In this document: positions 1 through 64,000 of the stretch, piece by piece | Layout: each line of letters begins with the position of its first letter | Position numbering within the stretch: position 1 is the stretch's first letter | Virus record (IMG/VR): IMGVR_UViG_3300032236_000747 | Span: 248,001 to 312,000 of that record | Reading direction: 5' to 3' (one strand) | DNA length: 64,000 bases | Notes under the pieces: model-generated | Database searches by the model: none | What the model was told of the DNA's origin: nothing | What the model saw: the letters and a program-made list of their open reading frames with translations, nothing else | Translations under genes and position numbers: made by a program

Positions 1-585
1 CAAGTTTTCAAATGCACTCCCGGGTACCCCCTCGGGGTCTCGGCCACCACTGTGTTCACTGCACGCTGCGTGCGACGCACGTGAGTAGCCCCGGGGTCTA
101 GCCATATATCGGCCTTGACCCCAGCCTCTGCGAAGATAAGAATTATTATCTCCTTGGGCGGCTTCCCCGGGGTCTGCCCCAAGAGTATGTGCACGCTGCG
201 TGTGTAGTATAGCGTGGCTACAGCTAGCAGCAGTGTAACAGCCCGCTCCCGCAGCAGTTCTTTCACGAGTGCAGAGTGAATGCTGCGTGGGGAGGGCCCG
301 TGAGTGTGTACTATATACGTAGCCTAGCACACTAGTGTAGTACACATGTACTAGTGCTAGCAGCTTACCATACAGCGATATATCTAGGAGTGCAATCAAC
401 TCTGCGTGGGGTTGTAAGGGAGCTATCCGTGTGTAGACCGCTGTGCTGCTGCTCGCTGCGGGGAAGATCATGCTAGGATCCCGGGGCAGCTCCTTGACAT
501 TTGTGGCCGGGGTCTCTGTGTTACCCCAGGAGCTACCGCGAAGGTAGTGCATGGTGGTTAGCAGCAAAAGTATTAGCAAAAGCAC
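1..585 (-). CDS. Partial ORF running off the window start (>=195 codons), hydrophobic N-terminus VLLLILLLLTTMH
   Basis: GTG at 585 preceded by AAGGAG and a sigma70 promoter (617-644); no in-frame stop from 585 to 1 by manual check; absent from the ORF track because it has no stop in the window. Confidence 0.45.
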   Translation of the reverse strand, partial: MLLLILLLLTTMHYLRGSSWGNTETPATNVKELPRDPSMIFPAASSSTAVYTRIAPLQPHAELIALLDISLYGKLLALVHVYYTSVLGYVYSTHSRALPTQHSLCTRERTAAGAGCYTAASCSHAILHTQRAHTLGADPGEAAQGDNNSYLRRGWGQGRYMARPRGYSRASHAACSEHSGGRDPEGVPGSAFENL

Positions 586-616
586 AGTGAGCTCCTTGTT
601 GTGTACTGACAGAGTC

Positions 617-644
617 AGTATAGCATAACTTTAGCTCTTGTCAA
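617..644 (-). promoter_or_regulatory. Early sigma70 promoter TTGACA-16-TATACT
   Basis: Consensus boxes on the minus strand; near-identical copy at 1653-1680. Confidence 0.8.
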
Positions 645-805
645 CCATTATTTTGATTTATTTTGGTAGACCCCGGCCAGGTCCTTAACTGCGTAGCACT
701 GTGGTCTTGTAAAACCCCGGTCAGGTCAACGATTGATCATCTGCGTGGTCTGCTGTTTAATTTAAAACCCCGGCCGCAAATTGTGCAGTAGTGCAGGGTG
801 ATCTC

Positions 806-943
806 TCAGGGATATATCTCGTGATATAACCGTTGTAGCTCAAACTGGTCTACCTCGTAGGCCGCCACGGTATCCTTGACCGCTTGTATATAATCGCAGC
901 CAAGGTCTAGGAGCTGTTTAAAGTGGATCACAGCCTCTGTCAT
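806..943 (-). CDS. Small hypothetical protein (45 aa, MTEAVIHFKQLL...)
   Basis: Manual translation; start overlaps the stop of the upstream ORF (ATGA). Confidence 0.6.
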   Translation of the reverse strand: MTEAVIHFKQLLDLGCDYIQAVKDTVAAYEVDQFELQRLYHEIYP

Positions 944-1029
944 TTGATGTACCTCTCTATATACCACACCTTAGCAGCAAAGATCACCACCACGGCTAGG
1001 GAGATCAAGATCACTTGTAGATCGCTCAT
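940..1029 (-). CDS. Small membrane peptide (29 aa, MSDLQVILISLAVVVIFAAKVW...)
   Basis: Manual translation; coupled to both neighbours; one hydrophobic segment. Confidence 0.55.
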   Translation of the reverse strand: MSDLQVILISLAVVVIFAAKVWYIERYIK

Positions 1030-1178
1030 CGTGCTAGCCTCACGGTGATGTCTGCGGAATAACCATCGTGTTTGATCAGTGCGCTGCGCACATCGTGTAA
1101 GGTCATGTCGCGGTCAAAGAACACGGTATCCACGATCTGACCGTTGCGGATAATGTCCCAGGCTTGCTGCTTGCTCAT
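1026..1178 (-). CDS. Hypothetical protein (50 aa, MSKQQAWDII...)
   Basis: Start moved from the track's 1355 to the ATG at 1178, which follows AAGGAG and lies downstream of the promoter at 1281-1309. Confidence 0.7.
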   Translation of the reverse strand: MSKQQAWDIIRNGQIVDTVFFDRDMTLHDVRSALIKHDGYSADITVRLAR

Positions 1179-1196
1179 CGTTGCTCCTTGAGGTGA

Positions 1197-1275
1197 AAAA
1201 GACCGCTGAGGGGAAGAACCACGGTTGCGGTACTGTGTACAGCACGGGCGGTGTGGCCCTAGGCCCCCAGCAGCA
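1197..1275 (-). ncRNA. Putative structured small RNA or leader between promoter and first gene
   Basis: GC-rich closing stem GCUGCUGGGG / CCCCUCAGCGGU followed by UUUUU; internal hairpins GGCC-UAG-GGCC and GUGCUG-UACA-CAGUAC. Confidence 0.4.
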
Positions 1276-1280
1276 GAGTT

Positions 1281-1309
1281 ATTATAACACGGTTTTACCA
1301 AGTTGTCAA
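1281..1309 (-). promoter_or_regulatory. Early sigma70 promoter TTGACA-17-TATAAT with TGGTAAAACC spacer motif
   Basis: Perfect consensus boxes. Confidence 0.85.
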
Positions 1310-1367
1310 CTGTGTTATTAAAATACTTGCTGACCTTGTCAAGGCCAGCGAGCACGTTAAGCGGGGT

Positions 1368-1619
1368 CTAGCAATCTGCGTCAAAATCTGCCCACTCCTG
1401 CGCTTCGTCGGGCTGACCGTCCCAGGCGCAATCTCGCTCGCGATCGCAGACCAATTCCCAGTAATCCTTGAGGGCGGCCATGGCGGCGGACAAGTTGCCG
1501 TTTGCCTCTGTGAGATACTGATCGTAGTCCTCAGCGCCAAAACACTCGTAGACCCAGTGCCCGCCGGCCTCGTAGTTGTCCAGTGCGTATTGCTCTAACA
1601 GTTTGATAGCTTGTGACAT
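1368..1619 (-). CDS. Hypothetical acidic early protein
   Basis: ORF with SD (AAGGA) and its own promoter. Confidence 0.8.
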   Translation of the reverse strand: MSQAIKLLEQYALDNYEAGGHWVYECFGAEDYDQYLTEANGNLSAAMAALKDYWELVCDRERDCAWDGQPDEAQEWADFDADC

Positions 1620-1652
1620 AGCGTTGTTCCTTGTTTGTTTACTGACAGAGTC

Positions 1653-1680
1653 AGTATAGCATAACTTTAACGTTTGTCAA
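1653..1680 (-). promoter_or_regulatory. Early sigma70 promoter, duplicate of 617-644
   Basis: TTGACA-16-TATACT within a ~50-bp repeat of 605-655. Confidence 0.8.
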
Positions 1681-1724
1681 CCATTATTTTAATTTATTTT
1701 TAGCCTAGCAAAAACCATGCTTTT

Positions 1725-1763
1725 AGACCCCGAGACGATTTCTCTGGATTTGCTCCGGGGTCT
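1725..1763 (-). terminator. Inverted repeat, possible terminator, built from two CGGGGTCT motifs
   Basis: AGACCCCG...CGGGGTCT just after the stop of 1769..2011. Confidence 0.45.
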
Positions 1764-1768
1764 TTGAA

Positions 1769-2011
1769 TTAGATCTCTTCAGCCTCTAATTCGTCTGCAG
1801 CAGCGATGAAATCGTCGATGAGATCAGCAATGCTGTTCTTACGTCGTTCGCTGCGCTTGCGTGGTTTGACCGAGGTGCCCTCTTGGTAGACCTTCCATAC
1901 ATGGTCTTTACAGTAGCTCTTACCTTCGATGCTAGCTTGGCAGCAGGTGGGATGATGACTCTCTGTGTTGTCCCCGATGAACTGGCAGAGTGGTTCGTGA
2001 TCGATCTTCAT
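1769..2011 (-). CDS. Hypothetical protein with Cys/His zinc-finger-like motif
   Basis: LCQF...TCC...YCKDH pattern. Confidence 0.7.
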   Translation of the reverse strand: MKIDHEPLCQFIGDNTESHHPTCCQASIEGKSYCKDHVWKVYQEGTSVKPRKRSERRKNSIADLIDDFIAAADELEAEEI

Positions 2012-2277
2012 TGTGGTCTCGCTTTGTTGTGTTCAAGGACGTCCGCTAGCTGGCCGCGTGCTGTAGCCAGTAGGGATCGCATGGTGATTAGCTCTTGCTC
2101 TGCTGCTTCCAAGGCCTCTATGTACTCGTGTGCTGCTGCTTGGTGGCCTTCCATGCGGCCTACTAGCTCTACAGCGCAAAACAAGCCCAGGAGACACATG
2201 AACTGCCACTCTTGCCAGCTGTAGCCTAACAAGTCAAGCAAGGTGCCCATAGTTGCGTACAAGAGCAAGCGTTGCAT
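2008..2277 (-). CDS. Hypothetical membrane protein
   Basis: Two hydrophobic segments; likely start at 2277 (TAATG overlap with the ATPase stop). Confidence 0.65.
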   Translation of the reverse strand: MQRLLLYATMGTLLDLLGYSWQEWQFMCLLGLFCAVELVGRMEGHQAAAHEYIEALEAAEQELITMRSLLATARGQLADVLEHNKARPQ

Positions 2278-3155
2278 TAGAGCATGTTCCTGCGCATACA
2301 TGTAGTCTTCGCCATGGCCTGCCAAGAAGCAGGGAATGCCTTCTTGAGATCGGCTATTTTAAGAACCATGCGCAAACTCAGCTCGCGCAGCTTGTCTTTA
2401 TACGTGTTAACGTAGTCTAGGATCTCTTGCTGCTCTACAGCGGGGTCTGTAAACTCGTACCTAGTTAACATTCCATCTGCGACTATGCTCTTGATCCACA
2501 AGAGTTTCTCTCGCATGGTATCCATCTGCAGATCGATATAGTGGCAGCGTGACTCAAGTGCGCTCAAGTGCTCACGTAGCTTCTTACTCTTCACGTGCTC
2601 GAACTTGATGTTCGTGATGAAGATCGCTGATCCCTTAAACTCAAAGCGATCAGGAATACCTTCCCCGCGCAGCATACGTGAATCCGTGTTCCAGGCGATC
2701 CAACGACGCTCGCTGCTGTCTAGGGCACCCTTGAGGATGTTGAGGCTTAGTTCATCGAGCAGGATCTGATCGCAGTCATCGAAGACCACCACGTGGTTCT
2801 CGTCGCTGTACTCGTAGAGTTTAGCGTAGAGGCCTAGCGCACTCATAGCGCCTTTAACAATCTCATACTTAGGTTTACGTTCCCCTAAGATATCAAAGAG
2901 GCCGTCCTTCTGAAGTACTGCTTCCACACCATAGCTCTTGCCAACACCGGGTGGGCCAGAAACAATCATCGCACGCACATCACCGCGCTTGATCGCCTTG
3001 GTCATCTCATTGAGGATCGTAAAACGTTCCTTGAGGCGAGTCAAGATCTCGTCATCGGTCTCTTGTTCTACCGCTAGCTCGCGTGCACGAATCGCATCGT
3101 GATCGAACTCGAGGATAGTTGTACCAGCTGAGGGTTTAGTATTTGCTTTTGCCAT
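2277..3155 (-). CDS. AAA-family P-loop ATPase
   Basis: Walker A GPPGVGKS, Walker B VVVFDDCD, sensor IFITN, SRC arginine-finger-like motif. Confidence 0.85.
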   Translation of the reverse strand: MAKANTKPSAGTTILEFDHDAIRARELAVEQETDDEILTRLKERFTILNEMTKAIKRGDVRAMIVSGPPGVGKSYGVEAVLQKDGLFDILGERKPKYEIVKGAMSALGLYAKLYEYSDENHVVVFDDCDQILLDELSLNILKGALDSSERRWIAWNTDSRMLRGEGIPDRFEFKGSAIFITNIKFEHVKSKKLREHLSALESRCHYIDLQMDTMREKLLWIKSIVADGMLTRYEFTDPAVEQQEILDYVNTYKDKLRELSLRMVLKIADLKKAFPASWQAMAKTTCMRRNML

Positions 3156-3183
3156 ATATTAATCCTGTGTTGTATAAAAATGT

Positions 3184-3212
3184 ATTATACAATTATTTAC
3201 GATATTTGTCAA
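3184..3212 (-). promoter_or_regulatory. Early sigma70 promoter TTGACA-17-TATAAT
   Basis: Perfect consensus upstream of the ATPase. Confidence 0.8.
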
Positions 3213-3417
3213 GAAGCAGGTTTGCCAGAGTTAGGTCTGTGACCTCGTCAAAGGCCTCCAAGATCATGATCAGCTTCATCGCGTGCATTCTATGATTGCG
3301 AGTAAGACGAATCATGTAGGCGATCTCAGCAATACTGGCCTGTTGTTCCCAAGCCTCCCACTCATCGGTAGGGGCCGTGAGCATCCAACGAAGGTTGTCC
3401 TCATCGTAGGGATTCAT
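3193..3417 (-). CDS. Hypothetical protein
   Basis: ORF in the co-oriented early array. Confidence 0.7.
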   Translation of the reverse strand: MNPYDEDNLRWMLTAPTDEWEAWEQQASIAEIAYMIRLTRNHRMHAMKLIMILEAFDEVTDLTLANLLLDKYRK

Positions 3418-3632
3418 TTATTATCGTTGGTGACCTTGGTTTTAAACAATAAACCAAACAGTATGTTAAGACCCCAGGCTTGTAGCCACGTGATCTCTTG
3501 TACGCCGGTGACTGCTCCTACAAGGCAACCATTCCATAACCAGTACACGGGCAACGATACCAGCATGCCAATCACAATGATCAGCAAGGCAGCGACCAGC
3601 AATGCGCCAACGACGGCAAATAGTTTATCCAT
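3414..3632 (-). CDS. Small two-TM membrane protein
   Basis: Two hydrophobic helices, WLWN...ITWLQAWGL; SD and TTGACG-17-TATAAT promoter at 3652-3680. Confidence 0.8.
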   Translation of the reverse strand: MDKLFAVVGALLVAALLIIVIGMLVSLPVYWLWNGCLVGAVTGVQEITWLQAWGLNILFGLLFKTKVTNDNK

Positions 3633-3660
3633 GTATTTCTCCTATGTGTATATTATACAC

Positions 3661-4008
3661 TCAAAGGGTTTCTACGTCAAAGAGCTTGGCCTTCAACTCA
3701 GTCAAGCGTGTGCGTGCATTGACCAGCGCAAGGTGGATTTGATCCTCTCCAAGGCCATCGGTCATGACCTCACGGGGATCTTCGTAGAGGCAACCGCCGA
3801 GGTATTCGCTGGCAACCTCAAGGCCGTCAAACATCACTCGCGTGCGCAGCATGAACCAATCGTAGATACCTAGGTCGATCTTGCGGATGATTTCGGCTAC
3901 GTCGTCTTCTTCAAAGAGATCACGTGGGCTAATATCCTCCCAGGTCTTGTCGAGAATCACAGTCAGACCGTTGCGTTCCACGGTAGCAATGTGTTCATAA
4001 TAGCGCAT
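3661..4008 (-). CDS. Hypothetical phage protein
   Basis: ORF with AAGGAG SD. Confidence 0.8.
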   Translation of the reverse strand: MRYYEHIATVERNGLTVILDKTWEDISPRDLFEEDDVAEIIRKIDLGIYDWFMLRTRVMFDGLEVASEYLGGCLYEDPREVMTDGLGEDQIHLALVNARTRLTELKAKLFDVETL

Positions 4009-4074
4009 CTTCGGCTCCTTGATCTAGGTTATACAGCGGGGTCTTATAGCACAAGGGCAGATGCCCCTGTGATT

Positions 4075-4359
4075 TCAGTTGTCGAAATAGCGATCGTTGG
4101 CCAGACTCAATCCCAACACGTCATTGAGATCGTCGTCGGCATATGCATACTCGCCTTCAAGGTCCTCAGTTGTGTCGTCAGTGGTTTCATCTTCTTCAAC
4201 GAAGTTGTTTGCGTGCATCATCTCTTCTACGTCTGCTTCGGGCATACGCTCAAGGCAGGCACGCAATGCGTCTGTGGGATCTACCAAACCCTCATCAACC
4301 ATGGTAAGGAGCTTGATGGTAAACTCGCGGCTACGACGTGCGGTGCTGAACATTGACAT
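4075..4359 (-). CDS. Hypothetical acidic protein
   Basis: Start moved to the ATG at 4359 after AAGGAG; promoter TTGACA-17-TATAAT at 4384-4412. Confidence 0.75.
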   Translation of the reverse strand: MSMFSTARRSREFTIKLLTMVDEGLVDPTDALRACLERMPEADVEEMMHANNFVEEDETTDDTTEDLEGEYAYADDDLNDVLGLSLANDRYFDN

Positions 4360-4421
4360 GACATTCTCCTTGTTAAAAACTGTATTATAACAAGGGCCGG
4401 AGCCCTTGTCAATCAAAGACC

Positions 4422-4889
4422 CTACCAACTGGAATGGTATTCAAAGTCCCAACCATCGCCAAACATAGCAAGAGTTGATTCAATCTCTGAGGCCGTACGG
4501 CGCAGGTCGTCCCAGTAGTATTCGTCGATGTCTGTGCTACCAAAGAAGAAGCCTGCTGCAGGAGGCAGTAACTTAGCGTTCTTGGTATCCAAGACCTCAA
4601 GGATCAGCTGATGCAGCTCGTTGAGTTTTTCGCGGCTAACATAGTAGTGGCCGCAGTTGTCTTCACCGGCTTGCACGTTCTTGACAAACCAGTCGTGGAT
4701 TTGATTGCTCTTGCGCCAGTAGATAGCTTCAGCGATGATCTCTTTGACTCTGCTAGAGGCATGACCCCAGCGGTCACAATCCTTGAGCTCGGGGAAGAGC
4801 GCCTGCACGGTGTTCGCGATCTGTTTGTCGGGGTGGTCCCCGTGTGTCCACAGATAGCGTTTAGCGTTCAAATACATATCCAATCCCAT
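4422..4889 (-). CDS. Conserved hypothetical phage protein (MGLDMYL... type)
   Basis: MGLDMYL, YWRK.NQIH.WF, GFFFGS, Y.SSW motifs typical of a widespread phage family; SD present. Confidence 0.85.
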   Translation of the reverse strand: MGLDMYLNAKRYLWTHGDHPDKQIANTVQALFPELKDCDRWGHASSRVKEIIAEAIYWRKSNQIHDWFVKNVQAGEDNCGHYYVSREKLNELHQLILEVLDTKNAKLLPPAAGFFFGSTDIDEYYWDDLRRTASEIESTLAMFGDGWDFEYHSSW

Positions 4890-4902
4890 GATCTACTCCT
4901 TG

Positions 4903-5148
4903 TTAACTGAAAACTTTTTTGTCGCCGGACTCTTCATTGAAGGCGTAACCTGCGTTGTACTCGCGTACTTCGTCGTCGGTCAGCTCTTGGCCTTCAATGA
5001 GGGGAGGATTGCCTGTACCGTTAGGGTACTTGTGTGGATTAGGCCTGCGACCATAGTAACTGTCTGCTGAGCCACGATCAAATGGATCGCCGTGTTTGAC
5101 CGTGTAGTTAACGCCTTTGTACTCAACTTGATAAAGTGCATCAAACAT
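4903..5148 (-). CDS. Hypothetical phage protein
   Basis: HG.PFDRGSADSYYGR motif; SD present. Confidence 0.8.
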   Translation of the reverse strand: MFDALYQVEYKGVNYTVKHGDPFDRGSADSYYGRRPNPHKYPNGTGNPPLIEGQELTDDEVREYNAGYAFNEESGDKKVFS

Positions 5149-5211
5149 CTTTCACTCCTTGTAAAACTGTATTATAACACAAAGAAAGGCATTTTGCAAT
5201 GCCCTTCCACT

Positions 5212-5562
5212 TTAGCTGGCTTCTAGCACCACGTTAAACTTGCGCTCCCATGCGCTTAAGAAGTTGCCGTCTACGTCACAACTAACGTAGTTGTCACCCT
5301 GCATGCCCTGCTCGCTATAGCTTACTGCGCACAAACCTTGTTCAGCTAAAAACTTATTAAGTTGCAGCATGAACAGTCTGTCTGTGTAGATCAGCCCGTC
5401 TTTGTTTACATTCCAGTCGCTGGTGTCAAAGTATACACGCAGCTCTCCGAAGTCTTTGTCATCGCTTACATACGCAATACGCATGTCTTCAACTTCTACT
5501 TCAGTTGCTTTGTTGCTCCAGTAACCGTCGCCGCAGGTCTCAAAGTAAACACGTTCAAACAT
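5212..5562 (-). CDS. Hypothetical phage protein
   Basis: GLIYTD...YSEQGMQG motif; SD present. Confidence 0.8.
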   Translation of the reverse strand: MFERVYFETCGDGYWSNKATEVEVEDMRIAYVSDDKDFGELRVYFDTSDWNVNKDGLIYTDRLFMLQLNKFLAEQGLCAVSYSEQGMQGDNYVSCDVDGNFLSAWERKFNVVLEAS

Positions 5563-5601
5563 ATTCGCTCCTTGTTAAAAACTGTAGTATAACATCTAAG
5601 A

Positions 5602-5629
5602 CACAGCGTAGCTATAACACTACGCTGTG
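5602..5629. repeat. 10-bp perfect inverted repeat (CACAGCGTAG / CTACGCTGTG)
   Basis: Intergenic hairpin between early genes. Confidence 0.7.
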
Positions 5630-5641
5630 AAGGGTTATTTT

Positions 5642-5791
5642 TTATGCTAGCAGTTCCTCGTCCTCCGTGTTATAATCGTCCTCTGCTAACTCTGCAAGCT
5701 CGTTGTCTAACTGCTCGCGTGCGTAAGCAGCAATTAACGCTTGCTCCGCGTTGTGGATGCGTTGTGTGCTTGTGCTGTCAAAAACTAGCAT
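5642..5791 (-). CDS. Small acidic protein (49 aa)
   Basis: ATG at 5791 after AAGGAG; promoter at 5819-5846. Confidence 0.7.
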   Translation of the reverse strand: MLVFDSTSTQRIHNAEQALIAAYAREQLDNELAELAEDDYNTEDEELLA

Positions 5792-5875
5792 AGTTTGCTC
5801 CTTGTTAAAAACAGCTTCATTATACAACACAAAACCCAGTTGTCAACCTCTTTTTTAAAATATTTTTAGGCCAAG

Positions 5876-5915
5876 AAAAACCCCGGAAAGATCCATCGAA
5901 GAACCTTCCGGGGTT
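5876..5915 (-). terminator. Rho-independent terminator
   Basis: AACCCCGGAA...TTCCGGGGTT followed by a T run on the minus strand. Confidence 0.6.
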
Positions 5916-5955
5916 AAGATGCCTGCGGGAGCGATTCGCAGGACTTGGAGCGATC

Positions 5956-6228
5956 TTAGATCGTGATGCCCAATGCCATGGCCTTGTAGCCTAATGCTAC
6001 GAGTTCTTGGCTTGGTTGGCCCATTACGTACTCAACGACATGAGCGTTGTTGCCAGCTGTGCGTTCCTTGCGATATACTGCGAAACCATGTTGGCGAACA
6101 CGACTTACCTCTGCGCTGATGTTCTTGATACCAAAACGCTTTTCGGCTTGACTAGCAGTGATACGCTCGCCTGCTTGTAGTGCTTTGAATAGCTTGTATG
6201 CCTTGGTTTCTTTACTGAACTTTTTCAT
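5956..6228 (-). CDS. Small basic HTH / winged-helix-like DNA-binding protein
   Basis: L..GERIT..QA..RFGI.N..AEVSRVR..G pattern. Confidence 0.6.
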   Translation of the reverse strand: MKKFSKETKAYKLFKALQAGERITASQAEKRFGIKNISAEVSRVRQHGFAVYRKERTAGNNAHVVEYVMGQPSQELVALGYKAMALGITI

Positions 6229-6271
6229 ATCATTTCCTTTTGTTATATACTGCTTAACAGTTATAACAATA

Positions 6272-6562
6272 TTACACGATTACTCGCTTTCTTGCAAGGA
6301 GTTTTTTATCCAATCGCGTACGACTTTGTCCAGTTGGTTGAGTGCTTCTTGCATTTGTTTCTCCAAATTCCTTAGTGACATAATACTTGATAAGGCTACG
6401 TTGAATCATCGTAACCAAATCGCCTGAATCGTCTGTGACGAATCTAACTGGACAACGCCCCCAAGTTCCCAGCCTTTGGAACTCTTCAAACCATCGTCTG
6501 TGGTTCTTAAGGCTAGGATCAAAGACTACCCAAGGTCTACCTATGTATGCGAGTTTGCTCAT
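6272..6562 (-). CDS. Hypothetical protein
   Basis: ORF in the array. Confidence 0.75.
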   Translation of the reverse strand: MSKLAYIGRPWVVFDPSLKNHRRWFEEFQRLGTWGRCPVRFVTDDSGDLVTMIQRSLIKYYVTKEFGETNARSTQPTGQSRTRLDKKLLARKRVIV

Positions 6563-6596
6563 GTGTAGAGGCCTTTACAGCGGGGTCTTTGCAAGT

Positions 6597-6965
6597 TCAG
6601 AGTGGCGCTGCTTCAAGTTCGGTGCTAGCTGCTAGAGCAACCCCGACTGGAGCCTCGATAGGAGCTGCCGGGGTCTTAGCCTTGGCCTTCTTCTCAGCTT
6701 TGGGTTTAGCAATCACACCGCGCTTCTCACCTGCTGCTTCCAATGCTGCGCGAACGGCTTTGTTGCCGTTGTCGAAGTCAATGCTCAACAAGTAGGCCAC
6801 AGTCTCGGCCTTGGTCATCGGATGCTTGAGCTCAACGATATCAATATCAGTGTGCCCATTCTTCTTCAGAACCTTGGTACGAAGAGCGTCGTTGCAGAAA
6901 CGAACTTTGAACTCGCCGTCTTGTTTTGAAACACCAGCATGTGAAAATTTAACGATTGTTGACAT
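6597..6965 (-). CDS. Hypothetical protein with Lys/Ala-rich tail
   Basis: SD GGAG; promoter TTGACA-17-TATACT at 7013-7041. Confidence 0.8.
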   Translation of the reverse strand: MSTIVKFSHAGVSKQDGEFKVRFCNDALRTKVLKKNGHTDIDIVELKHPMTKAETVAYLLSIDFDNGNKAVRAALEAAGEKRGVIAKPKAEKKAKAKTPAAPIEAPVGVALAASTELEAAPL

Positions 6966-7043
6966 ATTTAGATCTCCTATAATGTCCGGATTAATAAAAC
7001 TAATGAAACACTAGTATAGCATAATCTGGCCATTATGTCAACC

Positions 7044-7238
7044 TTAGGCCCCGTAGTAGGGGCTGTAGATCTCCTCAGCATGTGGCATTTCTGCCACAAC
7101 CTTAAAGCCTTCTTCCCGAGCCATTTCGGCCTCATCCAAGGTGAACACAGTGTAGAGATAGAGATCTCCGTCCCAGATTTGATAGCTCATTTGAAACTTG
7201 TCCTTTGATGCTTGCAGTTTTGCTCGGAAGCCGCTCAT
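7044..7238 (-). CDS. Hypothetical protein
   Basis: Start moved to the ATG at 7238 after AGGAG; promoter at 7261-7289. Confidence 0.7.
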   Translation of the reverse strand: MSGFRAKLQASKDKFQMSYQIWDGDLYLYTVFTLDEAEMAREEGFKVVAEMPHAEEIYSPYYGA

Positions 7239-7304
7239 GCTAGTTGCTCCTAAAACGTTTATTATACAGCCACGCTGGGGGACTGTCAATCCCCCAGTGC
7301 GAGC

Positions 7305-7673
7305 TTAACCTGCCGCAAAAGCCGCTAGGGCTTCCACTGCTCCGTCAACATTGTTGAACACAAAGCGATCATAGACCTGTTGCGCTTCTTTTTCCAGTTG
7401 CTCCGCATAGTCGTTGAGAGCTTGCTTTTTGGCTTCCAGTTGCGGCCACACAATATCGTCTGTGATCATGTAAGGGCGTGTGCAGGTTTCCGTTCCCTCT
7501 TTGAGCACTAGCTCGCCTGCTTTAATAGCATCAAAGACCATGCCCCAGGTGATGTGATATGGGCTACCACCCTTGCCAAACAGCTCGTCTTGTTTAGCCT
7601 GCATCTTAGCCTCTGTGATTGCGTTAAGGCGTGCGCGGAGGTGTGTGCGTTGCTCTTGCGAAAGTTCAGTCAT
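7305..7673 (-). CDS. Hypothetical protein
   Basis: SD and promoter TTGACA-17-TATAAT at 7699-7727. Confidence 0.8.
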   Translation of the reverse strand: MTELSQEQRTHLRARLNAITEAKMQAKQDELFGKGGSPYHITWGMVFDAIKAGELVLKEGTETCTRPYMITDDIVWPQLEAKKQALNDYAEQLEKEAQQVYDRFVFNNVDGAVEALAAFAAG

Positions 7674-7738
7674 TTAATGCTCCTTGTTAAAAACGTTTAT
7701 TATACAGTGGTTTTACCAGTCTGTCAACAGATCTAGTA

Positions 7739-8152
7739 TTACTTGACTAGAGCGTAGGGTTTATCCCAACGACCGATGTTGATGTCAACGTAGTGGCTGC
7801 AGTGAAAGTAGTCTGTCATTGAATCACTGTGATCAAAGTAGTCCGGCCCCTTGAGCGCTGCTACAGCAGCAACGAGAAAGTCCTTGGCCTTGCCGTCAAA
7901 GTGCTCATGACACCAGTATGTGTTGATCTGCAGATAGTCACGATCTACATTGCGTGGACTGTTGTTGTAGCGTGGCTGCGCTGCGCATACTCTATTAGTA
8001 TTGCCAATGAAGTCAATGCTGCCCTGCTTGACAGTAAGTACCAAAGTACTGTGATTGTTCACACTCAACGAACCCTTGAGACCGTACTGCTTGAGCAGGG
8101 CCTTGATGGTGGGTGCGATCTTAGCTTTCATTTCCTGACTTACGTATGCCAT
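7739..8152 (-). CDS. Conserved hypothetical phage protein
   Basis: MAYVSQE...SDSMTDYF...INIGRWDKPY; SD and promoter at 8176-8204. Confidence 0.85.
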   Translation of the reverse strand: MAYVSQEMKAKIAPTIKALLKQYGLKGSLSVNNHSTLVLTVKQGSIDFIGNTNRVCAAQPRYNNSPRNVDRDYLQINTYWCHEHFDGKAKDFLVAAVAALKGPDYFDHSDSMTDYFHCSHYVDINIGRWDKPYALVK

Positions 8153-8228
8153 ACACTGCTCCTTGTAAAACGTTTATTATATAGTGGTTTTACCAGTTTG
8201 TCAACCACTATTTTAAAGTTTTTTCAAT

Positions 8229-8498
8229 TTAGATCACTTCCAACAAGCTAGCGGAAACTCTCCAATTCACTGTGGGAGTAGCGACTACAACGTTTTTGGG
8301 TCCAATGCTTTTAACAGTGCCCTGCTCAAGTCTTCCACCCCGGCCGGTGAATTGAACTCGTGCACCAATGGTCAGCTTGCGGATAATACCAGCAGCTACT
8401 CGGCTGCGTGCGAACTTAAGGGCATCGTTGAGCTCAGTAACCTGTTCTGCTGTGAATGCGCCTGTTACGATTGCTGCTTTGATAGTGGCAAAGTCCAT
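8229..8498 (-). CDS. Hypothetical protein with C-terminal SH3/KOW-like barrel
   Basis: L.IGARVQF...GTVK.I..KNVVV...WRV; ATG at 8498 after AAGGAG; promoter at 8524-8552. Confidence 0.7.
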   Translation of the reverse strand: MDFATIKAAIVTGAFTAEQVTELNDALKFARSRVAAGIIRKLTIGARVQFTGRGGRLEQGTVKSIGPKNVVVATPTVNWRVSASLLEVI

Positions 8499-8558
8499 GA
8501 TCAACTCCTTGTTAAAAAACACTATTATACACTAGGTTTTACCAGTTGTCAACCACTA

Positions 8559-8738
8559 TTATTCATCGTCCTCTTCATCTAGATCATCGCCCTCGGGATC
8601 CCAATCATCAATGAGATCACCCGGGCACACAGCGTATTCTCCAGAACACACCACGATGCCATCCACGATCTTCCAAGCGAAGAACAAGAAGAATACTAGG
8701 CCAAACCACCACTGCAGGCTGTGCGGTCTATGTTTCAT
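8559..8738 (-). CDS. Small membrane protein with acidic C-terminus (59 aa)
   Basis: Manual translation MKHRPHSLQWWFGLVFFLFFAWKIVDG...DDLDEEDDE. Confidence 0.6.
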   Translation of the reverse strand: MKHRPHSLQWWFGLVFFLFFAWKIVDGIVVCSGEYAVCPGDLIDDWDPEGDDLDEEDDE

Positions 8739-8749
8739 ATATATTAAGA

Positions 8750-8826
8750 TGGTGCGTCGAACAGGGCTCGAACCTGTGACCCAGCGATTATGAGTCGCTT
8801 GCTCTAACCAACTGAGCTATCAACGC
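8750..8826 (-). tRNA. tRNA with CAT anticodon, most likely tRNA-Ile2 (lysidine type)
   Basis: Cloverleaf: acceptor GCGTTGA/TCGACGC, D arm AGCTCAGTTGGTTAGAGC, anticodon arm AGCGA-CTCATAA-TCGCT (ileX-like), T loop GGTTCGAGCC, encoded CCA; own promoter at 8839-8867. Confidence 0.92.
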
Positions 8827-8850
8827 ATCATAGTATCTATTATACAGCCT

Positions 8851-9078
8851 CTAGGCCCGTTTGTCAACCTTAGCAGCGGGGTCTCTACGTATATACCTAT
8901 ATACTCGTTCATAGATGATCGAATCCTCAGCAGCTAGCTCAGTTAACATGCCCACAAGTAGTCCCAACTCATAGACAACCTTTAGGTGATGATCCCGATC
9001 TCGATACTCACTACTAGCTAGTCTAGCATTGAGCATATCATAGATGTGCTGCTGTATACGTTGATGACGATGATCCAT
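8851..9078 (-). CDS. Hypothetical protein
   Basis: Start moved to the ATG at 9078, which sits 5 nt below a TAAATA late-promoter motif. Confidence 0.65.
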   Translation of the reverse strand: MDHRHQRIQQHIYDMLNARLASSEYRDRDHHLKVVYELGLLVGMLTELAAEDSIIYERVYRYIRRDPAAKVDKRA

Positions 9079-9084
9079 GCTAGT

Positions 9085-9680
9085 ATTTACATACACGTAT
9101 ATAACTCACATAGTGCTAGTACACGTATGTATATACACATACACGTATATACACTGTGTAGCGTATATACAACACTGTATAAAATCACAGTTGACAACTC
9201 ACACATATACATATACGTATACTAGCCATATGCACGCAGCGGGGTCTTATACAGTGTATATAGATCTACCTAGACTCACAGTATATACAGTGATCTATGG
9301 TGGGAGAACCGTGGGAAAGAATCAGGAAGATTCTAGGCCGAAACGGTGGAAAATATGGCCTGAAAAACCGTGAAAATGTTGTTTTTATCATGAATTAAGG
9401 TAAAAAATATCTTGACCATTTTGGAGAGGCAGGCTATGCACAAATACCCCAAGCCATTAACTGCTCAGATAACCGAGTTATCCACAGCCTATCCACAGCC
9501 TATCCACAACCTTTACACAGCTTGTTCATAGTTCAACGTTCTCACAGCTTCTCTACTGTATATACGTATATGTGTATATGCCTTATACACGCAGCGGGGT
9601 CTTATACTGTGTATACGCATACACATAGACTTACAGTGAGTTTCTAGACTAGTCTATGTGTATATGTGTATATACGTACT
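9085..9680. other. Putative replication origin or DnaA-binding locus
   Basis: Non-coding; alternating purine-pyrimidine tracts on both sides; direct repeat ACGCAGCGGGGTCTTATAC at 9234 and 9589; three AAC(C/G)GTG(G/A) repeats at 9306, 9341 and 9365; AT-rich segment; DnaA-box array; near the gene-strand switch. Confidence 0.5.
9478..9530 (+). repeat. DnaA-box array with 11-bp period
   Basis: TTATCCACA (9478), CTATCCACA (9489), CTATCCACA (9500), CTTTACACA (9511), TTGTTCATA (9522), each separated by 2 bp. Confidence 0.7.
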
Positions 9681-10266
9681 AGTAGGTTACGCCCAGAGCT
9701 TTGCGTCCAGGACTAGCATGATCACCACAAGCATAGGTCTTTTCGTAGTGACACATCATACACAGAGTTTGGAGATTTGAAGGATCATTGTTAGTGGGAT
9801 TACCATCTATGTGATCTACCTGCAGCTGACCTGTGAGTCTTATAGTATGTGTGCAAGGATATCCTAGTACGTGTCCGTCCAGATTTTCACAGTGATCTTT
9901 GCGATATTGACGATATGGATGCTGGCTGTTCTTCCAATCAACATAGCTTTTAAAGCCTTCTTTGTGTGCGCAGACATCGTGCACAGTTTTAACCCACTCA
10001 GCATCAGGGTGTTTGGCCGCGTATTTTCTTGCTGTATTAGCATCGTGACAGCTCTTGCACACAGTTCTATACACAGGTTTTGCCGAAGTCCAGTGCCAAT
10101 CTTGTACGATTCTTGGGTTGGTGCACTGTGGAGTTGAGCAAGTGGGATGTTCAGTTAGGTCGTTGTAGCTGGGATGTCTGCGTCTAGGTGTGCCCTGTTC
10201 GCGAGCTAGATTGCGTGCTGTTTTATGATTAAGGGCGTTGAGTTCTTTGATTGTATAACGTGCCAT
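9679..10266 (-). CDS. HNH endonuclease with N-terminal Zn-finger motifs
   Basis: LQVDHIDGNPTNNDPSNLQTLCMMCH; additional CxxC motifs. Confidence 0.8.
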   Translation of the reverse strand: MARYTIKELNALNHKTARNLAREQGTPRRRHPSYNDLTEHPTCSTPQCTNPRIVQDWHWTSAKPVYRTVCKSCHDANTARKYAAKHPDAEWVKTVHDVCAHKEGFKSYVDWKNSQHPYRQYRKDHCENLDGHVLGYPCTHTIRLTGQLQVDHIDGNPTNNDPSNLQTLCMMCHYEKTYACGDHASPGRKALGVTY

Positions 10267-10375
10267 GATGAGTGTATAATGCTAAAAAATCTGCGCTGAG
10301 TGCTAGCGCACACATGTACAAATATACAGTATTCCCGGTTAGTCTTCAACGACAAGGTTTGCCATAAATATCCTT

Positions 10376-11815
10376 ATGCGCTACAATGAATTTGTTATCA
10401 AGGAAGACTTTGGCTATGCTTGGAGATTTGAGAATCCTCCCGGGGCTTTGCCAGTTAAACTAGCCACTAATACCAACCGTGAGGGCTTTATCGACGCAGA
10501 GACTTGGCCCGCAGAGGACGGCCGGGGTGTGATGCTACATCTACACTCTGTGGCCGCAGGCTGGTATTTCAGTGACGATCCCATAGAAGGATGGGTGGAC
10601 TTTGTCTGCAACATCGACAATGTCAAGGGGGGTAAGATCACTGAAACAGACTACTCCAATCCCAGCAACAGCTATGAACCCGAGCTTGATTATGACACAC
10701 TGTGGGGTGAAATCACTGAGCTGGTTGACTACTTTCGCAAGGCCTATGGTAATACCTGGAAAGAAGTAGAAGATGAGCTAGTGGGCGGGTGGACTGTTGA
10801 CGAAGCTAGAGAACCTCAACCCTCGCTGTGGCCAGGTAGATTGGGTCCACAACGTGATCTCAGCACAGAAGAAATAGACCATATCACGGACTTTACACTG
10901 AGCTGGGACTTTGACGGCCACGACGAGAACTATGATCCCTACAGGGCCTTTGAAGATGCCAGCCACGATGAACTAGGCGATGCTGTACAGGTACACTGGG
11001 GAAATCTTCTGGATGCCAGCGGGCTAGCCACTGACTATTCTAGACTATCTAGCCCTGATGCAGACAATGTGGCCCGTCTTTTGGAACTCCTAGATGATGC
11101 CCGCAAGGAAGCTGAACAGGTCTGGGAAAGCAGGATCGTTGAAACACCACAGGACGAAAACGCCATACACGAACTAGCCCAGGGTATAATCAAATGGCTG
11201 TTAGATCACATAGACAGCATACGTGATGGCTACATAGGCGGGGGTGACCTCAAGGGTGTGATAAACATAGGCACCATAGAGGACCTCACGGGCTATCTAC
11301 GCAAGCATAGAAAACAGGGCTCTATCAATGACGTGCATGGGCGTGATGCTGCTGCCCTAGAGACCATAGTCAAAGATACCCGCATGGGCCTAATACACCC
11401 CATGCCCGATGATGCTGAGGGTGCCTACAACGCAGGCCTCAAGTTCCTTATCTTGGATCTAGAACTGGTTAAAAAGAGCCCACCACGCATGTTGGGCACT
11501 ATCATGCATGAACTACGCCATGCCCTAGACTCCAGCAAGAGCAATGATCGCTTCAATAAAAAAGACGATGCCAAGAACTATATATTTCAGCCTCTTGAGA
11601 TCAACGCACGTTTTACACAGGCCCTAGACGATATACGCAAAATGGCGGCCAAGAACCCCCAGCCCGAGCTGCTCATGGATATCATCAAGTTCAACCTGAA
11701 CAAACACAATATACGACAGATATTCCCCGGGGGTACAAAAAGCCCCAGATATCGCAGACTAGTTAACAGAGTGTACCAGCAACTAGAGTACCATAAAGGA
11801 AAGACCAAGCCATGA
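10376..11815 (+). CDS. Putative internal head protein with C-terminal HEXXH metallopeptidase-like domain
   Basis: IMHELRHALD...EINARF; N-terminus MRYNEFVIKE; TAAATA-N5-ATG. Confidence 0.65.
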   Translation: MRYNEFVIKEDFGYAWRFENPPGALPVKLATNTNREGFIDAETWPAEDGRGVMLHLHSVAAGWYFSDDPIEGWVDFVCNIDNVKGGKITETDYSNPSNSYEPELDYDTLWGEITELVDYFRKAYGNTWKEVEDELVGGWTVDEAREPQPSLWPGRLGPQRDLSTEEIDHITDFTLSWDFDGHDENYDPYRAFEDASHDELGDAVQVHWGNLLDASGLATDYSRLSSPDADNVARLLELLDDARKEAEQVWESRIVETPQDENAIHELAQGIIKWLLDHIDSIRDGYIGGGDLKGVINIGTIEDLTGYLRKHRKQGSINDVHGRDAAALETIVKDTRMGLIHPMPDDAEGAYNAGLKFLILDLELVKKSPPRMLGTIMHELRHALDSSKSNDRFNKKDDAKNYIFQPLEINARFTQALDDIRKMAAKNPQPELLMDIIKFNLNKHNIRQIFPGGTKSPRYRRLVNRVYQQLEYHKGKTKP

Positions 11816-12222
11816 GATTCAACGAATTCACCCAACCCCCACAGCAGCCAAGTCAGCCAAAGATGCCCGAATACGACTTCGAAGCTGAACTAGATCTCAG
11901 TGACATTGTCAAGGGCCTACTATGGGGTAGCACCAGCAAGTGGGACTACAGCAACAGCATCGTTGGGGTAGTATCCGGCGTAGAGTATCATGATACCAAG
12001 CGTGGCCCAGATACCTTGGCAGTAGTGGATGTCTATGAAGTATGGGCACCCATAGGCGTTGACGACGAGGGCGAAGGCGGCGATTGGGTAGACATCAAGG
12101 GTGAACTAGACAGTGAAACCATAGATAGTCTAGAAGAACAGGCTGTGGAGCATGAGCAGTGGAAAAACCGCAATACCTTTAGCCATGCTAGGTATATAAC
12201 CCGCAGTGACTTTGAGAACTAA
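11812..12222 (+). CDS. Hypothetical acidic protein (MRFNEF N-terminus)
   Basis: Coupled to the upstream gene. Confidence 0.7.
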   Translation: MRFNEFTQPPQQPSQPKMPEYDFEAELDLSDIVKGLLWGSTSKWDYSNSIVGVVSGVEYHDTKRGPDTLAVVDVYEVWAPIGVDDEGEGGDWVDIKGELDSETIDSLEEQAVEHEQWKNRNTFSHARYITRSDFEN

Positions 12223-13010
12223 GGACCTGGGCTGAATATAGGCCTAGCAGCCAGGCTATCGGCAGGGGGTTCTAGTATAGTCCACTCAGTGCCCAATACA
12301 GGCGTTAGGTGTATGTGGCTGCGTGGTATCCAATACTTGTCACCCTCGATCTGCATTTGATCAACAATATTACTAAACACTGAATCCAGTAAGATAAGGG
12401 CCTGCGCACCCTCGAGTATCTTTAACCAATCAAAGACATTGTCTGTTTGTAAAGTTATGTTTATGACCTGCCAATCTATGGGTATGGCGCTGAGATCAGC
12501 ATCACACTTGTAGGTGCTGCCTTCTGTGTGTACGACCACATAGTTGGGGTTGGCGACTAGTTTGTTGTAGAGGGCCTGCTCACGGGCAGGGTTACGTGTA
12601 ATACATTCAGCTAGAGTCCACTTCTTTAAAAAGGGCACACCTGCCTTTGAATACTTGAACTCATCAAAGTGCTGTATTTGAAAGAAGGGCTGCTTGCTGA
12701 GCTCGGGTACGATGTTGAGAGCCTGATACAAACAGATAATCTCGTCACATTTAAGTGCTTTTAATCTTTTCATGGGCTCAGCGTAGAAAAACTGTCCCTG
12801 ATTGTCTTCTGGAATAGGGATCCACTGTACCCAGGGTGCTGTTTCTTTGACAGAGCCCCAAAAGGCTTCACACACGGGCCATACAACAGTATGCCCTTGA
12901 TCTACATATGCTTTGGCTATGGGTAGAGTGATAACAATATCACCTAGCCCTCTTGATTGTATAATACCTATTTTCATATTTTTAGTTATCGAAGTCAAAT
13001 AGCTGCTCAA
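12219..13010 (-). CDS. Glycosyltransferase, GT9 / heptosyltransferase-like
   Basis: KIGIIQSRGLGDIVITLP; C-terminal LILLDS motif. Confidence 0.65.
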   Translation of the reverse strand: MSSYLTSITKNMKIGIIQSRGLGDIVITLPIAKAYVDQGHTVVWPVCEAFWGSVKETAPWVQWIPIPEDNQGQFFYAEPMKRLKALKCDEIICLYQALNIVPELSKQPFFQIQHFDEFKYSKAGVPFLKKWTLAECITRNPAREQALYNKLVANPNYVVVHTEGSTYKCDADLSAIPIDWQVINITLQTDNVFDWLKILEGAQALILLDSVFSNIVDQMQIEGDKYWIPRSHIHLTPVLGTEWTILEPPADSLAARPIFSPGP

Positions 13011-13932
13011 CTAATGTTGGCGGAGGTAAGGCCACGGCCGCTGCGGGTATCGTGGCACTGTGTAAGAGTATTTCTTCTGCTGCCTTGGCTGTGTGTGTGG
13101 CTACGTTGTTTTCATCTACGCCTCGGGCACGCCTACCTGCTGTGTAGGTGATTGGGTATTTCTTTAACAACAGTTGCCCTTGATTACTGGTATAGAAGTT
13201 ATCGCCGGCTTCTCGGTTACAGTAGAACACAATATCGCCTGCTAGGTCTTGTTGTTTACAAAAGTTTATCAGTGTTAGATGATCGGCGTCTGTGAACGTT
13301 TGCCCATAGCTAGTAAAGCTGTCTCTATAGGGTGGGTCAAAGAACCAAAAGGTCTTGCCCTGAGTGTGCGGAACAACATTGCTCCAGTTGCCACAATAGA
13401 TATCTACCTGCTGTAGGAATGCATTCCACTCTATGACATTGTCCTTGTCATAGACCTTGGAGGTTTGATTTAACAGTCCGCTGGGGGTAGCAAAGCGTCC
13501 ATTACTGGTTTTATTGGTTTGCCAAATACCGTTGAAGCCCGTTTTCATCAAGAAGTAGAGGCTAGCACTTTCATCAGTGGCTGACCACTGTGTCCAGTTA
13601 GTGGTGTACTCTGTGCGCAGAGTATAGTAGAATGCCTTGCGATCTACCTTAGACAAGGGCAAGTATTGCGCAGTCAGCTGATCCATACGTGCCATAAAGG
13701 CCAAGTGATCTGTTTTGATTGCTGTGTAGATACCCACAATCTCTGCGTTGATATCATTGAGCACAAACTTTGTTACACTTGGACAGTGGTCTTTGACCCA
13801 GCACATCATTGCGCCACCCCCAAAGAATGGCTCAGCAAATGTATCGTATTGAGTCGTGGGTATTCCGGGATCCGCAATATACTTGGGGATCATCTTGTTC
13901 TTGCCGCCTGCCCATATATACAATGGCTTCAT
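12982..13932 (-). CDS. DNA adenine methyltransferase (Dam / D12 class)
   Basis: WAGGK, EPFFGGG (motif I), LNDIN, FFDPPY (motif IV). Confidence 0.9.
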   Translation of the reverse strand: MKPLYIWAGGKNKMIPKYIADPGIPTTQYDTFAEPFFGGGAMMCWVKDHCPSVTKFVLNDINAEIVGIYTAIKTDHLAFMARMDQLTAQYLPLSKVDRKAFYYTLRTEYTTNWTQWSATDESASLYFLMKTGFNGIWQTNKTSNGRFATPSGLLNQTSKVYDKDNVIEWNAFLQQVDIYCGNWSNVVPHTQGKTFWFFDPPYRDSFTSYGQTFTDADHLTLINFCKQQDLAGDIVFYCNREAGDNFYTSNQGQLLLKKYPITYTAGRRARGVDENNVATHTAKAAEEILLHSATIPAAAVALPPPTLVEQLFDFDN

Positions 13933-14801
13933 ATTGTTATATTAACATATCCGTCTGTGATAGCCTGTGTATCTCCAGATCTTTCTGACTTCCAACTAAA
14001 CTTCAGTGATGTAAAGATAGATAGATCAGTGATATCTGCGATATTGGCTATGAGTTTCTTGTCTTGATCAATGATGATTAGACTGTTCCAACTATCAATG
14101 TCCTTGTACCAACCTAGTACTCTATGTCCGATGATGTTGTTAAAATCGTTGCCATCTTTGGCGTTAACTAGTTCAGCACACATTGCGTCAATGTCGTGCC
14201 CCGGGTATAGTTTACCGAAATATTCTTTGTAGATAGCCAAAGGATCGGGCTTAGTTTTAATCCAATCCTGATGGCCGCTGAACTTGGTAACGGGTCCTGC
14301 CCTGTTGCCTTCAAAAACTGTTCTATTAAGCTCGTCTTGTACACGAATGGCTTCTGCCAAAGGTTTAAGACTAGCGCCGTTGTTCTTTAGTTCACGGATG
14401 CCTCCGGCAACTCTACCATCACCCTTGCCATCTGTGCGTTCAAAGGTCCAGCCTTGGATAACCATGGCCAAATACAGCTCGCCTACGCCTAGACCCTTGC
14501 CCTTGAACTCTACTAGAGTGGGCATGAGTCTTTGCCAAGTCTTGTTATTCTTTAATGCTAGGGGATAAAGCTCTTCAAAGTTTAACATGAAGTTAGTGTT
14601 AAACTTAGCGCCTCCTACTAGCTGTGCGTCATCCATTAAAATATCTAGCATTTCGAACCCGTCACCTTCATGTGTGTGGGCTAACCAAGCGTGTGCTAGG
14701 AAATGCTTACAAAATGCTGTTAGTCCAATCTTCTTGGACGGCATCATTTTTCTTTTTGTTAACAGTTGGTTTACTTTCTTTTCGAAGTCGTTGATCGACA
14801 T
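13929..14801 (-). CDS. Putative PD-(D/E)xK restriction endonuclease
   Basis: GVGELYL...GDG...RELK motif; translationally coupled to the MTase; own promoter TTGACA-17-TAGTAT at 14822-14850. Confidence 0.45.
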   Translation of the reverse strand: MSINDFEKKVNQLLTKRKMMPSKKIGLTAFCKHFLAHAWLAHTHEGDGFEMLDILMDDAQLVGGAKFNTNFMLNFEELYPLALKNNKTWQRLMPTLVEFKGKGLGVGELYLAMVIQGWTFERTDGKGDGRVAGGIRELKNNGASLKPLAEAIRVQDELNRTVFEGNRAGPVTKFSGHQDWIKTKPDPLAIYKEYFGKLYPGHDIDAMCAELVNAKDGNDFNNIIGHRVLGWYKDIDSWNSLIIIDQDKKLIANIADITDLSIFTSLKFSWKSERSGDTQAITDGYVNITI

Positions 14802-14864
14802 GTGTCTCTACCTTATACAGTATACTACACTGTATAGAAACACATGTCAAAGTTTTTGAGCGTC

Positions 14865-15641
14865 TTAGAAATAGTAGCCGTTTGGCTGCTTAGGAAAGTA
14901 GCATTCGTTGCGTTCGATTGGCAAATCTCTACGGCCTTCGCAGTAGAACTCAGCACCCAAACCAATAGCCAATGATAGGGCTACACTTTGGTTGCCAATA
15001 AATGCGCCAACACCTTTGATTAGGTTAGCAACTTCCAACAATGTAGTTGTGGGTTGATACTTACAATCTTTCCAATCAGTCAACTTGACAAAGTCTTCGT
15101 ATTCATTTGGCAAGCCAACAAACAATGCTTCTTGGTCCAAACCGTCTGCCTTCCATTGATCGTAGGCAGGATTACGCTCTCCTGGAACCCAACGACCTGT
15201 GCGGTTAACAATAACACTGATGCCTTCTGGCGCCATTGGTGTAGGCGCAGTGAGCCAAGGCGTTGTTCTTAGTTGTTCTTTAACAACAGGATCATTAATA
15301 CCAAAACAACCTGCGTAGATATCTACATAGTTGCCAGGGTGTCCAACAAACGGAACTCTAAAGCGATCTAGGTTATGGGTAACTTCGTGCTTCTTTGGAT
15401 CCAAGGGTTCGAATGATTCGATATATGTCTGTGCCAGCATAAAGGATTTCATGAACTCGTAGTCTTTGAGATTCATTCTGCCTTGATGGAATGGATTTGG
15501 ATCTGCTCCGTAAAAATGCTTGCCAATCCAATCTATTTGATTCATGTGTAAGTAGAACTTACCGCCGCCTGTGTATTGAGCAATGGGTAGACTGTAGATT
15601 AAATCGCCCAAAGTGCCCGAGTGTTTGTATGAGTTTGCCAC
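14865..15641 (-). CDS. Glycosyltransferase, GT9-like
   Basis: HSGTLGDLIYSLP; LLEVANLI...FIGNQS...LAIGLG. Confidence 0.65.
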   Translation of the reverse strand: MANSYKHSGTLGDLIYSLPIAQYTGGGKFYLHMNQIDWIGKHFYGADPNPFHQGRMNLKDYEFMKSFMLAQTYIESFEPLDPKKHEVTHNLDRFRVPFVGHPGNYVDIYAGCFGINDPVVKEQLRTTPWLTAPTPMAPEGISVIVNRTGRWVPGERNPAYDQWKADGLDQEALFVGLPNEYEDFVKLTDWKDCKYQPTTTLLEVANLIKGVGAFIGNQSVALSLAIGLGAEFYCEGRRDLPIERNECYFPKQPNGYYF

Positions 15642-15673
15642 TATAGTACTTCCTTTGTAATATTTACAACTCC

Positions 15674-15713
15674 ATTGTACACGATTGACAGATCCTGGTC
15701 AATAGTGTATAAT
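15674..15713. promoter_or_regulatory. Overlapping divergent sigma70 promoters
   Basis: Plus strand TTGACA(15685)-17-TATAAT(15708); minus strand TTGACC(15702)-17-TACAAT(15679); the two -35 boxes form the palindrome ATTGAC-N8-GTCAAT. Confidence 0.75.
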
Positions 15714-15796
15714 AGCTCATTATCCTGCCGTTTTGTAGCCATATGAAGCGTCAATGATAACTATTATATCAAGCAAACTAGCAAAAGGAGGTCTTT

Positions 15797-16375
15797 ATGA
15801 CGGAATTGATACTAGATAGAGCGGAAAGTAACACACAAAAAGCAGAAGCAGTTAGCAAACTGTTTACAATCGTATTAATGCTTTTGGGAGTATGGTTAAG
15901 CGTAGACATGCTTACATACGCCGTTCATCACAAACTAGAAACTGCAGAGGTTGTTGGAGACAACAGCGTGACAACAGCAGTAAGAGAAAGACAGTTAACC
16001 TGTCTAGCTAAAAATATATACCATGAAGCAGGATCAGAGCCATTTGAAGGTAAGGTCGCTGTCGCACAGGTAACATTAAACAGGGCTAACAACAGTCAGT
16101 TCCCTGGAGATGTATGTAACGTTATCTATCAAAAGAACGTTATCTACAGTAAAGTAATATGCCAGTTCAGTTGGGCCTGTGATAGGGATACCAGCGTCAG
16201 GCCTATCAACAAAGCCATGTACAATGAAAGCGAACTGGTTGCCCGCAAGGTGCTACTAGAAGGATTTAGATTGCCTAGTTTAAATCAAGCATTGTATTAT
16301 CATGCTGACTACATAGACCCGCACTGGCGTAGAGAACGTATTACGTCAATCGGACACCATATCTTTTACAAATGA
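15797..16375 (+). CDS. Cell wall hydrolase, SleB / Hydrolase_2 family, with N-terminal TM anchor
   Basis: CLAKNIYHEAGSEP..GKVAVAQVTLNR, CQFSW, IGHHIFY. Confidence 0.9.
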   Translation: MTELILDRAESNTQKAEAVSKLFTIVLMLLGVWLSVDMLTYAVHHKLETAEVVGDNSVTTAVRERQLTCLAKNIYHEAGSEPFEGKVAVAQVTLNRANNSQFPGDVCNVIYQKNVIYSKVICQFSWACDRDTSVRPINKAMYNESELVARKVLLEGFRLPSLNQALYYHADYIDPHWRRERITSIGHHIFYK

Positions 16376-16713
16376 GAAAGCAGTATATGAATAGACAACT
16401 TATGGAACTAGTAGCTAAATGGCCACGTTGGATTTGGTATTTCTTGCGTGATCATCTAGGCAAGGTTAGTGCTCACACACTAGGATGGATGAGCATTATC
16501 TTATGTCACTTTGCTGCCATTCCTACACTGTTAGCTGTGCTACTTGGGCAAAGTGATAAGCTACCTCCTGTAGATCTTATGGTCTTTATTTGGGCAGCTT
16601 TAACTACAATGTTCTTTAAATCACTCATTGAAAAGAACTTCTTGTATCTTTCTACAATCTGTTTGGGATTTGTGGCCCAAACCATTATCATGGGTCTGAT
16701 CCTGTTCAAATAA
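16372..16713 (+). CDS. Three-TM membrane protein, holin candidate
   Basis: Three hydrophobic helices; coupled to the hydrolase gene. Confidence 0.5.
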   Translation: MRKQYMNRQLMELVAKWPRWIWYFLRDHLGKVSAHTLGWMSIILCHFAAIPTLLAVLLGQSDKLPPVDLMVFIWAALTTMFFKSLIEKNFLYLSTICLGFVAQTIIMGLILFK

Positions 16714-16720
16714 ATAATGG

Positions 16721-17176
16721 ATGCCCCAGAACAATCCACCACAAGATCTACGTAAACTTCTTGCTAGCCTACAGCAAGATCTAGCAAGAGCAGAAGCTGC
16801 CTACGCTTCTGCACAGCAGATCACTAAACCTATCAAAGAAGTCAATGGTATTACAAACTCTATCATAAGAGAAATCAGTGACCTAATCGAACAACAGGGA
16901 AGACCTGTTGAGATTCGCTACGAGATTAATGAAATAGATGAAGCTGCACACAAACTAGTAGCCAAAATATATGCTTTGGAAGATATATTTGAAGAGTCCG
17001 TCAAGAATCTACGCAGTAACATCGAAGACGTAGAATATGACATAGAAAATGGCGAAGATGAGCCGTGGACAGTGAGAGAATCATCTCTAGCTGAACAGCA
17101 TATGAACAAACTACGCAACAAGATTCTGTACACAGAGCAACTCCTTGCCTACAAGAAACTAAAAAGCAATAAATAA
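16721..17176 (+). CDS. Coiled-coil hypothetical protein
   Basis: Heptad-like composition; TAAATA upstream. Confidence 0.7.
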   Translation: MPQNNPPQDLRKLLASLQQDLARAEAAYASAQQITKPIKEVNGITNSIIREISDLIEQQGRPVEIRYEINEIDEAAHKLVAKIYALEDIFEESVKNLRSNIEDVEYDIENGEDEPWTVRESSLAEQHMNKLRNKILYTEQLLAYKKLKSNK

Positions 17177-17180
17177 AACT

Positions 17181-17546
17181 ATGAGAGCACAAGAGTTTAC
17201 CAAAGAAGCAAGAGATCACGGACCAGGGCACAATAACATGATGCCCACGGAAGATCATTCTAGTCATCGCATGACTAACAATACAATGCCATATGAAGAA
17301 AGCCGTGTTGAAGCATTGAGAAAAAACATTGCTACATTGGAACAGCAAATCCTAGAAAAGACCAGCGCCAAACTTTGCCGCAGTCCTAAGAAGCTAGGCA
17401 ACAGTGATCAAAGCTCTTGTGTAGCACAAGGTCTACGTGCTCACACCAGTAAAGGCAAAGGCCACACAGATGGCAAAGGTCACTACCTAAAAGGTCATAG
17501 AGCTAAAAGTACTAAGTACGGCGGCGACGTTCCTGATTACAGTTAA
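17181..17546 (+). CDS. Putative internal head protein (MRAQEFTKEA) with basic His-rich C-terminus
   Basis: TAAATA-N5-ATG; capsid-targeting-like N-terminus. Confidence 0.6.
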   Translation: MRAQEFTKEARDHGPGHNNMMPTEDHSSHRMTNNTMPYEESRVEALRKNIATLEQQILEKTSAKLCRSPKKLGNSDQSSCVAQGLRAHTSKGKGHTDGKGHYLKGHRAKSTKYGGDVPDYS

Positions 17547-17577
17547 TATCCTGTAGAAGGATCATGAGTAGTATTAA

Positions 17578-18039
17578 ATGATAACCTTAGAGGAATTCCA
17601 CTCTTTTATTGAAAACGATATAGTATATCTCCAGAACTTACTATACTACATTGATGCTCAAGGGCAAGAGCATAAAATCAACAACCTGGGTCATCTTCAT
17701 TCCTTGTACGGGAATACCATAAAACTAGAAGGTGCCGAGAAATACAATAAAGCTCTCTTTGACTATTGTCAATCTTTCAAACACTCGGGTCCAGTAACTT
17801 GCCACATCTTTAGATCCTTCGCAGGCTCACATAGTTTTCCAACCCATGTAGATCCAGATGATGTACACCTTAGGTTGCTATATGGACAGAAAACTATTAT
17901 ACTAGAAGATACAGAACATATTTTGAATCCCAACGACTGCTTATACATACCTGCCAATACTCCCCATCGTGCAATAAACAACGAAGAGTCTTTGATGTTA
18001 AGCATAGGACTTGAAAAGTTTCTTATTGATAAACTATGA
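17578..18039 (+). CDS. Cupin / JmjC-like oxygenase
   Basis: SFPTHVDPDDV...GQK...L.PNDCLYIPANTPHRA. Confidence 0.8.
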   Translation: MITLEEFHSFIENDIVYLQNLLYYIDAQGQEHKINNLGHLHSLYGNTIKLEGAEKYNKALFDYCQSFKHSGPVTCHIFRSFAGSHSFPTHVDPDDVHLRLLYGQKTIILEDTEHILNPNDCLYIPANTPHRAINNEESLMLSIGLEKFLIDKL

Positions 18040-19094
18040 ATTGGCTTTTCTATTTAAAAACTACAGAGACCTGTAATCTCAACTGTAAACATTGTTTCAC
18101 CAATGGAACCAGCGGAGCAAAGATCTATTGGAACAAAGAAAAAGTCAGTAAGTGGTTAAAGGATTTTAGAGAAGAAGTTGGTCCTGGGCATTCAGCTCAC
18201 TGTGAGTTTCATGGGGGAGAGCCATTCCTTGTTGATGTAGAAGAAATGAAACAAGTATACGATGAATGTAAAGACCTTTGGAATAATATGTCATGGGGTG
18301 TAACAACTAATCTCGTATTCAAACTATCTCCTTCTATCATAGAGTTTATTAAAGGGCCCTTAGACAATAGATTAGCTACGAGTTGGGATCCTGATATTAG
18401 ATTTGCTAATCCTAAACAGTATGACCTTTGGAGGAACAATGTTAGGACATTGATAAACGAAGGAGTTACTCTTAAATTGTTTGTCAGTGTTACAAAAGGC
18501 ACAGTTAAAATGAACCCCATTGATCTCTTAGAGTGGATTAGAGACCTGGGAGTGAAAGAAGTAAGTTTTGAGAGATTAACGCACAACGGTAGCGCAAACA
18601 AAAACCCTGATATATTTCCCAGCAACGTAGAACAAGATGCTTGGTTCCTTAGAATGCATCAACAGAGCGAACAGGCAAACGCTAGAACTTGGTTTAATAA
18701 CGAGTTTCTAGAAAATGTTTATACAAAGTTTGAATCCGGATTTAACAAAGCAGGAACTTTCTGCAGGGACTGTGAGGAAAAACTCTTTACGTTAAACGCA
18801 GATGGTTCTATTGCCGGATGCCCAAACAGTGCTCCGGAACAGTATTTCGGACATATAGATACTAGAATACACGATCTACTCAAAGACCCTGCTAGAATAA
18901 ACAACATAGCCTGTGAAAGATCTAGAGATCCTAGGTGTTATTCCTGTGATGTTTTTGAGTTTTGTGGAGGAGACTGCCATCAGTTATCCTGGGAAGACGA
19001 TCAGTGTGGTGCACCTAGAAGCTTGATGCAGTTGTTAGCAGGTATAAATACTCTAAGAAGTCAAAAGATCTTTAAAATAGAGGAAATTAAATGA
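18036..19094 (+). CDS. Radical SAM/SPASM peptide- or protein-maturase-like enzyme 1
   Basis: CNLNCKHC, FHGGEP, SPASM-type CRDC...GCP...C..C...CGGDC...C. Confidence 0.92.
   Translation: MNWLFYLKTTETCNLNCKHCFTNGTSGAKIYWNKEKVSKWLKDFREEVGPGHSAHCEFHGGEPFLVDVEEMKQVYDECKDLWNNMSWGVTTNLVFKLSPSIIEFIKGPLDNRLATSWDPDIRFANPKQYDLWRNNVRTLINEGVTLKLFVSVTKGTVKMNPIDLLEWIRDLGVKEVSFERLTHNGSANKNPDIFPSNVEQDAWFLRMHQQSEQANARTWFNNEFLENVYTKFESGFNKAGTFCRDCEEKLFTLNADGSIAGCPNSAPEQYFGHIDTRIHDLLKDPARINNIACERSRDPRCYSCDVFEFCGGDCHQLSWEDDQCGAPRSLMQLLAGINTLRSQKIFKIEEIK
19043..19050 (+). promoter_or_regulatory. T4-type late promoter TATAAATA upstream of the putative precursor
   Basis: Perfect consensus inside the 3' end of rSAM1, 40 nt before ATG 19091; SD GAGG present. 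Confidence 0.6.
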
Positions 19095-19750
19095 CAACGT
19101 TAAATAATCCGGTCACCTCCCAAAATATTGTTGATAGATTCTACGATTACGTAAACTATACAGCTAGTCAAGGAGTCACTTGGGGTAGTGATGTTATTCC
19201 AGCGGGCGATACTAGCCCAGTGAGCGGAGTTGCTGCATCAGTACCTATTATAGCCAGCACGGATTTTGCAGGGACAGTGGCCGCGGTTACTGATATTGCT
19301 ATTAACGGAGCAAGTATTGGATCATCCGGTGGTACTATTACAGCCTCTGACATTTGGTCGGTGCTGGTAAATGAAACAAGCAGAGAAACACATATTAGAT
19401 ATGTTCAAGCAATTTGCGGAGTAACGGGCACTGGTGGAAATGCTGGTACAAGATTGAGAAACACAACCACTAACAGTGATCCTAATCGTGTTCAAGACGT
19501 ATATAATCTTACAAGGGTAGCTAATATGAGGGCAGGTTTTGCAAGTGGCATAACCAATCCAGCTGCTTCAACCTACTCATTAACCGCTGGAAGTACTATT
19601 AGTTCAACTAACCTTGAATCTTTTTTCAGTGCTTGTCGAGACGCTTATAATAACGCTGCTAGAGCCACTGGATCAGCATATGTATATCGTACTAATGTAT
19701 GCCACGCTAGTTGCCACTCTAGTTGTCATAGTTCAAGAGGAAGAAGATGA
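19091..19750 (+). CDS. Putative modification substrate: Thr/Ser/Gly-rich structural-like protein with C-terminal (CHxS)3-RGRR core
   Basis: Ends NVCHASCHSSCHSSRGRR; embedded among rSAM genes; body has a fibre-like GxTIxxxxI/L motif twice. Confidence 0.7.
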   Translation: MTTLNNPVTSQNIVDRFYDYVNYTASQGVTWGSDVIPAGDTSPVSGVAASVPIIASTDFAGTVAAVTDIAINGASIGSSGGTITASDIWSVLVNETSRETHIRYVQAICGVTGTGGNAGTRLRNTTTNSDPNRVQDVYNLTRVANMRAGFASGITNPAASTYSLTAGSTISSTNLESFFSACRDAYNNAARATGSAYVYRTNVCHASCHSSCHSSRGRR

Positions 19751-20436
19751 ACATCATCGAAACAACAGCACCTATTTCTATAGATAATTTAAAGAAGTAT
19801 TTTGAAGATAAAGAAACTGTCTTTTTAATCGATTATGATAACTCTAATCTTAAAGAAGAAAAACTATTAACTTATCTTAGCAATCTAGAAATACCCTGCG
19901 ACCTAAACATAACAGACAATGATTATCTCTTACCGTTGATAACCTGTTATTTAAAATCTCCACATATGGTAGAAATCCCGTTTCTTGAAAGAATAACAAT
20001 TATTCTTCTCTTGCAACATAAAGGCATTTTAGAAAAACAAGATCTTACTATGTTAGAGTCTTTTAAAGAACTATTAGATCTATGGTGTGAAAGATTAGAT
20101 TCTCTAACATTATATAACTTATATTGTGTTAATGAAGACAATGATTATTTTAAAAACTGGGTATTAGAAACCGGTATAAAGGATGACACAACTGATATGT
20201 CAGGTTGTAACTTTGTTAATCTTTTAAAATATGAAGATTTCTATCGATTCTATCAAAAGAGCAGTTCGACTCCTAAATATTTTCCCTACTACTTTGACGA
20301 GTATGTATTCAAAGGGAAAAACTTATACAGTTATTGGGCCAACAATAACAACCCTATGTTTCTTTTAACATTTGGAATAGCTTCCGGTGTATTTGAACAA
20401 TTCAAGGAAAATTTAAATGCTACACCTATTCAATAA
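19747..20436 (+). CDS. Hypothetical protein in the rSAM cluster
   Basis: Translationally coupled ORF. Confidence 0.8.
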   Translation: MNIIETTAPISIDNLKKYFEDKETVFLIDYDNSNLKEEKLLTYLSNLEIPCDLNITDNDYLLPLITCYLKSPHMVEIPFLERITIILLLQHKGILEKQDLTMLESFKELLDLWCERLDSLTLYNLYCVNEDNDYFKNWVLETGIKDDTTDMSGCNFVNLLKYEDFYRFYQKSSSTPKYFPYYFDEYVFKGKNLYSYWANNNNPMFLLTFGIASGVFEQFKENLNATPIQ

Positions 20437-21520
20437 AGTCTATCTTGCTAGTGATTATACACTATGGAATATTCATGCTGACAAAATATTAATAATATCA
20501 GATCATTATGCCACTGAAGATACAAAAGGATATCAAGGATCTACCTATGTAGGTAAAAGTTTATCAGATGCTTTTGGAGAGAAAACACTGCATGATGTTT
20601 TATCAGAGTTTGCCGCAGGCACTGATAAAGTTATTATCTATGCCGATAACATAAGTTTTGCTGAAATCGCTGCTTCGTGGTTTAAGTCGATTACGCACAT
20701 GGATCAAACAGCCTACGATACATTTGTTGACTGTTATATCTATAAAAGGTCTGTTACTGGGCAAGATGTTGGTCAACTATCTGTTTTAATGAAACAACAG
20801 TTAGAGTCAGCACCGGCATATGATTTTTCTAATATAGCAGTTGATATGCCCTATGAGTTTTTATTAGCATCTGCTTTGGTCAATAGAGACTTTTCTAAGA
20901 AATCTCAGTTTTTAAAAACACAAGCTAAGTTTGTTAAGAGATCATATGAACACCTTATTCTAGAAGCACGCAGGCATTTGGACAACTATATATTAGATGC
21001 TAATTTACAAACAGCTCTAGGGGGCTCTGGTAAAACAATACAAAACTACAAAGAACTACCAAGCCTAGCTGCTTATAAAGAACCTTATTTTAAAGAAGCT
21101 GTTCCTGGGCCAGTAGTTCATAGCTATATTCCCGGACAAGGATCTAAGATCGATATTAGCCAAGGGTCTGATAGCGATATTGATGACCTATGCAGGGTTA
21201 CAAATATCATAAACGTTTCTATAGCAGGTATGACTATTTCAACAGGGCCCAATGGACCGGTTGTTTCTTCTAGTCCATATACAAACAACCTAAGAGCCGA
21301 TGATGGTAATGGTTGGAAATATCTAGCAGCAGCTAGAAGAGGCGAGCTAACCTCTGAAGAGTCTGATGCATTGTTAACTGAGTTCTTAGAACCTAGAGTG
21401 GCATTTGAGTTAGTCCCATTGGATCTATCACAAACTATTGTCATGGTACTACTCCCTTATTTTAAATCTCTTGCTAATAGCGGAAACACTACTGAGCTCA
21501 CTAAGTTTACACTAAAATAA
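20417..21520 (+). CDS. Accessory protein A, paralog of 26608..27714
   Basis: MLHLFNKVYL...KVIIYAD...EFLLA shared with the paralog. Confidence 0.8.
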   Translation: MLHLFNKVYLASDYTLWNIHADKILIISDHYATEDTKGYQGSTYVGKSLSDAFGEKTLHDVLSEFAAGTDKVIIYADNISFAEIAASWFKSITHMDQTAYDTFVDCYIYKRSVTGQDVGQLSVLMKQQLESAPAYDFSNIAVDMPYEFLLASALVNRDFSKKSQFLKTQAKFVKRSYEHLILEARRHLDNYILDANLQTALGGSGKTIQNYKELPSLAAYKEPYFKEAVPGPVVHSYIPGQGSKIDISQGSDSDIDDLCRVTNIINVSIAGMTISTGPNGPVVSSSPYTNNLRADDGNGWKYLAAARRGELTSEESDALLTEFLEPRVAFELVPLDLSQTIVMVLLPYFKSLANSGNTTELTKFTLK

Positions 21521-21521
21521 T

Positions 21522-22550
21522 ATGTCCTTGTATGATGTAATAGACAGGAAGGTCATAGACTATGCTGAGATTGTTGTCTGTTTATTTGATCATTGTAATC
21601 TACGCTGTGCTTTTTGTCCACAACATCACGATGATTTATTAGGTGCCTCTAGGGATGAAATATTAGCCAAGGTTCCGGGCATTGTTAACTGGATTAATAA
21701 TAATACTAGATCAAAGTATTTTAAAATTCATATAATGGGCGGCGAAGTATTTGAAGATATCTTCATAGAACAAGGCTTTATTGAAATCTATCAGGATTTT
21801 ATAGATCAAATAAAAAATAGTGTTCCAAAAGAAAAACACGTTGAAATAAACTTTATAACAAACTTAGTTTTTCAAAAACATCAAACAGTTTTAGATTTTC
21901 TTAATATCAATAACCTAAAAGTTTCAACATCTTACGATCCTCGTGGTCGATTTACTGCTCAACAGTTTGAAACATTTAAAAATAACATAGAGATATTTAA
22001 AGACTATATTAGTATGTTTTCTGTAGTAACTACTAGACAAAACATTGAAGCAGTTATAAAAGGCGATAGTTATTTTGATTATCTATATCAAAACTTTGTT
22101 TGTGATTGGGATTCATTTATACCAGCAATAGCAGAAACAGCCGAAGCAATGATGCCTAGTGAACAAGAGTTATTAAACTTTTATAAACATCTCGTTGACC
22201 ATTATCCGGACTGTATTAATATAGAGTATTTTACTGGTAATGAAAAAGAAAATCACATGAGCTGCACAAGGGGAAACAGTTATACTATTCTAAGAGATGG
22301 TTCTATGCCCGGTGGATGCAGTGGTGCGGTGTTTCTTAAAGATGCTGAAACAAAAAACTTAGAATCAACTATCATATTACATAAGTTTTTTGATACCTAT
22401 GATTGTTTCTCGTGTGAGTATTTTAAGAAATGTCCTTTTACCTGTTTTATAAAAAATGACTACAAAAAAATTAAACGAGATCTCGGAAGCTGTGTTTTTA
22501 AAGAAACCTTTCGATACGTCGATTCAAAACATAAAAGTATCATTCATTAA
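21522..22550 (+). CDS. Radical SAM enzyme 2 with Cys-rich C-terminal domain
   Basis: CNLRCAFC, MGGE, CTRG...GGC...CFSCEYFKKCPFTC. Confidence 0.9.
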   Translation: MSLYDVIDRKVIDYAEIVVCLFDHCNLRCAFCPQHHDDLLGASRDEILAKVPGIVNWINNNTRSKYFKIHIMGGEVFEDIFIEQGFIEIYQDFIDQIKNSVPKEKHVEINFITNLVFQKHQTVLDFLNINNLKVSTSYDPRGRFTAQQFETFKNNIEIFKDYISMFSVVTTRQNIEAVIKGDSYFDYLYQNFVCDWDSFIPAIAETAEAMMPSEQELLNFYKHLVDHYPDCINIEYFTGNEKENHMSCTRGNSYTILRDGSMPGGCSGAVFLKDAETKNLESTIILHKFFDTYDCFSCEYFKKCPFTCFIKNDYKKIKRDLGSCVFKETFRYVDSKHKSIIH

Positions 22551-24255
22551 TCCACCTCACGCCGATTGGTGTTTGGCAAACAATGCTGCTTACTTAATGT
22601 TTCAATCGCATTACAGCAGACACGGCAAAAATAATAAAAAGGTAGAGTGGATACCGGCTCCTTATCGATTTGATCAGTATGAAAATGTTCAACAAATATT
22701 AAACGAAGTTGGGAAAGCTGATGTGTATCTATTTTCTAGTTACATATGGAACTATGATGTATGTGATAGTCTCGCCAGACTAATCAAAGATACCTATCCT
22801 ACAAGCATCTGCGTATTAGGTGGCCCGCAAATAGGAACTAACGAACCAAAGTTCTTAACATCTCGTTCTATGTATGATTATATACTGCGACCAACCAAAC
22901 CCGGTGAAGTATTTGTACAAGAACTTATTGATTCGTATTTCGATAACTTAGGATATCCTGATGTAGAAGATATTTCCTGGGAACTACGTAGCGATAAAAA
23001 ATGCGATCAGTTTATGCCAGATTATAGTGTGTACGAAGAACATATAGAATATCTAACCAATGCTAGAGAACATGCTCGTGAAAATGATCTAGAACCATTT
23101 TGTATTATTGAAACAACTCGAGGATGTCCTTATGCGTGTACCTATTGCGAATGGGGCGGAGGAATAGACAGTAAAATCTATAAGAAGCCTATTGATGTAG
23201 TAAAGCGTGATTTATTAGCATTAAAGAAAGCAGGCTATCGAGATGTTTACCTGACAGATGCTAACTTCGGAGCATTTAAAGATAGGGACTTAGAAATATT
23301 TAAGTTTGCGTGGGACAATGAAATAAATCTAACTGACATCAGTACTATGAAAAGCAAGGATTTGAAAAGAAGAACAGATCTAGTCGATGCATGGTTTAGC
23401 GTTGTAGGATCCGGGCCAGAAAAACACAGCCCTGTTATAACAGGAAGAGAAGGCGGACAAGCTCTTGTTGCCGGACTAGGTGAAATGTCAGCTTTATCAA
23501 ACGATGTTTCTTATATTAGTATTGTACCAACAGTATCTATTCAAAGTATCAGCGATGAAGCTATGAAAGTAGCTAAACGTGCTGACCTATCCTTTCAAGA
23601 TAAAATAAAACTCAGCGAGCATATAAACAATCAGTGCCACAAAGAAGGATATCCTGTTCCTGCTATTGAGTTAATAATGGGAATGCCAGGCAGTACTATT
23701 GATGATTTCTATGCTGAATGGGAAATAATGTGGAACTTCAAAGCATGGACTAGTTATCGACACGATTATATGTTCTTGCCTGACTCCGAGTTAACTAATC
23801 CAGAATATTTAAAAAAGTATGATATTACTCTAGTAGAAGTTTACAGTGATCTAGTAGACGAGTTTGGTATTGATAATCAAAATAGTCTTTATAAAAATAA
23901 ACGTAGTTATTTTAAAACTATATCGTCTTGCTTCTCTTATACATTCGACGAAATGTGTGAAATGTGGTTCATGAATCTAGCTGAGAACAGACTATTAGAA
24001 AAAATATATCCAATGTTTGAAAATGATATTTTACCGAGCGAGTTTGGAAAAATGTGTTATCGAATATTATCTCAAACAGATGAGTTTGCTGTTATCCATA
24101 AACAAATACAAGACCTACTAGATCCAAATACATCTCCAAAAAATATCAAAAGATTGAATGGTAAACTAAGAAACTTTGCTATTGATGACCTCACTGATAA
24201 GTACAGAACTATCATTGTTTCTCAAATATACAAGGAGATGTTATGCATCAACTAA
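22456..24255 (+). CDS. Cobalamin-binding (class B-like) radical SAM enzyme; start uncertain
   Basis: B12 domain FSSYIWN...VLGGPQ; ETTRGCPYACTYC; DANFG; ELIMGMPG. Confidence 0.88.
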   Translation: MTTKKLNEISEAVFLKKPFDTSIQNIKVSFINPPHADWCLANNAAYLMFQSHYSRHGKNNKKVEWIPAPYRFDQYENVQQILNEVGKADVYLFSSYIWNYDVCDSLARLIKDTYPTSICVLGGPQIGTNEPKFLTSRSMYDYILRPTKPGEVFVQELIDSYFDNLGYPDVEDISWELRSDKKCDQFMPDYSVYEEHIEYLTNAREHARENDLEPFCIIETTRGCPYACTYCEWGGGIDSKIYKKPIDVVKRDLLALKKAGYRDVYLTDANFGAFKDRDLEIFKFAWDNEINLTDISTMKSKDLKRRTDLVDAWFSVVGSGPEKHSPVITGREGGQALVAGLGEMSALSNDVSYISIVPTVSIQSISDEAMKVAKRADLSFQDKIKLSEHINNQCHKEGYPVPAIELIMGMPGSTIDDFYAEWEIMWNFKAWTSYRHDYMFLPDSELTNPEYLKKYDITLVEVYSDLVDEFGIDNQNSLYKNKRSYFKTISSCFSYTFDEMCEMWFMNLAENRLLEKIYPMFENDILPSEFGKMCYRILSQTDEFAVIHKQIQDLLDPNTSPKNIKRLNGKLRNFAIDDLTDKYRTIIVSQIYKEMLCIN

Positions 24256-24749
24256 AAGAAAACATTTACAAATACGGATATCATCAACTATTTGAACCTA
24301 GTGCCCTTGATTTAATAAAAGCAGACGAGTTTCGTTTACTCAATGTAGAAGAGCGCAGTAGAGATAATATGATAAAAGATGTACCAACAGAGTTATCAAA
24401 TAGATTAACTACAGTTGCTCATTATTTTAAAACCAAATATATAGATCCTGTATGGGAGAACTCTAGATACAATAAATTTACTATCTGGGAAGGTGTTGAT
24501 CGTGACAACCAAGGATGGCATACTGATTTCTTTGAAGGTTATGATTTATTCTTTCTCTACTACCTTGATGACACATTTGAAGAATCTGGAGGGTATATTG
24601 AGTTTAAATGGGACAGCGGCGAAAAACGTTATCAACCAAAAGCAGGAGATCTGTTTTTAGTTAACAACCTACGTGGCTTCTGGCATCGTGCTGGCAGTTC
24701 TACTATATCTCGTCGTGTAGCAAGTTTTGATTTTAACGCAGGTATCTAA
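24243..24749 (+). CDS. Fe(II)/2-oxoglutarate oxygenase
   Basis: WHTD...GG...P.AGD...WHRA...RRV. Confidence 0.8.
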   Translation: MHQLKENIYKYGYHQLFEPSALDLIKADEFRLLNVEERSRDNMIKDVPTELSNRLTTVAHYFKTKYIDPVWENSRYNKFTIWEGVDRDNQGWHTDFFEGYDLFFLYYLDDTFEESGGYIEFKWDSGEKRYQPKAGDLFLVNNLRGFWHRAGSSTISRRVASFDFNAGI

Positions 24750-24750
24750 A

Positions 24751-25056
24751 ATGCAACAAGTTATTAATGATCTATTAGAAAAGAAGAAAATCCTAGGAGA
24801 TGAAAGAGACCTATGCGCTGAAGTTTATAATGTGTGGATTACTAGGATGTACGAGTGCCAGGACGATCCTGTTAAGTATGAAATGTATATAAACATGATA
24901 CAGGTTATGGAACCATATGGCCAAATGGTTAAAGAGGAAATAAGAGAAATAAATCGTCAGCTTTGTGAAATAGAAGGTGTAGATTCTATAGACGAAACTC
25001 CTTATCTTAGAGAATGCAACAACAAGTATGGAAACGCAAAACCAAACGATATCTGA
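24751..25056 (+). CDS. Small helical hypothetical protein
   Basis: ATG at 24751 directly after the upstream stop. Confidence 0.75.
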   Translation: MQQVINDLLEKKKILGDERDLCAEVYNVWITRMYECQDDPVKYEMYINMIQVMEPYGQMVKEEIREINRQLCEIEGVDSIDETPYLRECNNKYGNAKPNDI

Positions 25057-25552
25057 TATTGGCAACGATTTTCTTATTAATGGATTTGCTACCGGTCTAG
25101 TTCCTCTTGATTTATTAACTCCGTTTAATAACACATATTTTCCTGATTGTAATATAGACTGTGATTATGTGTTTCCGGAAGAAGTTATAAATTTATTAAC
25201 ACCTGTGTGCGATTGGTTAAAAATAAACTATCTAGAAACATTGTTTGCTGACTATAGAGTACATTACATAGGAGCATGGAGTGGAGTCGATGAAGGCTCA
25301 GCAAGATGGCACAACGACTGGATTGATGGCGACCCATTTAATACAAACATTCTTGTATATCTAGATCCTCCATTAGAAAACTATATAGCAGTTAGAAATA
25401 TACTTGATCCGGACAGCGAAACTAAGATATATCCAGAAGTTGGGCAGTTTGTTTGGATCAATCAACAAAAACACATACAACACAAAGCACAACATACTGC
25501 TGGCCCTAGAAGATTATTGTGCTTTGAATTCTTCGTACCTAACCTAACCTAA
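25028..25552 (+). CDS. Fe(II)/2-oxoglutarate oxygenase, paralog of 24243..24749
   Basis: W.GVD...WHND...LVYLD...QHKA...RR. Confidence 0.8.
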   Translation: METQNQTISDIGNDFLINGFATGLVPLDLLTPFNNTYFPDCNIDCDYVFPEEVINLLTPVCDWLKINYLETLFADYRVHYIGAWSGVDEGSARWHNDWIDGDPFNTNILVYLDPPLENYIAVRNILDPDSETKIYPEVGQFVWINQQKHIQHKAQHTAGPRRLLCFEFFVPNLT

Positions 25553-25556
25553 CAAA

Positions 25557-26648
25557 ATGGATCTTATCATTAAACCTACAGAAGTATGTAACTTCAAATG
25601 TACATTTTGTTCATCTACAAAAATCAGTGAAGAACATAGTTCAACACTAGACTTAGATTACGTGTTTAAGTTTCTAAAAAGATTTCCGGAAACTAATACA
25701 ATAATAGTCAATGGTGGAGATCCATTGATGATGCCTGTTAACTATTATTGGGAGATTATTAACTGGCTAGATCAACACAACTACGATCACACTACTCTTA
25801 GTCTTACAACTAATCTTTGGCCATTTTATAAAAATCCAGATAAATGGATTGAGCTATTCAAACATCCAAGGGTTGGCGTTAGTACATCGTTCCAATATGG
25901 TAACGGCCGTCTTAAAGGCAACTATGAAGTCTTTACAGAAGATGACTTTTGGGCAGCATCGAATATGATGCTAGATAAAATAGGTTATCGACCTACCTTC
26001 ATTGCTGTTATCACAGAAGAAAACGAAGACAGCATTATTAAAACAGTAGAGCTTGCTAAGAAGATGGATGTTGTTTGTAAAGTAAATTACGGAATGGCAT
26101 CCGGAGACCAGTCAACTCCATATATGTTATCAAAGATATATAAGGCCTATATAGATATATGGAAGGCGGGACTTTATCCCTGGGAACATAATACGCAGCA
26201 GATGATGACTCGATTAAAAGGAACAGCGACAATCTGCCCACAGGCCCGAAACTGTGATTCGCATATAAGAACACTTCAACCAGAAGGAGATTACTATTCC
26301 TGCGGTGCATTCGGCGACGACAAGGAAAAACCTATTAACTTTGAAGAAGAAATGAGTGGTAAGTTTTTTACACCGTTGTCTGATGACTTTGACATTGCTA
26401 CAATGAAACAATCCTGTTATACTTGTGCTATGTTTGAAATCTGTAATGGTTGCAGAAAAACCGTTAAAGATCAAAAGAGACACGGAATGGTAGAAGAACA
26501 TTGTAAGATGATGAAGTCTCTCGCTCCTGATATAATAACAGCCAATGGAGTTGTTAGGGAAGTTACCCCTTATGTTAAAGAAAGCAATCAAAGAATAATA
26601 AGGATAGTTGATGATACATTTGTTCAACCAAGTTTACCTATCTTATGA
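25557..26648 (+). CDS. Radical SAM/SPASM enzyme 4
   Basis: IIKPTEVCNFKCTFC, NGGDP, CP...C...YSC...CYTC..FEICNGC...C. Confidence 0.92.
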   Translation: MDLIIKPTEVCNFKCTFCSSTKISEEHSSTLDLDYVFKFLKRFPETNTIIVNGGDPLMMPVNYYWEIINWLDQHNYDHTTLSLTTNLWPFYKNPDKWIELFKHPRVGVSTSFQYGNGRLKGNYEVFTEDDFWAASNMMLDKIGYRPTFIAVITEENEDSIIKTVELAKKMDVVCKVNYGMASGDQSTPYMLSKIYKAYIDIWKAGLYPWEHNTQQMMTRLKGTATICPQARNCDSHIRTLQPEGDYYSCGAFGDDKEKPINFEEEMSGKFFTPLSDDFDIATMKQSCYTCAMFEICNGCRKTVKDQKRHGMVEEHCKMMKSLAPDIITANGVVREVTPYVKESNQRIIRIVDDTFVQPSLPIL

Positions 26649-27714
26649 TAATATCATAGATGAAAACATTGATAGAGTAGTAATATCAGAAGAGTTTGGT
26701 AAACATATGTTGCAGTATGCCGCTAGGCCTTCCCACGGGGCATTGTTGTATGCTGGCATGGATATTAATGACCTAGCAACAAATGGTATTAGTGATTTCT
26801 TTAACAACCTAGCAACGCATAAAAATAAAGTTGTTATCTATGCTAGTAGAGATTCGTTCTTAGAAATATTAGTGTTATGGTTTACTTCTCTATTAAAACA
26901 TGCCGACAAAGATACAGTACAAACATTGTGTAAGGCTTTGATCTTTAGGATAGTTGTGTTTTCAAATGGAAGATTTATCACACGCAGCGATAAAAACAAA
27001 ACTGAATATTCGCCGCAATACTACGAGTTCCCACAGGCCGACTTTGATTCATACTATAAGCTAGCACTTGAGTCTAACTTAGATCTAGCACCATTTCTAA
27101 ATAACATAGGTGTTGAGTATATGCTAGCAACATATCTTTACAGCGGTCATTATAAAGAAGAACTTAAATCTTTATTAAAACCCTTGATAAGAAAAGATAT
27201 GATAAAATATCTCTACGAGCTCAAAGAGATATTTCTTGTACATTTAATGACTCCTGCCTTTACAAATAAGATGTCATTAACTAAAGATTATGATTTTAAT
27301 ACATTTACTGATATTATAAATGATGATTCTAGATTTGCTAAAACATTCATGTCTACTCAAATATGGGAAACTCCTTTTATGTCAGCATATGGAAACCATG
27401 ATATCTTTTTAGAAAATATAACTCCAGAAGATATTCAAGTGTTTAAAGACTTTACTCATATTGCTGGAAACACATGGATAGAAGAAAGTGTTTATATATT
27501 TGTTAAATCAGATATTAATAAACTAGACTTTCTAGCTTGTTTTTTAGATTTTACAGATGATCTACTCGATAAGATTATAGAGGCTGAATCAACATTTGAG
27601 CACTCAGCTGGATCTTTCTTTTCTATAGACGTGACTACTGTTAATCATTATCTTGTACAAGGTCTTTTAAAAAATAGAAACAATAAAGAATATCTAAGAT
27701 TGTATTCAATATGA
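26608..27714 (+). CDS. Accessory protein B, paralog of 20417..21520
   Basis: MIHLFNQVYL...KVVIYAS...EYMLA. Confidence 0.8.
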   Translation: MMIHLFNQVYLSYDNIIDENIDRVVISEEFGKHMLQYAARPSHGALLYAGMDINDLATNGISDFFNNLATHKNKVVIYASRDSFLEILVLWFTSLLKHADKDTVQTLCKALIFRIVVFSNGRFITRSDKNKTEYSPQYYEFPQADFDSYYKLALESNLDLAPFLNNIGVEYMLATYLYSGHYKEELKSLLKPLIRKDMIKYLYELKEIFLVHLMTPAFTNKMSLTKDYDFNTFTDIINDDSRFAKTFMSTQIWETPFMSAYGNHDIFLENITPEDIQVFKDFTHIAGNTWIEESVYIFVKSDINKLDFLACFLDFTDDLLDKIIEAESTFEHSAGSFFSIDVTTVNHYLVQGLLKNRNNKEYLRLYSI

Positions 27715-28643
27715 ACATTTCTATTAACCCTTGGTACTACTGTAACTTTCGCTGCGATTTTTGTTATCTAACCACGCAACAGTTATCAGATAAGCAGTTA
27801 CTAGATCTCGATGTACTAGAAACACGTCTAAGAGAAATACCCTCTCCTATTGATCAGGTAGATCTATACGGGGGTGAGATAGGTCTTCTTCCTAAAGAGT
27901 ATTTTCAAAGACTCAAAGAAATCTGTAAAAGATACACTGATAAAATAAACATTATTACAAACTTATCTACAGTAAACAGCATTACCACAGATGAAGATTG
28001 CTATATATCAGTTAGCTATGATTTTGACTGTAGGGAAAATCACGAAATAGTTTTTAAAAATATGATGCTATTAGAAAGACCATTTTCTATTTTAATGCTA
28101 GCTGGAGATAAACTAATAGAGAAAGATGTTAGCCATATGATTAATATGTTTAATCTTATAGGAAACTTGGAATCAGTTGAGATTAAACCTTACAGTAGCA
28201 ACCAAGCTAATCAACAAACGGTTACTTTTAAACAGTTTGAAGATTTTATAATAAAATGGATTGATAGCCCTATTAAGAAAAACTTTTCTTTTATAAACGA
28301 GTTCCTAATAGAAGATGTATTAGATAAAACTAGAAACAGTTTTTCCGATGATCACATTTACATAACTCCTAGTGGTAGATATGCTGTTTTAGAATTTGAT
28401 TTAAATGACAATGAGTTCTTTCTTGAATATGATACATTTCAGGACTACCTAAACTGGTGTTCGATTGAAAAGAAACGAACACACAAGAACTCCTATTGTA
28501 ATCAATGCGAGTATAACGGTCATTGTCTATCTGAACACCTGAGAGATGTCAAAGATCTAAATAATAGTTGTAACGGATTTAAACATCTGATAGATTGGTA
28601 TAAGAATGAAAGACTGGAAGATTCGACAAGAAGTTTATCATAA
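27711..28643 (+). CDS. Radical SAM enzyme 5
   Basis: CNFRCDFC, LYGGE, CNQCEYNGHC...SCNG. Confidence 0.9.
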   Translation: MNISINPWYYCNFRCDFCYLTTQQLSDKQLLDLDVLETRLREIPSPIDQVDLYGGEIGLLPKEYFQRLKEICKRYTDKINIITNLSTVNSITTDEDCYISVSYDFDCRENHEIVFKNMMLLERPFSILMLAGDKLIEKDVSHMINMFNLIGNLESVEIKPYSSNQANQQTVTFKQFEDFIIKWIDSPIKKNFSFINEFLIEDVLDKTRNSFSDDHIYITPSGRYAVLEFDLNDNEFFLEYDTFQDYLNWCSIEKKRTHKNSYCNQCEYNGHCLSEHLRDVKDLNNSCNGFKHLIDWYKNERLEDSTRSLS

Positions 28644-29010
28644 ACTAAATCGTTCACACACGGATGATTTAAACTCAGTTGATATAATAAACACTACCGA
28701 AACAGTAAAAGATGCTGTAAGATATTTTCACGAAACAAACATTGGATGGATATATCCTTCAAAGAGTTATATGGTTGCTATATGTTATGCTAGATGGCTA
28801 GGCGAAAACTTCGGCGGTGATCCTTACGAATATCTAAATGATCCTGATTTGCTTTATGGAAACGATCCTTATTTTATTCCCTATAGAGAATCAAAAAAAG
28901 AATACGATCAAATTTTGATTGATATTAATGGTTGGCAGTTTTCCGAAACTTCAGGTATGGTGCCCGATGTTAAACAATATTTCCTAGAGGAGTTCATGAT
29001 AGATGTATGA
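28606..29010 (+). CDS. Hypothetical protein in the rSAM cluster
   Basis: Overlapping operon ORF. Confidence 0.8.
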   Translation: MKDWKIRQEVYHKLNRSHTDDLNSVDIINTTETVKDAVRYFHETNIGWIYPSKSYMVAICYARWLGENFGGDPYEYLNDPDLLYGNDPYFIPYRESKKEYDQILIDINGWQFSETSGMVPDVKQYFLEEFMIDV

Positions 29011-29629
29011 TGATTTACACAGCCCTTCGGGCAAGGGCAATAGCTGGGGCACTGGCAATAAACTAACCAACGGAGTTAACTTACTGTGGCCTAATCAAGT
29101 TCTATCCGGTAATATAGAAGAAAAGGATTTGTTAGATAAGTTTTCTCAAACTATATTCGAATCTGTAGATTTTTCATCTAATAGATTTTCGGAGTTTGAT
29201 CCGTTAATAGAAGGTCCAGAGATTTGTCAAGAGTTTAAAAATAAAGTTGTTGTGCCCTGCTTTGAAAAGTATCTTAACAACATGGGGCTAAATCTACAAT
29301 CCTTTGGAAACTATAGACTTAAATCTTGGATAACCGGATCAAAAGAAGGATACTCAATATCAGCACACAATCATAGCGGTGCTAGTTTAAGTGCTGTGTT
29401 TTATCTTTTAGTAGGGAATAGAGTAACCGGAGGGGACCTTGTAATAATAGACCCTAGGACCAATGCTAACCGAGGATACCTAGATGCATTTAAACCATTT
29501 TTTGAAAATAAGGTCTTTACACCGCAGTCTGGGGAATATATAATCATACCCGGATATCTTTATCATCATACTACTACATTTTATGGATCACTGAGGCTTG
29601 CTATGCCGGTAGATTTGTTTTTGAGTTAA
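29003..29629 (+). CDS. Putative Fe(II)/2OG oxygenase, phage type
   Basis: HNH...LSAVFYL...DPR...PGYLYH...R. Confidence 0.8.
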   Translation: MYDDLHSPSGKGNSWGTGNKLTNGVNLLWPNQVLSGNIEEKDLLDKFSQTIFESVDFSSNRFSEFDPLIEGPEICQEFKNKVVVPCFEKYLNNMGLNLQSFGNYRLKSWITGSKEGYSISAHNHSGASLSAVFYLLVGNRVTGGDLVIIDPRTNANRGYLDAFKPFFENKVFTPQSGEYIIIPGYLYHHTTTFYGSLRLAMPVDLFLS

Positions 29630-29955
29630 ACTCTAAAACTTTCGCCGCAGCCACAACGGTCGCGTTCATTAGGATTTCTAAACTCAAACCCTTCATTTAA
29701 TCCATTTCGAACATAATCTACAGTTGTTCCTAAAATATATGGAAGGTGTCTGGTGTAAATCTTGATTATGAAATCCGGATAGATAATGCGCTCTTCACTA
29801 GGGTCAAAGGAATCTGGATAGTTTAACCATTCTAAAGTATAAGCTAAACCACTACACCCTGTAGTTTTAACTCCTATCCTAAGTCCTACACTAGCTCCTC
29901 GTTTTATTTTCAACTGTTTAATCTTGTCTAGGGCTTGCTCTGTTAGTGTGATCAT
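29626..29955 (-). CDS. iscA: Fe-S cluster assembly A-type carrier IscA
   Basis: GVKTTGCSGLAY...GLNEGFEFRNPN...CGCGESF. Confidence 0.93.
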   Translation of the reverse strand: MITLTEQALDKIKQLKIKRGASVGLRIGVKTTGCSGLAYTLEWLNYPDSFDPSEERIIYPDFIIKIYTRHLPYILGTTVDYVRNGLNEGFEFRNPNERDRCGCGESFRV

Positions 29956-29993
29956 GTTATTATTTACAATAAATACAATCTAGGGAGAAACAT

Positions 29994-30287
29994 ATGAAAA
30001 AGATCCTTCTAACATTTATCATAGCATTAGCGGCAGTACCTGCAATGGCGCAGTGGCATCATCATCATTGCTGTTATCGAGGCGGATGGGTTGGTCCTGC
30101 CCTCATAGGTGGTGTAGTCGGATATGAGTTATCTCGCCCTCGTACAGTAGTTGTTGAACAACCTATTATTGTACAACAACCACAACAACCTATTATTGTA
30201 CCTAGCGCCGCCCCTGCTGGATATCATTGGCAACAAATGATCAATCCACAAACAAATCAATATCAACTAGTACTGGTACCTAACTAA
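29994..30287 (+). CDS. Small secreted Pro/Gln-rich protein with HHHHCC near the mature N-terminus
   Basis: Signal peptide MKKILL...AMA; SD; TAAATA at 29970. Confidence 0.75.
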   Translation: MKKILLTFIIALAAVPAMAQWHHHHCCYRGGWVGPALIGGVVGYELSRPRTVVVEQPIIVQQPQQPIIVPSAAPAGYHWQQMINPQTNQYQLVLVPN

Positions 30288-30288
30288 T

Positions 30289-30420
30289 ATGAAACTACGT
30301 AAACTAAGAAAAAAGATGTACAAGGCTATATTCAATCATGATGTAGCAAAAGAAAGAAAAACTTGGCTCAAGATTCTTAAAAAATCTATGAAGCACAAAC
30401 ACACCGCAGACGTTCAATAA
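30289..30420 (+). CDS. Small basic protein (43 aa, MKLRKLRKKMYKAIF...)
   Basis: Manual translation; fills the gap, stop overlaps the iscU start. Confidence 0.6.
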   Translation: MKLRKLRKKMYKAIFNHDVAKERKTWLKILKKSMKHKHTADVQ

Positions 30421-30803
30421 TGGCATATTCGGATAAAGTAATAGATCATTACGAGAATCCTAGAAATGTAGGAAAGTTTGACATCGACGATAGTATAGGC
30501 ACGGGCATGGTCGGAGCTCCTTCTTGCGGTGATGTTATGAAACTACAAATCAAAGTAAATGAAGAAGGTATCATTGAAGATGCAAGATTTAAAACATATG
30601 GATGCGGTTCAGCAATCGCATCAAGCTCACTTATCACAGAGCTTGTCAAAGGAATGTCTCTTGACCAGGCGACAGCTATTAAAAACAGCGACATCGCCGA
30701 GGAGTTGGCTCTTCCACCTGTTAAGATTCACTGCTCAATCCTCGCAGAAGACGCAATCAAAGCAGCAGTAATAGATTATAAAAAGAAGAATAATCTGTTG
30801 TGA
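30420..30803 (+). CDS. iscU: Fe-S scaffold IscU
   Basis: YSDKVIDHYENPRNVG, APSCGDVM, GCGSA, LPPVKIHCS. Confidence 0.96.
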   Translation: MAYSDKVIDHYENPRNVGKFDIDDSIGTGMVGAPSCGDVMKLQIKVNEEGIIEDARFKTYGCGSAIASSSLITELVKGMSLDQATAIKNSDIAEELALPPVKIHCSILAEDAIKAAVIDYKKKNNLL

Positions 30804-30811
30804 TCTAACTT

Positions 30812-31552
30812 ATGTTTCAATCAATTTTTCCACCTGCAATAGTTAGAGAACATAGACAAGAAAAACCCAGCAAAGTTTCTAGTGCTAGATTTAGTAATGA
30901 TGAAATACTGGGAAGAGCACTGTTTAGGTCAACTAATAAGTTGAAAGGGAAAGACGGAAGAACATACAACTACATAGATAAAAATGGGGAATATGTTAGT
31001 TCTAGGATTAGCCCTTATAGCCCTTATATAGATGATAATATAGAACCCGGTGTATACGATATAGTTAAATCATTATTAAACAAAGGATACTTAACTGTTA
31101 GTAGTTGTCAAGGACATAGTGATAGGAAATTTAGATTTGTTACGGTTGCTTTTAAAACACAACAAAACTCTGATGAATTTAAAGATGTGTTGATTAACTC
31201 TAAAGTTCCACTACATTTTCAAAAAGTTTCCAAAAATACCGGCTTTTCATTTGTATATGATCAAAATAGATATAACGGTAAAGAACTAGCTGGTGAAGAA
31301 TACAGGAATGTCCCTTATTCTGAATCAGATCTTGTTAAATATCTTAACATAATGTTTTTAAGGAACTACTCCGAATATCATCTATTACAAGTAAGGATAG
31401 CATCTGAACCAGATATAGAGTCTGTAGGAATATTAAAATATATTTTATCAAAGCCATATTATTTTGTTCTATATCAGTTTAGAGATTATTTCACTAAAAA
31501 ACTAGTTTCTTACATTAATACGTACTTAAAAGATTATTCGGACAAACTATGA
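30812..31552 (+). CDS. Hypothetical protein with TYW3-like T.SSC.G motif
   Basis: [26 protein letters not shown]. Confidence 0.55.
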
Positions 31553-31881
31553 ATATTACAATTTCAGATTCTTGTGTATCAAAAATAAAAGACCTTCTTC
31601 TAGAAGAAAATAATCCTTTGTTGAATCTGCGTACATTTGTCCAGGGCGGTGGCTGTTCAGGAATGCAGTACGGATTTACCTTTGATGAAGAAATCAACGA
31701 AGATGATTTTATCTTAGAACAGTCCGGATTTAAAATATTAATAGATAGCATGAGCTATCAGTATCTTCAAGGATCTACCGTTGATTACAAAGAAGATCTA
31801 CAAGGTAGCCGGTTTGTTATTCAAAACCCAAATGCCCAAACAACCTGTGGTTGTGGCAGCTCGTTTAGTGTAGCAGAATAA
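31549..31881 (+). CDS. erpA: Fe-S insertion protein ErpA (A-type carrier)
   Basis: [21 protein letters not shown]...DSMSYQYL...[14 protein letters not shown]. Confidence 0.92.
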
Positions 31882-31887
31882 CAACGG

Positions 31888-31916
31888 TTGACAGCATTGG
31901 TAAAATCCTGTATAAT
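31888..31916 (+). promoter_or_regulatory. sigma70 promoter TTGACA-17-TATAAT with TGGTAAAA spacer motif
   Basis: Perfect consensus upstream of the ligase. Confidence 0.85.
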
Positions 31917-31943
31917 ATTAGCATTAAACAACTAGGAATACCA

Positions 31944-33269
31944 ATGACAGATACTTGCGACAGCGTTATTCGCAGTTTGGAAGAACATCCAAGCCGCCTT
32001 AATAAAGAAGCTATTCTCGAAGCACAAGCTAACTTCAACAACATCGAGTTGTTTGATGGTATTCGCTTGGCACTTGATAATCTGATTACATTTGGTGTTA
32101 AGAAAGTTCCCAGTCATGGTGGTCCAGACGGACAAGGTTTGCCTTGGGTGGCTTTTGTAGAACTTGCCAGCTTGTTAGCTAAACGAGAACTCACAGGTGA
32201 TGACGCTAAGAAAGCTATTGAACTAGCCTTATCAGCAAGCACAAAAGCACAGTGGAACGATTGGTATCGTCGTATCCTTATCAAAGACCTGCGCTGTGGT
32301 GTAAGCGAAAAGACAGTAAACAAAGTACTCAAAGGCTTCCCTAACATCAAATCAGTGCCTGTGTTTGAATGCATGTTGGCACATGATGGTGCTAATCACG
32401 AAAAGAAGATCACAGGTAAGAAACTTCTAGAGCCTAAGTTAGACGGTGTGCGTGTTATCACAGTTGTTAACTACGAACTGCGCACAGTACAACAGTTTAG
32501 CCGCAATGGCAAAGAACTGTTAAACTTCTCACATATTACAGATGAGCTAGCCAAGCACATTGATGATTTTGGCCGCAGTTACATACTAGATGGAGAAATC
32601 ATTAGTTCTAGTTTCCAAGATCTAATGAAGCAAGTACATCGCAAAGACGATGTAGCGGCCACAGACGCTAAACTTATGTTATTTGACATTCTGCCACTCA
32701 GCGAGTTCCGCAATGGTAAGAGTGTACAAACACAGAAGATCCGTAGTAATCTACTACGTTCGTTTAATACTGTTTGGGATGCTGTACCTAGCATTGAACT
32801 AGTTCCGCAGACTGCTATTGACTTAGATGGTGGTGCTATAGCTGACATTCAGTTTAAACAATACAACAAAGATGCTATTGAAGCAGGCTACGAAGGCATT
32901 ATGATCAAAGATCCTAGTGCTCTCTACGAATGTAAACGTAGCGTAGCATGGCTTAAACAAAAGCCATTTATCGAAGTTAGTCTTGCTGTGATAGCTGTTG
33001 AAGAGGGAACTGGTAAAAACGAAGGGCGCCTAGGTGCACTGATTTGTGAAGGTGAAGATGATGGGAAAGTTATCCGTGTCAATGTTGGATCAGGTTTTAC
33101 TGACGACCAACGTACTGAATACTGGATGGATAAAGAATCAATGGTGGGGCAGATCGTTGAAGTCCGCGCTGATGCGGCGACTCTCAGTCAAGATAGTGAA
33201 CAGACTTGGTCACTACGATTTCCCCGTTTTCTCCGATTCCGTGGCTTCGTTGCAGGTGAAAAGTTATAA
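31944..33269 (+). CDS. lig: ATP-dependent DNA ligase
   Basis: EPKLDGVR (motif I), LDGEI, FDIL, EGIMIK, KRS..WLK.K, OB-fold SLRFPRF. Confidence 0.95.
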   Translation: MTDTCDSVIRSLEEHPSRLNKEAILEAQANFNNIELFDGIRLALDNLITFGVKKVPSHGGPDGQGLPWVAFVELASLLAKRELTGDDAKKAIELALSASTKAQWNDWYRRILIKDLRCGVSEKTVNKVLKGFPNIKSVPVFECMLAHDGANHEKKITGKKLLEPKLDGVRVITVVNYELRTVQQFSRNGKELLNFSHITDELAKHIDDFGRSYILDGEIISSSFQDLMKQVHRKDDVAATDAKLMLFDILPLSEFRNGKSVQTQKIRSNLLRSFNTVWDAVPSIELVPQTAIDLDGGAIADIQFKQYNKDAIEAGYEGIMIKDPSALYECKRSVAWLKQKPFIEVSLAVIAVEEGTGKNEGRLGALICEGEDDGKVIRVNVGSGFTDDQRTEYWMDKESMVGQIVEVRADAATLSQDSEQTWSLRFPRFLRFRGFVAGEKL

Positions 33270-33270
33270 T

Positions 33271-33513
33271 ATGGATAAATCAGCAGTAAAAGATCTATTG
33301 TTCGGCGGCATTAATGAGTTAATGCGTAACCGAAACTACTACTATCACAGTAGTGTAGGTGCCGGGTACTCGCACTGGACAGATGAGGGCAAAAAGGCAC
33401 TCGCAGAGTATATGGATGTAATGGGCTGGAAACTTAGAGAAGCTGAAGAAGCTGATTTAAAGAAACGCTCGAAGGAAATGGTTATGCAAGGATTAAAAGG
33501 AGAATCAGTTTAA
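33271..33513 (+). CDS. Hypothetical protein
   Basis: Start moved to the ATG at 33271, just after the ligase stop. Confidence 0.75.
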
Positions 33514-33514
33514 A

Positions 33515-33733
33515 GTGGCTAAAGAAGACCAAATACAGGTAGAAGGATACGTAGAAGAAGTTCTACCCAACGCAATGTTTCGCGTTAAAATCAATGAAAC
33601 ACATAGAATCACGGCAGTTATCTCTGGCAAGATGCGTCAGAATAGAATACAGATCCTGCAAGGTGACAGGGTTAAAGTAGAAATGAGCCCTTACGATATG
33701 ACCAAGGGCCGTGTTGTTTATAGAGAGAAATAA
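33515..33733 (+). CDS. infA: Translation initiation factor IF-1
   Basis: [20 protein letters not shown]...SGKMR.N.I.IL.GDRV.VEMSPYD.TKGR. Confidence 0.96.
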
Positions 33734-33754
33734 AAAGCCGCTTAAAGCGGCTTT
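33734..33754. terminator. Bidirectional Rho-independent terminator
   Basis: AAAGCCGC-TTAAA-GCGGCTTT between convergent genes. Confidence 0.8.
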
Positions 33755-33759
33755 CTAGC

Positions 33760-34278
33760 TTACTCAATACCTAAGTACAATGCCCAGCTAGGGTGCTGTA
33801 AGTCGAACGGTTGCTTTCGACGTTTTTGTACCAACTGATAGTATGTAGGCTTGTAAGGCTTCATTTTAGGAACAATCTTTTTATTGTTACCTTTTTTGCT
33901 GTTACAAGGACTGCATGAAGTTGCGGTATTTTCCCATGTAGATGTTCCTCCGTGGCTAACTGGTAGCACATGGTCAAGTGTAGCTGTCTTACGATCTACC
34001 TTTGATTCACAGTAGACACAGGTATATCCGTCACGCAAGAAAATGTTCTGCTTTGAGTAGCGGATCGTAGTCTTGGGCTTCATATATTCAGTCAGCATGA
34101 TTACAGCAGGAACCTTGGTTTCCCACTTTTCGCTGCGGACTTTCCAGTCTTCATACCATTCTAATACATAAGCCTTTTCTAAAACCATATATCTGATGGC
34201 ATCTTCCCATGAGATTACACTCAAAGGAAGCAGGCTAACTGGGTTAGCGTCCGAATTTAATACTAATACGCCGTTCAT
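33760..34278 (-). CDS. HNH endonuclease (McrA-like)
   Basis: VLVLN...RDGYTCVYC...TLDHVLP.S.GG...WEN...C..CN..KG. Confidence 0.9.
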   Translation of the reverse strand: MNGVLVLNSDANPVSLLPLSVISWEDAIRYMVLEKAYVLEWYEDWKVRSEKWETKVPAVIMLTEYMKPKTTIRYSKQNIFLRDGYTCVYCESKVDRKTATLDHVLPVSHGGTSTWENTATSCSPCNSKKGNNKKIVPKMKPYKPTYYQLVQKRRKQPFDLQHPSWALYLGIE

Positions 34279-34365
34279 GATAATATTTATGGTTTAGTTG
34301 ATTACGTTACTATTATAACAGGTTTAGGGAAAACGAGCAATAGCTAAAATAGAATAAATACCTTT

Positions 34366-35943
34366 ATGACCACAGCTACAATACTCGTTATCAATACAGG
34401 CACATCACCAAATTCAGGTGATGGAGATACCCTAAGAACCGCCTTTAACAAAATAAACTACAATTTTGCTACCCTTGAGAACCAAATCGGTGGTGTTGTA
34501 GCATTTACAGGTACTGTTACTAGCAGCGCCAATCTTGGTGATTTATACATCATAGGTGCTACTATCTTTAGTACAGGTACTGATGAAGGTATTGTACTAT
34601 CTCCTAATGGAACTGGAACAGTTATTATAGAATCAATTTTACAACCTGTACAAGGTGTAAAGTTCGTCGACGGCAGTTTACAAACCACAGCAGTTAACTC
34701 TTCTACTATTACGGTAAGCGAAGTAACTTCGAGCACAGGTGGAAACATCATAACCAATGAAGTAATCGGGGTTAGTGCTCTACGCTTTGCTACAGAAGCG
34801 GGTTTCACAGTCAGTGATATTGGTGGCGGTCAAGCATATGTTAGCATGAATAGTACGTTTAAGTACTGGGAGATTGACGGACAGGCTACTCTAATAGCCA
34901 ACGGCTTAGATACCATGCACTTCAAAACAGGCGCAGGTATCCAAATTGTGTCTAGTGCTACAGATAGTCCGCAAAGCATTCAATTCAACGTTAAACCTGC
35001 TACAACAACAACGCTGGGCGGTGTAATCATTGGGCGTGGTTTATCTATAAACGCTCAGGGTGTATTAACAGCAACTAATCAAGCAAGTACCGGGGGCATG
35101 TCTTTCGGTGGAACTACAATGTATCCTGCTTCGGGCAGTACAGACGTAGTTATTTCTAATCAAAACGGTACTAATGGCAACTTTGTTAAGTTACCTGCTA
35201 CCAATGATAACTCAACTCTACTAACCATCTTAGGCAGTAACGGTGTGTTAGTTACTACAAACACAACAACAAGCGGTCCTATCGTTATTAGTCCAAACAA
35301 TGGCTACGATGGTCCGGGTGATGTACAAATTTTTGCACGTGGTGCTTATGATAATACAGCAGGAGTATACCTAGCCAGTGCTGATGCGCAAGTATTCTTA
35401 TACCCAAGTGATGTATTGCCTGCTTTAGTATCTATGTCCGCTGGACAAAACGTGGGTGTTTTAGATATTGCTACTAGAGTAGGTCACACTATCAGTATTA
35501 GACCAGGCGGCATTGATAATACAACAGGAACTGTATATGTAGACGGCGATATGGTTGTCAACAGTGTTACTGTACTTAATGGAGCTAAAATAGGAAGTGC
35601 TACATCAAGTACCTTAGCAGGTGGAGTAGCAGTTACTAGCAGCACCTATCATTCATCAGCAGTTGCCTTATCGCTATCGGCTAACATACAAAAGTTAACC
35701 AGTGGTGCTTACTATCTTCCTCCGGGCGCGGAAGGACAACAAGTTTATTTTGCTCCTAAGAACGGAACTAATAGCGGAACTAGTGTAACTGTTTGGTTCC
35801 AGGCCGTGAGATCATTTGTTGGCGGCTCGGCAACAACATTGTCAGACAAAGCATGGTATCCGTTTTATGATTCCAGCGTAGGATTGCCGTATGCGATATA
35901 CACAGACGGTACCTGGAACCTTAGTACAAATCACATAGTTTAA
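34366..35943 (+). CDS. Baseplate/tail-fibre protein with T4 gp9/gp10-like N-terminus
   Basis: INTGTSPNSGDGDTLRTAFNKINYNF; Thr/Gly-rich body. Confidence 0.8.
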   Translation: MTTATILVINTGTSPNSGDGDTLRTAFNKINYNFATLENQIGGVVAFTGTVTSSANLGDLYIIGATIFSTGTDEGIVLSPNGTGTVIIESILQPVQGVKFVDGSLQTTAVNSSTITVSEVTSSTGGNIITNEVIGVSALRFATEAGFTVSDIGGGQAYVSMNSTFKYWEIDGQATLIANGLDTMHFKTGAGIQIVSSATDSPQSIQFNVKPATTTTLGGVIIGRGLSINAQGVLTATNQASTGGMSFGGTTMYPASGSTDVVISNQNGTNGNFVKLPATNDNSTLLTILGSNGVLVTTNTTTSGPIVISPNNGYDGPGDVQIFARGAYDNTAGVYLASADAQVFLYPSDVLPALVSMSAGQNVGVLDIATRVGHTISIRPGGIDNTTGTVYVDGDMVVNSVTVLNGAKIGSATSSTLAGGVAVTSSTYHSSAVALSLSANIQKLTSGAYYLPPGAEGQQVYFAPKNGTNSGTSVTVWFQAVRSFVGGSATTLSDKAWYPFYDSSVGLPYAIYTDGTWNLSTNHIV

Positions 35944-35946
35944 TTT

Positions 35947-37191
35947 ATGACCATAAGAAAAATACCATCAGGGCAGGTACATACAACATTAGAAAACTAC
36001 GTAGGCGAGTTGGGCCACCTATTCTACGATTCTAATAGAGGCAACCTAAGATTAAGCGATGGACATACTCCTGGCGGAATATCTCTGTTAAGCAGTGGCA
36101 CAGGCAATATTATTCAATCTTCTACTCCTCCTGCACATAACACAGGCACCTTATGGTATGATACCGTTGGCGGTCGCAGCTATGTTTATTTTGATAATAC
36201 CTGGGTTGATGCTGCTCCTATATCAGGAAATGGTCCTAGTTGGTTATTAACTTCTAGCACAGCAGTGGTTAGCTTAACTTCTACAGGGCAATTTAACCTA
36301 GGAACAGCGCAAAATCAAGCAGGTTCCTTTACAGATGTAGCTGTTCAGATTGACAGTGATACAAATAGTTATGCTCAGATAGTATTCCAAAATCACAACA
36401 GTGGACCTATTGCTAGTACAGATATTGTACTAATGAACTCCGACGGCGATGATTTTAATAATATTATTGACATAGGCATCAATAGTAATAACTATGACTT
36501 CCCAGAATATTCTATACAAAGTCCCGGATCCGGATACTTATTCACTAATGGTGGAGATTTAACAATCGGAACACAGACTCCGGGCAAGGCACTGATATTC
36601 CACGCAGGTGGAACAACAGGAACAAACAGCGTTGGACGATTTGATCAATACGGTTGGGCGTTTAATAGGCAAGTAGTAGTTAGTGATAATAAAACAGGTC
36701 CGTTGGTATTCACAACTCAAAATATCAGTACTAGTTCTAATGCTAGTGCTTTATATCAAGCAGAAAACGATAATAACAGTTATCTTCAGTTTGGTATATT
36801 GGGTAGTCACAATGGAGGTATTGGTGTCGATTGGAATCCTAGTGATGTATTCTTCACAGCAAACGGCAGCGGACAATCTATGCATTTTGGCGGACAGCTA
36901 GATCTAAGATTTTATGCTAGTCGAGCTGATAGCAACACCAGTGACCCTGCCTTGTGGATTAATAACGTAGATCAAACTGCTGTATTTGATGGAAACATAC
37001 TACCACAAGAGACTGCATCATACAATCTAGGGACATCAACTGCTGTGTGGAATACTTTATATGTTAACCATATAGCATATACTCCTTCCACTCCTAGTAA
37101 CTGGCACGGAACACCGCCAACAACAGTACAACAAGCATTAGATAGATTAGCCGCAGTAGTTAAATCTTTAAACGGCGGCATCGGAGCATAA
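35947..37191 (+). CDS. Tail-fibre-associated structural protein
   Basis: GELGHLFYD...SDGHTPGG N-terminal domain; LWYDTVGGRSYVY..WVDA module. Confidence 0.75.
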   Translation: MTIRKIPSGQVHTTLENYVGELGHLFYDSNRGNLRLSDGHTPGGISLLSSGTGNIIQSSTPPAHNTGTLWYDTVGGRSYVYFDNTWVDAAPISGNGPSWLLTSSTAVVSLTSTGQFNLGTAQNQAGSFTDVAVQIDSDTNSYAQIVFQNHNSGPIASTDIVLMNSDGDDFNNIIDIGINSNNYDFPEYSIQSPGSGYLFTNGGDLTIGTQTPGKALIFHAGGTTGTNSVGRFDQYGWAFNRQVVVSDNKTGPLVFTTQNISTSSNASALYQAENDNNSYLQFGILGSHNGGIGVDWNPSDVFFTANGSGQSMHFGGQLDLRFYASRADSNTSDPALWINNVDQTAVFDGNILPQETASYNLGTSTAVWNTLYVNHIAYTPSTPSNWHGTPPTTVQQALDRLAAVVKSLNGGIGA

Positions 37192-37215
37192 CATGAACAA
37201 CAGGAATAACCAACA

Positions 37216-40200
37216 ATGCTAAATCTTAATTTTCCAACAACAGGTATAACAACCGGTACACAATACACAGGTGACAACGGTGTTACATACATATACGACG
37301 GAGTTAAGTGGGTAGGACACTCTGTAGCACAGCCAGCAGGGACAAACTCAATCACTAATGCTGGACATACAGTACAAGTTGACGGCAGTGGTAATCTTGT
37401 TACTCCTAACTATGTATTCCCAGCAACTTCGGGTATAGCAAATCAAGTTCTAGTATGGCCCAACAGTGGCAACACGCTAGTATGGTCTAATCAAAGCGGG
37501 TCCGGCGGCGGCTCTAGCGGACCAGTTAACCAACTAACCAGCGGCACCGCAGTATTAAGTTTAGATCTTAACAGCACACTTAAAACAGTATCTCCGAACC
37601 TACAGGTACAGATAGGTGAATCATATGCACCTTATTGGGTAGCAGAATACGGTGGTCTTGGTTCCTCGGCCGTAGTAGCAAATGACTATGCTTATGGTAC
37701 CGGCGCTATATATGATAGCAAGGGTAATTTATATATTCTAGGTTCTGCCGCATCACAGATCAATGGCAGTACTTTTAACGACAGTTTGTTGTTGAAATAT
37801 GATCCTGCAGGTAATCTATTATGGCACAAGACTTGGCGCGATCCAATTAATGGTGGCAACTGCGGTGCCACCAATGTGGCCGTTGCCATAGATGCTAATG
37901 ATCGTATCTACTGGGTGGCCAACGATTGGACATCGGGCGGCATGTGGACTGGCTACATGGACACTGACGGTAATCTCGGTCTTGGTGGACAAGCACAACA
38001 AGTATTAGGGTTCAGTAGTCTTTATCCTACAGATCTTGCCTGCGACACTTCGGGCAACTACTATATTTCAGGTGCAATAACTGCCACAGGTAGTCCTTTC
38101 GGTGGTGGACAGTATGGTCAACCAATAGTTGTTAAAATCAACGGCGACAGTGGAGATGTAGTATGGACCAGCGACCTAACACCTGTTGCTTCTGACTCTA
38201 GTACTAGTACAGGACTATATCGTGCTGTTACTGTCAATGCTGCAACGGGAGATATTTGGGCAGTAGGCGACTATGTAGATATTAGCACCACTTGGGCTAT
38301 GTTGACTAAATGGAACAGCGCAGGTGTACATCAATGGACCAAGAAGTTAGTCACATACTCGGGAGATAAGGGCGAAGCAGTAGTCTTTAATAACGGCCAT
38401 GTCTATACTGTGGTCAATGACGGTACTGAAGTTAAAGTAGTAGTATCTAAATTTACTACCAATGGCACATTAGTTTGGGCATCTAACCTAGCACAAGGCG
38501 GATCTGATCCACAAGGATTTGATTTAAGTTTTGATTCAGACAATAATGTGTATCTAACTGGTACTTTACAAGGTCAGATATGGTTGACCAAGCTAGATCC
38601 TGCTACTGGTGCAATGCTATATAGCCGTAATTTAGTAACACAAAGCGGAGAAATAATATTTGACGGATCAGGTGATCCATTAGTTGGACACAGAGTAGGC
38701 GATATCTATCAAGATAAGATAGCTATTACTGCTATGACTCAAAGCGATCTTACACAAGCAGGCGGCTTCAACTCAAGAATTATACTAGCACAGTTGCCTA
38801 TTGATGGTAGCATTACCGGTGTATTTAATAATGTAGAAATCGGTGATATTACTAGTACTATAGCAGGCTCTTGCACAACAGGTACCTATTCTGTCACATC
38901 ATTGACCTGGATCACAGGAACAATAGGTACAAGTATTGGCACATTGAGTCAATTGTCAGCTAGTGCTGTTACCACAGTGGGCCAAATGAGTGGTCGAATA
39001 ATCAGCATCAGCACAGGCACTAGATCAACTGCTTGGAACTTTGGTCAGGACGGTGGATTAGCATTTCCAGATGGAACTGTACAGTACTCAGCGGCAGCAG
39101 GCGCGGAAACAAGATGGACTGCTACACCAGCAGTATCAGGTTGTCCTATCTACACAGAACTAACTCCAGACCACTTCTACGCATACACACAACAAAGTCA
39201 TTTGAGTTTAGAGAACGCGGGTGATTGGTGGTTAGGTAGTAGTTTCAACGGCACTTATGTTGGATCCCTTAATAGTACTGATACTACTGTCGTTGCTGTA
39301 AACGGTAAGGTTGTTGTTGGCGCAGGGTCAAGAGAGTTGGTATTTAGAGGTGATGGCAGTTTAACATTACCGGATACTAATAAGATAACAGCGGCAGTAA
39401 CTCCACAGGTTGGTTATATAGCAGTAGGTGTTGAAAATCCCGAGCAAGGAGTAGGTACTGACACTTTTGGATTTGTCAACTATATCTGGTCTAACGCCAG
39501 TACTGTGTTCCAATCAATTTTCCATCTAGGGCTAAATGGTTGGTACTTCTATCCAGTAGGTCATCCAGAGCAAAGTGTAGTCGTAGGCACCACTGGACAA
39601 CTAGGTTCAGCCTCAATAGGATTTAATACTACGCTTCCTCAAGGTCCCTATGTAGCATATAGTCCAGACTACAGACCTGCTGTCGGCCATCCTATTGTCG
39701 TTGAAACCAATGCCAATACATGGACATTTATGGTAGATGGCTCGTTGAAACTGACTGGAAGCAATCCAGAAAGTATTTATGGTGGTCCAGGCATTATTGA
39801 TTTTACTCCGGACAGCAGTTTAAGAATAGGTACTCCTACCTTAACTGGATCTGGGTTCCGCGACCACAACATTCGACATGCTATTGCCATTGGTAATGGC
39901 GCACAAGACTGGAATGTCAACACAGGTAGCTACTCAATTGTGATTGGTAGCGGAGACGACACCGGCTACGGTGCCAAAGACAAGTCTGTTGTTATTGGTA
40001 GTGGGGCAGGATTCAACGATGGCGGTGCAGTAGGTACAGCCTCTATTGCCATTGGTTATCGTGCTAACTACGATCACGGAGCAGATCACACAATAACACT
40101 CAACGCCACCGGCAATGATCTAAGTGTTGATCATTCTGGATTCTTTGTTAAACCGATTCGACAAGACGGTGCTAGCAGAGCCAAAGCTGTATTTTACAAT

Positions 40201-43200
40201 ACTGCCACCGGTGAACTAACTTATACAACATCAACAGTATATCAACTGACCAGCGGAACAGCAGTATTAAGCGTAGCCTCAGACAGTAGCGTGACACTGC
40301 CTAATGGCGCTAAACTAGACGGCGGAGTTTCTTATAAGTTTGCCACAGACAATAGTGTAACGCAGTATATTGATCTACGTGATGCAAGTGGTCGTGGTTT
40401 CTATACTGACGGTAGCGGATATACATTAAGAAGTAGTAGTAGCTACAGCTGGATCTTTGGTCCAGATGGTAGTTTAAGAGCACCGGCATTACCTGTAAAC
40501 GGTGCATCGTTTGACATAGTATATACACAGCCAACATTGATGCTAGGTGTAAACTCATCTGATTCTACTATTGCCGACACACCAAGTGATGAAACCAATC
40601 GCGGCAACCGCACTATCCTAATACAAGGACAAAGAGGCTACGGCAGTTTTAGTACTAATGGACCGGGCGGAAAAGGCACCAGTGTTCGCATTCAGGGTGG
40701 ATTAGGTGGAGAAAGTGGCACCACTAACGGTGGCGGCGAAGGCGGAACTATTAACGTCTACGGCGGCGACGGTAATGGCGGTAATGGTGGCGGCTGGGTT
40801 AACATCGGCGGAGGCACCGCAGCATACAACGACATTGGATCAACTCCTTATGGTGGACAAGTTAATATCACCGGTGGTAGTGCATTAGGCGCCTATAGCG
40901 GTACAGGCATTGGCGGCGATATAATACTTCAAGGCGGACGAGGTAATTTTGCCAACGGACGTGTCAGTATTCAAACATTTGATTCATTACTTAGCACCTG
41001 GAACAATTGGAACTTTAACCAAGACGGTACTTTAAATATACAAGGTGATATACAAGATTCTAATGGATCGGTTATTCGTATAGCAACAACTAGCACAGCA
41101 CCTACTAGAGTTAATGGACAGTTATGGTTTAACACTGATGAAGGTCGTACTTATATTAAGTACAACGGTCAATGGGTTGATGCTAGTCCAACAGAAGTTC
41201 CTCCTGTAAGTACATATCTAGGCGATATTACGGTCATCGGCAATACTCTATATATCAATACTTCTACACTAACTATTGACGACTCCGGTACACTATTAGT
41301 CAATGGCGCACAAGTAACCGGTACTGGCGGAGGCGGTGGTGGAGGTTTTATTACTAGTGGAACATTATTCGGACCACAGATTGTAGGATTTGTACCCCCG
41401 GATAGTGCGTTAATATTCTCTAGTACAGCAAGTAATAGCAATTTAGCTGAATTAGGATTTGTAGCACCTGGCGGCTTTGGTAGTAACAATGATTTTATAT
41501 CAGTTCTTGGTGCCGCTAACCTCGGCGGTAGTACAGCATCATCAGTAATGATCTTTAGTGCGGCAGCTAGCGGCAATCAGAGCCAATGGAAGTTCGGTGG
41601 CGACGGCGTATTAACATTAAGCACAGCAAGTACTATTTTAGGAACAGGCTCAGACCCCAATGTCTATATCGAAACAGTTACATCTAGTACAACCAGCATT
41701 TGGACATTTGGTACTAACGGCGTTCTAACACTACCTGCGTCCACTCCTGTAATCAAGGGTGCTGGATCTGGTACAGATGTTACCCTTGTTGCTACAACAG
41801 GTTCTAATACTAGTACCTGGGTGTTTGGCGCAAACGGAACTACGCATTTCCCACAATACACATTCCCTGCTGTAGATGGCGCTGCATATCAAATGCTACA
41901 AACAGATGGTAGTGGTAACTTAACCTGGGTTGACAACGCACACAACTATATATCTAATGGTACAAGCGGCGTAACTATTCCGGGCGAGAATGGTAATGTT
42001 ATTATGTCTGTTGAAGGCAATACTATTGCTGAGTTTACTCCTACTGGAGTTAACATTACAGGCAATCTAAATATTACTAACTCGGCAACTTACATTGTCA
42101 GTACTAATACAGTCTATACAGATAGCCTAATCGAAATACACGCACCTCCGGGTGGAGTAGCAAGTACTTGGACCAGCAATGATCTCAATGATATTGGTTT
42201 CCGATTCCATTATTATAATGGGGCGGATAAAAATGCTGGCTTATATATGGACAACGGCACTTGGAGATTAAAGTGGGCTGTGGACGGTGTTGAATCGGGT
42301 GGACAGTTTGTTCACAGTGGCCTAGGCGATATTGAGGCACGCACATTCTACGGTAACTTAAATGCCACTACTGCTACATTCTCGGGTGGTCTAACAATTG
42401 ATAATGGAGGTATTGCTGGCCTTGATCAAAATAGAGTTAATATTAATTCATCTGGGGCTAACGGAGGAACAACATTATATTGGTTATCTACATTCACAAA
42501 CACATCGTCGATACAGACGGTCAGTGTTGATCTCGGCCAACAAGGTGGCGGATTGCCAGGTGTACGGATTCAGGCCTATGACGAAAGGTATTTAAACCCT
42601 AACGATTATGGCGGCTGGACTTTTGATTATTATGGTAATTTGTCATTGCCAGATGGTTCAACATTAGGAAACAATAAATGGATATCAGTCAGTCAATCTA
42701 TGGCTATTAAATTAGATGACACATATGTTCAAATTACTCCTGTTGATCAGTATTCTAATAGTACTACCCCTTGGACTTTTAGTAGTACTGGCACACTTAC
42801 ATTCCCTAACGATACTGTGCAAACCACAGCCTATTTAGGAACTGCTACAACTGGAAGAGTTGGTGGAGTTAAGATTGGTAGTGGCATTAGTATAACAGCA
42901 GATGGTACCATATCGGCTGCGGCAATTAGCACATCTAGTTTCTTAGTTAATAACTTTACCGCAGTAGGTACAACCACGGTAGGTGTATTTAAAGCAACAC
43001 AGGTAGCGGAAACATTCACTAGTTTAACTCCTGCCAACGCATCAACTGCTACACTTAACTGTTCAGGTGGTAATGTCTTTAATATCACAATGGGGACATT
43101 GGGTCAAAACTGGACTCCATGGTTGACTAACCTTAATGTAACATCAGGCACAGTGGCTACTGTATCTATCATTGTTAACCAAACAGGCACAGCTTACATT

Positions 43201-43362
43201 CCGACTAGTGTGGTTATTCCGGGCGCTACTAATACTAGTTTTACATGGCAAGGCGGATCTACTCCAACAGGTAGTCCTAACAAGAAAGATGTTATTGCTT
43301 ATAACATCTACAGTACAGCAACTAACCAATATGTTGTATTAGCACAGTTGATATCATTCTAA
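37216..43362 (+). CDS. Large tail fibre / adhesin (2048 aa) with beta-propeller region
   Basis: D..GN.Y..G / K....G...W propeller repeats; repeated W.FG.DG.L..P modules; AIG..A repeats. Confidence 0.8.
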   Translation: MLNLNFPTTGITTGTQYTGDNGVTYIYDGVKWVGHSVAQPAGTNSITNAGHTVQVDGSGNLVTPNYVFPATSGIANQVLVWPNSGNTLVWSNQSGSGGGSSGPVNQLTSGTAVLSLDLNSTLKTVSPNLQVQIGESYAPYWVAEYGGLGSSAVVANDYAYGTGAIYDSKGNLYILGSAASQINGSTFNDSLLLKYDPAGNLLWHKTWRDPINGGNCGATNVAVAIDANDRIYWVANDWTSGGMWTGYMDTDGNLGLGGQAQQVLGFSSLYPTDLACDTSGNYYISGAITATGSPFGGGQYGQPIVVKINGDSGDVVWTSDLTPVASDSSTSTGLYRAVTVNAATGDIWAVGDYVDISTTWAMLTKWNSAGVHQWTKKLVTYSGDKGEAVVFNNGHVYTVVNDGTEVKVVVSKFTTNGTLVWASNLAQGGSDPQGFDLSFDSDNNVYLTGTLQGQIWLTKLDPATGAMLYSRNLVTQSGEIIFDGSGDPLVGHRVGDIYQDKIAITAMTQSDLTQAGGFNSRIILAQLPIDGSITGVFNNVEIGDITSTIAGSCTTGTYSVTSLTWITGTIGTSIGTLSQLSASAVTTVGQMSGRIISISTGTRSTAWNFGQDGGLAFPDGTVQYSAAAGAETRWTATPAVSGCPIYTELTPDHFYAYTQQSHLSLENAGDWWLGSSFNGTYVGSLNSTDTTVVAVNGKVVVGAGSRELVFRGDGSLTLPDTNKITAAVTPQVGYIAVGVENPEQGVGTDTFGFVNYIWSNASTVFQSIFHLGLNGWYFYPVGHPEQSVVVGTTGQLGSASIGFNTTLPQGPYVAYSPDYRPAVGHPIVVETNANTWTFMVDGSLKLTGSNPESIYGGPGIIDFTPDSSLRIGTPTLTGSGFRDHNIRHAIAIGNGAQDWNVNTGSYSIVIGSGDDTGYGAKDKSVVIGSGAGFNDGGAVGTASIAIGYRANYDHGADHTITLNATGNDLSVDHSGFFVKPIRQDGASRAKAVFYNTATGELTYTTSTVYQLTSGTAVLSVASDSSVTLPNGAKLDGGVSYKFATDNSVTQYIDLRDASGRGFYTDGSGYTLRSSSSYSWIFGPDGSLRAPALPVNGASFDIVYTQPTLMLGVNSSDSTIADTPSDETNRGNRTILIQGQRGYGSFSTNGPGGKGTSVRIQGGLGGESGTTNGGGEGGTINVYGGDGNGGNGGGWVNIGGGTAAYNDIGSTPYGGQVNITGGSALGAYSGTGIGGDIILQGGRGNFANGRVSIQTFDSLLSTWNNWNFNQDGTLNIQGDIQDSNGSVIRIATTSTAPTRVNGQLWFNTDEGRTYIKYNGQWVDASPTEVPPVSTYLGDITVIGNTLYINTSTLTIDDSGTLLVNGAQVTGTGGGGGGGFITSGTLFGPQIVGFVPPDSALIFSSTASNSNLAELGFVAPGGFGSNNDFISVLGAANLGGSTASSVMIFSAAASGNQSQWKFGGDGVLTLSTASTILGTGSDPNVYIETVTSSTTSIWTFGTNGVLTLPASTPVIKGAGSGTDVTLVATTGSNTSTWVFGANGTTHFPQYTFPAVDGAAYQMLQTDGSGNLTWVDNAHNYISNGTSGVTIPGENGNVIMSVEGNTIAEFTPTGVNITGNLNITNSATYIVSTNTVYTDSLIEIHAPPGGVASTWTSNDLNDIGFRFHYYNGADKNAGLYMDNGTWRLKWAVDGVESGGQFVHSGLGDIEARTFYGNLNATTATFSGGLTIDNGGIAGLDQNRVNINSSGANGGTTLYWLSTFTNTSSIQTVSVDLGQQGGGLPGVRIQAYDERYLNPNDYGGWTFDYYGNLSLPDGSTLGNNKWISVSQSMAIKLDDTYVQITPVDQYSNSTTPWTFSSTGTLTFPNDTVQTTAYLGTATTGRVGGVKIGSGISITADGTISAAAISTSSFLVNNFTAVGTTTVGVFKATQVAETFTSLTPANASTATLNCSGGNVFNITMGTLGQNWTPWLTNLNVTSGTVATVSIIVNQTGTAYIPTSVVIPGATNTSFTWQGGSTPTGSPNKKDVIAYNIYSTATNQYVVLAQLISF

Positions 43363-43370
43363 GGACTGCA

Positions 43371-44189
43371 ATGTTTGGATTTTTTACTAACGCTATAGGT
43401 TTTGGGGAACGACCTGCTATTAAGCAGACTGTTACTGCGGCCAACTTAACCGCTACTGTGACTGCTACAGTAGTTTGGTATGATATGAGTACTACTGGTA
43501 CAAATTATGTAGATCAATTTGTACAAGCTACTTCTGCTGCTACCCCTATAAACAGCGGAACAGCTATTACTAAGTTTATTAATCGAGCCAATACTGCAAC
43601 TTATACAATGACAGTGTCGGGTAATCCGCAGTATGTTACTAATGCTAATAATACATTGGGTGCTGTCAAGTTCACAGGCAGTCAATACGGAACATTAGGT
43701 TCTATGTCAACAGTATTTGGTGGCAAGTCGGGGATGACTGCTATTGCTGTGGTCAAGCCCGCTGCAATGTCTACATCAACATCGGGTGGCTTGTGGATAT
43801 GTGGTTCAGACAACGGTCCAGAGATGGTTATAAAATACGAAACTAGTGTATGGAAATGTACTGTTGCTGGATACACTGGCGCTACTACAGTTCCTTTGAA
43901 CACTACTACTTGGCAAGTGTTCAGTTTTGTGTTTGATGGCATAGCACCAGCAACTGCTGGTAGACTGCGATTCCGTTATAACAAAGCAGATCAAGTATTA
44001 ACCTATAGTGGAACTGCTGGTACTGCCACAGGTGGTTCAACAGACAACTACTATATAGGTGGTATGGGATCAGGTCCTTCAAATCAAATGAGCGGACAGA
44101 TAGGCGAGTTCTTTATTTGGAATCGTGCTCTTAAAGTTTCTGAAGTAAGTGCTATAGAAACTTATCTCGGAACCAAGTGGGGTATATAA
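43371..44189 (+). CDS. Concanavalin/LamG-like structural protein
   Basis: VWYD...GQIGEFFIWNRAL...ETYL..KWG. Confidence 0.75.
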   Translation: MFGFFTNAIGFGERPAIKQTVTAANLTATVTATVVWYDMSTTGTNYVDQFVQATSAATPINSGTAITKFINRANTATYTMTVSGNPQYVTNANNTLGAVKFTGSQYGTLGSMSTVFGGKSGMTAIAVVKPAAMSTSTSGGLWICGSDNGPEMVIKYETSVWKCTVAGYTGATTVPLNTTTWQVFSFVFDGIAPATAGRLRFRYNKADQVLTYSGTAGTATGGSTDNYYIGGMGSGPSNQMSGQIGEFFIWNRALKVSEVSAIETYLGTKWGI

Positions 44190-45553
44190 TGGCAATAACA
44201 ATACGATCAGCACAGACTATCAGCAACGGTATTAAACTCAAAGGTAATTACAATATTAACGAAGGTATAATCTTATGGCTTGATGCTGCCAACCCAGCAA
44301 GTTATCCTGGTTCAGGAACAACCTGGTATGATTTAACCAGCAATCACTATAACGCTACCTTATATGGCGCTACTTATAGCAACAGGGCCATCAACTTTGA
44401 CTACACACAAAGCCAGTATGCTGCACTAGCCGCTAACAATATCCTAGGTGGAGACTTTACAGCTATAGGTTGGGTCTATGTTCGCAGTTATCAAGCCTGG
44501 AGTAGACTATTTGATTTTGGTAATGGTGCAGGTGGTGTTAATGTGATTCTAGCAGTTACACAGGGCTCTAGTGGGAATCCTGTGTGGAGCACTGACGGAG
44601 CAGATAATATAAACAGCAGTCAACTATTACCTCTAAATCAATGGGTTCAGTTGTCAGCAACTCAATCAGGACTAACAGGCACAATCTACATAAACGGACA
44701 ACAAGTGGCTAGTGCTACTAATACTGGAATAGCTACTGTAACTCGTAATCTCAACTATATTGGCAAGAGTAACTGGAATGGTGATGGTTACCTAGATGGT
44801 AAGATTAAATCGTTGAAAATGTGGAATAGAACACTGAGTCCTAGTGAGATTAGTTTTGACTATCAAACTAACAATCCTAATATTGTTACTACAGGACTCT
44901 ACGCCAACTATGATGCCACTGCAATAACCAACACCACAACATTCCCAGACTCTAGCGGTAATGGTCGCAATGCTAGCTTGTTTAATGGTCCTACTACTAC
45001 AATATTTAATGGTACACAAGTATTACAGTTAAACGGTAGCAGTCAATATTTTGCTAAAAATGATGGGTACGGTTCAGACTTGGACTCAGCGTTTACATTT
45101 GATGTATGGGCGTGTCCTGTAAGTGCTGGCACACCAGGAGTGCTGATAGCCGAATGGTCACCGACGGTTACTGGCGGCTGGCAAGATACACAGATGGGAT
45201 TTACTAATGTGGATATCAGAGCAGGTGTTTATAATACTAATGCCGCTGTAGCCAAAGACAGTTGGACTGCTAACACTTGGTATCATATCGTAACAACATA
45301 TGACGGGTCTATACTTAGAACCTATGTCAATAGTGTAGCAGGTGCTACTAGTGCAGGAGCAAAACAAAGTCCAACAGGATCTAGTGTTGGGCCAACAGTT
45401 TTAAGTATGGGTATACCTTGTGCTGATTATCTAGGCGGCGTTAGCGGATACTTTCACGGATTTATTGGTGCTTGGAAAATCTACAACCGAGCACTAACAC
45501 CTGCAGAGGTAAATCAAAACTTTAACGCACTACGCGGTCAGTACGGAGTATAA
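44189..45553 (+). CDS. Protein with two LamG/concanavalin domains
   Basis: LWLDAANPASYPGSGTTWYDL; W..L..T...IYING; KIYNRALT..EVNQNF. Confidence 0.85.
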   Translation: MAITIRSAQTISNGIKLKGNYNINEGIILWLDAANPASYPGSGTTWYDLTSNHYNATLYGATYSNRAINFDYTQSQYAALAANNILGGDFTAIGWVYVRSYQAWSRLFDFGNGAGGVNVILAVTQGSSGNPVWSTDGADNINSSQLLPLNQWVQLSATQSGLTGTIYINGQQVASATNTGIATVTRNLNYIGKSNWNGDGYLDGKIKSLKMWNRTLSPSEISFDYQTNNPNIVTTGLYANYDATAITNTTTFPDSSGNGRNASLFNGPTTTIFNGTQVLQLNGSSQYFAKNDGYGSDLDSAFTFDVWACPVSAGTPGVLIAEWSPTVTGGWQDTQMGFTNVDIRAGVYNTNAAVAKDSWTANTWYHIVTTYDGSILRTYVNSVAGATSAGAKQSPTGSSVGPTVLSMGIPCADYLGGVSGYFHGFIGAWKIYNRALTPAEVNQNFNALRGQYGV

Positions 45554-45554
45554 C

Positions 45555-46361
45555 ATGAGCCTAATAATTAATCCAGGATACACAATAGGGCCAGGTACTA
45601 CTCTACATAGTGGCAATCCAGTAATACCAGCACCAACGGGACTAACCAGTAGTAATCCTAGTACAAGTGCGTGGGCTATTAAACAGGCATATCCAAATAG
45701 TCCGGATGGCCGATACTGGATACAGAACGCTAACATTAACGGCGGAGCTCCTGTACAGATTTATGCTGATATGACCACATTGGGTGGCGGCTGGACCTTA
45801 TTAGTACAGAACCCTAGTTCAGACTGGACCACCTCAAATGGCTTATTACGCAATCAAACCTCACCACCTAGCAGTCTAGTTGACTTTAACAGCAATGGCT
45901 CCGGCACGGCCTACAGCATACTAGGTTGGGCAGATTATATCAAACGTAGCGCAAGCGGATTTGATTATATGTTTGATGCTGGCTACAGAGGACGCAACGG
46001 AGCGGCTTATACTGCTAACGAAGCCTATAGTTTTGTTGAAGTATGGAACAATCAATCAGTTGGAAGTGTTGGATTAGCTAATAACGGTTGGCGCAAGAAC
46101 ATTACAGAAATTCAGCGTTTCCCAGCAGGTACTTCAAGCGATACTAACTTAACTTGGAACTACGATCAAGACGGTATAGAAGCTCGTATGCCCTGGTATG
46201 CCTACGGAGGCCACGATGCTCAAGCAATATTGACCACAGACGGCCCAGGCAATGGGGGGTGGTGGGGAACTATTATAGCAACAGCTGGCTGGGATCCAGC
46301 ACCATGGCATAACCCCTCAGGTTGGGGTTACCCAAAGGTTATCTGGTACTGGGTTAGATAA
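45555..46361 (+). CDS. Fibrinogen-C-like domain structural protein
   Basis: PDGRYWI...QIYADMTTLGGGWTL. Confidence 0.75.
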   Translation: MSLIINPGYTIGPGTTLHSGNPVIPAPTGLTSSNPSTSAWAIKQAYPNSPDGRYWIQNANINGGAPVQIYADMTTLGGGWTLLVQNPSSDWTTSNGLLRNQTSPPSSLVDFNSNGSGTAYSILGWADYIKRSASGFDYMFDAGYRGRNGAAYTANEAYSFVEVWNNQSVGSVGLANNGWRKNITEIQRFPAGTSSDTNLTWNYDQDGIEARMPWYAYGGHDAQAILTTDGPGNGGWWGTIIATAGWDPAPWHNPSGWGYPKVIWYWVR

Positions 46362-46384
46362 CACAAAAACAGGTAAATACGCAT

Positions 46385-47566
46385 ATGACACATCCAATAC
46401 CATTTCCAACAAGCCCTCAAACAGGGCAACAATTTCTAGCAGATAATACAGTGACTTATATCTGGACTGGAGATCGTTGGTCTTCTAGTCGTGCTCTAGT
46501 TAATAGATATACAACATTTACTGTAGAAGAAGGCGCATTTGCAGATTTTGACTACAATCCATCAATTAATAAGTTATTAGATAGTGGTGATAGTACTACA
46601 GAATCATACCGTTTTATAGATGCAGGCAGTTCTAATGTTGGACTTGAGCAAATAACTGTCACATCATCTTATCTAGCACCTAGCGGATACGCACCTGGTG
46701 ATTTTGGCACAGTTACTTACTATATTGTACACGACGGCGCACAAGAAGCTGGTCTAGTTTTCCACGGACTAACCGGCGGTGGAGACCAAACAATAACAGG
46801 CACCTACGCTCAGGGCAGTAATACTTTAGTAATACCTCCATTATATCAGAGTTTATGGTCACAAATAGTATCTGTTAGAGCTTATGTGGTAGACAGTCTC
46901 GGTGATACATATTTTGCTGATGTTAGCGATATGTGGGAAACACCTTATGGTCCGTGTCTAGTAGCAGGCACATTAATGACATTGGCTGATGGAACACATA
47001 AGAAGATTGAAGACATTACATATGATGATGTATTGAGTGTATGGAACTTTGATCTAGGTGAAATGTCAGAAGCCCGTCCACTATGGGTCAAACGCAAACA
47101 AACCGCCGGAGACTATACACTGGTAAAGTTCAGCGATGGTACAGAATTACGCACTGTTGGACACCATATATTCAACAAACAAGTAGGCGAGTTTACAAAG
47201 ATTATCACTGATGATACTCCGGTAGGTACTATCACCGTAAACGAACAAGGACAAGAGATTGCTATTGTTAGCAAAGAACTAGTGCGAGAAACTGTAGACT
47301 ACTATAACATCTGGACACAGTATCATTTGAACGCTTATGCTAATGGTCTATTAACTGGCAACAAATATTGTAATATCTACCCTGTTGTGGATATGAAGTA
47401 TGTGAAAGATGACAGAACTTTACGCTCTGTAGAAGAATTTGCGGATATCGATGAGAAATATATCGCAGGTATGAGATTACAAGAACAAACATTCGATTTA
47501 GCATTTATACAAACTATGGTAGATAGAATAGAATTATTAGACAGCAAGGCTGCTATAACAGCATAA
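46385..47566 (+). CDS. Structural protein with Hint (intein-like) domain at about 46955-47362
   Basis: GP-CLVAGTLMTLADG...IEDI...DYYNI...YANGLLTGN. Confidence 0.85.
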   Translation: MTHPIPFPTSPQTGQQFLADNTVTYIWTGDRWSSSRALVNRYTTFTVEEGAFADFDYNPSINKLLDSGDSTTESYRFIDAGSSNVGLEQITVTSSYLAPSGYAPGDFGTVTYYIVHDGAQEAGLVFHGLTGGGDQTITGTYAQGSNTLVIPPLYQSLWSQIVSVRAYVVDSLGDTYFADVSDMWETPYGPCLVAGTLMTLADGTHKKIEDITYDDVLSVWNFDLGEMSEARPLWVKRKQTAGDYTLVKFSDGTELRTVGHHIFNKQVGEFTKIITDDTPVGTITVNEQGQEIAIVSKELVRETVDYYNIWTQYHLNAYANGLLTGNKYCNIYPVVDMKYVKDDRTLRSVEEFADIDEKYIAGMRLQEQTFDLAFIQTMVDRIELLDSKAAITA

Positions 47567-47579
47567 TAGGAAAACAACT

Positions 47580-49202
47580 ATGACAACGAGAATTAAACAA
47601 AGACGCGACACAGCGGCAAACTGGTTAGGTTATAACCCAATTCTAGCACTGGGAGAAACAGGCTGGGAAACTGATACCGGCCGCGTAAAAATAGGCGACG
47701 GATCCTCAAACTGGCAAACCCTACAGTATGCAGTAGGTGGCGCAGGACACGGACTAGGTGGTGCTATTCAAATAGGAACGGTATGTACATCTGGTTCATA
47801 TTGCGGTTGTTGTAATAACTCAGTGGCTATTGGCACAGGTGCTGGTTCTTGCTGTAGATGCAGCGGCCCGTCGATCGCTATAGGACACGATGCAGGACAT
47901 TGCAAACAACATGGATCTGCGATCGCAATTGGTCGCCAGGCAGGGCGTTGTTGCCAAGCTATGAATACAATAGCCATGGGTCGTTATGCTGGCTCATACG
48001 GTCAAAACTACGGTGCTGTTGCTATTGGTAAGTATGCTGGCAACTATGGTCAACAATCATATGGAGTAGCCATTGGGTATGGTGCTCAAAACGGTTATGG
48101 TGGATGTAATGCTGTTGCCATCGGACATTATGCAGGCAGCTATGGGCAAAATACTTCTGCCGTAGCTATTGGACATCAAGCAGGTTCCTGTTGTCAAGGA
48201 TATCGATCAGTTAGTATTGGACGTTGGGCAGGCCAGTGTTGTCAGTGCTACCAGTCAGTGGCTATCGGTGCATTGGCAGGAAGAGAATATCAAGGCGAGT
48301 GTTCGGTTGCTATCGGTCGTCATGCTGGTCTTGTAAATCAAGGTTCCAACTCTGTAGCTATCGGACATCAAGCAGGACAGGGATTAGGCGATAGTCAGTA
48401 CTATTGTCACATAAACGCAACTTATGTATCTGGTGGTGCTAGTGGAGCTACAACATTTGTAGTCAATACTGTTGCAGGCATTCACCCAGGTATGTATCCT
48501 GAAGGTGCTAACCTTGGCCCTCAAAAGGTCACAGCAGTTAACACAGCAACCAACGAAATCACTTTAGATTTTGGTACCTTTGGACAGTTAAGTGGTACAT
48601 ACTATTTCTACGGTGCTCAAGGTAGTAATGCTGTTGCTATTGGTGCATATGCTGGTCTTTCAGTTCAACAAGATAATAGCATTATTATCAACGCTACAGG
48701 CATTGAAGTAAATTCAGCAGGTACAGGCACAACGGTAATTAAACCAGTTGCGCCAACTACTACTGGTAATCCTTTGTATTATAATGCCGACACTGGTCAA
48801 ATTACCTACGGTACTGTTAATCGTTATGTCAGCACTGCTACCAGTACACCTGTCAATGCCCCTGTAATTGATATAACTAGTAGTAAGGTATTCCTAGCAC
48901 CGCTATCTGGTGGTAATGCCAGCTATGTAATACCAGGGAATGGATTATATGACGGACAAACTATTGAATTCTACCCACAATGGGTCTCTGGCACAAATAA
49001 CACAGATGTAGCGAACATCTTTATCTATGTGTCAAATATATTTGATATTAATTCAGGAAACGGTCAATACTCCGGTGGCGGATACTACAACTGGTATCCA
49101 TTCCAAACTTATAACACAACAGGTGCCGCGAAAGGTACCGCAACTTGGGATGCCCACCAACAACATTGGGTGATTGATCCAGGTTGGACCAAGTTTGATT
49201 AA
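47580..49202 (+). CDS. Tail fibre with Mtd-like N-terminus and Cys-rich YadA-like AIG repeats
   Basis: RIKQRRDTAANW..NPILALGE.GWETDTGRVKIGDG; about 14 ~16-aa repeats of type VAIG..AG. Confidence 0.85.
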   Translation: MTTRIKQRRDTAANWLGYNPILALGETGWETDTGRVKIGDGSSNWQTLQYAVGGAGHGLGGAIQIGTVCTSGSYCGCCNNSVAIGTGAGSCCRCSGPSIAIGHDAGHCKQHGSAIAIGRQAGRCCQAMNTIAMGRYAGSYGQNYGAVAIGKYAGNYGQQSYGVAIGYGAQNGYGGCNAVAIGHYAGSYGQNTSAVAIGHQAGSCCQGYRSVSIGRWAGQCCQCYQSVAIGALAGREYQGECSVAIGRHAGLVNQGSNSVAIGHQAGQGLGDSQYYCHINATYVSGGASGATTFVVNTVAGIHPGMYPEGANLGPQKVTAVNTATNEITLDFGTFGQLSGTYYFYGAQGSNAVAIGAYAGLSVQQDNSIIINATGIEVNSAGTGTTVIKPVAPTTTGNPLYYNADTGQITYGTVNRYVSTATSTPVNAPVIDITSSKVFLAPLSGGNASYVIPGNGLYDGQTIEFYPQWVSGTNNTDVANIFIYVSNIFDINSGNGQYSGGGYYNWYPFQTYNTTGAAKGTATWDAHQQHWVIDPGWTKFD

Positions 49203-49222
49203 TACACAAAGGATAACATAAA

Positions 49223-49474
49223 ATGGCACAATATAACATTACAGCAACATCAGCTAGTAGAGACATGACAGTGAGTAACACCACTATTGACATCTTGGTA
49301 GAAAATGAAGAAGGTGGTCGTCCAACAGCGGGCACAAGAATACAATTTCCAAGTCCTGCTGAGTTTGATACACTGGAACTAGCACAGAAATATGCCAACA
49401 GCTATGCTGGACATCTAAATGATCATTATCACGAAGGTGGCGATGATTGGGTTGGACAGGCTACAGCAGTTTAA
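49223..49474 (+). CDS. Hypothetical protein
   Basis: SD AAGGA. Confidence 0.75.
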   Translation: MAQYNITATSASRDMTVSNTTIDILVENEEGGRPTAGTRIQFPSPAEFDTLELAQKYANSYAGHLNDHYHEGGDDWVGQATAV

Positions 49475-50068
49475 TCAAGCTCTAATACCAGCGTCCTTCA
49501 ACTGTAGGCAAGTTTTACATTTGCCGCAGGGTTGGATGCTTTCTTTTGAGTATACTGGAGTGCGGCATGACCAAAACATGTTCTTTAATGTGTCAGGCAA
49601 GCTGTCATAGATCTCACGCTTGGTCAAGTCAAGTACAGGGTAAATCTTCTTTACACTTGTAAAAGCTGACAGTATAGCATTAGCACGGACTCTGCGCTCT
49701 TCTAGACTGTGATTGCTGTCATCAGACTGCATGCCTAGAGCTACTAGTTTGATATCAGGGTTTACACTACAGATATAGCCCGCAAAAAAGTTGATGCTGT
49801 CCGTGTCATACATATACTGTCCATTATAGGGTTGACTGGCTATTTGGCTTTCACTATAGACAAAACTGTAGCCTAGACGTTCTAGTTCTCTTAGTGCCAT
49901 TTCGACTGTAATGGCCTCGGCACGGTGTCTGTCCTCTACATTGTGTTGATGCACGTGATGTATGTGTATCTGGTAGTCTTGATATTCAGGATCTGTTAAT
50001 AACTTATAAACAGTACCTAGACTGTCTAGGCCACCTGAATACATTACAAGGATTGTTTTTTGTTCCAT
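49475..50068 (-). CDS. QueC-like PP-loop ATP pyrophosphatase
   Basis: YSGGLDS; WSC...PCGKCKTC zinc motif. Confidence 0.8.
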   Translation of the reverse strand: MEQKTILVMYSGGLDSLGTVYKLLTDPEYQDYQIHIHHVHQHNVEDRHRAEAITVEMALRELERLGYSFVYSESQIASQPYNGQYMYDTDSINFFAGYICSVNPDIKLVALGMQSDDSNHSLEERRVRANAILSAFTSVKKIYPVLDLTKREIYDSLPDTLKNMFWSCRTPVYSKESIQPCGKCKTCLQLKDAGIRA

Positions 50069-50505
50069 ATATAAAATGTGTAAACGTTGTTAACGGGATG
50101 CTCTTCTGGCTGTGGATCTAGTTCATAGACACGTGGAAAATACACAGCGTATTTTGTGGGCCAGTTGGGATTTAAAAACGTGCGTGATATAAATCGATCA
50201 CAATGATCTAGAACAATGGGCAACAAGCGTTCTGTAAAATCTTTACCCAAGGCTAGTCCGCCGTCGATTATTATAGTGTCCCAATGTTCGTTCAAACTAA
50301 ACCAATCTTTGACCCTTATTTTAGGATCATTGTAAACTGGCTCTAGGTCCCATGCTTCTGTACATAAAGGTAATAGTAGCTTAGTGCTACCCAGCAATAA
50401 AACTTTACCTCTACAATATCTTTCAAATACAGCATAATCATCTTGATTAGGAGCAGCGGGCCACTCTAATGTTGTCCAGAATTCGGGGTCGTTGATCATG
50501 CTCAT
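50044..50505 (-). CDS. Hypothetical protein, possibly a degenerate Rossmann methyltransferase fold
   Basis: KVLLLGST...WDL...DWF...WDTIIIDGGL. Confidence 0.55.
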   Translation of the reverse strand: MSMINDPEFWTTLEWPAAPNQDDYAVFERYCRGKVLLLGSTKLLLPLCTEAWDLEPVYNDPKIRVKDWFSLNEHWDTIIIDGGLALGKDFTERLLPIVLDHCDRFISRTFLNPNWPTKYAVYFPRVYELDPQPEEHPVNNVYTFYIWNKKQSL

Positions 50506-50593
50506 GTGGATATTTAAGCGGTAAATAACGGTAGAACATACAATAATGGCTGAGATTACCTAACTAGGTAAATATAGCAAACGGAGACAACAA

Positions 50594-50920
50594 ATGTCAG
50601 TAAACTTTAGAAAAGGTGCTTATTACCCAGGCACAACCCAGAATCAAACAACAACTAGCACTAATGCTGTGACCAATGCTTTTAGTTCAACTACGAGCAT
50701 TATTCGTGTCGCAGTACAAAATGATACATATGTTCAGCCTGTTAACAACTCTAGCACAACGGCCACTGTTAGCAGTATGATCATCCCAGGTGGTGGCGTA
50801 GAGTTCTTCGCAGTTCGCCCGAATACATATCTAGCACACCTATTAGTGAGTTCGGCGGGTTGGATAAGTGTTACTGAACTTTCTAATCTAAACAATATTG
50901 TAAACGGAACAACTTACTAA
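50594..50920 (+). CDS. Hypothetical structural protein
   Basis: SD GGAG; TAAATA upstream. Confidence 0.75.
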   Translation: MSVNFRKGAYYPGTTQNQTTTSTNAVTNAFSSTTSIIRVAVQNDTYVQPVNNSSTTATVSSMIIPGGGVEFFAVRPNTYLAHLLVSSAGWISVTELSNLNNIVNGTTY

Positions 50921-51969
50921 TGTGGGCAAAACCTGGTCATGTTAAACCAGCTGGAAGTCTACACACCGTAGCCAAAGCTATTAATATTAAGAATACTGTG
51001 GATCGTTACGGTTTCTTTGAACAGCAACTAGATGGTGGAACTTATATTGATTTTAATCAAAGTATTTCTAGACAACAGGTAAAGTTTATCTGTACCAACT
51101 TCAACGGCAATCCAACACACGGCAGCTATATCAAAGTTAACGGTACACTGATAGCAGGTGACAAGCAGGGTCTTGCCCCGGACGGTGTTAACACTAACCT
51201 TGCACCATTCCAAATGGGTCGCGGACATACCATTGTGGTCATAAACCCAGCTGATGGTTCTATAAGAGCTGGTTATCCAAAATTATATGATACCTACGGC
51301 AACTCCGCACTATGTAGCCAAATGAGACTTGATCTCAATATTGTAGACCCTAATGATATTGTAGCCATTGGCACATATGATGCTACCAGCTGTACACAAG
51401 ATCTTCGCGACGGTCTAACCAATTACTTCGGCGACATTACTTATAGTAACACATGGACCAGCAGTCGTATCAGCCAGATGTTCTTGGGCAAGCGAAACTC
51501 CTTCATTGACTATCTACCAGGTGCGGTTCGCAGAACCTATGGATCATACTATAACGGTACCAAAGCATATTTTAATACAGCCAGTGTTACAGCAACAACC
51601 GTTGCTACAGACTTTCAAGTTAGTACAAACACCGCTAACTTCAGCTATCAGTATCAAGGTTACATACTGGCAGACTATACAGGAACTTGGACATTTGCGT
51701 TTACCACAGATGACTATTGTCATATCTGGATAGGACCTGAGGCACTTCGTTCACCGGACGTTGCTGGCGCAGAAAATGCTGCAAGTCCAATCGGCAGTGG
51801 TAGTTTTACAGTTAATATGGTATCGGGCACGTACTACCCAATTAAAGTAATGTACGGAAACAGTGGCGGGCCGGGAAATCTTACATTGTCCTGGAACCGC
51901 AACGGATCTGGTGCATCAACTAACTGGACCAACAAACTGTACTTCAACCCAAGAACAAATGGCTTCTAA
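50920..51969 (+). CDS. ILEI/PANDER-like plus PA14/GLEYA-like lectin protein
   Basis: GHTIVVIN...YDTY...IVAIGTYDA; GYILADYTGTWTF...TDD...WIG...YYPIKVMYGN.GGPG. Confidence 0.7.
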   Translation: MWAKPGHVKPAGSLHTVAKAINIKNTVDRYGFFEQQLDGGTYIDFNQSISRQQVKFICTNFNGNPTHGSYIKVNGTLIAGDKQGLAPDGVNTNLAPFQMGRGHTIVVINPADGSIRAGYPKLYDTYGNSALCSQMRLDLNIVDPNDIVAIGTYDATSCTQDLRDGLTNYFGDITYSNTWTSSRISQMFLGKRNSFIDYLPGAVRRTYGSYYNGTKAYFNTASVTATTVATDFQVSTNTANFSYQYQGYILADYTGTWTFAFTTDDYCHIWIGPEALRSPDVAGAENAASPIGSGSFTVNMVSGTYYPIKVMYGNSGGPGNLTLSWNRNGSGASTNWTNKLYFNPRTNGF

Positions 51970-51980
51970 TAAATACTATC

Positions 51981-52256
51981 ATGAGAGCAAAAGAATTTAC
52001 AATTAACATTCCTATCAACATTAAGATCAATGGTGATGGCGAGCCTGAAATCAGCACAAGTCAAGATACCGAAGCTGATGTAGATTCTAACCCTGTATTT
52101 GTTCCGCCTCTACAGCAACATTTAGAGCTACACAAAGCAGAACTAGGTAAAGAAAGCCCTGTCATTGACAAACTTACACAAGATAATGATATTGGCACAG
52201 AACCGGACGGAACCGAAGCACAGCTAGCTAGACTCAAGCAACTGATGGCCCGATAA
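51981..52256 (+). CDS. Hypothetical protein (MRAKEF N-terminus)
   Basis: TAAATA-N5-ATG. Confidence 0.75.
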   Translation: MRAKEFTINIPINIKINGDGEPEISTSQDTEADVDSNPVFVPPLQQHLELHKAELGKESPVIDKLTQDNDIGTEPDGTEAQLARLKQLMAR

Positions 52257-52278
52257 ATACTCAAACTAGGGTATTTTA

Positions 52279-55200
52279 ATGGCCTTCATTCAGAAGTTAT
52301 TCACAACACTACAAAACTACGATAATGGCGATACTCGTATTGGCGAGCTCAACCGTATTTGGTATGACTCTAATCGTAATGCCTTCTACATATCTGACGG
52401 CCAAACAGAAGGCGGTATACTAATTGGTGGCGGTGGTGGTGGCGGAACTTACACACTATTAACAGCAACTACTACCCGCCTAGGTGGTGTTAGAATCGGT
52501 GCTGGTATTCAAGTTGATTATCGCGGTGTTATTAGTGTAAACACATCTACGCTAGCAGGACCACAAGGTCCTAAAGGCGACACTGGTCCTAAAGGGGATA
52601 CTGGAACACAAGGATCAGTTGGGGCTCAAGGCGATCCCGGTATAGGAGTTCCTGTCGGCGGCGTTGCTGGACAAGTGCTGGCTAAAATTGACGGTGTTGA
52701 TTATAATACATATTGGGTTGATCAAACTGGTGGTACAGGTAATGGTAGCGTAATACAAAGTGATATAGCTCCTACTCCTGCAAATACTACGACTCTTTGG
52801 TATGATACAGTAGGCGGTCGTAGTTATGTGTATTATTACGGGGGTTGGGTTGACGCTAGCCCAGGAATAGGCGGGATACCTGGACCAAAAGGCGATACAG
52901 GTACGCAAGGACCTACTGGACTACAAGGAGACATAGGTCCAAAAGGTGATACAGGTACTCAGGGACTAATAGGTCCAATGGGTCCGAAAGGCGATACAGG
53001 TACTCGAGGCCTTACTGGTGATATAGGCCCAGTTGGACCAAAGGGAGATACCGGAACACAGGGATTGATAGGACCAACAGGACCTAAAGGGGACACTGGT
53101 ACACAAGGTATTCAAGGACCGATTGGTCTAACTGGAAACACTGGAACACAGGGTATACAAGGAATTCCGGGCGAAGGCGTTCCGGTAGGCGGAACTGCCG
53201 GGCAAGTATTAACCAAGATTGACGGTGTTGATTACAATACACACTGGGTTGATGCTAATTTTTCTAGTTCAACTGCTACTGCTGGTGTAAGTGATATTAC
53301 CGCAGGGACAGGAACTTATGTATCTGCTAATACAGGTTCAGTGAGCATCTGGGTTGATCCAAACGTAGTCGAAGGCACGGTAGCTCCTGCATCTACAGCT
53401 TCATTTTGGTATGATACTAATGTAGGTCGACTATTCATATATTATAATGGGTCTTGGATTGATGCTAGTCCGGGAACTACTGGTATACCTGGTCCAAAGG
53501 GAGACACTGGAACTACTGGTCCAACTGGACTACAGGGAGATATTGGCCCTAAAGGTGATACCGGTACAGCAGCTACCCTAGTTATAGGAACAGTTACCTT
53601 AGGAACTTATACAAGTGTAATTAATGTAGGCGATCAATACAATGCTGTGTTTGACTTTGTATTACAGCAAGGACCTAAAGGTGATGCTGGGCTCAAAGGC
53701 GACACAGGAACCACAGGTGCAACTGGCGCACAAGGACCTAAAGGTGATACTGGCACCCAAGGAATACAAGGCATACAAGGTTTTCAGGGAATACAAGGCA
53801 TTAAAGGTGATACTGGCACCACCGGAGCAACTGGTGCTACAGGCAGTGTTGGTCCAAAAGGTGATACCGGTACACAGGGTATTCAAGGTATTCAGGGACC
53901 AAAAGGCGATACAGGAACTACCGGCGCACAAGGTATCCAAGGCATACAAGGTATCCAGGGCGTAACGGGTAGTACAGGTACTCAAGGACCAAAAGGCGAT
54001 ACTGGCTCAATTGGCATAGCTACATTAAATTTAGGCACAGGTACATACGGCACACTAACATCGCAGACATTAAGTTTATGGATCGGCCAAGATGTTTCTG
54101 CTACAAGTAATGTAACATTTAACTCTGTGGCTATTAGTAATCTTGGTAGCATTTTATCATCTCAAGTAAACATTGATGCATTTATTACAGTCTATACCTT
54201 AACTAATGTTGTTGACTATAGTTCTACTGCTACTTTGGCATCGGGTGTTTACGGTAACATCAATGGAGTTCAACCTCCGTGGACTGTATTTGATCTAAGT
54301 CCCGGACCTTCAGGTACTCCTGTAAGTACTATTGCTATTAACGATAAACTAACAGGTGCTGGTATTATTCCTAGTACCGTAGAAGATCGCGGCACCGGAA
54401 CTTATGCATCTTATGTTATTGTTAATTTAGATCTAGCTGGCCTAGGACAGATACAACCTTTAGTTGGGGCGGCATTTAACCTTGTACGCCCACTACAAAA
54501 AGCTGGCTTGGACATTACTACACAAAACAACACAGACATTTTCCTAAACAGCAATGGTCTAGGTGATGTACTAGTTAACACCAACATTCTACCAGTTGCC
54601 ACCAATGTAAGTAATTTAGGAAGTCCAGACTTTAGATGGAAGAGTTTGTATGTTGGCCCAGGTACTATCTATGTCTTAGATGAAACATTAGGCAAAGATA
54701 TTAGCATTGGCGCTCGTGACGGACTACTATATGTACAAAACGGTGCTGGGCTTGTAGTAGGTGAGTTTACTCTTATTGACAATCAGATTAAGATTGCCAA
54801 TCCCGATCGTGATATTATTATTGGAACTACTACTGCTACAGGTAGTGTAGTATTAAATCGTCCTATTAGAGTTAACACACTAGCAGGACAAACTTCATTT
54901 AGTGTAGATAGACTAGGTCTAACTACAATCCACCCACTTATCTCAATGAGCTCTACTCAATCAGCATTGAATATTGTGGGCAACACTAGCGGACTACAGC
55001 AACCTCGTAATTTTAACGATACAATGTTGCAGATTACAGGTGCAGACAATACTGCTACTCGTGTAAGTTTAGATTCATTTGGTACAGGCACATATCCAGT
55101 TATTGCTGGTCGTCAAGCAGGCGGAACAGTAGCGTCTCCAAGTCAAACAAAATTAAACGATACGCTGTTAAGATTTAGTGCCCAGGGTTGGGGGACTACA

Positions 55201-58200
55201 GGATATGTAAGTACTATTGCTCGTATAAACATGCGAGCTCTACAAGATTTTACTGACACCGCCGCAGGCACAGGAATACGTTTTCAATTAACTCCTATAA
55301 ACACAACTACAATACAAACTGTTACAGTAGACATCACTGCTACAGGTATAAGTTTTGTTGGTAACTCTATTGGCGGAATCACATTCAGTAACAATGACAG
55401 ACTAACTTACTTCCCAACACCTGTGGGACAAGCCGGCTTATATTTAAAGTCAGATGGTACTACAATGAGTTGGCAAACAGGAGGTGCTGGCGCCAAAGGT
55501 GATACCGGTACAGCAGCTACAATTACAATAGGTACTGTTACAGTTTCTACAACTACAGCAAGTGTAACCAATGTAGGTAACTCTAGTAGTGCTATACTTA
55601 ATTTTGTCTTACAACAAGGTCCACAAGGTATCCAGGGAGCTACCGGTAGCACAGGAACACAGGGACCCAAAGGCGATACAGGTACTACTGGCGCACAGGG
55701 CATACAAGGTATTCAAGGCATTCAGGGAGCAACCGGAACCAGTGCGACAGTTATGGTTGGACTAGTTACTACAGGTTCAACAGCTCTAGTTACTAACACA
55801 GGAACAAGTGCTAACGCGGTACTTAACTTCCAAATTCCATGGATACCGGGCCCACAGGGCGCAACTGGTGCTACGGGAAGTACAGGTACACAAGGACCTA
55901 AAGGGGATACCGGAACACAGGGTATTCAAGGACCTATTGGGCCAACTGGAACATTTACAGGTAGTGTAGTTACTCTAGCATCTGCTGATACTGCGGCACT
56001 GACTTATACATCATCAACTGGCATATTCTCATTCACTCCTAACAATGTCTATAAGACATTGTCTAGTTTAAGTGATGTTAATGTTCCAGCACCCGGCAAC
56101 AATCAAGTACTAACCTGGAGTACCGGCACTAATCGTTGGATTCCTACAACAGTAAACGGTGTTGGTGTTCCTATTACAGGTATTGCCTACTATGGTACAT
56201 TCTACGACGTGGGCGCGGATCAAACAGCGCCACTGACAACCAGCAGTTATGTTGTAAGAATAGATCACACTGACGGTAGCAATGGCATCAGCATTGTTGA
56301 CAATAATCAAATAACATTTGCCTACGGCGGAACTTATGAAGTAGAGTTTAGCATACAGTTCCAAAATACAGATACTAAAGATGCCACTGTTAGTGTATGG
56401 TTTAGAAAGAACGGCGCAGACATAGCAGATTCAAACAGCATATTCACAGCGCCAAGTAAGCAAAACGGTAATGGATTCTTGATAGCAGTCACTCCGTTTA
56501 TCGTCACAGTCAACGCCGGCGACTATGTACAGATTATGTGGTCAAGTGACAATACAGTAACCAAAATCGTCACAACAGCGGCTGGAACTACCCCAACTGT
56601 TCCACGCACACCGGGCGTTATTATCACAGTGGTGCCGGTTACCTCAGTGGTTATCCCAGGCACCGTTGAGAGTTTAACAGTAACGGGCAATGCCAGTGCC
56701 AATAACTTTATCTCAGCGTATCTGCCCATAGTGTCAAGTGGTACTACTACTGTGCTGTCTGTTACAAGTCCGCACTATATATCAGTAAGTGGTGTATCAA
56801 CACAGACTATCAAACTGCCAAACGCTACCTTATTGACTGTAGGACAAAGTTACAAGATTGACAACAACTCAAGTGGCAATGTTTACATACAAGATGCTAC
56901 TGGTGCTCAGATTGGCGGTGCTCTGTTACCGGGTGCGGCCACTGAAGGTAGAGTTATTAATGTAGGTACAACAGCAGGCACATGGGATGGTTGGAACTAT
57001 GTTCCTGGCAATGTATCATTTGGCACAAGTCAGATGGTGTTTACTGGCGGGACCATTGTAGCCAGCACATTCACTGGTAGTTTAGTAGGTACTGCTACCA
57101 CAGCAACCTACGCACAATCATTTAATACTGCGACTCTAGTAACTACTGCTGTTAGTGCTACTACTGCCACTAACGCTGGTTACGCATATTCATTTAATAC
57201 AAACACAGTCGTAACTACAGCAGTTACAGCAACTAACGCTGGGTATGCCTACTCGTTCAACACATCAACCCTAGTATTGAAAGCAACTACAGCTACACTG
57301 GCACAAACTGTTACTGCGGCCGCACAGCCTGCTATCACAAGTGTAGGAACACTAACAAGTCTATCACTTCAGGGCAGTATAACATTTAATGATGCCACTA
57401 CACAATCTACAGCATGGACTGGTAGTACATATAGAATAATCAAAGTTGCTGACGGTTTTGGAGTAGGCCTACCATTCCAGTCTTATGTAACTGCTGATAC
57501 CAGCACAGGCATTATTGTTTCCGCATTAACTGGTATTCCAGCAAGCCCTACATATAAAACTTGGACATTTGGGTTTGACGGAGTCTTAACATTCCCAGAT
57601 AACTCAACACAAACAGTTGCGTGGAATACAAGCACAGCAGTTTATTATTCACAGATAAGGAATGCGCCTTCTACTACAGGCACAGCAGTATTCAATATTG
57701 TTAGTGCTACTAACATAACAGTTGGCGGAACAACAATACAAAACTTGTTTAGTGTATCAACAGCTACAGTGAGCAATACTGCTACTAGTCTTGTCTATAA
57801 TACTAGCACCGGTGTTTATACATTTACACCATTTAGTCTAAACACCAGTACACTAATGGCTCGAGCTGTCACTGTTACAAGTTCAACACAAGCGGCTATT
57901 ACCGCACTTGGTACATTAACGTCTCTATCAGTTAGCGGAGCATCAACAGTTAGTGGGCTTGCTACCTTTAACTATACAGGCGGTGGATCAACTTCAACTA
58001 TTTCTGTCAGTGGGCAAAATAGCAAAGGTGGCGCACTATATCACGACTTCCTAAGTGCTACTAACGGGTTAGCCACTGCTACCAATGCTACCAAATATTT
58101 CCGTCTAAACAACGTAGGCACCTTAGAAATATTGAATAGTGCTTATAATGCAACTGTATTCTCAGTAACTGATAACGGATATATTGCTATCAATGCGGCA

Positions 58201-59205
58201 TCCGGTGTTTCAAACGGTTTGCCTGGTAATAATGCTATAGCGATGAATAACAACAGTTACATCTACGATGATGGTAACTATCACCTTACAAGTAAGTCTG
58301 GTAGCATTTGGATCAATGCCAACGGTGGTAATGATGTTAATATAAACACACAAGTCCCTAGTGGTACTATGCCAGGCGGGTTGAATGTACAGGGTGCTAT
58401 AACAAGTCAAGGCTCTGGTACAGCCGCTACATCGTTTATATCAGGTGTAAACGCATATAGTGGCGTAGCACTACAGCTGACTCCAAACGGTACAGGTGCG
58501 GCAAACCAAGCTATTCGTGATACATCAAGTGCGGCAAGCACAATGTATTTTGACGTTAATACTGGTGGTAGTGCTCACGGCCAATTCCAATTTAGATCAA
58601 GCAATGCGTTTAGTCAACTCTTGGTTGTAAGTAATAGTGCCGTAACAGTTAACAGACAAATGTTGATAGGTGGTGGTAGTCAAGGCGCCTATGTTACTAT
58701 TAACGGAACAAACACTTACAACATCAATGGGCCTTTTGGATACTTAAACGGTGGCGGCGCAGGCGCCATCAACAGCAGTGGATCAACGGGTAATCAAGGG
58801 TTTTCATTACAATGTAGTGGACGTATTCAAGCTAATGAAGTTGACGTTCCTTCAGACGAACGATTAAAAGACATACAGGGCACTATTCCTTTAGATAAGG
58901 CACTACAGTTTGTTCGAGCCGTAGATGGTATCTTGTATACTTGGAAGCCAGGATTTGGCGACAACGGATTAAAGTCAGGGTTTAATGCTCAAGGTGTATA
59001 CAAAGCTGGATTTGATCATATGGTTGTTCCTGTGCCAAATGATCGTGTAGCGGGTTCAACTGATGCTGATGGATTTACAAGCCCAGATAAGTTCCAATTA
59101 AGTTTAAACTATCAAGAAGCTATCCCATATCATCACGAAGTTATCAAGCACTTGCTAGATCGTATTGAGCAGCTAGAAGCTACAGTAGCCAAGTTAACTA
59201 AATAA
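52279..59205 (+). CDS. Collagen-like long tail fibre (2308 aa) with C-terminal S74 intramolecular chaperone
   Basis: Several Gly-X-Y tracts (GPKGDTGTQG, GIQGIQ); SDERLKD...G..AQ...coiled-coil end. Confidence 0.9.
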   Translation: MAFIQKLFTTLQNYDNGDTRIGELNRIWYDSNRNAFYISDGQTEGGILIGGGGGGGTYTLLTATTTRLGGVRIGAGIQVDYRGVISVNTSTLAGPQGPKGDTGPKGDTGTQGSVGAQGDPGIGVPVGGVAGQVLAKIDGVDYNTYWVDQTGGTGNGSVIQSDIAPTPANTTTLWYDTVGGRSYVYYYGGWVDASPGIGGIPGPKGDTGTQGPTGLQGDIGPKGDTGTQGLIGPMGPKGDTGTRGLTGDIGPVGPKGDTGTQGLIGPTGPKGDTGTQGIQGPIGLTGNTGTQGIQGIPGEGVPVGGTAGQVLTKIDGVDYNTHWVDANFSSSTATAGVSDITAGTGTYVSANTGSVSIWVDPNVVEGTVAPASTASFWYDTNVGRLFIYYNGSWIDASPGTTGIPGPKGDTGTTGPTGLQGDIGPKGDTGTAATLVIGTVTLGTYTSVINVGDQYNAVFDFVLQQGPKGDAGLKGDTGTTGATGAQGPKGDTGTQGIQGIQGFQGIQGIKGDTGTTGATGATGSVGPKGDTGTQGIQGIQGPKGDTGTTGAQGIQGIQGIQGVTGSTGTQGPKGDTGSIGIATLNLGTGTYGTLTSQTLSLWIGQDVSATSNVTFNSVAISNLGSILSSQVNIDAFITVYTLTNVVDYSSTATLASGVYGNINGVQPPWTVFDLSPGPSGTPVSTIAINDKLTGAGIIPSTVEDRGTGTYASYVIVNLDLAGLGQIQPLVGAAFNLVRPLQKAGLDITTQNNTDIFLNSNGLGDVLVNTNILPVATNVSNLGSPDFRWKSLYVGPGTIYVLDETLGKDISIGARDGLLYVQNGAGLVVGEFTLIDNQIKIANPDRDIIIGTTTATGSVVLNRPIRVNTLAGQTSFSVDRLGLTTIHPLISMSSTQSALNIVGNTSGLQQPRNFNDTMLQITGADNTATRVSLDSFGTGTYPVIAGRQAGGTVASPSQTKLNDTLLRFSAQGWGTTGYVSTIARINMRALQDFTDTAAGTGIRFQLTPINTTTIQTVTVDITATGISFVGNSIGGITFSNNDRLTYFPTPVGQAGLYLKSDGTTMSWQTGGAGAKGDTGTAATITIGTVTVSTTTASVTNVGNSSSAILNFVLQQGPQGIQGATGSTGTQGPKGDTGTTGAQGIQGIQGIQGATGTSATVMVGLVTTGSTALVTNTGTSANAVLNFQIPWIPGPQGATGATGSTGTQGPKGDTGTQGIQGPIGPTGTFTGSVVTLASADTAALTYTSSTGIFSFTPNNVYKTLSSLSDVNVPAPGNNQVLTWSTGTNRWIPTTVNGVGVPITGIAYYGTFYDVGADQTAPLTTSSYVVRIDHTDGSNGISIVDNNQITFAYGGTYEVEFSIQFQNTDTKDATVSVWFRKNGADIADSNSIFTAPSKQNGNGFLIAVTPFIVTVNAGDYVQIMWSSDNTVTKIVTTAAGTTPTVPRTPGVIITVVPVTSVVIPGTVESLTVTGNASANNFISAYLPIVSSGTTTVLSVTSPHYISVSGVSTQTIKLPNATLLTVGQSYKIDNNSSGNVYIQDATGAQIGGALLPGAATEGRVINVGTTAGTWDGWNYVPGNVSFGTSQMVFTGGTIVASTFTGSLVGTATTATYAQSFNTATLVTTAVSATTATNAGYAYSFNTNTVVTTAVTATNAGYAYSFNTSTLVLKATTATLAQTVTAAAQPAITSVGTLTSLSLQGSITFNDATTQSTAWTGSTYRIIKVADGFGVGLPFQSYVTADTSTGIIVSALTGIPASPTYKTWTFGFDGVLTFPDNSTQTVAWNTSTAVYYSQIRNAPSTTGTAVFNIVSATNITVGGTTIQNLFSVSTATVSNTATSLVYNTSTGVYTFTPFSLNTSTLMARAVTVTSSTQAAITALGTLTSLSVSGASTVSGLATFNYTGGGSTSTISVSGQNSKGGALYHDFLSATNGLATATNATKYFRLNNVGTLEILNSAYNATVFSVTDNGYIAINAASGVSNGLPGNNAIAMNNNSYIYDDGNYHLTSKSGSIWINANGGNDVNINTQVPSGTMPGGLNVQGAITSQGSGTAATSFISGVNAYSGVALQLTPNGTGAANQAIRDTSSAASTMYFDVNTGGSAHGQFQFRSSNAFSQLLVVSNSAVTVNRQMLIGGGSQGAYVTINGTNTYNINGPFGYLNGGGAGAINSSGSTGNQGFSLQCSGRIQANEVDVPSDERLKDIQGTIPLDKALQFVRAVDGILYTWKPGFGDNGLKSGFNAQGVYKAGFDHMVVPVPNDRVAGSTDADGFTSPDKFQLSLNYQEAIPYHHEVIKHLLDRIEQLEATVAKLTK

Positions 59206-59229
59206 TATACTAACTTTTAAAGGTTTAAC

Positions 59230-60051
59230 ATGAAGAAGATTTTATTTGCACTATTGCTAGCAGCCACAAGCCTAGCACACGCTTGGGACCAACGTGCCCC
59301 TAATCCAGTACAAGCCTGTGCTGTCCATAGCCCATATGGCTTTGCTCAAACAGCTCGTACAGCACAACCAATCTGCAGAGAGGCCTATCTAGTAGCATAT
59401 GATGCACCAGTTAAAATTCCGGCTTATGTCGCTTATACACTACAGCCACAGAACGCACTTGGATGCTTTCCTCGCACTAATGCTTTTGTCGCTGATCAGT
59501 CAATCACTGGTGGAGCTCGCCCTGACGACTACGCAGGAACAGGCTACGACAAAGGACACGCAGCCCCAGATGGAGATTTGTCTTGGTCTGCACAAGTAGA
59601 ATACGAAAGTTTTTTAATGACAAACATGTATCCACAACACGGTTCTTTAAACAGGGGAATCTGGAAGTTGTTAGAGACATCAGTCCGCGGATGGGCCGTC
59701 CAACTGAACCAACCATTTACTATATACGTTGGCGCTTTATATGGCGCTGGTGATCCTACTATTGGTAATGGCGTTATCGTTCCGCACGGTTTCTACAAGA
59801 TTGTTATTAATAACACAACAGGTCAAGTTGCAGGCTGGATGTTCCCACATACCAAACCTTATGTTAATCTAGGCAACGACCTAACCAAGTTCCGTGCTAC
59901 TATAGCACAGATACAACAGCAAGCAGGAGTACAATATAAGTTTCCTGCCAAGGCTGTTGAACTACAACCTGGTCAAGAATGGCCGGTCAACTTTGGCGCA
60001 CTAACAAACGCTAAAAGAGCAAAGTGCGGCGCTAATGCATCCGCAGATTAA
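59230..60051 (+). CDS. Secreted DNA/RNA non-specific endonuclease (NucA/EndA family)
   Basis: Signal peptide; YDKGH, ESFLMTNMYPQ..LNRGIW..LE. Confidence 0.92.
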   Translation: MKKILFALLLAATSLAHAWDQRAPNPVQACAVHSPYGFAQTARTAQPICREAYLVAYDAPVKIPAYVAYTLQPQNALGCFPRTNAFVADQSITGGARPDDYAGTGYDKGHAAPDGDLSWSAQVEYESFLMTNMYPQHGSLNRGIWKLLETSVRGWAVQLNQPFTIYVGALYGAGDPTIGNGVIVPHGFYKIVINNTTGQVAGWMFPHTKPYVNLGNDLTKFRATIAQIQQQAGVQYKFPAKAVELQPGQEWPVNFGALTNAKRAKCGANASAD

Positions 60052-60062
60052 GGAAATAAGAA

Positions 60063-60266
60063 ATGCAAGGTACAGTGAAGTGGTTTAATACCGTAAAAGG
60101 GTTTGGTTTTATCACACCCGAAACAGGCGGAGCGGATGTATTTGTACATTATTCGCAAATTCAAGCAGATGGCTATAAAAACTTAAAAGAAGGACAACAA
60201 GTTCAGTTTGAGCTAGTTAGTACTCCAAAAGGCGATTTAGCAAATTCGGTTACTGTTGTCGGTTAA
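60063..60266 (+). CDS. cspA: Cold-shock protein
   Basis: GTVKWFN..KGFGFI, DVFVHYS. Confidence 0.93.
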
Positions 60267-60316
60267 AATAAATAAAGGATACACTTAAAACTGTATCCTT
60301 TACTATTTGCCACACA

Positions 60317-61153
60317 ATGAAAACATTCAAAGACTATCTTAGGGAAGCACAACAGGCCGCAGCAGCGGAACCTGAAGATGATGAACCTCCTAAGAAAAGA
60401 ACACAAACACAAGATCGTCCTAATACCAGTGCCTATGATAGAGCATTCGGACAACAAGGACAAGATCACCCCCTAGCACAAAATCCTGATCACAATCGCA
60501 GAGAACGTGAACCAGAACAGCCAGATGATCCTAGAGGCCGTCAATCTAGCAGAGATAATACTCGCAATAGAACAAGCGGTCTAAGCACACCGGGTATGTC
60601 GGATTTACTTGCTAACCTAAGAGATATAGAGCCACATCCAGATGATGTTCCTAATCCAGACCAAGAACCTAGACAAGACATAGAACTAAGAGTAGACACA
60701 GAAAACCTACCATCGGTGGCAGGACAGGCTCTACAAGCTTCGGGTATTGTCAATCCAGAATGGCACAAGGTAGCTAACCTACCAGGCAACATGAAACGTG
60801 CTATACAATCACTAGGTCGACATTTGTTTAGTAGCATGACAAGTACTCCTACAGAAGAAATACAAATGATTGCTAATCTAGGAGGACAAGGTCCTAACAC
60901 TACAAGAGAAGTTAACTCTGTGGCTAACTGGATTCGTGAACACGGTGATGATCAAGGACCAGGCAACATAGATTTCGCAACTAGCATCCCAGGATACAAC
61001 GCAGAGATACATAACTATGTAGCAGCAGGAATACATTGGTTGTTGGTTAGAGATGAGTTTGGACAATACATTTATAGTTGGCCAGAGCAAGATTCTCTAG
61101 AGCATCGATCAGCTGCAAGACTAGGCAACGATAGACCAAGATTAGGTAGGTAA
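60317..61153 (+). CDS. Putative internal head protein (MKTFKDYLREA)
   Basis: T4 capsid-targeting-like N-terminus; disordered N-terminal half. Confidence 0.6.
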   Translation: MKTFKDYLREAQQAAAAEPEDDEPPKKRTQTQDRPNTSAYDRAFGQQGQDHPLAQNPDHNRREREPEQPDDPRGRQSSRDNTRNRTSGLSTPGMSDLLANLRDIEPHPDDVPNPDQEPRQDIELRVDTENLPSVAGQALQASGIVNPEWHKVANLPGNMKRAIQSLGRHLFSSMTSTPTEEIQMIANLGGQGPNTTREVNSVANWIREHGDDQGPGNIDFATSIPGYNAEIHNYVAAGIHWLLVRDEFGQYIYSWPEQDSLEHRSAARLGNDRPRLGR

Positions 61154-61160
61154 ATATAAA

Positions 61161-62102
61161 ATGAGACCAGAACGATTAAGATTATTTGCTCAACTAGCAG
61201 AGCAGTTAATGGAAGCTAGTACCGCCGGCGATTTAGTTAAGCGCCATCCAGGTGGTAATGAGATCATGCAGAAGTTGCATAGAGATCTAGGACTACCACA
61301 CAACGTAACATGGTCCGAACTAGGCATGGGAGAACGTTTCCATTGGACTCCGTTTAAAGAAACCAAGTTCGGTAGCTGGGTTATTGTTAAAGGACCAAAA
61401 GGCACAGGAGCCATTCAAGCTCAGAAAGGCGGCGGCGCATATCTAGGCATGGCTAGCACAGGTGGCCCTATTGAAACAATCAGAGATGACCGTGGTGGTA
61501 ACATTGTAGACTTTCTAGTAAGACATCTAGGCAAGGATCTAAGAAGATATAGCGGAGACACAGTAGGACCAGCGTCGACATATCAACGAACTGATAATCC
61601 AAGACAAATGACATATCCTGAAAAAACAAAATACAGGAAAGATCTTAAAACACTGGGCGGTTCAAAGAAAACCATGGATGCTGATGCCATACTAAAAAGA
61701 TTTAAACCTCTATGGAAATCTGGTGTAGTAAAAGCTATGGCTGACATTCAAGGTTTTGTTTCTCAACAAATCAAAGCAGGTGCCTATGCCAAAGCTGAAA
61801 GTAAAATTCAAAGATTAAAAAAACTTCAATCAATAATGAATATTTTAGACAATGATGAAGAACTACCACCATCAAATGATTACAGTGATAGTAATATTCT
61901 TTCATCTGCTGTTAAGAGTGCTATTACTCTCGGAGCAGCGCACTACTATCCAGAGTTAACAGGTAATGTAACTAAAAACGGTTACTCTTATCGTGCAGGT
62001 AATGCTGAAGGTACACAAAAGTTATTACAAGATATCGCAGGAGGTGATACAAGTAAAATGTTTACAGTAGCACATTTCTTTAGAAGGAGTTTAATATCAT
62101 GA
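61161..62102 (+). CDS. Hypothetical protein
   Basis: TAAATA-N4-ATG. Confidence 0.8.
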   Translation: MRPERLRLFAQLAEQLMEASTAGDLVKRHPGGNEIMQKLHRDLGLPHNVTWSELGMGERFHWTPFKETKFGSWVIVKGPKGTGAIQAQKGGGAYLGMASTGGPIETIRDDRGGNIVDFLVRHLGKDLRRYSGDTVGPASTYQRTDNPRQMTYPEKTKYRKDLKTLGGSKKTMDADAILKRFKPLWKSGVVKAMADIQGFVSQQIKAGAYAKAESKIQRLKKLQSIMNILDNDEELPPSNDYSDSNILSSAVKSAITLGAAHYYPELTGNVTKNGYSYRAGNAEGTQKLLQDIAGGDTSKMFTVAHFFRRSLIS

Positions 62103-63139
62103 AGCTAGGACAGATTGTTACAGAAGCCAACATAGCCCTTAAGGTATTAAAAGACCCTAAACTACCTAAGCAGTTATACATTGCTTTTACTCATGATAGT
62201 AGTCTTCCTGGAAACATTATTGCTAGACTAGGAACAAAGCCTACAGTAGAGCAAGTAGTTAAAGCATGGAGTGATCTAATAGATAGTTCTCTAAGAGATA
62301 GTAACTACGGTGACCTAAGTTCTAATGGTAAGTTTGATGATTGGTTGTTAAGATTGTATATATCCGGTCAAGTTGATTATGAAGATATCAACGGAGAAGC
62401 AGGAGATGCTCTTGGACTGTGGAGTGCCCTAAGCAGAAGAGGTAGACTTGATGTTAAAGATCAAGACTTCAACAAGTTTAAAGATATCCATAGCCTTAGA
62501 GCAGCAATGAATAAACCTCAGTATCGTGCTGAACTAGAAAGAATTAAAAACTCGGAAATTATTGAAAAACACAAGCGTGCTAGAAAAGAAGTTGTGTTAA
62601 TCGACGATGACAGATTCCATGTTATTCTACCATTGAACTATGGTGCTTGTTATACATTTAATAACTCCGAAGGTATTCAAGCAAACTTCTGTACTGGAGG
62701 TAGTAACGGTCTACACTGGTTCCAGAACTATGCTCCTTATACACCTATTATCAGTATTCTAGATAAAACTAATATGAATAATAAGTGGGGCAAATGGCAG
62801 TTACACGCATGGCCAGCTTTTGGTGCTGCCGGACAGTTAGTTAATGCTGAACAAAATAACAGAGGTGATCTACCGGGAAATGATCGTAAGTTTGCTGAAC
62901 TATTTCCGGGATTAATGAAGAGAATAGTAGCAGCTCTGGCAGAGAAGGGCCCTGAGATTGAACAACTCAGCGGTGAACCGGATTCTACAGGAACTACACT
63001 AATTCGCGGAGGCTACGATATACAAGACGCTATTTCTCGTATTAAACAAACTTTTCCAGCTAGCTATGCTTCGGAAGAGCCCGGAGCAGAAGAACCGGGC
63101 GCCGGCGAACCAGCACCAGGCGGCGAAGAGTTGTACTAA
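62099..63139 (+). CDS. Hypothetical protein (MKLGQIVTEA), C-terminal EPGA repeats
   Basis: Coupled ORF. Confidence 0.8.
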   Translation: MKLGQIVTEANIALKVLKDPKLPKQLYIAFTHDSSLPGNIIARLGTKPTVEQVVKAWSDLIDSSLRDSNYGDLSSNGKFDDWLLRLYISGQVDYEDINGEAGDALGLWSALSRRGRLDVKDQDFNKFKDIHSLRAAMNKPQYRAELERIKNSEIIEKHKRARKEVVLIDDDRFHVILPLNYGACYTFNNSEGIQANFCTGGSNGLHWFQNYAPYTPIISILDKTNMNNKWGKWQLHAWPAFGAAGQLVNAEQNNRGDLPGNDRKFAELFPGLMKRIVAALAEKGPEIEQLSGEPDSTGTTLIRGGYDIQDAISRIKQTFPASYASEEPGAEEPGAGEPAPGGEELY

Positions 63140-63140
63140 A

Positions 63141-63246
63141 CCCACCTTAGGGCCGTTGTCGCTAACGGTTAGGACGAAAGTCCAGGCGTCACAAGGCGGC
63201 TGCTGCCGACCACATTACTTACGCCAGAGTATTGTGATAAGTGAGC
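63141..63246 (+). ncRNA. Unclassified structured RNA with predicted pseudoknot
   Basis: Four hairpins including GGAC-GAAA-GUCC; loop ACGCC complementary to upstream GGCGU; GC-rich patch in an intergenic gap. Confidence 0.55.
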
Positions 63247-63259
63247 AATAAATACTATT

Positions 63260-64000
63260 ATGAAAATACATCATCTCTTAAATGAAACTGTAGAAACTTA
63301 TACTACTGTAGATGAGTTCGTGGACATTATGAAGGATTTTTTACCTTTGGCCATGCATCATCTTAAGATAGATGCGCTACCTCACATTAGGTTAGAAAAG
63401 TATATCAAAGACTCACATCAGCCTACGTTTGGCAAATACGTTAACGAAGAAAATGTGATACACGTAGGCATTGAAAATCGTCACCCATTAGATGTTCTAA
63501 GAACACTAGCACATGAACTAGTACACTTTAAACAAGGAACAGAGAATAGATTAGATGCCAAGAGCGGCGAAACTGGCAGTCCTATAGAGAATGAAGCACA
63601 CGAGGTAGCTGGTATTATCATGCGTCATTTTGGTAAAAGATATCCTCATTATTTTACAGACACAGCTATTACTATTTCCGAAGATTGGAACAAAGTTAAT
63701 CACCACGATAAAACTAACGGCCTAAGTCGTAAAGCAGTCAAAGCCTATCGTCGTGAACATCCAGGTAGTAAACTACAAACAGCAGTTACTACTAAACCTA
63801 GTAAGTTAAAGGCGGGTAGTAAGGATGCTAAACGCCGTAAAAGTTTCTGTGCTCGTATGAGTGGCAACAAAGGCCCAATGAAAAAGCCTAATGGTAAACC
63901 TACTCCTAAAGCATTGGCCTTGCGCCGTTGGAACTGTGAGAGCATTGAAGAAATGCGTCAGCTGATCGAAACAGCTGAACAGGTTATCATGCAGGAAAAA
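63260..64000 (+). CDS. Partial ORF: HEXXH metallopeptidase-like domain plus basic RRKSFCARM...RRWNC domain
   Basis: Manual translation MKIHHLLNE...LRTLAHELVHFKQ...ENEA; runs off the window end; TAAATA-N5-ATG. Confidence 0.8.
   Translation, partial: MKIHHLLNETVETYTTVDEFVDIMKDFLPLAMHHLKIDALPHIRLEKYIKDSHQPTFGKYVNEENVIHVGIENRHPLDVLRTLAHELVHFKQGTENRLDAKSGETGSPIENEAHEVAGIIMRHFGKRYPHYFTDTAITISEDWNKVNHHDKTNGLSRKAVKAYRREHPGSKLQTAVTTKPSKLKAGSKDAKRRKSFCARMSGNKGPMKKPNGKPTPKALALRRWNCESIEEMRQLIETAEQVIMQEK

What the first reader, a model, noticed from the sequence alone, without database searches (positions are those of the whole stretch)
17578..31881. Phage-encoded RiPP-like protein-modification system: five radical SAM enzymes, four oxygenases, a (CHxS)3 substrate and Fe-S supply genes
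Seen: fifteen co-oriented, overlapping or abutting genes (17578-29629). They include four CxxxCxxC enzymes with Cys-rich SPASM-like tails, one B12-binding rSAM, one cupin/JmjC-like and three Fe(II)/2OG oxygenases, two paralogous accessory proteins and a protein ending CHASCHSSCHSSRGRR. iscA, iscU and erpA follow directly. Known: rSAM/SPASM enzymes mature RiPPs (ranthipeptides, triceptides, His-Xaa-Ser and CXXX-repeat systems), B12-rSAMs usually methylate carbon, and 2OG enzymes hydroxylate. Inference: the phage builds a heavily cross-linked, methylated and hydroxylated C-terminal peptide on one of its own proteins. I see no exporter or leader peptidase, which fits a modified virion or intracellular protein better than a secreted antibiotic. 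I know of no characterised system with this layout, but could not search.
Basis: partly seen in the sequence, partly recalled or inferred. Interest (0 to 1): 0.93.

Follow-up and report, generated by a model that had tools for sequence, protein, structure and literature searches.

The report
Phage cassette remodelling a virion-protein tail
A large uncultured phage carries a virus-only block of radical SAM enzymes and oxygenases beside a protein with an invariant 16-residue Cys-His tail; the same block occurs in well over a hundred phage contigs and in known jumbo phages, and nobody has described what it does.

Summary
Window 17578-29629 carries 15 co-oriented genes: five radical SAM (rSAM) enzymes (two full SPASM, one partial, one twitch-like, one B12-binding), four cupin/2OG oxygenase-like proteins, orphan accessory proteins, and a 219-aa protein ending CHASCHSSCHSSRGRR.

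The cassette is conserved, not a chance cluster. Loci seeded on an accessory gene alone all carry a gene ending CH..CH..CH..R.RR-stop (79/79). All 54 complete cassettes keep the same four core rSAMs in one order. It occurs in Ralstonia RSF1/RSL2, Burkholderia FLC6/FLC8/S13, Agrobacterium Atu_ph07, Sinorhizobium Phosso and Pseudomonas pPa_SNUABM_DT01. In 185,579 species genomes only four MAG contigs have it.

The Atu_ph07 homologue (gp170, 31.9 kDa) was found by published MS of a PEG-purified virion preparation, peaking in the top gel slice. A second architecture places two small tailed proteins directly after tail-fibre genes.

Best reading: a RiPP-like maturation system that rebuilds the C-terminal tail of a virion, probably tail-associated, protein. 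The chemistry is unknown.

The isc genes and the B12 enzyme are not core.

No accessible paper describes it. New variant of a known kind; high interest.

The parts
17578..18039 (+). Cupin-fold Fe(II) oxygenase-like protein (153 aa); first gene of the cassette
   Evidence: Pfam JmjC_2 4.1e-10 and Cupin_2 2.5e-9. H90/D92/H130 conserved in 73 homologues. Present in 75/80 loci. Nearest PDB sequences are only quercetinase and a weak Cupin-4 hit.
18036..19094 (+). rSAM1: radical SAM/SPASM enzyme (352 aa), always directly upstream of the tailed protein
   Evidence: Radical_SAM, Fer4_12 and SPASM (TIGR04085 1e-7). Full-length weak match to PapB (4.8e-15), far below its cut-off. CX3CX2C plus 8 invariant Cys. 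PDB hits: GDGT-MAS, CteB.
19091..19750 (+). Presumed substrate: 219-aa protein with invariant C-terminal tail CHASCHSSCHSSRGRR (tail = 19700-19747)
   Evidence: AF2 pLDDT 85 with no PDB fold match. No Lys in the window protein. The Atu_ph07 homologue gp170 was detected in a virion preparation.
19747..20436 (+). Core accessory protein (229 aa; phrog_20767), no known domain
   Evidence: PHROG 1.1e-52. Present in 77/80 loci. No PDB profile hit.
20417..21520 (+). Accessory protein 'par' copy A (367 aa), in the canonical position
   Evidence: Paralogue of 26611-27714. Family motif M-x-H-L-F-N-K-V-Y-L.
21522..22550 (+). rSAM2: radical SAM enzyme with a partial SPASM-like Cys tail (342 aa)
   Evidence: Radical_SAM 1.6e-3. 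CX3CX2C plus 6 invariant Cys. No PDB sequence hit.
22456..24255 (+). B12-binding radical SAM enzyme (up to 599 aa; true start probably downstream of 22550); optional module
   Evidence: B12-binding plus Radical_SAM. KedN5 subfamily 6.4e-26, below cut-off. Present in 31/80 loci.
24243..24749 (+). 2OG-Fe(II) oxygenase-like protein (168 aa); variable module
   Evidence: 2OG-FeII_Oxy_3 2.5e-5. Present in 43/80 loci.
24727..25056 (+). Small protein (109 aa) that accompanies the B12/2OG module
   Evidence: Homologues in 11 loci, always beside the 2OG paralogues.
25028..25552 (+). Second 2OG-oxygenase paralogue (174 aa)
   Evidence: BLASTP against 24243-24749: E 5e-16, with a shared WH-x-D ... H motif.
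25557..26648 (+). rSAM3: radical SAM/SPASM enzyme (363 aa), the most conserved cassette protein
   Evidence: Radical_SAM 3.8e-11 over the full domain. DynA 5.9e-15 and anSME 3.4e-14, both below cut-offs. CX3CX2C plus 9 invariant Cys, and 59-75% identity across loci. PDB hits: anSME, SuiB.
26611..27714 (+). Accessory protein 'par' copy B (367 aa)
   Evidence: AF2 pLDDT 83 with no PDB fold match.
27711..28643 (+). rSAM4: radical SAM enzyme with a twitch-like 4-Cys tail (310 aa)
   Evidence: Radical_SAM 3.5e-8. CX3CX2C plus 4 invariant Cys. No PDB sequence hit.
28606..29010 (+). Core accessory protein (134 aa; phrog_20737)
   Evidence: PHROG 1.7e-56. Present in 56/80 loci. No PDB hit.
29003..29629 (+). 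2OG-Fe(II) oxygenase (208 aa, PF13759/TIGR02466-like); usual last gene of the cassette
   Evidence: 2OG-FeII_Oxy_5 1.3e-9. Conserved H122/H124/D150/H188. Present in 58/80 loci.
29626..29955 (-). IscA-type A-type Fe-S carrier, on the opposite strand
   Evidence: TIGR02011 1.3e-31 and TIGR00049 91 bits, above its cut-off.
30420..30803 (+). IscU Fe-S scaffold
   Evidence: TIGR01999 216 bits, above its cut-off of 192. 75-83% identical to gammaproteobacterial-type IscU found in a few phage records.
30812..31552 (+). 246-aa protein of a family that recurs inside other cassettes (invariant C-x-G-H)
   Evidence: Homologues in 13 other loci, placed between cassette genes. No Pfam or PDB hit.
31549..31881 (+). 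ErpA Fe-S insertion protein
   Evidence: NF010147 173 bits, above its cut-off of 117.

Best explanation
This is one copy of a conserved, virus-restricted protein-maturation cassette.

Core genes, in order: cupin oxygenase, SPASM rSAM1, tailed protein, 229-aa accessory protein, about 367-aa accessory protein, rSAM2, SPASM rSAM3, rSAM4, 134-aa accessory protein, 2OG oxygenase. Optional genes are a B12-rSAM and extra 2OG paralogues.

Proposed mechanism (inferred, not shown):
- The tailed protein is the substrate.
- Its last ~55 residues (helix, strand, then the 16-residue tail C-H-x-S-C-H-x-x-C-H-x-x-R-x-R-R) are recognised by the enzymes, perhaps with help from the orphan accessory proteins.
- The four rSAM enzymes each perform a distinct radical reaction on the Cys/His/Ser residues. 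By analogy with their nearest relatives these could be thioether or C-C cross-links, or Cys/Ser oxidation to formylglycine.
- The Fe(II)/2OG enzymes then hydroxylate or oxidise further.
- In some lineages, including this one, a B12-rSAM adds a methyl group.

The matured protein is built into the virion, most likely in the tail, baseplate or fibre region. There the rebuilt tail would act as a rigid, protease-proof, metal-binding or covalently cross-linking end.

The iscA, iscU and erpA genes are a private addition of this phage. They would help load the roughly 11-12 [4Fe-4S] clusters that the five rSAM enzymes need.
For: Shown by tool results:
- Gene content and active-site residues.
- Fixed synteny in about 80 loci, and exactly four core rSAMs in 54/54 complete cassettes.
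- The tail is present in 79/79 loci retrieved through the 229-aa accessory gene alone.
- The tail is invariant while its codons vary freely. Ser at tail position 4 (the first-repeat Ser) uses all six codons in 92 distinct tail DNA sequences.
- 130 of 145 divergent family representatives end in the exact tail.
- In 185,579 species genomes, only four MAG contigs carry it.
- rSAM1 and rSAM3 align over their full length to peptide/protein SPASM maturases.
- The same tail module is attached to different N-terminal domains. Only the last ~56 columns align between the two classes, at 99% hhalign probability.
- In class II loci, two tailed proteins follow tail-fibre genes after gaps of 0-4 nt.
- In RSF1, Atu_ph07 and this window the cassette lies among baseplate, fibre and lectin genes.

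From the literature:
- Atu_ph07 gp170 (31.89 kDa, identity confirmed) was detected in a virion preparation with 8 peptides and 35% coverage.
- It was most abundant in gel slice 1, alongside proteins of 75-139 kDa.
- None of the cassette enzymes was listed (PMC6102473 Table S5).
Against: - No mass-spectrometric or structural evidence of any modification exists.
- The Atu_ph07 stock was only PEG-purified, and its list includes obvious non-structural proteins (RecA-like, SSB, RNR). Virion association is therefore suggestive, not proven.
- RSF1 ORF071 is annotated only as hypothetical, while neighbouring genes are called virion structural proteins.
- rSAM2 and rSAM4 match only generic rSAM cores.
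- No RRE, leader peptidase or other hallmark RiPP helper was detected. The accessory proteins have no recognisable fold.
- Radical SAM enzymes are oxygen-sensitive and the oxygenases need O2, so the order and compatibility of the steps are unexplained.
- A perfect sigma-70 consensus promoter upstream would suit early rather than late expression.
Confidence: 0.6

Rival explanations
1. The tailed protein is a scaffold or carrier, not an end product. A small molecule or metallocofactor would be assembled on its Cys/His tail by the rSAM and oxygenase enzymes and then released or handed on. Known parallels are carrier or scaffold proteins such as HydF, NifEN and LysW, and peptide-derived cofactors such as PQQ and mycofactocin.
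For: - Four different rSAM enzymes plus oxygenases is more chemistry than most RiPP tails receive.
- PQQ and mycofactocin also start from the C-terminus of a ribosomal peptide and use SPASM enzymes (established knowledge).
- Fe-S genes lie next to the cassette in this window.
Against: - The Atu_ph07 homologue was recovered from a virion preparation with good coverage, while the enzymes were not.
- The tail module is fused to different N-domains and sits after tail-fibre genes.
- No peptidase or transporter is present.
Confidence: 0.12
2. The Cys-His tail is simply a metal-binding or Fe-S-binding end of a structural protein, as in metal-capped tail spikes or the Fe-S cluster of lambda gpL. On this view the neighbouring enzymes modify something else, such as another virion protein, a cell-envelope component or a nucleotide.
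For: - Three Cys-His pairs are a plausible metal site.
- The phage carries isc genes.
- rSAM2 and rSAM4 give no substrate clue.
Against: - The tail gene co-occurs with the cassette in 100% of loci, and rSAM1 is always immediately adjacent to it.
- Ser and Arg positions in the tail are invariant, which metal binding alone would not require.
- The isc genes are absent next to every other cassette.
Confidence: 0.12
3. It is a phage counterpart of the bacterial HXS defence system. An rSAM-matured His-x-Ser effector would bind DNA through its basic tail. The phage could use it to exclude superinfecting phages, to escort its own DNA, or to counter HXS.
For: - HxsA is an rSAM-matured protein with HxS repeats. 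A +8 Da change on its SHRSS motif is needed for it to block DNA entry (PMC13128918).
- The phage tail repeats [C]-H-x-S and ends in R-G-R-R.
- HxsB and HxsC models give weak hits.
Against: - All Hxs model scores are far below their cut-offs, and no HxsD match was found.
- The phage protein has no signal peptide and no peptidoglycan-binding domain.
- Gene order and gene number differ.
- No specific PADLOC hit was found.
Confidence: 0.08
4. The cassette is a DNA or nucleotide hypermodification pathway, and the tailed protein is an unrelated neighbour or a DNA-binding helper.
For: - Phage thymidine hypermodification pathways include rSAM enzymes (PMC8989533, listed).
- In RSF1-like phages, dihydrofolate reductase genes are inserted within the cassette.
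Against: - No kinase, glycosylase, PLP enzyme, hydroxymethylase or other base-modification gene is conserved with the cassette.
- The best-placed rSAMs resemble protein maturases.
- The tail gene is invariably present.
Confidence: 0.05

Closest known systems
His-Xaa-Ser (HXS, HxsABCD) antiphage system of Pseudomonadota
   Same: - Two or more rSAM enzymes plus a small helper protein mature a full-size protein rather than a short peptide.
- That protein carries tandem H-x-S repeats.
- The modified HxsA motif S-H-R-S-S resembles C-H-x-S-C.
- Both have a basic tail region.
   Different: - HXS is cellular, has four genes in the order D-B-C-A, and its effector is exported and anchored to peptidoglycan.
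- The cassette here is viral, with at least ten genes, four to six rSAMs plus oxygenases, and Cys before every His.
- The motif here sits at the extreme C-terminus and the protein has no signal peptide.
- All Hxs models score far below their cut-offs.
Ranthipeptide/sactipeptide-type SPASM maturases (PapB, CteB) and CXXX-repeat systems
   Same: - rSAM1 aligns over its full length to PapB and has a full SPASM Cys set.
- The substrate has Cys at a regular four-residue spacing, as in Cys-X3 repeat precursors.
   Different: - Scores are 55.6 bits against a cut-off of 340 for PapB, and 22.9 against 350 for the CXXX-repeat maturase.
- The substrate is a 120-300 aa folded protein with no acidic acceptor residues.
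- There is no leader, peptidase or exporter.
- Four distinct rSAMs are present rather than one.
Anaerobic sulfatase-maturating enzyme (anSME)
   Same: - rSAM3 and rSAM1 hit the anSME model and its PDB entries.
- anSME also acts on a full-size protein, oxidising Cys or Ser.
- The third repeat, C-H-x-x-R, has Arg at +4, as in the sulfatase C-x-P/A-x-R motif.
   Different: - There is no sulfatase domain.
- Position +2 of the motif is Gly, Ser or Asn rather than Pro or Ala.
- Scores are far below the cut-off: 52.7 against 349.
QhpD/QhpC of quinohemoprotein amine dehydrogenase, and PQQ/mycofactocin-type peptide-derived cofactors
   Same: - A SPASM enzyme installs several cross-links in a Cys-rich ribosomal protein or peptide.
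- Further oxidative enzymes finish the product.
   Different: - There is only a weak hit to QhpD (1.4e-5).
- There is no dehydrogenase partner.
- The product appears to stay on a virion protein.

Membership tests
His-Xaa-Ser system (HxsABCD) | HxsB and HxsC equivalog models reached (TIGR03978 cut-off 370 bits; TIGR03977 cut-off 267.9 bits) | tested here: not met
   Best scores were 29.2 bits (rSAM1 against HxsB) and 26.1 bits (rSAM3 against HxsC).
His-Xaa-Ser system (HxsABCD) | HxsA effector with tandem HxS repeats, an N-terminal export signal and a peptidoglycan-binding domain; HxsD helper protein | tested here: not met
   H-x-S units are present. There is no signal peptide and no PG-binding domain, and no HxsA or HxsD model hit at E <= 0.1.
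His-Xaa-Ser system (HxsABCD) | Chromosomal four-gene operon D-B-C-A in Pseudomonadota | tested here: not met
   The cassette is viral with at least ten genes in a different order. Only four MAG contigs carry it among 185,579 species genomes.
Ranthipeptide (PapB family) | PapB equivalog score of at least 340 bits; short precursor with Cys-X3-Asp/Glu motifs | tested here: not met
   The score is 55.6 bits. The tail has no Asp or Glu.
CXXX-repeat peptide system (TIGR04115 maturase) | Maturase equivalog score of at least 350 bits, with a small CXXX-repeat peptide | tested here: not met
   The score is 22.9 bits. The substrate is a protein of 120-300 aa.
Anaerobic sulfatase maturase (anSME) | TIGR03942 score of at least 349 bits; sulfatase substrate with C/S-x-P/A-x-R | tested here: not met
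   Scores are 52.7 and 41.2 bits. No sulfatase gene is present. Only the Arg at +4 of the third repeat fits the motif.
Radical SAM / SPASM superfamily | CX3CX2C SAM-cluster motif plus a C-terminal 7-8 Cys auxiliary-cluster domain | tested here: met
   rSAM1 and rSAM3 have SPASM TIGR04085 hits and 8-9 invariant extra Cys. rSAM2 has 6 and rSAM4 has 4.
RiPP pathway in the strict sense | Leader/core precursor, a recognition element (RRE), leader removal and release of a peptide product | tested here: inconclusive
   No RRE, peptidase or exporter was detected. The conserved helix-strand segment ahead of the tail could serve as a recognition element. Whether the tail is released cannot be tested with these tools.
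Virion structural protein | Detected in purified particles | not testable with these tools
   The only evidence is from the literature. Atu_ph07 gp170 was found in a PEG-purified stock with 8 peptides and 35% coverage, peaking in gel slice 1 (PMC6102473). Nothing is known for the window phage.

The most novel reading that the evidence does not exclude
The four rSAM enzymes and the oxygenases convert the Cys-His tail into a reactive or cross-linked 'staple'. This could be formylglycine aldehydes or inter-chain thioether or C-C bonds. The staple would covalently lock the protein into tail-fibre or baseplate assemblies, or onto a host receptor. Two observations would then be explained: the Atu_ph07 protein runs at the top of an SDS gel after boiling, and the family is nearly free of lysine. 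If true, this would be the first enzymatically installed radical-SAM modification of a virus particle.
Probability: 0.25. Interest if true: 0.92.

Novelty: new variant of a known kind. Interest (0 to 1): 0.85.

Why it matters
Radical SAM maturation of ribosomal peptides and proteins is known from bacteria. Examples are RiPP antibiotics, cofactors, sulfatases and, recently, the HXS defence effector.

Here the same enzymology is found as a large, strictly conserved and virus-only cassette.
- It is present in at least 150 IMG/VR contigs.
- It is present in cultured jumbo phages of Ralstonia, Burkholderia, Agrobacterium, Sinorhizobium and Pseudomonas.
- Its target appears to be a component of the virus particle.

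This would add a new class of post-translational chemistry to phage structural biology. It offers four unassigned rSAM enzymes and three orphan accessory folds acting on a defined 16-residue substrate. It is also directly testable, because several carrier phages are in culture. Finally, it gives a rationale for the rare phage-encoded isc genes.

Tried and rejected
- **DNA search of phage records.** Megablast of the whole region against 50,697 phage records gave no match.
- **tblastn with the tailed protein.** No match, probably because of low-complexity masking. Homologues were reached through the 229-aa accessory protein and rSAM3 instead.
- **Fold searches.** The tailed protein (pLDDT 85) and the ~367-aa accessory protein (pLDDT 83) gave nothing significant in the PDB. 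The viral library returned only the tailed protein's own family.
- **Profile searches against PDB sequences.** Profiles of the 229-aa, 367-aa, 134-aa and 246-aa families found nothing. Pfam scans of the 246-aa family members also found nothing.
- **PADLOC.** Only generic viperin-core hits.
- **Tail residues versus B12-rSAM presence.** No correlation.
- **Phage lineage and host.** The ligase gave only distant hits and a 525-aa neighbour gave none.
- **Cupin as a ribosomal-oxygenase-like Arg/His hydroxylase.** The Pfam JmjC_2 hit is real, but the nearest solved sequences are quercetinases, and the Cupin-4 hit is only E 0.054. I kept this only as a weak lead.
- **Literature.** No paper mentions the tail motif or discusses the cassette beyond listing annotations.
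- **PhiRP12/RP31 rSAM cluster.** It has a different layout and was not counted as the same cassette.

Full report

Yes. Between 17578 and 29629 there are 15 + strand ORFs, each overlapping or abutting the next.

Radical SAM (rSAM) enzymes (Pfam and NCBIfam):
- There are five rSAM proteins.
- rSAM1 (18036-19094) and rSAM3 (25557-26648) carry SPASM domains.
- rSAM2 (21522-22550) and rSAM4 (27711-28643) have shorter Cys-rich tails.
- 22456-24255 has a B12-binding domain and is closest to the KedN5 C-methyltransferase subfamily.
- Across 58-76 homologues, the CX3CX2C motif is 100% conserved. So are 8, 6, 9 and 4 further Cys in rSAM1 to rSAM4 respectively. That implies roughly 11-12 [4Fe-4S] clusters for the five enzymes together.

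Oxygenase-like proteins:
- 17578-18039 is a cupin with a conserved H/D/H triad.
- 24243-24749 and 29003-29629 are 2OG-Fe(II) oxygenase-like.
- 25028-25552 has no Pfam hit but is a paralogue of 24243-24749 (E 5e-16).

Other points:
- The two ~367-aa accessory proteins are paralogues (E 1e-11).
- The 219-aa protein ends in CHASCHSSCHSSRGRR-stop.

- iscA is on the minus strand.
- Two more genes sit among the isc genes.
- The long ORF of the B12 enzyme overlaps rSAM2 by 95 nt, so it probably starts later.

**2. It is a conserved cassette, not a local accident.**

The window belongs to a 354,680-bp IMG/VR contig.

Homologues in cultured phages:
- Homologues of the 229-aa accessory protein and of rSAM3 occur in the same 15 deposited records.
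- These represent about 12 phages: Ralstonia RSF1, RSL2, RsoM3USA and three FLC4 isolates; Burkholderia FLC6, FLC8 and S13; Agrobacterium Atu_ph07; Sinorhizobium Phosso; and Pseudomonas pPa_SNUABM_DT01.
- In RSF1, Atu_ph07 and pPa_SNUABM_DT01, the gene after the first rSAM ends in CHSSCHSSCHGSRGRR, CHSSCHASCHNSRSRR and CHTSCHTSCHSARGRR respectively.

Survey of IMG/VR:
- A scan seeded on the tailed protein found 153 related loci.
- In the 80 that were fetched, the order is fixed: cupin, rSAM1, tailed protein, 229-aa protein, ~367-aa protein, rSAM2, (B12-rSAM), (2OG paralogues), rSAM3, rSAM4, 134-aa protein, 2OG oxygenase.
- All 54 complete cassettes have exactly the four core rSAMs.
- That scan used the tail itself as a search pattern, so I repeated it with the 229-aa accessory protein. 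All 79 loci found this way carry an ORF ending CH..CH..CH..R.RR-stop on the same strand.

Selection on the tail and size of the family:
- Codons in the tail vary freely. Ser at the fourth tail position (the first-repeat Ser) uses all six codons of both Ser codon boxes across 92 distinct tail DNA sequences. Selection is therefore on the peptide.
- An exhaustive HMM search found 679 representatives at the 50% identity level. Of 145 newly listed ones, 130 end in the exact tail.
- Variants appear only at the edge of the family: four CH repeats, a one-residue insertion, or a different ending.
- In one genome for each of 185,579 bacterial and archaeal species, only four MAG contigs carry the gene. 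The system is essentially viral.

**3. What can be said about the parts.**

- rSAM1 aligns end to end with PapB. rSAM3 aligns with DynA and anSME. Their nearest solved sequences are GDGT-MAS/CteB and anSME/SuiB.
- All scores are far below the family cut-offs. These enzymes resemble peptide/protein-modifying SPASM enzymes without belonging to any named family.
- They do not group with QueE, NrdG or MoaA. The MoaA, NrdG and viperin hits cover only the N-terminal SAM-cluster region.
- rSAM2 and rSAM4 cannot be placed.
- The tailed protein folds confidently (pLDDT 85, pTM 0.81) into an alpha/beta domain with no match in the PDB. In the viral structure library only its own relatives match, including the Atu_ph07 protein.
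- The ~367-aa accessory protein (pLDDT 83) also has no match.
- Profiles of the 229-aa, 134-aa and 246-aa families find nothing.
- No peptidase, RRE or exporter is seen.

**4. Where the product goes.**

Published virion proteomics of Atu_ph07 (PMC6102473, Table S5):
- gp170 is listed at 31.89 kDa with 8 unique peptides and 35% coverage, in gel slices 1 to 9 and most abundant in slice 1.
- I confirmed that gp170 is the tailed homologue. The translated gene gives 296 aa and 31.89 kDa.
- Among proteins with at least four peptides, it is the only one under 75 kDa that peaks in the top slice.
- None of the cassette enzymes (gp165-169, 171, 172) is listed.
- The authors place gp170 at the start of a cluster of virion genes, CDS 170-215.
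- Caveat: the stock was only PEG-purified and the list includes clear contaminants.

Genomic position:
- In RSF1 the cassette lies between baseplate genes and a concanavalin-like protein.
- In this window it lies upstream of lectin-like virion proteins, an Mtd_N tail fibre and a PA14/GLEYA protein.

A second architecture:
- A DNA-pattern scan for the tail found it in 21 of 80 loci, and it also occurs in L086.
- In most of these loci the layout starts with a tail-fibre gene of 355-2859 aa. The seven I scanned show tail-fibre PHROGs, collagen repeats or a weak Peptidase_G2 domain.
- Within 0-4 nt come two tandem proteins of ~127-140 aa with the same 16-residue tail.
- After them come a ~400-aa rSAM, ~367-aa and ~250-278-aa proteins, and three to five more rSAMs.
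- Profile-profile comparison aligns only the last ~56 columns of the two classes, at 99% probability.
- The portable unit is therefore a helix-strand-tail module that can sit on different N-terminal domains.

**5. Best explanation.**

The tailed protein is the substrate of the cassette, and its matured form is a virion component, probably tail-associated.

Shown:
- The gene content and conserved active-site residues.
- Obligate co-occurrence of the tail gene with the cassette, and selection on the tail peptide.
- Restriction to viruses.
- Linkage to structural and fibre genes.
- One proteomic detection in a virion preparation.

Inferred:
- That the tail is modified at all.
- What the modifications are.

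By analogy, the SPASM enzymes would install thioether or carbon-carbon cross-links, or oxidise Cys or Ser. The oxygenases would hydroxylate. The optional B12 enzyme would methylate.

Two observations hint at covalent cross-linking or a reactive group, but neither proves it:
- The Atu_ph07 protein migrates at the top of the gel.
- The family is very poor in lysine. The median is 1.4%, 47 of 248 members have none, and the window protein has 0 of 219, while neighbouring proteins have 5-8%.

I put 0.6 on the core statement.

**6. The Fe-S genes.**

- iscA, iscU and erpA score as genuine family members, iscU and erpA above their equivalog cut-offs. None accompanies the cassette in any other fetched locus.
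- IscU is rare in deposited phage records: 12 of 50,697, and several of those look like host DNA.
- The 246-aa gene between iscU and erpA belongs to a family found inside 13 other cassettes. The isc genes are therefore interleaved with cassette-linked genes.
- The stretch from about 20 to 32 kb is a low-GC island (0.34-0.36, against 0.42-0.50 in the flanks).
- Two perfect sigma-70 consensus promoters (12 of 12 positions), at 15685 and 31888, bracket the longer run from 15797 to 31881.
- A lineage-specific add-on that supports the heavy Fe-S demand is a reasonable reading, but it is not part of the conserved system.

**7. Comparison with known systems.**

- The closest named analogue is the bacterial HXS defence system. 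There, HxsB and HxsC mature the HxS-repeat protein HxsA, and a +8 Da change on SHRSS is required for function (PMC13128918).
- The resemblance: several rSAM enzymes act on H-x-S repeats in a full-size protein.
- Every membership feature that I could test fails: model scores, HxsD, signal peptide, gene order and host distribution.
- The same holds for PapB-type ranthipeptides, the CXXX-repeat system and anSME.
- Papers on the carrier phages only list the genes as cupin, radical SAM or 2OG annotations.
- No accessible paper contains the tail motif.

**8. Verdict.**

The cassette is a new, virus-specific variant of rSAM-dependent protein maturation with unknown chemistry and a probable virion target. 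It is of high interest because it is widespread, sharply defined and testable in cultured phages.

Noticed in passing
window 20000-32000: Low-GC island (0.34-0.36) covering most of the cassette and the isc genes, against 0.42-0.50 in the flanks. This suggests the module was acquired from a lower-GC source.
   Followed up: no
window 15685-15713 (+) and 31888-31916 (+): Two perfect TTGACA-17-TATAAT sigma-70 consensus sites in intergenic positions. They bracket the run from the cell-wall hydrolase gene (15797) to erpA (31881). These are consensus matches only.
   Followed up: no
window 29994-30287 (+): A 97-aa ORF with a signal-peptide-like N-terminus followed by WHHHHCC, lying between iscA and iscU. 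It could be an exported metal-binding peptide. No family hit was found.
   Followed up: no
window 30812-31552 (+); L020, L023, L029, L030, L040, L041, L049, L055, L057, L058, L074, L080, L081: The 246-aa protein family has invariant G-R, S-P and C-x-G-H motifs and recurs between cassette genes in 13 other loci. It has no Pfam or PDB match.
   Followed up: partly
window 19091-19750; alignment A2; proteins P0001-P0265: The tailed protein family is strongly depleted in lysine. The window protein has 0 of 219, the family median is 1.4%, and 47 of 248 members have none. Arg is retained, and neighbouring proteins have 5-8% Lys.
   Followed up: partly
L086 614-11205; L168, L187, L195, L204, L212, L224, L226, L230, L233, L242-L244 and others: In a second architecture, two tandem ~127-140 aa proteins with the same 16-residue tail sit after a tail-fibre gene (within 0-4 nt wherever that gene lies in the fetched stretch). 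They are followed by a different set of up to six rSAM genes.
   Followed up: partly
proteins P0251, P0252, P0159, P0191, P0213, P0231: Tail variants at the edge of the family: four CH repeats ending in a Gly/Pro-rich extension, C-H-S-N-H-x-N-T-C-H forms, and a one-residue insertion before RGRR.
   Followed up: no
window 30420-30803: The phage IscU is 75-83% identical to Acinetobacter/Salmonella-type IscU sequences found in a few phage records. This hints at a gammaproteobacterial host or donor.
   Followed up: no
L001 15602-16718 (RSF1 ORF077-078) and related FLC/S13 phages: Two dihydrofolate reductase genes and an HNH endonuclease gene are inserted in the middle of the cassette in the RSF1-like phages.
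   Followed up: no
window 37216-43362 and 52279-59205 (+): Two very large ORFs of 2048 and 2308 aa lie in the structural region. The first has no Pfam hit. The second was not scanned.
   Followed up: no
window 8750-8826 (-), 9679-10266 (-), 12982-13932 (-): A tRNA-Met (CAT), an HNH endonuclease and a DNA methyltransferase lie upstream of the cassette.
   Followed up: no
Genome-contig scan; viral-contig scan: Many more stretches matched a search pattern than encode a relative of the N-domain: 152 against 4 in genomes, and 281 against 153 in viral contigs. In the genome scan only one of the two patterns was a tail pattern. Some of the surplus are class II proteins, and the rest were not examined.
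   Followed up: partly

What the first reader, a model, noticed from the sequence alone, without database searches (positions are those of the whole stretch)
19043..19750. Candidate precursor is a structural-looking protein with a C-terminal core and its own late promoter
Seen: 219 aa, rich in Thr/Ser/Gly/Ala like the tail proteins and unlike its neighbours. It carries two GxTI(T/S)xxx(I/L) modules and a terminal C-H-x-S repeated three times (19700-19735), then RGRR. A perfect TATAAATA lies inside rSAM1, 40 nt upstream. The core can be read as Cys every four residues (thioether chemistry) or as H-x-S triplets (His-to-residue+2 cyclophane chemistry). Inference: the substrate is made late and in excess of the enzymes, so the modified tail may be displayed on the virion as a metal-binding or receptor-binding tip.
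Basis: partly seen in the sequence, partly recalled or inferred. Interest (0 to 1): 0.85.

Follow-up and report, generated by a model that had tools for sequence, protein, structure and literature searches.

The report
Phage virion protein with radical-SAM-targeted tail
A jumbo-phage gene encodes a folded, structural-type protein ending in an invariant Cys-His-x-Ser x3 + RGRR tail that always sits inside a cassette of radical-SAM and oxygenase genes. A cultured relative of this protein is found in purified virions, so phages appear to chemically mature a virion protein the way bacteria mature peptide natural products.

Summary
ORF 19091-19750 (219 aa) ends in CHAS-CHSS-CHSS-RGRR, is 46% Thr/Ser/Gly/Ala like the tail-fibre ORFs, and has the window's only TATAAATA 40 nt upstream.

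The tail [VI]-C-H-x-S-C-H-x-x-C-H-x-x-R-x-R-R-stop is invariant in more than 150 phage loci, despite free synonymous codon change. It occurs on at least seven BLAST-unrelated carrier domains, including Ralstonia phage RSF1 ORF071 and Agrobacterium phage Atu_ph07 gp170.

Nearly every locus long enough to show its neighbours has cupin/JmjC, rSAM-SPASM, tail protein, two novel-fold proteins, three or four more rSAMs and 2OG oxygenases. The main exception is a set of tandem 124-140-aa loci.

The carrier is a confident globular model with no PDB match.

ATAAATA is a gene-start signal in this phage: 11 of 12 copies lie within 45 nt upstream of ORFs, against 0-15% for matched 7-mers.

Published virion mass spectrometry of Atu_ph07 detects gp170 (8 peptides, 35% coverage). 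It is most abundant in the top gel slice despite a mass of 31.9 kDa, and its enzyme neighbours are not detected.

Best reading: a late virion protein whose exposed C-terminal tail is matured in place by the cassette. The chemistry, the metal or receptor role and the "excess over enzymes" claim remain untested. I found no prior description.

The parts
19043..19050 (+). TATAAATA, a T4-type late-promoter-like -10 box inside the 3' end of rSAM1, 40 nt upstream of the ATG
   Evidence: It is the only copy in the window. ATAAATA lies within 45 nt upstream of ORF starts in 11 of 12 cases, against 0-15% for composition-matched 7-mers. CATAAATA or TATAAATA sits at the same place in L001, L003, L047 and Atu_ph07.
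19080..19084 (+). Shine-Dalgarno GAGGA, 6 nt before the ATG
   Evidence: Read from the sequence. An AAGGA(A) motif is present before the homologous gene in many of the upstream sequences printed, including RSF1 (by eye).
19091..19750 (+). 219-aa carrier protein with C-terminal tail (the finding)
   Evidence: ORF. 341 relatives at E <= 1e-3. AF2 model with pLDDT 83 and pTM 0.80, globular alpha/beta. No PDB fold match. Same fold as Atu_ph07 gp170 in BFVD, TM 0.51.
19328..19354 (+). Module 1, GGTITASDI (residues 80-88), at the start of helix 85-101
   Evidence: I83, A85 and I88 are conserved in at least 97% of 120 relatives.
19583..19699 (+). Conserved pre-tail module: G-x-x-I...helix (172-191)...strand (198-204). 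It includes module 2, GSTISSTNL (19589-19615). Candidate enzyme-docking element.
   Evidence: It can be aligned across all carrier types that bear the tail. phrog_35144 (the likely RSF1 ORF071 family: profile length 186 equals ORF071's length) matches residues 165-219. L175, E176 and F179 are conserved in at least 93%.
19700..19735 (+). (C-H-x-S) x3 core: CHAS CHSS CHSS
   Evidence: Cys and His are invariant in 67 distinct tails with synonymous codon variation. There are exactly three repeats in every tail printed; the later scans used patterns that require three repeats.
19736..19750 (+). R-G-R-R and stop. It is always the extreme C-terminus, and the stop overlaps the ATG of the next gene.
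   Evidence: R-4, R-2 and R-1 are invariant.
17578..18039 (+). Cupin/JmjC-type oxygenase, first cassette gene
   Evidence: Pfam JmjC_2 4e-10 and Cupin_2 2.5e-9. It lies upstream of rSAM1 in most loci.
18036..19094 (+). rSAM1, a radical SAM/SPASM enzyme immediately upstream
   Evidence: CxxxCxxC at residues 13-20 and a C-terminal CX2CX5CX3C. NCBIfam SPASM domain 32 bits (cutoff 27). Best full-length hits are PapB at 55.6 bits and anSME at 41 bits, far below their cutoffs. Mean column identity is 67% across 36 loci. The nearest PDB sequences are 8VPO, anSME and CteB, all weak.
19747..20436 (+). p229, a conserved partner of unknown function (phrog_20767)
   Evidence: No PDB sequence hit.
20417..21520 (+). 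p367, a conserved partner with a novel fold. It is a paralogue of 26608-27714.
   Evidence: AF2 model pLDDT 85.7. No PDB fold match.
21522..22550 (+). rSAM2 (phrog_1802, SPASM-like CX2CX5CX3C)
22456..24255 (+). B12-binding radical SAM enzyme (methyltransferase-like). It is an optional cassette member.
   Evidence: KedN5-family hit at 6e-26, below cutoff, and Pfam B12-binding plus Radical_SAM. It is present in about half of the loci.
24243..24749 (+). 2OG-Fe(II) oxygenase
   Evidence: Pfam 2OG-FeII_Oxy_3, 2.5e-5.
25557..26648 (+). rSAM3 (SPASM; best hits DynA and anSME, below cutoff)
26608..27714 (+). p368, paralogue of p367
27711..28643 (+). rSAM4
29003..29629 (+). 2OG-Fe(II) oxygenase (2OG-FeII_Oxy_5), last cassette gene
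29626..31881 (.). Phage-encoded Fe-S cluster assembly genes flanking the cassette: IscA-like 29626-29955 (-), IscU 30420-30803 (+), IscA-like 31549-31881 (+)
   Evidence: Pfam Fe-S_biosyn 1.6e-13, NifU_N 8e-53 and Fe-S_biosyn 2.3e-20. The same genes lie next to the cassette in L001 and L002.

Best explanation
The 219-aa product is a virion-associated protein made from a T4-type late promoter. It consists of a globular carrier domain, a conserved helix-strand docking module, and a flexible, exposed 16-residue C-terminal tail, (C-H-x-S)3-R-x-R-R.

The tail is the dedicated substrate of the co-encoded cassette: rSAM1-4, an optional B12-rSAM, and JmjC/2OG oxygenases. The phage's own IscU and IscA supply the Fe-S clusters. 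I infer that these enzymes install intramolecular cross-links centred on the Cys and/or His residues, plus hydroxylation or methylation. The result would be a rigid knob, possibly metal-binding, that stays attached to the carrier and is built into the particle, probably in the tail or fibre region.

Shown here:
- the gene, the tail and its invariance;
- the synteny with the enzymes;
- the predicted fold;
- the gene-start association of the promoter box;
- virion presence of the Atu_ph07 homologue (from a published table).

Inferred:
- that the tail is modified at all;
- which chemistry is used;
- late timing;
- location and role in the virion.
For: 1. The tail is invariant at the protein level with free synonymous change.
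2. The tail is portable. It occurs on at least seven BLAST-unrelated carriers of 124-309 aa, sometimes as tandem genes. It follows an rSAM/SPASM gene in most loci; in the tandem loci, cassette-like enzymes were found only where detectable.
3. SPASM-type rSAMs are characteristically protein- or peptide-modifying, and rSAM1 is far more conserved than the carrier (67% against 47% mean column identity).
4. No other (CH..CH) motif exists in a credible ORF of the window.
5. The carrier is a confident globular model whose last 19 residues have low confidence, consistent with an accessible tail.
6. Atu_ph07 gp170 is in the virion proteome with 8 peptides and 35% coverage. It heads the structural cluster CDS 170-215. 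gp165-169 and gp171-172 were not detected.
7. gp170 is most abundant in gel slice 1, where a 127-kDa protein runs, which points to a heat- and SDS-stable high-mass form.
8. Composition matches the tail-fibre ORFs. In L169 two tail-bearing genes directly follow a 1537-aa tail-fibre-like ORF.
9. Promoter statistics.
10. Precedent: the bacterial HXS system matures a protein-sized HxS-repeat effector with two rSAMs (PMC13128918).
Against: - No direct evidence of any modification exists.
- The published Atu_ph07 virions were only PEG/differential-centrifugation purified, and the list also contains RNR, RecA-like and terminase proteins.
- The loading buffer as described lists no reductant, so the slice-1 species could be ordinary disulfide-linked material.
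- RSF1 ORF071 is annotated only as 'hypothetical', while its neighbour ORF067 is 'virion structural'. The RSF1/RSL2 proteomics paper could not be read.
- No RRE/PqqD domain, protease or exporter was recognised, and the carrier fold matches no known tail protein.
- About two thirds of related loci have no NATAAATA within 100 nt upstream.
- gp55 and gp33 were not looked for outside the window.
Confidence: 0.55

Rival explanations
1. Scaffold for a released product. The carrier acts as an oversized leader or scaffold, and the modified tail is cut off and used as a small RiPP or a peptide-derived cofactor or chelator (as with PQQ, mycofactocin or methanobactin) during infection.
For: - The tail is extremely conserved independently of the carrier.
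- The multi-enzyme redox pathway, with four or five rSAMs and several oxygenases, resembles cofactor pathways.
- Fe-S assembly genes lie alongside.
- Tandem precursor genes occur in some phages.
Against: - No peptidase or transporter was recognised in the cassette.
- The full-size homologue is present in Atu_ph07 virions.
- The carrier is a well-folded, structural-type protein.
- p229 and p367 are uncharacterised, so a novel protease cannot be excluded.
Confidence: 0.15
2. Unmodified metal or disulfide site. The Cys/His tail simply binds Zn, Fe or Cu, or forms intermolecular disulfides in a multimeric virion protein. The rSAMs and oxygenases act on something else, such as another protein, a nucleotide or a small molecule.
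For: - Three Cys-His pairs at i, i+4 and i+8 make a plausible metal site.
- His-based metal sites are established in T4 fibre proteins (own knowledge).
- The slice-1 migration of gp170 could be disulfide-based, because no reductant is listed.
Against: - It does not explain why the gene sits beside or among rSAM genes in all but part of the tandem-type loci, across very distant phages.
- It does not explain why Ser -13 and the three Arg are as invariant as Cys and His.
- No alternative conserved substrate motif was found in the window.
Confidence: 0.15
3. Envelope or DNA-entry factor related in function to HxsA. The basic, rSAM-matured HxS-repeat tail acts in the periplasm at genome delivery, either aiding ejection or countering or mimicking HXS-type host defence, rather than binding a receptor.
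For: HxsA is a protein-sized effector with basic HxS repeats. It is matured by two rSAMs and acts on phage DNA entry. The phage tail has three H-x-S units plus RGRR, and the protein is carried in the virion in Atu_ph07.
Against: - The NCBIfam HxsA model gives no hit, and HxsB and HxsC models score 15-29 bits against cutoffs of 268-370.
- No peptidoglycan-binding domain or signal peptide was recognised.
- The Cys before each His has no counterpart in the HxS consensus.
- The resemblance may be convergent or a coincidence.
Confidence: 0.1
4. Accessory Fe-S or electron carrier. The Cys/His tail ligates a cluster and serves the rSAM enzymes as a redox partner or cluster donor.
For: The tail is rich in Cys and His, and the gene lies next to IscU and IscA genes and many Fe-S enzymes.
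Against: - The composition is structural-type and the carrier domains are diverse.
- The homologue is present in virions while the enzymes are absent.
- IscU and IscA already cover cluster delivery.
Confidence: 0.05

Closest known systems
HXS anti-phage system (HxsA with HxsB/HxsC rSAMs and HxsD; PMC13128918)
   Same: A protein-sized substrate, not a short peptide, carries tandem His-x-Ser units in a basic context. It is encoded next to more than one radical SAM enzyme, and the modified protein itself is the functional product.
   Different: - This system is phage-encoded rather than a bacterial defence.
- It has exactly three units, each preceded by Cys, at the extreme C-terminus and followed by R-x-R-R.
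- Its enzymes are SPASM-type and do not reach the HxsB or HxsC cutoffs, and the HxsA model gives no hit.
- It adds JmjC/2OG oxygenases, a B12-rSAM and two novel-fold proteins.
- No peptidoglycan-binding domain was found.
Ranthipeptide/sactipeptide-type RiPPs (PapB, CteB/SCIFF) and the CXXX-repeat rSAM target family (TIGR04115 / PF27846)
   Same: A Cys at every fourth residue in a C-terminal core lies next to an rSAM/SPASM maturase. PapB is the best full-length NCBIfam hit of rSAM1. A related Atlas cluster carries PF27846 in 25% of its members.
   Different: - All scores are far below family cutoffs: PapB 55.6 against 340, TIGR04115 22.9 against 350.
- The tail has no Asp or Glu acceptor as in the CX3D motif.
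- The 'leader' is a 124-309-aa globular, structural-type domain.
- No RRE, protease or exporter was recognised, and the host is a virus.
QhpC/QhpD and anaerobic sulfatase maturase (anSME): rSAM/SPASM enzymes acting on full-size proteins
   Same: SPASM rSAMs modify Cys in a protein that remains a functional subunit. The last repeat, C-H-x-[SNA]-R, shares the Cys and the Arg at +4 with the sulfatase C-x-[PA]-x-R motif.
   Different: The +2 position is variable (G, S, N, A and others). anSME models score 41-53 bits against a cutoff of 349. There is no sulfatase or dehydrogenase context.
Metal-binding His motifs of T4-type tail fibres and spikes (own knowledge)
   Same: Short His-containing repeats occur in a structural-type phage protein encoded near tail-fibre genes.
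   Different: Those sites are unmodified HxH motifs within trimeric beta-structures. Here the motif is Cys-His-x-Ser at a flexible terminus, it is tied to an enzyme cassette, and no fold similarity was found.

Membership tests
rSAM-modified RiPP (sacti-/ranthipeptide type) | Precursor gene adjacent to an rSAM/SPASM maturase | tested here: met
   rSAM1 lies directly upstream in the window and in nearly all loci long enough to show it. The SPASM domain scores 32 bits against a cutoff of 27.
rSAM-modified RiPP (sacti-/ranthipeptide type) | Short precursor (leader plus core) with leader removal and export genes | tested here: not met
   The carrier is globular, 219 aa, pTM 0.80. No peptidase or transporter family was hit in the cassette.
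rSAM-modified RiPP (sacti-/ranthipeptide type) | RRE/PqqD-like recognition domain in the maturase or as a partner | tested here: inconclusive
   rSAM1 starts at the cluster motif (residue 13), and no PqqD hit was found. p229 and p367 are uncharacterised.
rSAM-modified RiPP (sacti-/ranthipeptide type) | Demonstrated thioether or C-C cross-link in the core | not testable with these tools
   This needs mass spectrometry or NMR.
PapB ranthipeptide maturase (NF047865) | Score above the curated cutoff, and a CX3D/E acceptor motif in the substrate | tested here: not met
   55.6 bits against a cutoff of 340. The tail contains no Asp or Glu.
HXS system | HxsA, HxsB and HxsC family models | tested here: not met
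   No HxsA hit at E <= 10. HxsB scores 29.2 against 370. HxsC scores 15.1 and 26.1 against 267.9.
HXS system | Tandem His-x-Ser repeats in a protein-sized substrate next to two or more rSAMs | tested here: met
   Three H-x-S units are present, with the first Ser invariant and the others S/N/A. Four or five rSAM genes lie in the cassette.
CXXX-repeat rSAM target system (TIGR04115 / PF27846) | Maturase and target family models | tested here: inconclusive
   rSAM1 scores 22.9 bits against a cutoff of 350, so that part is not met. PF27846 is absent from the Pfam copy searched and was seen only as a label on 25% of one related Atlas cluster.
Anaerobic sulfatase maturase substrate | C/S-x-P/A-x-R motif, and an anSME-family enzyme | tested here: not met
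   The +2 position is not P or A. The enzyme scores 41-53 bits against a cutoff of 349.
T4-type late promoter | (T/N)ATAAATA box positioned upstream of genes, above chance | tested here: met
   11 of 12 ATAAATA copies lie within 45 nt upstream of ORF starts, against 0-15% for matched 7-mers. The motif is depleted overall. It recurs upstream of homologues.
T4-type late promoter | gp55/gp33-type late transcription factors in the genome, and a mapped late TSS | not tested
   Only 64 kb of a 354.7-kb contig was available. Atu_ph07 has a weak gp55 match according to its authors.
Phage virion structural protein | Detected in purified particles | tested here: inconclusive
   This is met for the homologue Atu_ph07 gp170 in a published table (8 peptides, 35% coverage). 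However, the virions were only partially purified and nothing is known for this phage.
Phage virion structural protein | Fold or sequence similarity to a known tail, fibre or capsid protein | tested here: not met
   No PDB fold match at E < 3. BFVD matches are only uncharacterised phage proteins. No Pfam or NCBIfam hit.

The most novel reading that the evidence does not exclude
Phages use a RiPP-like, multi-rSAM pathway to mature a structural virion protein. The invariant (Cys-His-x-Ser)3-RxRR tag is a portable 'maturation handle' grafted onto different fibre- or virion-associated carriers. It is converted into a cross-linked Cys/His knob of new chemistry that works at the cell envelope, in adsorption, metal-dependent binding or DNA entry. 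It may be the phage-side counterpart of the host's rSAM-matured HxS-repeat defence effector HxsA.
Probability: 0.35. Interest if true: 0.9.

Novelty: new variant of a known kind. Interest (0 to 1): 0.82.

Why it matters
Radical-SAM maturation of ribosomal peptides and of a few enzymes is well known in cells. I found no report that a virus carries a multi-enzyme pathway of this kind aimed at one of its own virion proteins.

- **Spread.** The cassette occurs in hundreds of environmental T4-like and jumbo phage contigs. It also occurs in cultured phages of Agrobacterium, Ralstonia and Burkholderia, and a neighbouring cassette gene (p229) has homologues in Sinorhizobium and Pseudomonas phages, where the tail protein was not examined.
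- **Cost.** It takes up about 12 kb, and Fe-S assembly genes lie alongside it, so it is costly and presumably important.
- **What it could explain.** It may account for the unexplained abundance of rSAM, 2OG-oxygenase and IscU/IscA genes in marine phage genomes.
- **What it offers.** It offers new rSAM chemistry on a Cys-His-x-Ser motif. It also gives a directly testable case in tractable phage-host pairs, where existing proteomic data could be re-mined.

Tried and rejected
- **INPHARED searches.** Megablast and tblastn of the locus and the protein against INPHARED phages found nothing. This is misleading, because BLAST's low-complexity filter masks the tail (alignments stop at residue 170) and the carriers have diverged. 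Relatives were found through the neighbouring p229 gene instead.
- **Family models.** Pfam, NCBIfam and PADLOC give no family for the protein. PADLOC hits to the rSAMs are generic viperin-core similarity only.
- **Fold searches.** Foldseek against the PDB found no fold match for the carrier or for p367.
- **MACPF lead.** The Atlas lead that p367 is MACPF/CDC-like was rejected. The confident model is mostly helical with a small N-terminal sheet and has no such match.
- **PDB profile searches.** Searches for p229 and p367 found nothing.
- **Literature.** Ten searches covered jumbo phage with rSAM, the motif strings, CXXX repeat, Atu_ph07 and RSF1, and phage SPASM RiPPs. None described the tail or the cassette as a unit. 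Papers only list 'radical SAM', 'cupin' and '2OG' genes.
- **Unavailable paper.** The RSF1/RSL2 virion proteomics paper is not held.
- **Bacterial genomes.** Only 4 loci were found, all on MAG contigs, so this is not a bacterial system.
- **Other signals.** Sigma-70-like promoters and intrinsic terminators are at chance level across 16.5-30.5 kb.
- I left that row out and did not send it elsewhere.
Full report
**1. What is at the coordinates**

The ORF runs from 19091 to 19750 on the + strand and encodes 219 aa. It starts with ATG, preceded by GAGGA six bases upstream. It ends ...NV-CHAS-CHSS-CHSS-RGRR, and its stop overlaps the ATG of the next gene. The finding's start coordinate, 19043, is the first base of TATAAATA, not of the gene.

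- The (CHxS)3 block lies at 19700-19735.
- TATAAATA lies 40 nt upstream, inside the rSAM gene 18036-19094.
- Two G-x-T-I-[TS]-x-x-x-[IL] modules are present, at residues 80-88 and 167-175.
- The composition stands out from the neighbours. T+S+G+A is 46% and charged residues 12%. The tail-fibre-like ORFs at 34-59 kb have 38-46% and 8-11%. The cassette enzymes have 16-30% and 18-29%.

**2. The tail is one of the most constrained elements I have seen in a phage protein**

A database search returned 341 relatives at 37-53% identity. Almost all end in VCHASCHSSCHxSR[GS]RR.

In the first 86 loci held, most of them fetched from IMG/VR, 84 carry an ORF ending in C-H-x-x-C-H-x-x-C-H-x-x-R-x-R-R-stop. 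There are exactly three repeats, and the motif is always the extreme C-terminus.

Across 67 distinct tail DNA sequences, ten positions never change: the three Cys, the three His, Ser -13, and Arg -4, -2 and -1. Their codons vary freely, with TGT/TGC, CAT/CAC, and both AGY and TCN for the invariant Ser. Selection therefore acts on the peptide and not on the DNA.

With the tail removed, the proteins fall into seven BLAST-unrelated groups:
- the 'MATLTNP...QNIVDRFADYV' group of this window (140-295 aa);
- a 124-140-aa group that usually occurs as two tandem genes;
- Ralstonia phage RSF1 ORF071 (186 aa);
- Agrobacterium phage Atu_ph07 gp170 (296 aa);
- three singletons.

The last ~50 residues can be aligned across all of them: G-x-x-I, an amphipathic helix, a short strand, then the tail. 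This is the same region that phrog_35144 recognises.

In 185,579 species genomes the family appears only four times, all on MAG contigs. The system is therefore essentially viral.

**3. Genomic context**

In the window the gene is the third of a co-directional array with overlapping starts and stops, from 17578 to 29629. The array comprises a cupin/JmjC, rSAM1 (SPASM), the tail protein, p229, p367, rSAM2, a B12-rSAM, a 2OG oxygenase, p174, rSAM3 (SPASM), p368 (a paralogue of p367), rSAM4, p134 and a second 2OG oxygenase.

It is followed by an IscA-like gene, IscU and a second IscA-like gene.

The core order is cupin, rSAM1, tail protein, p229, p36x, rSAM2, rSAM3, rSAM4. It is kept in almost every locus long enough to show it, and also in RSF1 (ORF069-075) and Atu_ph07 (gp172-165). 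The B12-rSAM and the oxygenases are variable extras.

In the tandem-gene architecture (L169), the two tail-bearing genes directly follow a 1537-aa ORF with a tail-fibre-like C-terminus. Five paralogous ORFs follow them, two of which give weak rSAM-type Pfam hits.

The window contains no second CH..CH motif in a credible ORF.

rSAM1 is much better conserved than its presumed substrate's carrier, at 67% against 47% mean column identity. Its best family matches are PapB, anSME and DynA. Its nearest solved relatives are 8VPO, anSME and CteB. All are far below family thresholds. It is therefore an uncharacterised SPASM lineage.

**4. The protein is not a classical leader-core peptide**

With a 120-sequence alignment, AlphaFold2 gives a confident globular alpha/beta domain (pLDDT 83, pTM 0.80). 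Confidence falls to 67 and then 52 over the last 19 residues, consistent with a flexible, exposed tail.

Foldseek finds nothing in the PDB at E < 3. In BFVD it finds only uncharacterised phage proteins, among them Atu_ph07 gp170 at TM 0.51. The carriers of the window group and of Atu_ph07 therefore share a fold despite having no detectable sequence similarity.

p367 also gives a confident model (pLDDT 85.7) with no PDB match. This removes the weak MACPF lead from the Atlas. p229 has no lead at all.

**5. The promoter**

TATAAATA occurs once in 64 kb, where 6.0 +/- 1.9 copies are expected. The 7-mer ATAAATA occurs 12 times, where 20.5 +/- 4.1 are expected.

Eleven of the 12 copies lie in the sense orientation within 45 nt upstream of an ORF start. 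Composition-matched 7-mers that do not overlap the motif give 0-15%. One copy precedes the 2308-aa tail-fibre ORF at 52279.

Seven copies have the form ATAAATA-N4/5-ATG. With a T4-like start about 6 nt after the box, this would give leaderless mRNAs. That is a side observation.

The copy at 19044 is one of four with a longer leader (18-42 nt). It and the copy at 29969 are followed by a recognisable Shine-Dalgarno sequence.

Among 63 distinct upstream regions of homologous genes, 21 contain NATAAATA within 100 nt. Sixteen of these lie 16-59 nt from the ATG, at varied distances. The background is 0.29 per kb, so about 2 would be expected. In L001, L003, L047 and Atu_ph07 the box sits at the same place as here, encoded as Ile-Asn (ATA-AAT) of rSAM1.

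The region shows no excess of sigma-70-like sites or terminators.

An internal T4-type promoter in front of the gene is therefore well supported as a sequence signal. 'Late' remains an inference. 'In excess of the enzymes' applies at most to the cupin and rSAM1, because all other cassette genes lie downstream without a terminator.

**6. Evidence that the protein is in the particle**

The Atu_ph07 paper (PMC6102473) reports ESI-MS/MS of gel slices from PEG-purified virions. Supplementary Table S5 lists gp170 with a mass of 31.89 kDa, 8 unique peptides and 35.16% coverage. It was found in slices 1-9 and was most abundant in slice 1.

I confirmed that RefSeq gp170 is the tail-bearing ORF and has exactly this mass. 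gp176 and gp177 also match their listed masses.

Proteins of about 30 kDa peak in slices 7-8 in that table, and slice 1 holds a 127-kDa protein. Most gp170 therefore runs as a heat- and SDS-stable species of at least four times its monomer mass.

The neighbouring enzymes (gp165-169, gp171, gp172) are not listed. The authors name CDS 170-215 as one of three structural clusters, and they do not discuss gp170.

Caveats:
- The virions were only partially purified.
- The list includes some non-structural proteins.
- The loading buffer as described contains no reductant, so the large species could be disulfide-linked through the tail cysteines.

**7. Mechanism**

I commit to the following reading, with confidence about 0.55. 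The gene encodes a late virion-associated protein. Its exposed tail is presented by the conserved helix-strand module and modified in place by the cassette. Cross-links centred on Cys and/or His are made by the SPASM rSAMs, and hydroxylation or methylation is added by the JmjC/2OG enzymes and the B12-rSAM. The protein stays intact and is assembled into the particle, probably in the tail or fibre region.

Rivals (confidence):
- a released peptide-derived product (0.15);
- an unmodified metal or disulfide site, with the enzymes acting elsewhere (0.15);
- an HxsA-like envelope or DNA-entry role (0.10);
- an Fe-S or redox partner (0.05).

The tools cannot distinguish thioether from cyclophane chemistry.

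**8. Comparison with known systems**

The closest functional precedent is the bacterial HXS defence system (PMC13128918). It has a 214-aa effector with five basic HxS repeats, matured by two rSAMs (+8 Da on SHRSS), which acts on phage DNA entry.

The phage system shares the logic but fails the family tests:
- the HxsA model gives no hit;
- HxsB and HxsC models score 15-29 bits against cutoffs of 268-370.

It also resembles ranthipeptide, SCIFF and CXXX-repeat systems in Cys periodicity and in having a SPASM maturase. It lacks their acceptor residues, short precursor, RRE, protease and exporter.

I therefore file it as a new variant of rSAM-dependent protein maturation and not as a member of any named family.

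**9. Novelty**

Ten literature searches found only gene lists mentioning 'radical SAM', 'cupin' and '2OG' genes in RSF1-like phages, Burkholderia phages FLC6 and S13, and marine T4-like genomes. One earlier paper noted tandem dioxygenases in cyanophages. None mentions the tail or links the enzymes to a virion protein. Subscription journals are largely outside the library, so prior description cannot be excluded.

Noticed in passing
window 10364, 16710, 17169, 34284(-), 34354, 51969, 63248: Seven genes have ATAAATA followed by 4-5 nt and then ATG, with no Shine-Dalgarno sequence. If this is a T4-type late -10 box with a start about 6 nt downstream, these genes would be transcribed as leaderless mRNAs. 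The phage also encodes its own IF-1 (33515-33733).
   Followed up: partly
window 29626-31881: A phage-encoded Fe-S assembly set (IscA-like, IscU, IscA-like) lies directly after the rSAM cassette. The same pairing is seen in the 374-kb relative L001. It probably supplies clusters to the five rSAM enzymes.
   Followed up: partly
window 29994-30287: A 97-aa ORF has a signal-peptide-like N-terminus followed by QWHHHHCCYRGGW. It is a second small His/Cys-rich product next to the cassette, has no family hit, and is preceded by ATAAATA and a Shine-Dalgarno sequence.
   Followed up: no
window 20417-21520 and 26608-27714: Two paralogous ~367-aa cassette proteins give a confident AlphaFold model (pLDDT 85.7) with no PDB fold or sequence match. 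Glu147 is the only invariant residue and the N-terminus MxHLF..Y...D is nearly invariant. The family may be a new enzyme or chaperone family.
   Followed up: partly
L169 74-12884; also L092, L112, L124, L151, L168 and others: A second architecture occurs in other phages. Two tandem 124-140-aa genes each end in the same tail. In L169 they sit directly after a 1537-aa tail-fibre-like ORF and before five paralogous phrog_31457 ORFs, two of which give weak rSAM-type Pfam hits.
   Followed up: partly
L152 11753-13467: One 133-kb viral contig carries two adjacent tail-bearing proteins (309 and 260 aa). Their carriers are unrelated to each other by BLAST, and both lie downstream of the cupin and rSAM1.
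   Followed up: no
window 33515-33733, 31944-33269, 33760-34278(-): A translation initiation factor IF-1 homologue, an ATP-dependent DNA ligase and an HNH endonuclease lie between the cassette and the tail-fibre cluster.
   Followed up: partly
window 37216-43362 and 52279-59205: Two very large ORFs (2048 and 2308 aa) have structural-type composition. The second has multiple tail-fibre and collagen-like PHROG matches, and the first has none.
   Followed up: partly
P0097, P0119 (relatives): Two of 120 relatives have Asn or Gln in place of the first His of the tail (VCNAS..., VCQAS...). The first His may therefore be less essential than the other two, or these may be sequencing errors.
   Followed up: no
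BFVD hits A0A8S5USJ7, A0A8S5USV2, A0A8S5USJ8 (Myoviridae sp. ctijX18): Three 504-660-aa proteins of one uncultured myovirus share the carrier fold (TMq 0.42-0.50). Whether they carry the tail could not be checked.
   Followed up: no

What the first reader, a model, noticed from the sequence alone, without database searches (positions are those of the whole stretch)
29626..31881. IscA, IscU and ErpA placed directly beside the rSAM cluster
Seen: three intact Fe-S biogenesis genes with conserved Cys motifs and the IscU LPPVK motif. No iscS or hscAB is present in the window. Known: each rSAM/SPASM enzyme needs one to three [4Fe-4S] clusters. Inference: these genes boost cluster delivery to the phage maturases rather than general host metabolism. 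iscA has a late-type TAAATA back-to-back with a second one (29961-29975).
Basis: partly seen in the sequence, partly recalled or inferred. Interest (0 to 1): 0.6.

Follow-up and report, generated by a model that had tools for sequence, protein, structure and literature searches.

The report
Phage iron-sulfur carrier gene module
A 355-kb uncultured jumbo phage carries intact IscU, IscA and ErpA iron-sulfur carrier genes, a module shared by hundreds of related phage contigs. It probably raises Fe-S cluster supply during infection in general, and it is not tied specifically to the radical-SAM cluster beside it, an idea already published for other viruses.

Summary
Window 29626-29955(-) is an IscA-like A-type carrier, 30420-30803(+) is IscU (all ligands and LPPVK present) and 31549-31881(+) is ErpA. 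No cysteine desulfurase, HscA/HscB or ferredoxin was found in the 354,680-bp phage record. The back-to-back TAAATA motifs are real, and TAAATA is the most enriched hexamer upstream of starts genome-wide.

IMG/VR holds at least 599 contigs with an IscU relative. Of the best 80 (81-89% identical), 79 are phage contigs with IscU plus IscA and sometimes ErpA, and none of those has iscS. The window's IscU sits in a virus-only clade. The module lies in different neighbourhoods: beside ribonucleotide reductase, beside UvdE and superoxide dismutase, or at the window's locus. One syntenic relative (L034) keeps IscU-ErpA in the same slot with no rSAM cluster there. Across 50 related records, rSAM genes are not enriched within 10 kb of IscU.

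Some points favour a link. The clade is rSAM-rich. Five of this genome's six rSAM genes are in the adjacent cluster. Other relatives carry non-orthologous rSAM clusters in the same slot. One rSAM-cluster gene (orf246) sits inside the isc operon.

Viral IscU and A-type carriers serving viral rSAM enzymes were proposed in 2017. Verdict: a new member of a known kind.

The parts
29626..29955 (-). IscA-like A-type Fe-S carrier (ATC-II), 109 aa. Its 3' end overlaps by 4 nt, tail to tail, the last gene of the rSAM cluster.
   Evidence: PF01521 at 51 bits; TIGR00049 at 91 bits (cut-off 58.8); TIGR02011 at 109 bits (below 150.6). It is 49.5% identical to Acinetobacter IscA. Cys34, Cys101 and Cys103 are invariant. 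It matches phrog_17776.
29961..29966 (-). TAAATA promoter-like motif for iscA. The spacing is TAAATA-N5-ATG, which leaves no room for a Shine-Dalgarno site (leaderless-type).
   Evidence: The same N5 spacing recurs at about 22 genes in the genome.
29970..29975 (+). TAAATA promoter-like motif for the small97-orf43-iscU-orf246-erpA transcription unit. It lies 18 nt before the ATG, with GGGAGA at 29983-29988.
   Evidence: Spacing class -23 to -31, shared with the giant (more than 2000 aa) genes.
29994..30287 (+). small97: a 97-aa protein with a signal peptide, a His run (HHHHCC), a glycine-zipper hydrophobic segment (GWVGPALIGGVVGYE) and a P/Q-rich tail. It is a phage-specific companion of IscU. 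Function unknown.
   Evidence: No Pfam, NCBIfam or PHROG hit. Homologues lie directly upstream of IscU in at least 20 of 80 phage loci and in L195 and L197. There are 171 clusters, all metagenomic, with longest contigs of 260-363 kb.
30289..30420 (+). A 43-aa basic ORF whose stop overlaps the iscU start (TAATG). Possibly translationally coupled; unverified.
   Evidence: Read from the sequence. No Pfam hit.
30420..30803 (+). IscU Fe-S scaffold, 127 aa.
   Evidence: PF01592 at 178 bits; TIGR01999 at 215.9 bits (cut-off 192.4). Ligands and LPPVK are invariant. It matches phrog_8429. It sits in a virus-only clade of 44 (SH-aLRT 96). Third codon positions are 47% identical at 84% amino-acid identity.
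30812..31552 (+). orf246: an AT-rich (30% GC) protein of unknown function. In relatives it belongs to the rSAM cluster. Here it is inserted between iscU and erpA, and its stop overlaps the erpA start.
   Evidence: No family hit. There are 24 homologous clusters. In L191/L192 it lies between homologues of rSAM 27711-28643 and ORF 28606-29010. In L193/L194 it lies between the 2OG oxygenase and IscA(-).
31549..31881 (+). ErpA (ATC-I) Fe-S insertion protein, 110 aa.
   Evidence: NF010147 at 173 bits (cut-off 117). Conserved Cys. It is 63-75% identical in 19 of 80 related phage loci.
31888..31916 (+). Perfect sigma-70 consensus (TTGACA-17-TATAAT) ahead of the ATP-dependent DNA ligase gene. It marks the right boundary of the isc unit.
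   Evidence: ligase domains.
17578..29629 (+). The adjacent low-GC, co-directional rSAM cluster (context only). It comprises a JmjC/cupin protein; rSAM/SPASM-like enzymes at 18036-19094 and 25557-26648; rSAM at 21522-22550; B12-rSAM at 22456-24255; rSAM at 27711-28643; and 2OG-Fe(II) oxygenases at 24243-24749 and 29003-29629.
   Evidence: Gene GC is 29-37% against a genome value of 40.4%.
15685..15713 (+). Perfect sigma-70 consensus promoter heading the co-directional block 15797-29629 (Hydrolase_2 gene through the rSAM cluster).

Best explanation
The three genes form a conserved, phage-lineage-specific Fe-S 'carrier' module: the scaffold IscU, the type-II A-type carrier IscA and the type-I carrier ErpA. 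A phage-specific His-rich secreted or membrane protein often precedes them.

The phage encodes only the components that hold clusters stoichiometrically. It encodes no sulfur donor (IscS), reductant (Fdx) or release chaperones (HscA/HscB). The module must therefore plug into the host ISC machinery. This fits the near-bacterial sequence of its IscU (80-87% identity to beta- and gammaproteobacterial IscU), including the HscA-binding LPPVK motif.

Inferred mechanism: expressed from TAAATA-type phage promoters, the module enlarges the pool of scaffold and carriers once host gene expression declines. More [2Fe-2S] and [4Fe-4S] clusters then reach apo-proteins along the route known from E. coli, IscU to IscA to ErpA to target.

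The clients are probably all Fe-S proteins needed during infection. In this genome the largest phage-encoded demand is the adjacent five-enzyme rSAM cluster, plus QueE. The module is not dedicated to that cluster. It is older and far more conserved than any rSAM cluster, and the rSAM cluster is a variable, low-GC cassette that in this sub-lineage has landed next to it.

Shown: gene identity, conservation, distribution, synteny and lack of positional linkage. Inferred: host dependence, direction of cluster flow, clients and timing.
For: Identity and intact active sites.

No iscS, hscAB or fdx in the record.

Distribution. At least 599 IMG/VR contigs carry an IscU relative, and the best 80 are 81-89% identical to the window's. 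Of those 80, 79 have a phage context, IscA and sometimes ErpA, and no iscS. The full trio is present in 14.

Virus-only IscU clades of 44 and 24 members, each with SH-aLRT 96.

Strong purifying selection: amino-acid identity 84% with third-position identity 47%.

The module occurs in at least three different neighbourhoods. L034 keeps IscU-ErpA in the same slot without an rSAM cluster there.

No rSAM enrichment near IscU. rSAM clusters are non-orthologous between relatives.

Composition. IscU is typical of the genome (40.6% GC). The rSAM genes and orf246 are at 29-37%.

The clade is rSAM-rich, and five of six rSAM genes here are adjacent.

The TAAATA motif is strongly enriched upstream of starts.

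The same inference has been published for marine viruses (PMC5332604).

The IscU to IscA to ErpA order of transfer rests on established E. coli work (Vinella et al. 2009, from my own knowledge, not checked here).
Against: There is no expression or biochemical evidence. No RNA run holds the locus.

All related records are fragments (2-62% complete), so genome-wide presence or absence of rSAM genes cannot be scored. No isc-negative comparison group was available.

Within the sub-lineage sharing the window's locus organisation, most informative contigs do have an rSAM cluster within 10 kb upstream of IscA (window, L193/L194, L048, L044, L039). The one without it (L034) also lacks IscA. This could mean a tighter local coupling than I allow.

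The record ends inside an Hsp70 gene, so a missing piece could in principle hold further isc genes.

The host is unknown, so compatibility with host IscS and HscA is inferred from sequence conservation only.
Confidence: 0.6

Rival explanations
1. One reading: the isc genes are a dedicated supply line for the adjacent rSAM/SPASM 'maturases'. They are placed beside them for co-regulation and do not serve general metabolism.
For: Five of six rSAM genes of the genome are adjacent. orf246, an rSAM-cluster gene in L191-L194, lies inside the isc operon and overlaps the erpA start. L193/L194 repeat the order rSAM cluster, orf246, IscA(-), IscU. L048 and L044 have other rSAM clusters in the same slot. 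L034 lacks both the slot's rSAM cluster and IscA. SPASM enzymes need up to three [4Fe-4S] clusters (established knowledge).
Against: Thirty-seven of 50 related records have no rSAM gene within 10 kb of IscU, and rSAM density near IscU is 0.61 times that elsewhere. The commonest neighbours are nrdAB-grx or UvdE and SOD. L034 keeps IscU-ErpA without the cluster in the slot. IscU is far more conserved than any rSAM cluster. iscA is convergent with the cluster, not co-transcribed with it. The cluster's block starts with a sigma-70 consensus promoter, whereas the isc genes have TAAATA motifs. Megaphages with an A-type carrier have no rSAM gene.
Confidence: 0.2
2. The module mainly sustains or repairs host Fe-S enzymes (respiration, TCA cycle, isoprenoid synthesis), and possibly iron-dependent phage enzymes, under oxidative or UV stress or iron limitation in surface fresh water. 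This keeps the virocell energised during a long jumbo-phage infection. Phage rSAM enzymes would be incidental users.
For: In one group of relatives IscU-IscA directly follows UvdE and Fe/Mn superoxide dismutase. In another it flanks nrdA-nrdB-glutaredoxin. Phage C48C1 has IscU a few kb from a peroxiredoxin. ErpA's known clients in E. coli are respiratory complexes and IspG/IspH (Loiseau et al. 2007, cited in PMC13760526). Megaphages with an A-type carrier but no rSAM gene exist.
Against: Neighbourhood is weak evidence of function. SOD, NrdB and the 2OG oxygenases use iron ions, not Fe-S clusters. The clade's rSAM richness is left unexplained.
Confidence: 0.15
3. The genes are not phage genes in use. 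They would be bacterial contamination, an assembly chimera, or a recently captured and decaying piece of a host isc operon.
For: IscU is as similar to bacterial IscU (80-87%) as to other phage IscU. Several 'phage' database hits are in fact bacterial isc operons.
Against: Phage genes flank both sides, and no iscR, iscS, hscB, hscA or fdx is present. The arrangement recurs in contigs from many independent metagenomes. Virus-only clades exist. All catalytic residues are intact and selection is purifying. Phage-type TAAATA motifs precede the genes.
Confidence: 0.03

Closest known systems
Viral Fe-S cluster auxiliary metabolic genes: IscU and A-type carriers in marine T4-like environmental viral genomes (Nishimura et al. 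2017, PMC5332604), with PHROG families phrog_8429 (IscU) and phrog_17776 (A-type carrier)
   Same: These are phage-encoded IscU and/or A-type carriers without IscS. Some of those genomes also carry many rSAM genes (one has 12). The authors already infer that the carriers serve host and viral Fe-S proteins. The window's proteins hit both PHROG families.
   Different: Here all three relay members (IscU, IscA and ErpA) occur together. They are in a roughly 355-kb jumbo phage of a large clade with virus-only IscU lineages. They carry a conserved His-rich small-protein companion and a defined promoter motif. No bona fide phage record in the GenBank phage collection searched here has an ErpA-type gene; the best hits are bacterial or uncultured megaphages at 46-49% identity.
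Bacterial ISC system (iscRSUA-hscBA-fdx plus the unlinked erpA), e.g. the Acinetobacter operon in L003
   Same: IscU is 73-87% identical with identical ligands and LPPVK. IscA is about 50% identical and ErpA 53-56%. The expected transfer order IscU to IscA to ErpA is the E. coli model.
   Different: IscR, IscS, HscB, HscA and Fdx are absent. iscA is inverted upstream of iscU. erpA is linked to iscU, whereas it is unlinked in bacteria. Two unrelated ORFs (small97, orf246) are interleaved. The promoters are phage-type.
Phage C48C1 (Kyanoviridae, OQ984149) NifU-like protein
   Same: It is the only clear hit to IscU from an isolate-type phage genome, at 76% identity, within a replication-gene region.
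   Different: It has IscU alone, with no A-type carrier next to it. It has a single rSAM gene 58 kb away. The downstream ORF is unrelated to orf246.
Microcystis jumbo phage MaAM05/PhiMa05 sufC-sufD-sufS-sufU block
   Same: A jumbo phage record that carries Fe-S biogenesis genes and four rSAM genes.
   Different: It is SUF-type, includes its own cysteine desulfurase, and keeps a bacterial operon layout. Its scaffold is only 36% identical to the window's IscU.

Membership tests
IscU (TIGR01999 / PF01592 NifU_N) | Profile score above the curated cut-off | tested here: met
   TIGR01999 at 215.9 bits against 192.4; PF01592 at 178 bits against 22.
IscU (TIGR01999 / PF01592 NifU_N) | Cluster ligands (three Cys, plus Asp and His) and the HscA-binding LPPVK motif | tested here: met
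   C36, D38, C62, H104, C105 and L98-K102 are invariant in an alignment with Enterobacteriaceae, Acinetobacter and Neisseria IscU.
IscU (TIGR01999 / PF01592 NifU_N) | Assembles Fe-S clusters with IscS as sulfur donor | not testable with these tools
   No iscS in the record. The host is unknown.
ErpA (NF010147, ATC-I) | Equivalog score above the cut-off and three conserved Cys | tested here: met
   173.2 bits against 117. GGGCSG and CGCG are conserved.
IscA proper (TIGR02011 / NF007049 equivalogs, ATC-II) | Equivalog score above the cut-off | tested here: not met
   109 bits against 150.6, and 97.9 against 181. It is best described as an IscA-like A-type carrier. The subfamily model TIGR00049 is met (91.3 against 58.8).
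A-type carrier family (PF01521 / TIGR00049) | Domain present, with the C-x(n)-C-G-C cysteine triad | tested here: met
Complete ISC system | IscS, IscU, IscA, HscB, HscA and Fdx encoded together | tested here: not met
   Only IscU and the carriers are present. There is no Aminotran_5 hit and no HscB-type or Fdx hit. The Hsp70 is DnaK-type and the J-protein is DnaJ/CbpA-type.
Viral Fe-S auxiliary metabolic genes (phrog_8429, phrog_17776) | Match to the phage protein families and a phage genomic context | tested here: met
   E-values of 1.8e-40, 2.4e-31 and 1.2e-46. Phage flanks.
T4-type late promoter (TATAAATA read by a gp55-like sigma) | Motif over-represented at a fixed distance upstream of genes | tested here: met
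   TAAATA occurs 48 times against 2.3 or 9.8 expected. It has two spacing classes and is depleted elsewhere.
T4-type late promoter (TATAAATA read by a gp55-like sigma) | Late timing and a phage sigma factor | tested here: inconclusive
   There is no Sigma70_r2 hit in the genome. No gp55-specific model was tried. No RNA data exist. The motif precedes giant, probably structural, genes, which is only suggestive.

The most novel reading that the evidence does not exclude
A widespread clade of roughly 355-kb jumbo phages keeps a phage-specific four-part module as near-core equipment: a His-rich secreted or membrane protein, plus IscU, IscA and ErpA. The clade is known only from metagenomes, and the study of freshwater lake viruses read here suggests a freshwater habitat. 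The module would be a self-contained Fe-S relay, possibly coupled to metal capture at the envelope. Its role would be to underwrite a hypervariable arsenal of non-orthologous radical-SAM cassettes that are swapped between phages and tend to land next to the module.
Probability: 0.2. Interest if true: 0.6.

Novelty: new member of a known kind. Interest (0 to 1): 0.35.

Why it matters
Phage-encoded Fe-S carriers have been catalogued as auxiliary metabolic genes for more than a decade, but in the literature I found they have not been tested biochemically. This clade offers a clean test case. It has a complete scaffold-to-ATC-II-to-ATC-I relay without the catalytic parts, in genomes that also encode many Fe-S-dependent radical-SAM enzymes. 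Showing that the relay works with host IscS and raises the yield of active rSAM enzymes would explain how jumbo phages afford such cofactor-expensive chemistry. It would also give a practical helper set for expressing rSAM enzymes. The present analysis mainly corrects the inference: adjacency here is a local arrangement, not a conserved coupling.

Tried and rejected
- **Megablast against GenBank phages.** Window 26000-34000 found no match.
- **Link between C48C1 and the window.** The ORF after C48C1's IscU is not related to orf246.
- **Bacterial records labelled as phage.** The 'Acinetobacter phage MD-2021a' hit examined is an ordinary bacterial isc operon. By their hosts and identities, the Salmonella, Escherichia and Staphylococcus 'phage' hits also look bacterial. 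I did not use them as phage evidence.
- **An Fe-S (Cas4-like) nuclease as a client.** The PD-(D/E)XK protein that neighbours the module in relatives has only two Cys, so I dropped this idea.
- **A phage HscA/HscB.** The Hsp70 is DnaK-type and the J-protein has a DnaJ_C domain, so they are not HscAB.
- **Expression data.** The only run holding the locus is the probable source metagenome, and there is no RNA. I therefore did not run read laying.
- **Orthology of rSAM clusters across relatives.** None was found beyond rSAM-core similarity, except in L193/L194.
- **Papers on freshwater jumbo-phage lineages.** PMC12619734 and PMC13573597 do not mention Fe-S genes. The amoC-phage preprint mentions only SufB.
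- **Structure prediction and complex prediction.** I did not use them. Family membership is unambiguous from the profiles, and I claim no specific binding pair.
- **Host from the IscU tree.** The nearest bacterial IscU are Neisseriaceae, Burkholderiales and gammaproteobacteria, but support is weak with 127 columns, so no host call is justified.
Full report
**Setting.** The window is bases 248001-312000 of a 354,680-bp IMG/VR virus record (CheckV 100%, 'linear'). The record ends inside a DnaK-type Hsp70 gene, so it is not fully closed. Genome GC is 40.4%. The stretch at about 19.7-29.6 kb of the window, which holds most of the radical-SAM (rSAM) cluster, is a low-GC island with gene GC of 29-37%.

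**Observation.** Three intact ORFs sit at the stated coordinates.
- IscU (30420-30803, +) passes the IscU equivalog model: TIGR01999 at 215.9 bits against a 192.4 cut-off. Cys36, Asp38, Cys62, His104, Cys105 and LPPVK are invariant against bacterial IscU.
- ErpA (31549-31881, +) passes the ErpA equivalog: 173 bits against 117.
- The gene called iscA (29626-29955, -) is a true A-type carrier with the cysteine triad and IscA-like signature residues. It scores below the IscA equivalog cut-offs (109 against 150.6), so 'IscA-like ATC-II' is the accurate name.

The whole record has one NifU_N hit, two Fe-S_biosyn hits and no Aminotran_5 hit. tblastn with an Acinetobacter isc operon finds no IscR, IscS or Fdx. 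The Hsp70 and the J-protein it does find are DnaK-type and DnaJ/CbpA-type, not HscA/HscB.

The rSAM cluster next door is real. Five proteins carry CxxxCxxC, two of them SPASM-like and one B12-binding. The cluster also holds two 2OG-Fe(II) oxygenases and a JmjC/cupin protein. The only other rSAM gene in the genome is a QueE-like gene next to GTP cyclohydrolase I.

**Promoter claim.** The 38-bp divergent intergenic region reads TATTTA-CAA-TAAATA at 29961-29975.
- TAAATA is the most enriched hexamer in the 60 nt upstream of starts genome-wide: 48 observed, against 2.3 expected from genome background and 9.8 from shuffles of the same sequences.
- In the window as a whole it is depleted: 42 observed against 72 expected. 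That pattern fits a functional element.
- It occurs in two spacing classes. One is TAAATA-N5-ATG, found at about 22 genes including iscA, which leaves no room for a Shine-Dalgarno site. The other lies 23-31 nt upstream with a Shine-Dalgarno site; it includes small97 and several genes of more than 2000 aa.
- 'Late' is plausible but unproven. I found no sigma-like gene and no RNA run holds the locus.
- Perfect sigma-70 consensus promoters stand before the Hydrolase_2 gene that heads the co-directional block running into the rSAM cluster (15685-15713) and before the ligase gene (31888-31916). The rSAM block and the isc genes therefore do not obviously share one promoter class.
- iscA is convergent with the cluster, with a 4-nt overlap of 3' ends.

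**Anatomy of the isc unit.** From the TAAATA motif at 29970 the order is:
- small97 (29994-30287);
- a 43-aa ORF whose stop overlaps the iscU start (30289-30420);
- iscU;
- orf246 (30812-31552), whose stop overlaps the erpA start;
- erpA.

small97 has a signal peptide, a His run, a glycine-zipper hydrophobic segment and a P/Q-rich linker. It matches no known family. Homologues lie directly upstream of IscU in at least 20 of 80 related phage loci. They form 171 purely metagenomic clusters whose longest contigs are 260-363 kb.

orf246 is AT-rich (30% GC) and belongs elsewhere. In L191/L192 it sits between homologues of rSAM 27711-28643 and ORF 28606-29010. In L193/L194 it sits between the 2OG oxygenase and an inverted IscA that precedes IscU.

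**Relatives.**
- IMG/VR holds at least 599 contigs encoding a relative of the window's IscU, and the best 80 are 81-89% identical to it.
- Of those 80, only one has the bacterial iscR-iscS...hscB context. The other 79 have IscU, usually with IscA and sometimes ErpA, and no iscS. ErpA is present in 19 loci and the full trio in 14.
- These contigs share many other genes with this genome. CheckV's completeness estimates for the fragments imply genomes of about 350 kb.
- In an IscU tree with 80 bacterial sequences, the phage proteins form virus-only clades of 44 (including the window) and 24 members, each with SH-aLRT 96.
- Selection is purifying: 84% amino-acid identity with 47% identity at third codon positions.
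- The nearest bacterial IscU (80-87%) are from Neisseriaceae, Burkholderiales and gammaproteobacteria. Resolution is too low to name a host.

**Test of the linkage to rSAM genes.** The module occupies at least three neighbourhoods:
- (a) beside a PD-(D/E)XK nuclease and class Ia nrdA-nrdB-glutaredoxin;
- (b) directly after UvdE and Fe/Mn superoxide dismutase;
- (c) the window's locus, between a Hydrolase_2 block and ligase-IF1-HNH.

Within (c), three cases are informative.
- In L034 the Hydrolase_2 block abuts IscU-ErpA-ligase directly. There is no rSAM cluster and no IscA in the slot, and that record's five rSAM genes lie 22 kb away.
- L048 has a different cluster in the slot: three rSAM genes, DUF3050 and a JmjC-like cupin. 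A fatty-acid desaturase lies between ErpA and the ligase.
- L044 and L039 carry yet other rSAM genes 6 kb away.

Only L193/L194 carry homologues of the window's cluster.

Across 50 related records (2.09 Mb, 75 rSAM hits), 13 have an rSAM gene within 10 kb of IscU. rSAM density near IscU is 0.26 per 10 kb against 0.43 elsewhere. rSAM clusters of different relatives share 31% identity or less, or nothing.

Outside the clade, phage C48C1 (IscU only) has one distant rSAM gene. MaAM05 has a SUF block and four rSAM genes. Two megaphages with an A-type carrier have none.

**Interpretation.** The isc genes are an old, conserved, phage-adapted module. The rSAM cluster is variable, compositionally distinct cargo.

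The module encodes only the cluster-holding proteins, so it must draw on host IscS, Fdx and HscAB. The conserved LPPVK motif and the near-bacterial IscU sequence fit that reading.

The likeliest role is to increase Fe-S delivery capacity during infection for all clients. In this genome the adjacent rSAM enzymes are the largest identifiable phage-encoded demand: at least five [4Fe-4S] clusters, and more with the SPASM domains.

Local signs of coupling keep the dedicated-supply reading alive at lower probability. These are orf246 inside the isc operon, recurrent rSAM cassettes in the same slot, and the joint absence of IscA and the cassette in L034. A role in sustaining host Fe-S enzymes under oxidative stress also remains possible, given the SOD, UvdE, glutaredoxin and ribonucleotide-reductase neighbourhoods.

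**Comparison with what is known.** Viral iscU and A-type-carrier genes are long-known auxiliary metabolic genes. Nishimura et al. 2017 described T4-like environmental genomes with an A-type carrier and/or IscU plus up to 12 rSAM genes. They drew the same inference: the carriers serve host and viral Fe-S proteins (PMC5332604). PHROGs holds families for both proteins. A 2026 lake study lists iscU and erpA as viral auxiliary genes (PMC13760526).

Four details are new here:
- the full three-member relay including ErpA, which no bona fide phage record in the GenBank phage collection searched here carries;
- the size and virus-only phylogeny of the clade;
- the small97 companion;
- the promoter motif.

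**Limits.**
- All relatives are fragments.
- There is no isc-negative comparison group, no expression data and no known host.
- rSAM hits are clustered, so they are not independent events in the density test.

Noticed in passing
Genome-wide; in the window e.g. 10365-10370, 17170-17175, 29961-29966(-), 34284-34289(-), 34355-34360: About 22 genes have TAAATA exactly 5 nt before the start codon, which leaves no room for a Shine-Dalgarno site. This suggests a class of leaderless or near-leaderless phage mRNAs. A second class has the motif 23-31 nt upstream with a Shine-Dalgarno site.
   Followed up: partly
window 29994-30287: small97 is a phage-specific family: signal peptide, His run, glycine-zipper segment and P/Q linker, with two alternative C-terminal domains. 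It is conserved directly upstream of phage IscU and is absent from named genomes. It may handle metal at the envelope; function unknown.
   Followed up: partly
window 30812-31552; L191-L194: orf246 travels with the rSAM 27711-28643 and ORF 28606-29010 sub-module in other contigs. Here it has been displaced into the isc operon.
   Followed up: yes
window 33515-33733: A phage-encoded translation initiation factor IF-1 homologue (PF01176, 88 bits). It is conserved next to the ligase and an HNH endonuclease in relatives.
   Followed up: partly
G000 353816-354680 (L099 18816-19679) and G000 62885-63736: A DnaK-type Hsp70 gene is cut by the record's end, covering only profile positions 1-282 of 599. 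A DnaJ/CbpA-type co-chaperone is also present. The 'complete' record is therefore not closed.
   Followed up: partly
G000 166161-173126, 179331-186749, 190078-198075, 200933-206675: These are giant, extremely Cys-rich proteins, with 75, 115 and 140 Cys in 2321-2665 aa, preceded by TAAATA motifs. They are probably virion proteins. Whether they are substrates of the rSAM enzymes is an open thought.
   Followed up: no
window 15685-15713 and 31888-31916: Two perfect 12-of-12 sigma-70 consensus promoters (TTGACA-17-TATAAT). More of this type occur elsewhere in the genome. This implies that host RNA polymerase transcribes one gene class.
   Followed up: partly
L048 8403-9155 and 11175-12011: The relative's cassette at the same locus adds a DUF3050 (haem-oxygenase-like di-iron) protein and a fatty-acid desaturase around the isc genes. 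Iron-dependent enzymes therefore recur at this slot.
   Followed up: no
G000 84238-88858: A block with GTP cyclohydrolase I and a QueE-like rSAM gene, which suggests a 7-deazaguanine pathway (possibly DNA modification). It holds the genome's only rSAM gene outside the cluster.
   Followed up: no
G000 105001-120000: A second low-GC stretch (34.6-36.1%) elsewhere in the genome. I did not examine it.
   Followed up: no
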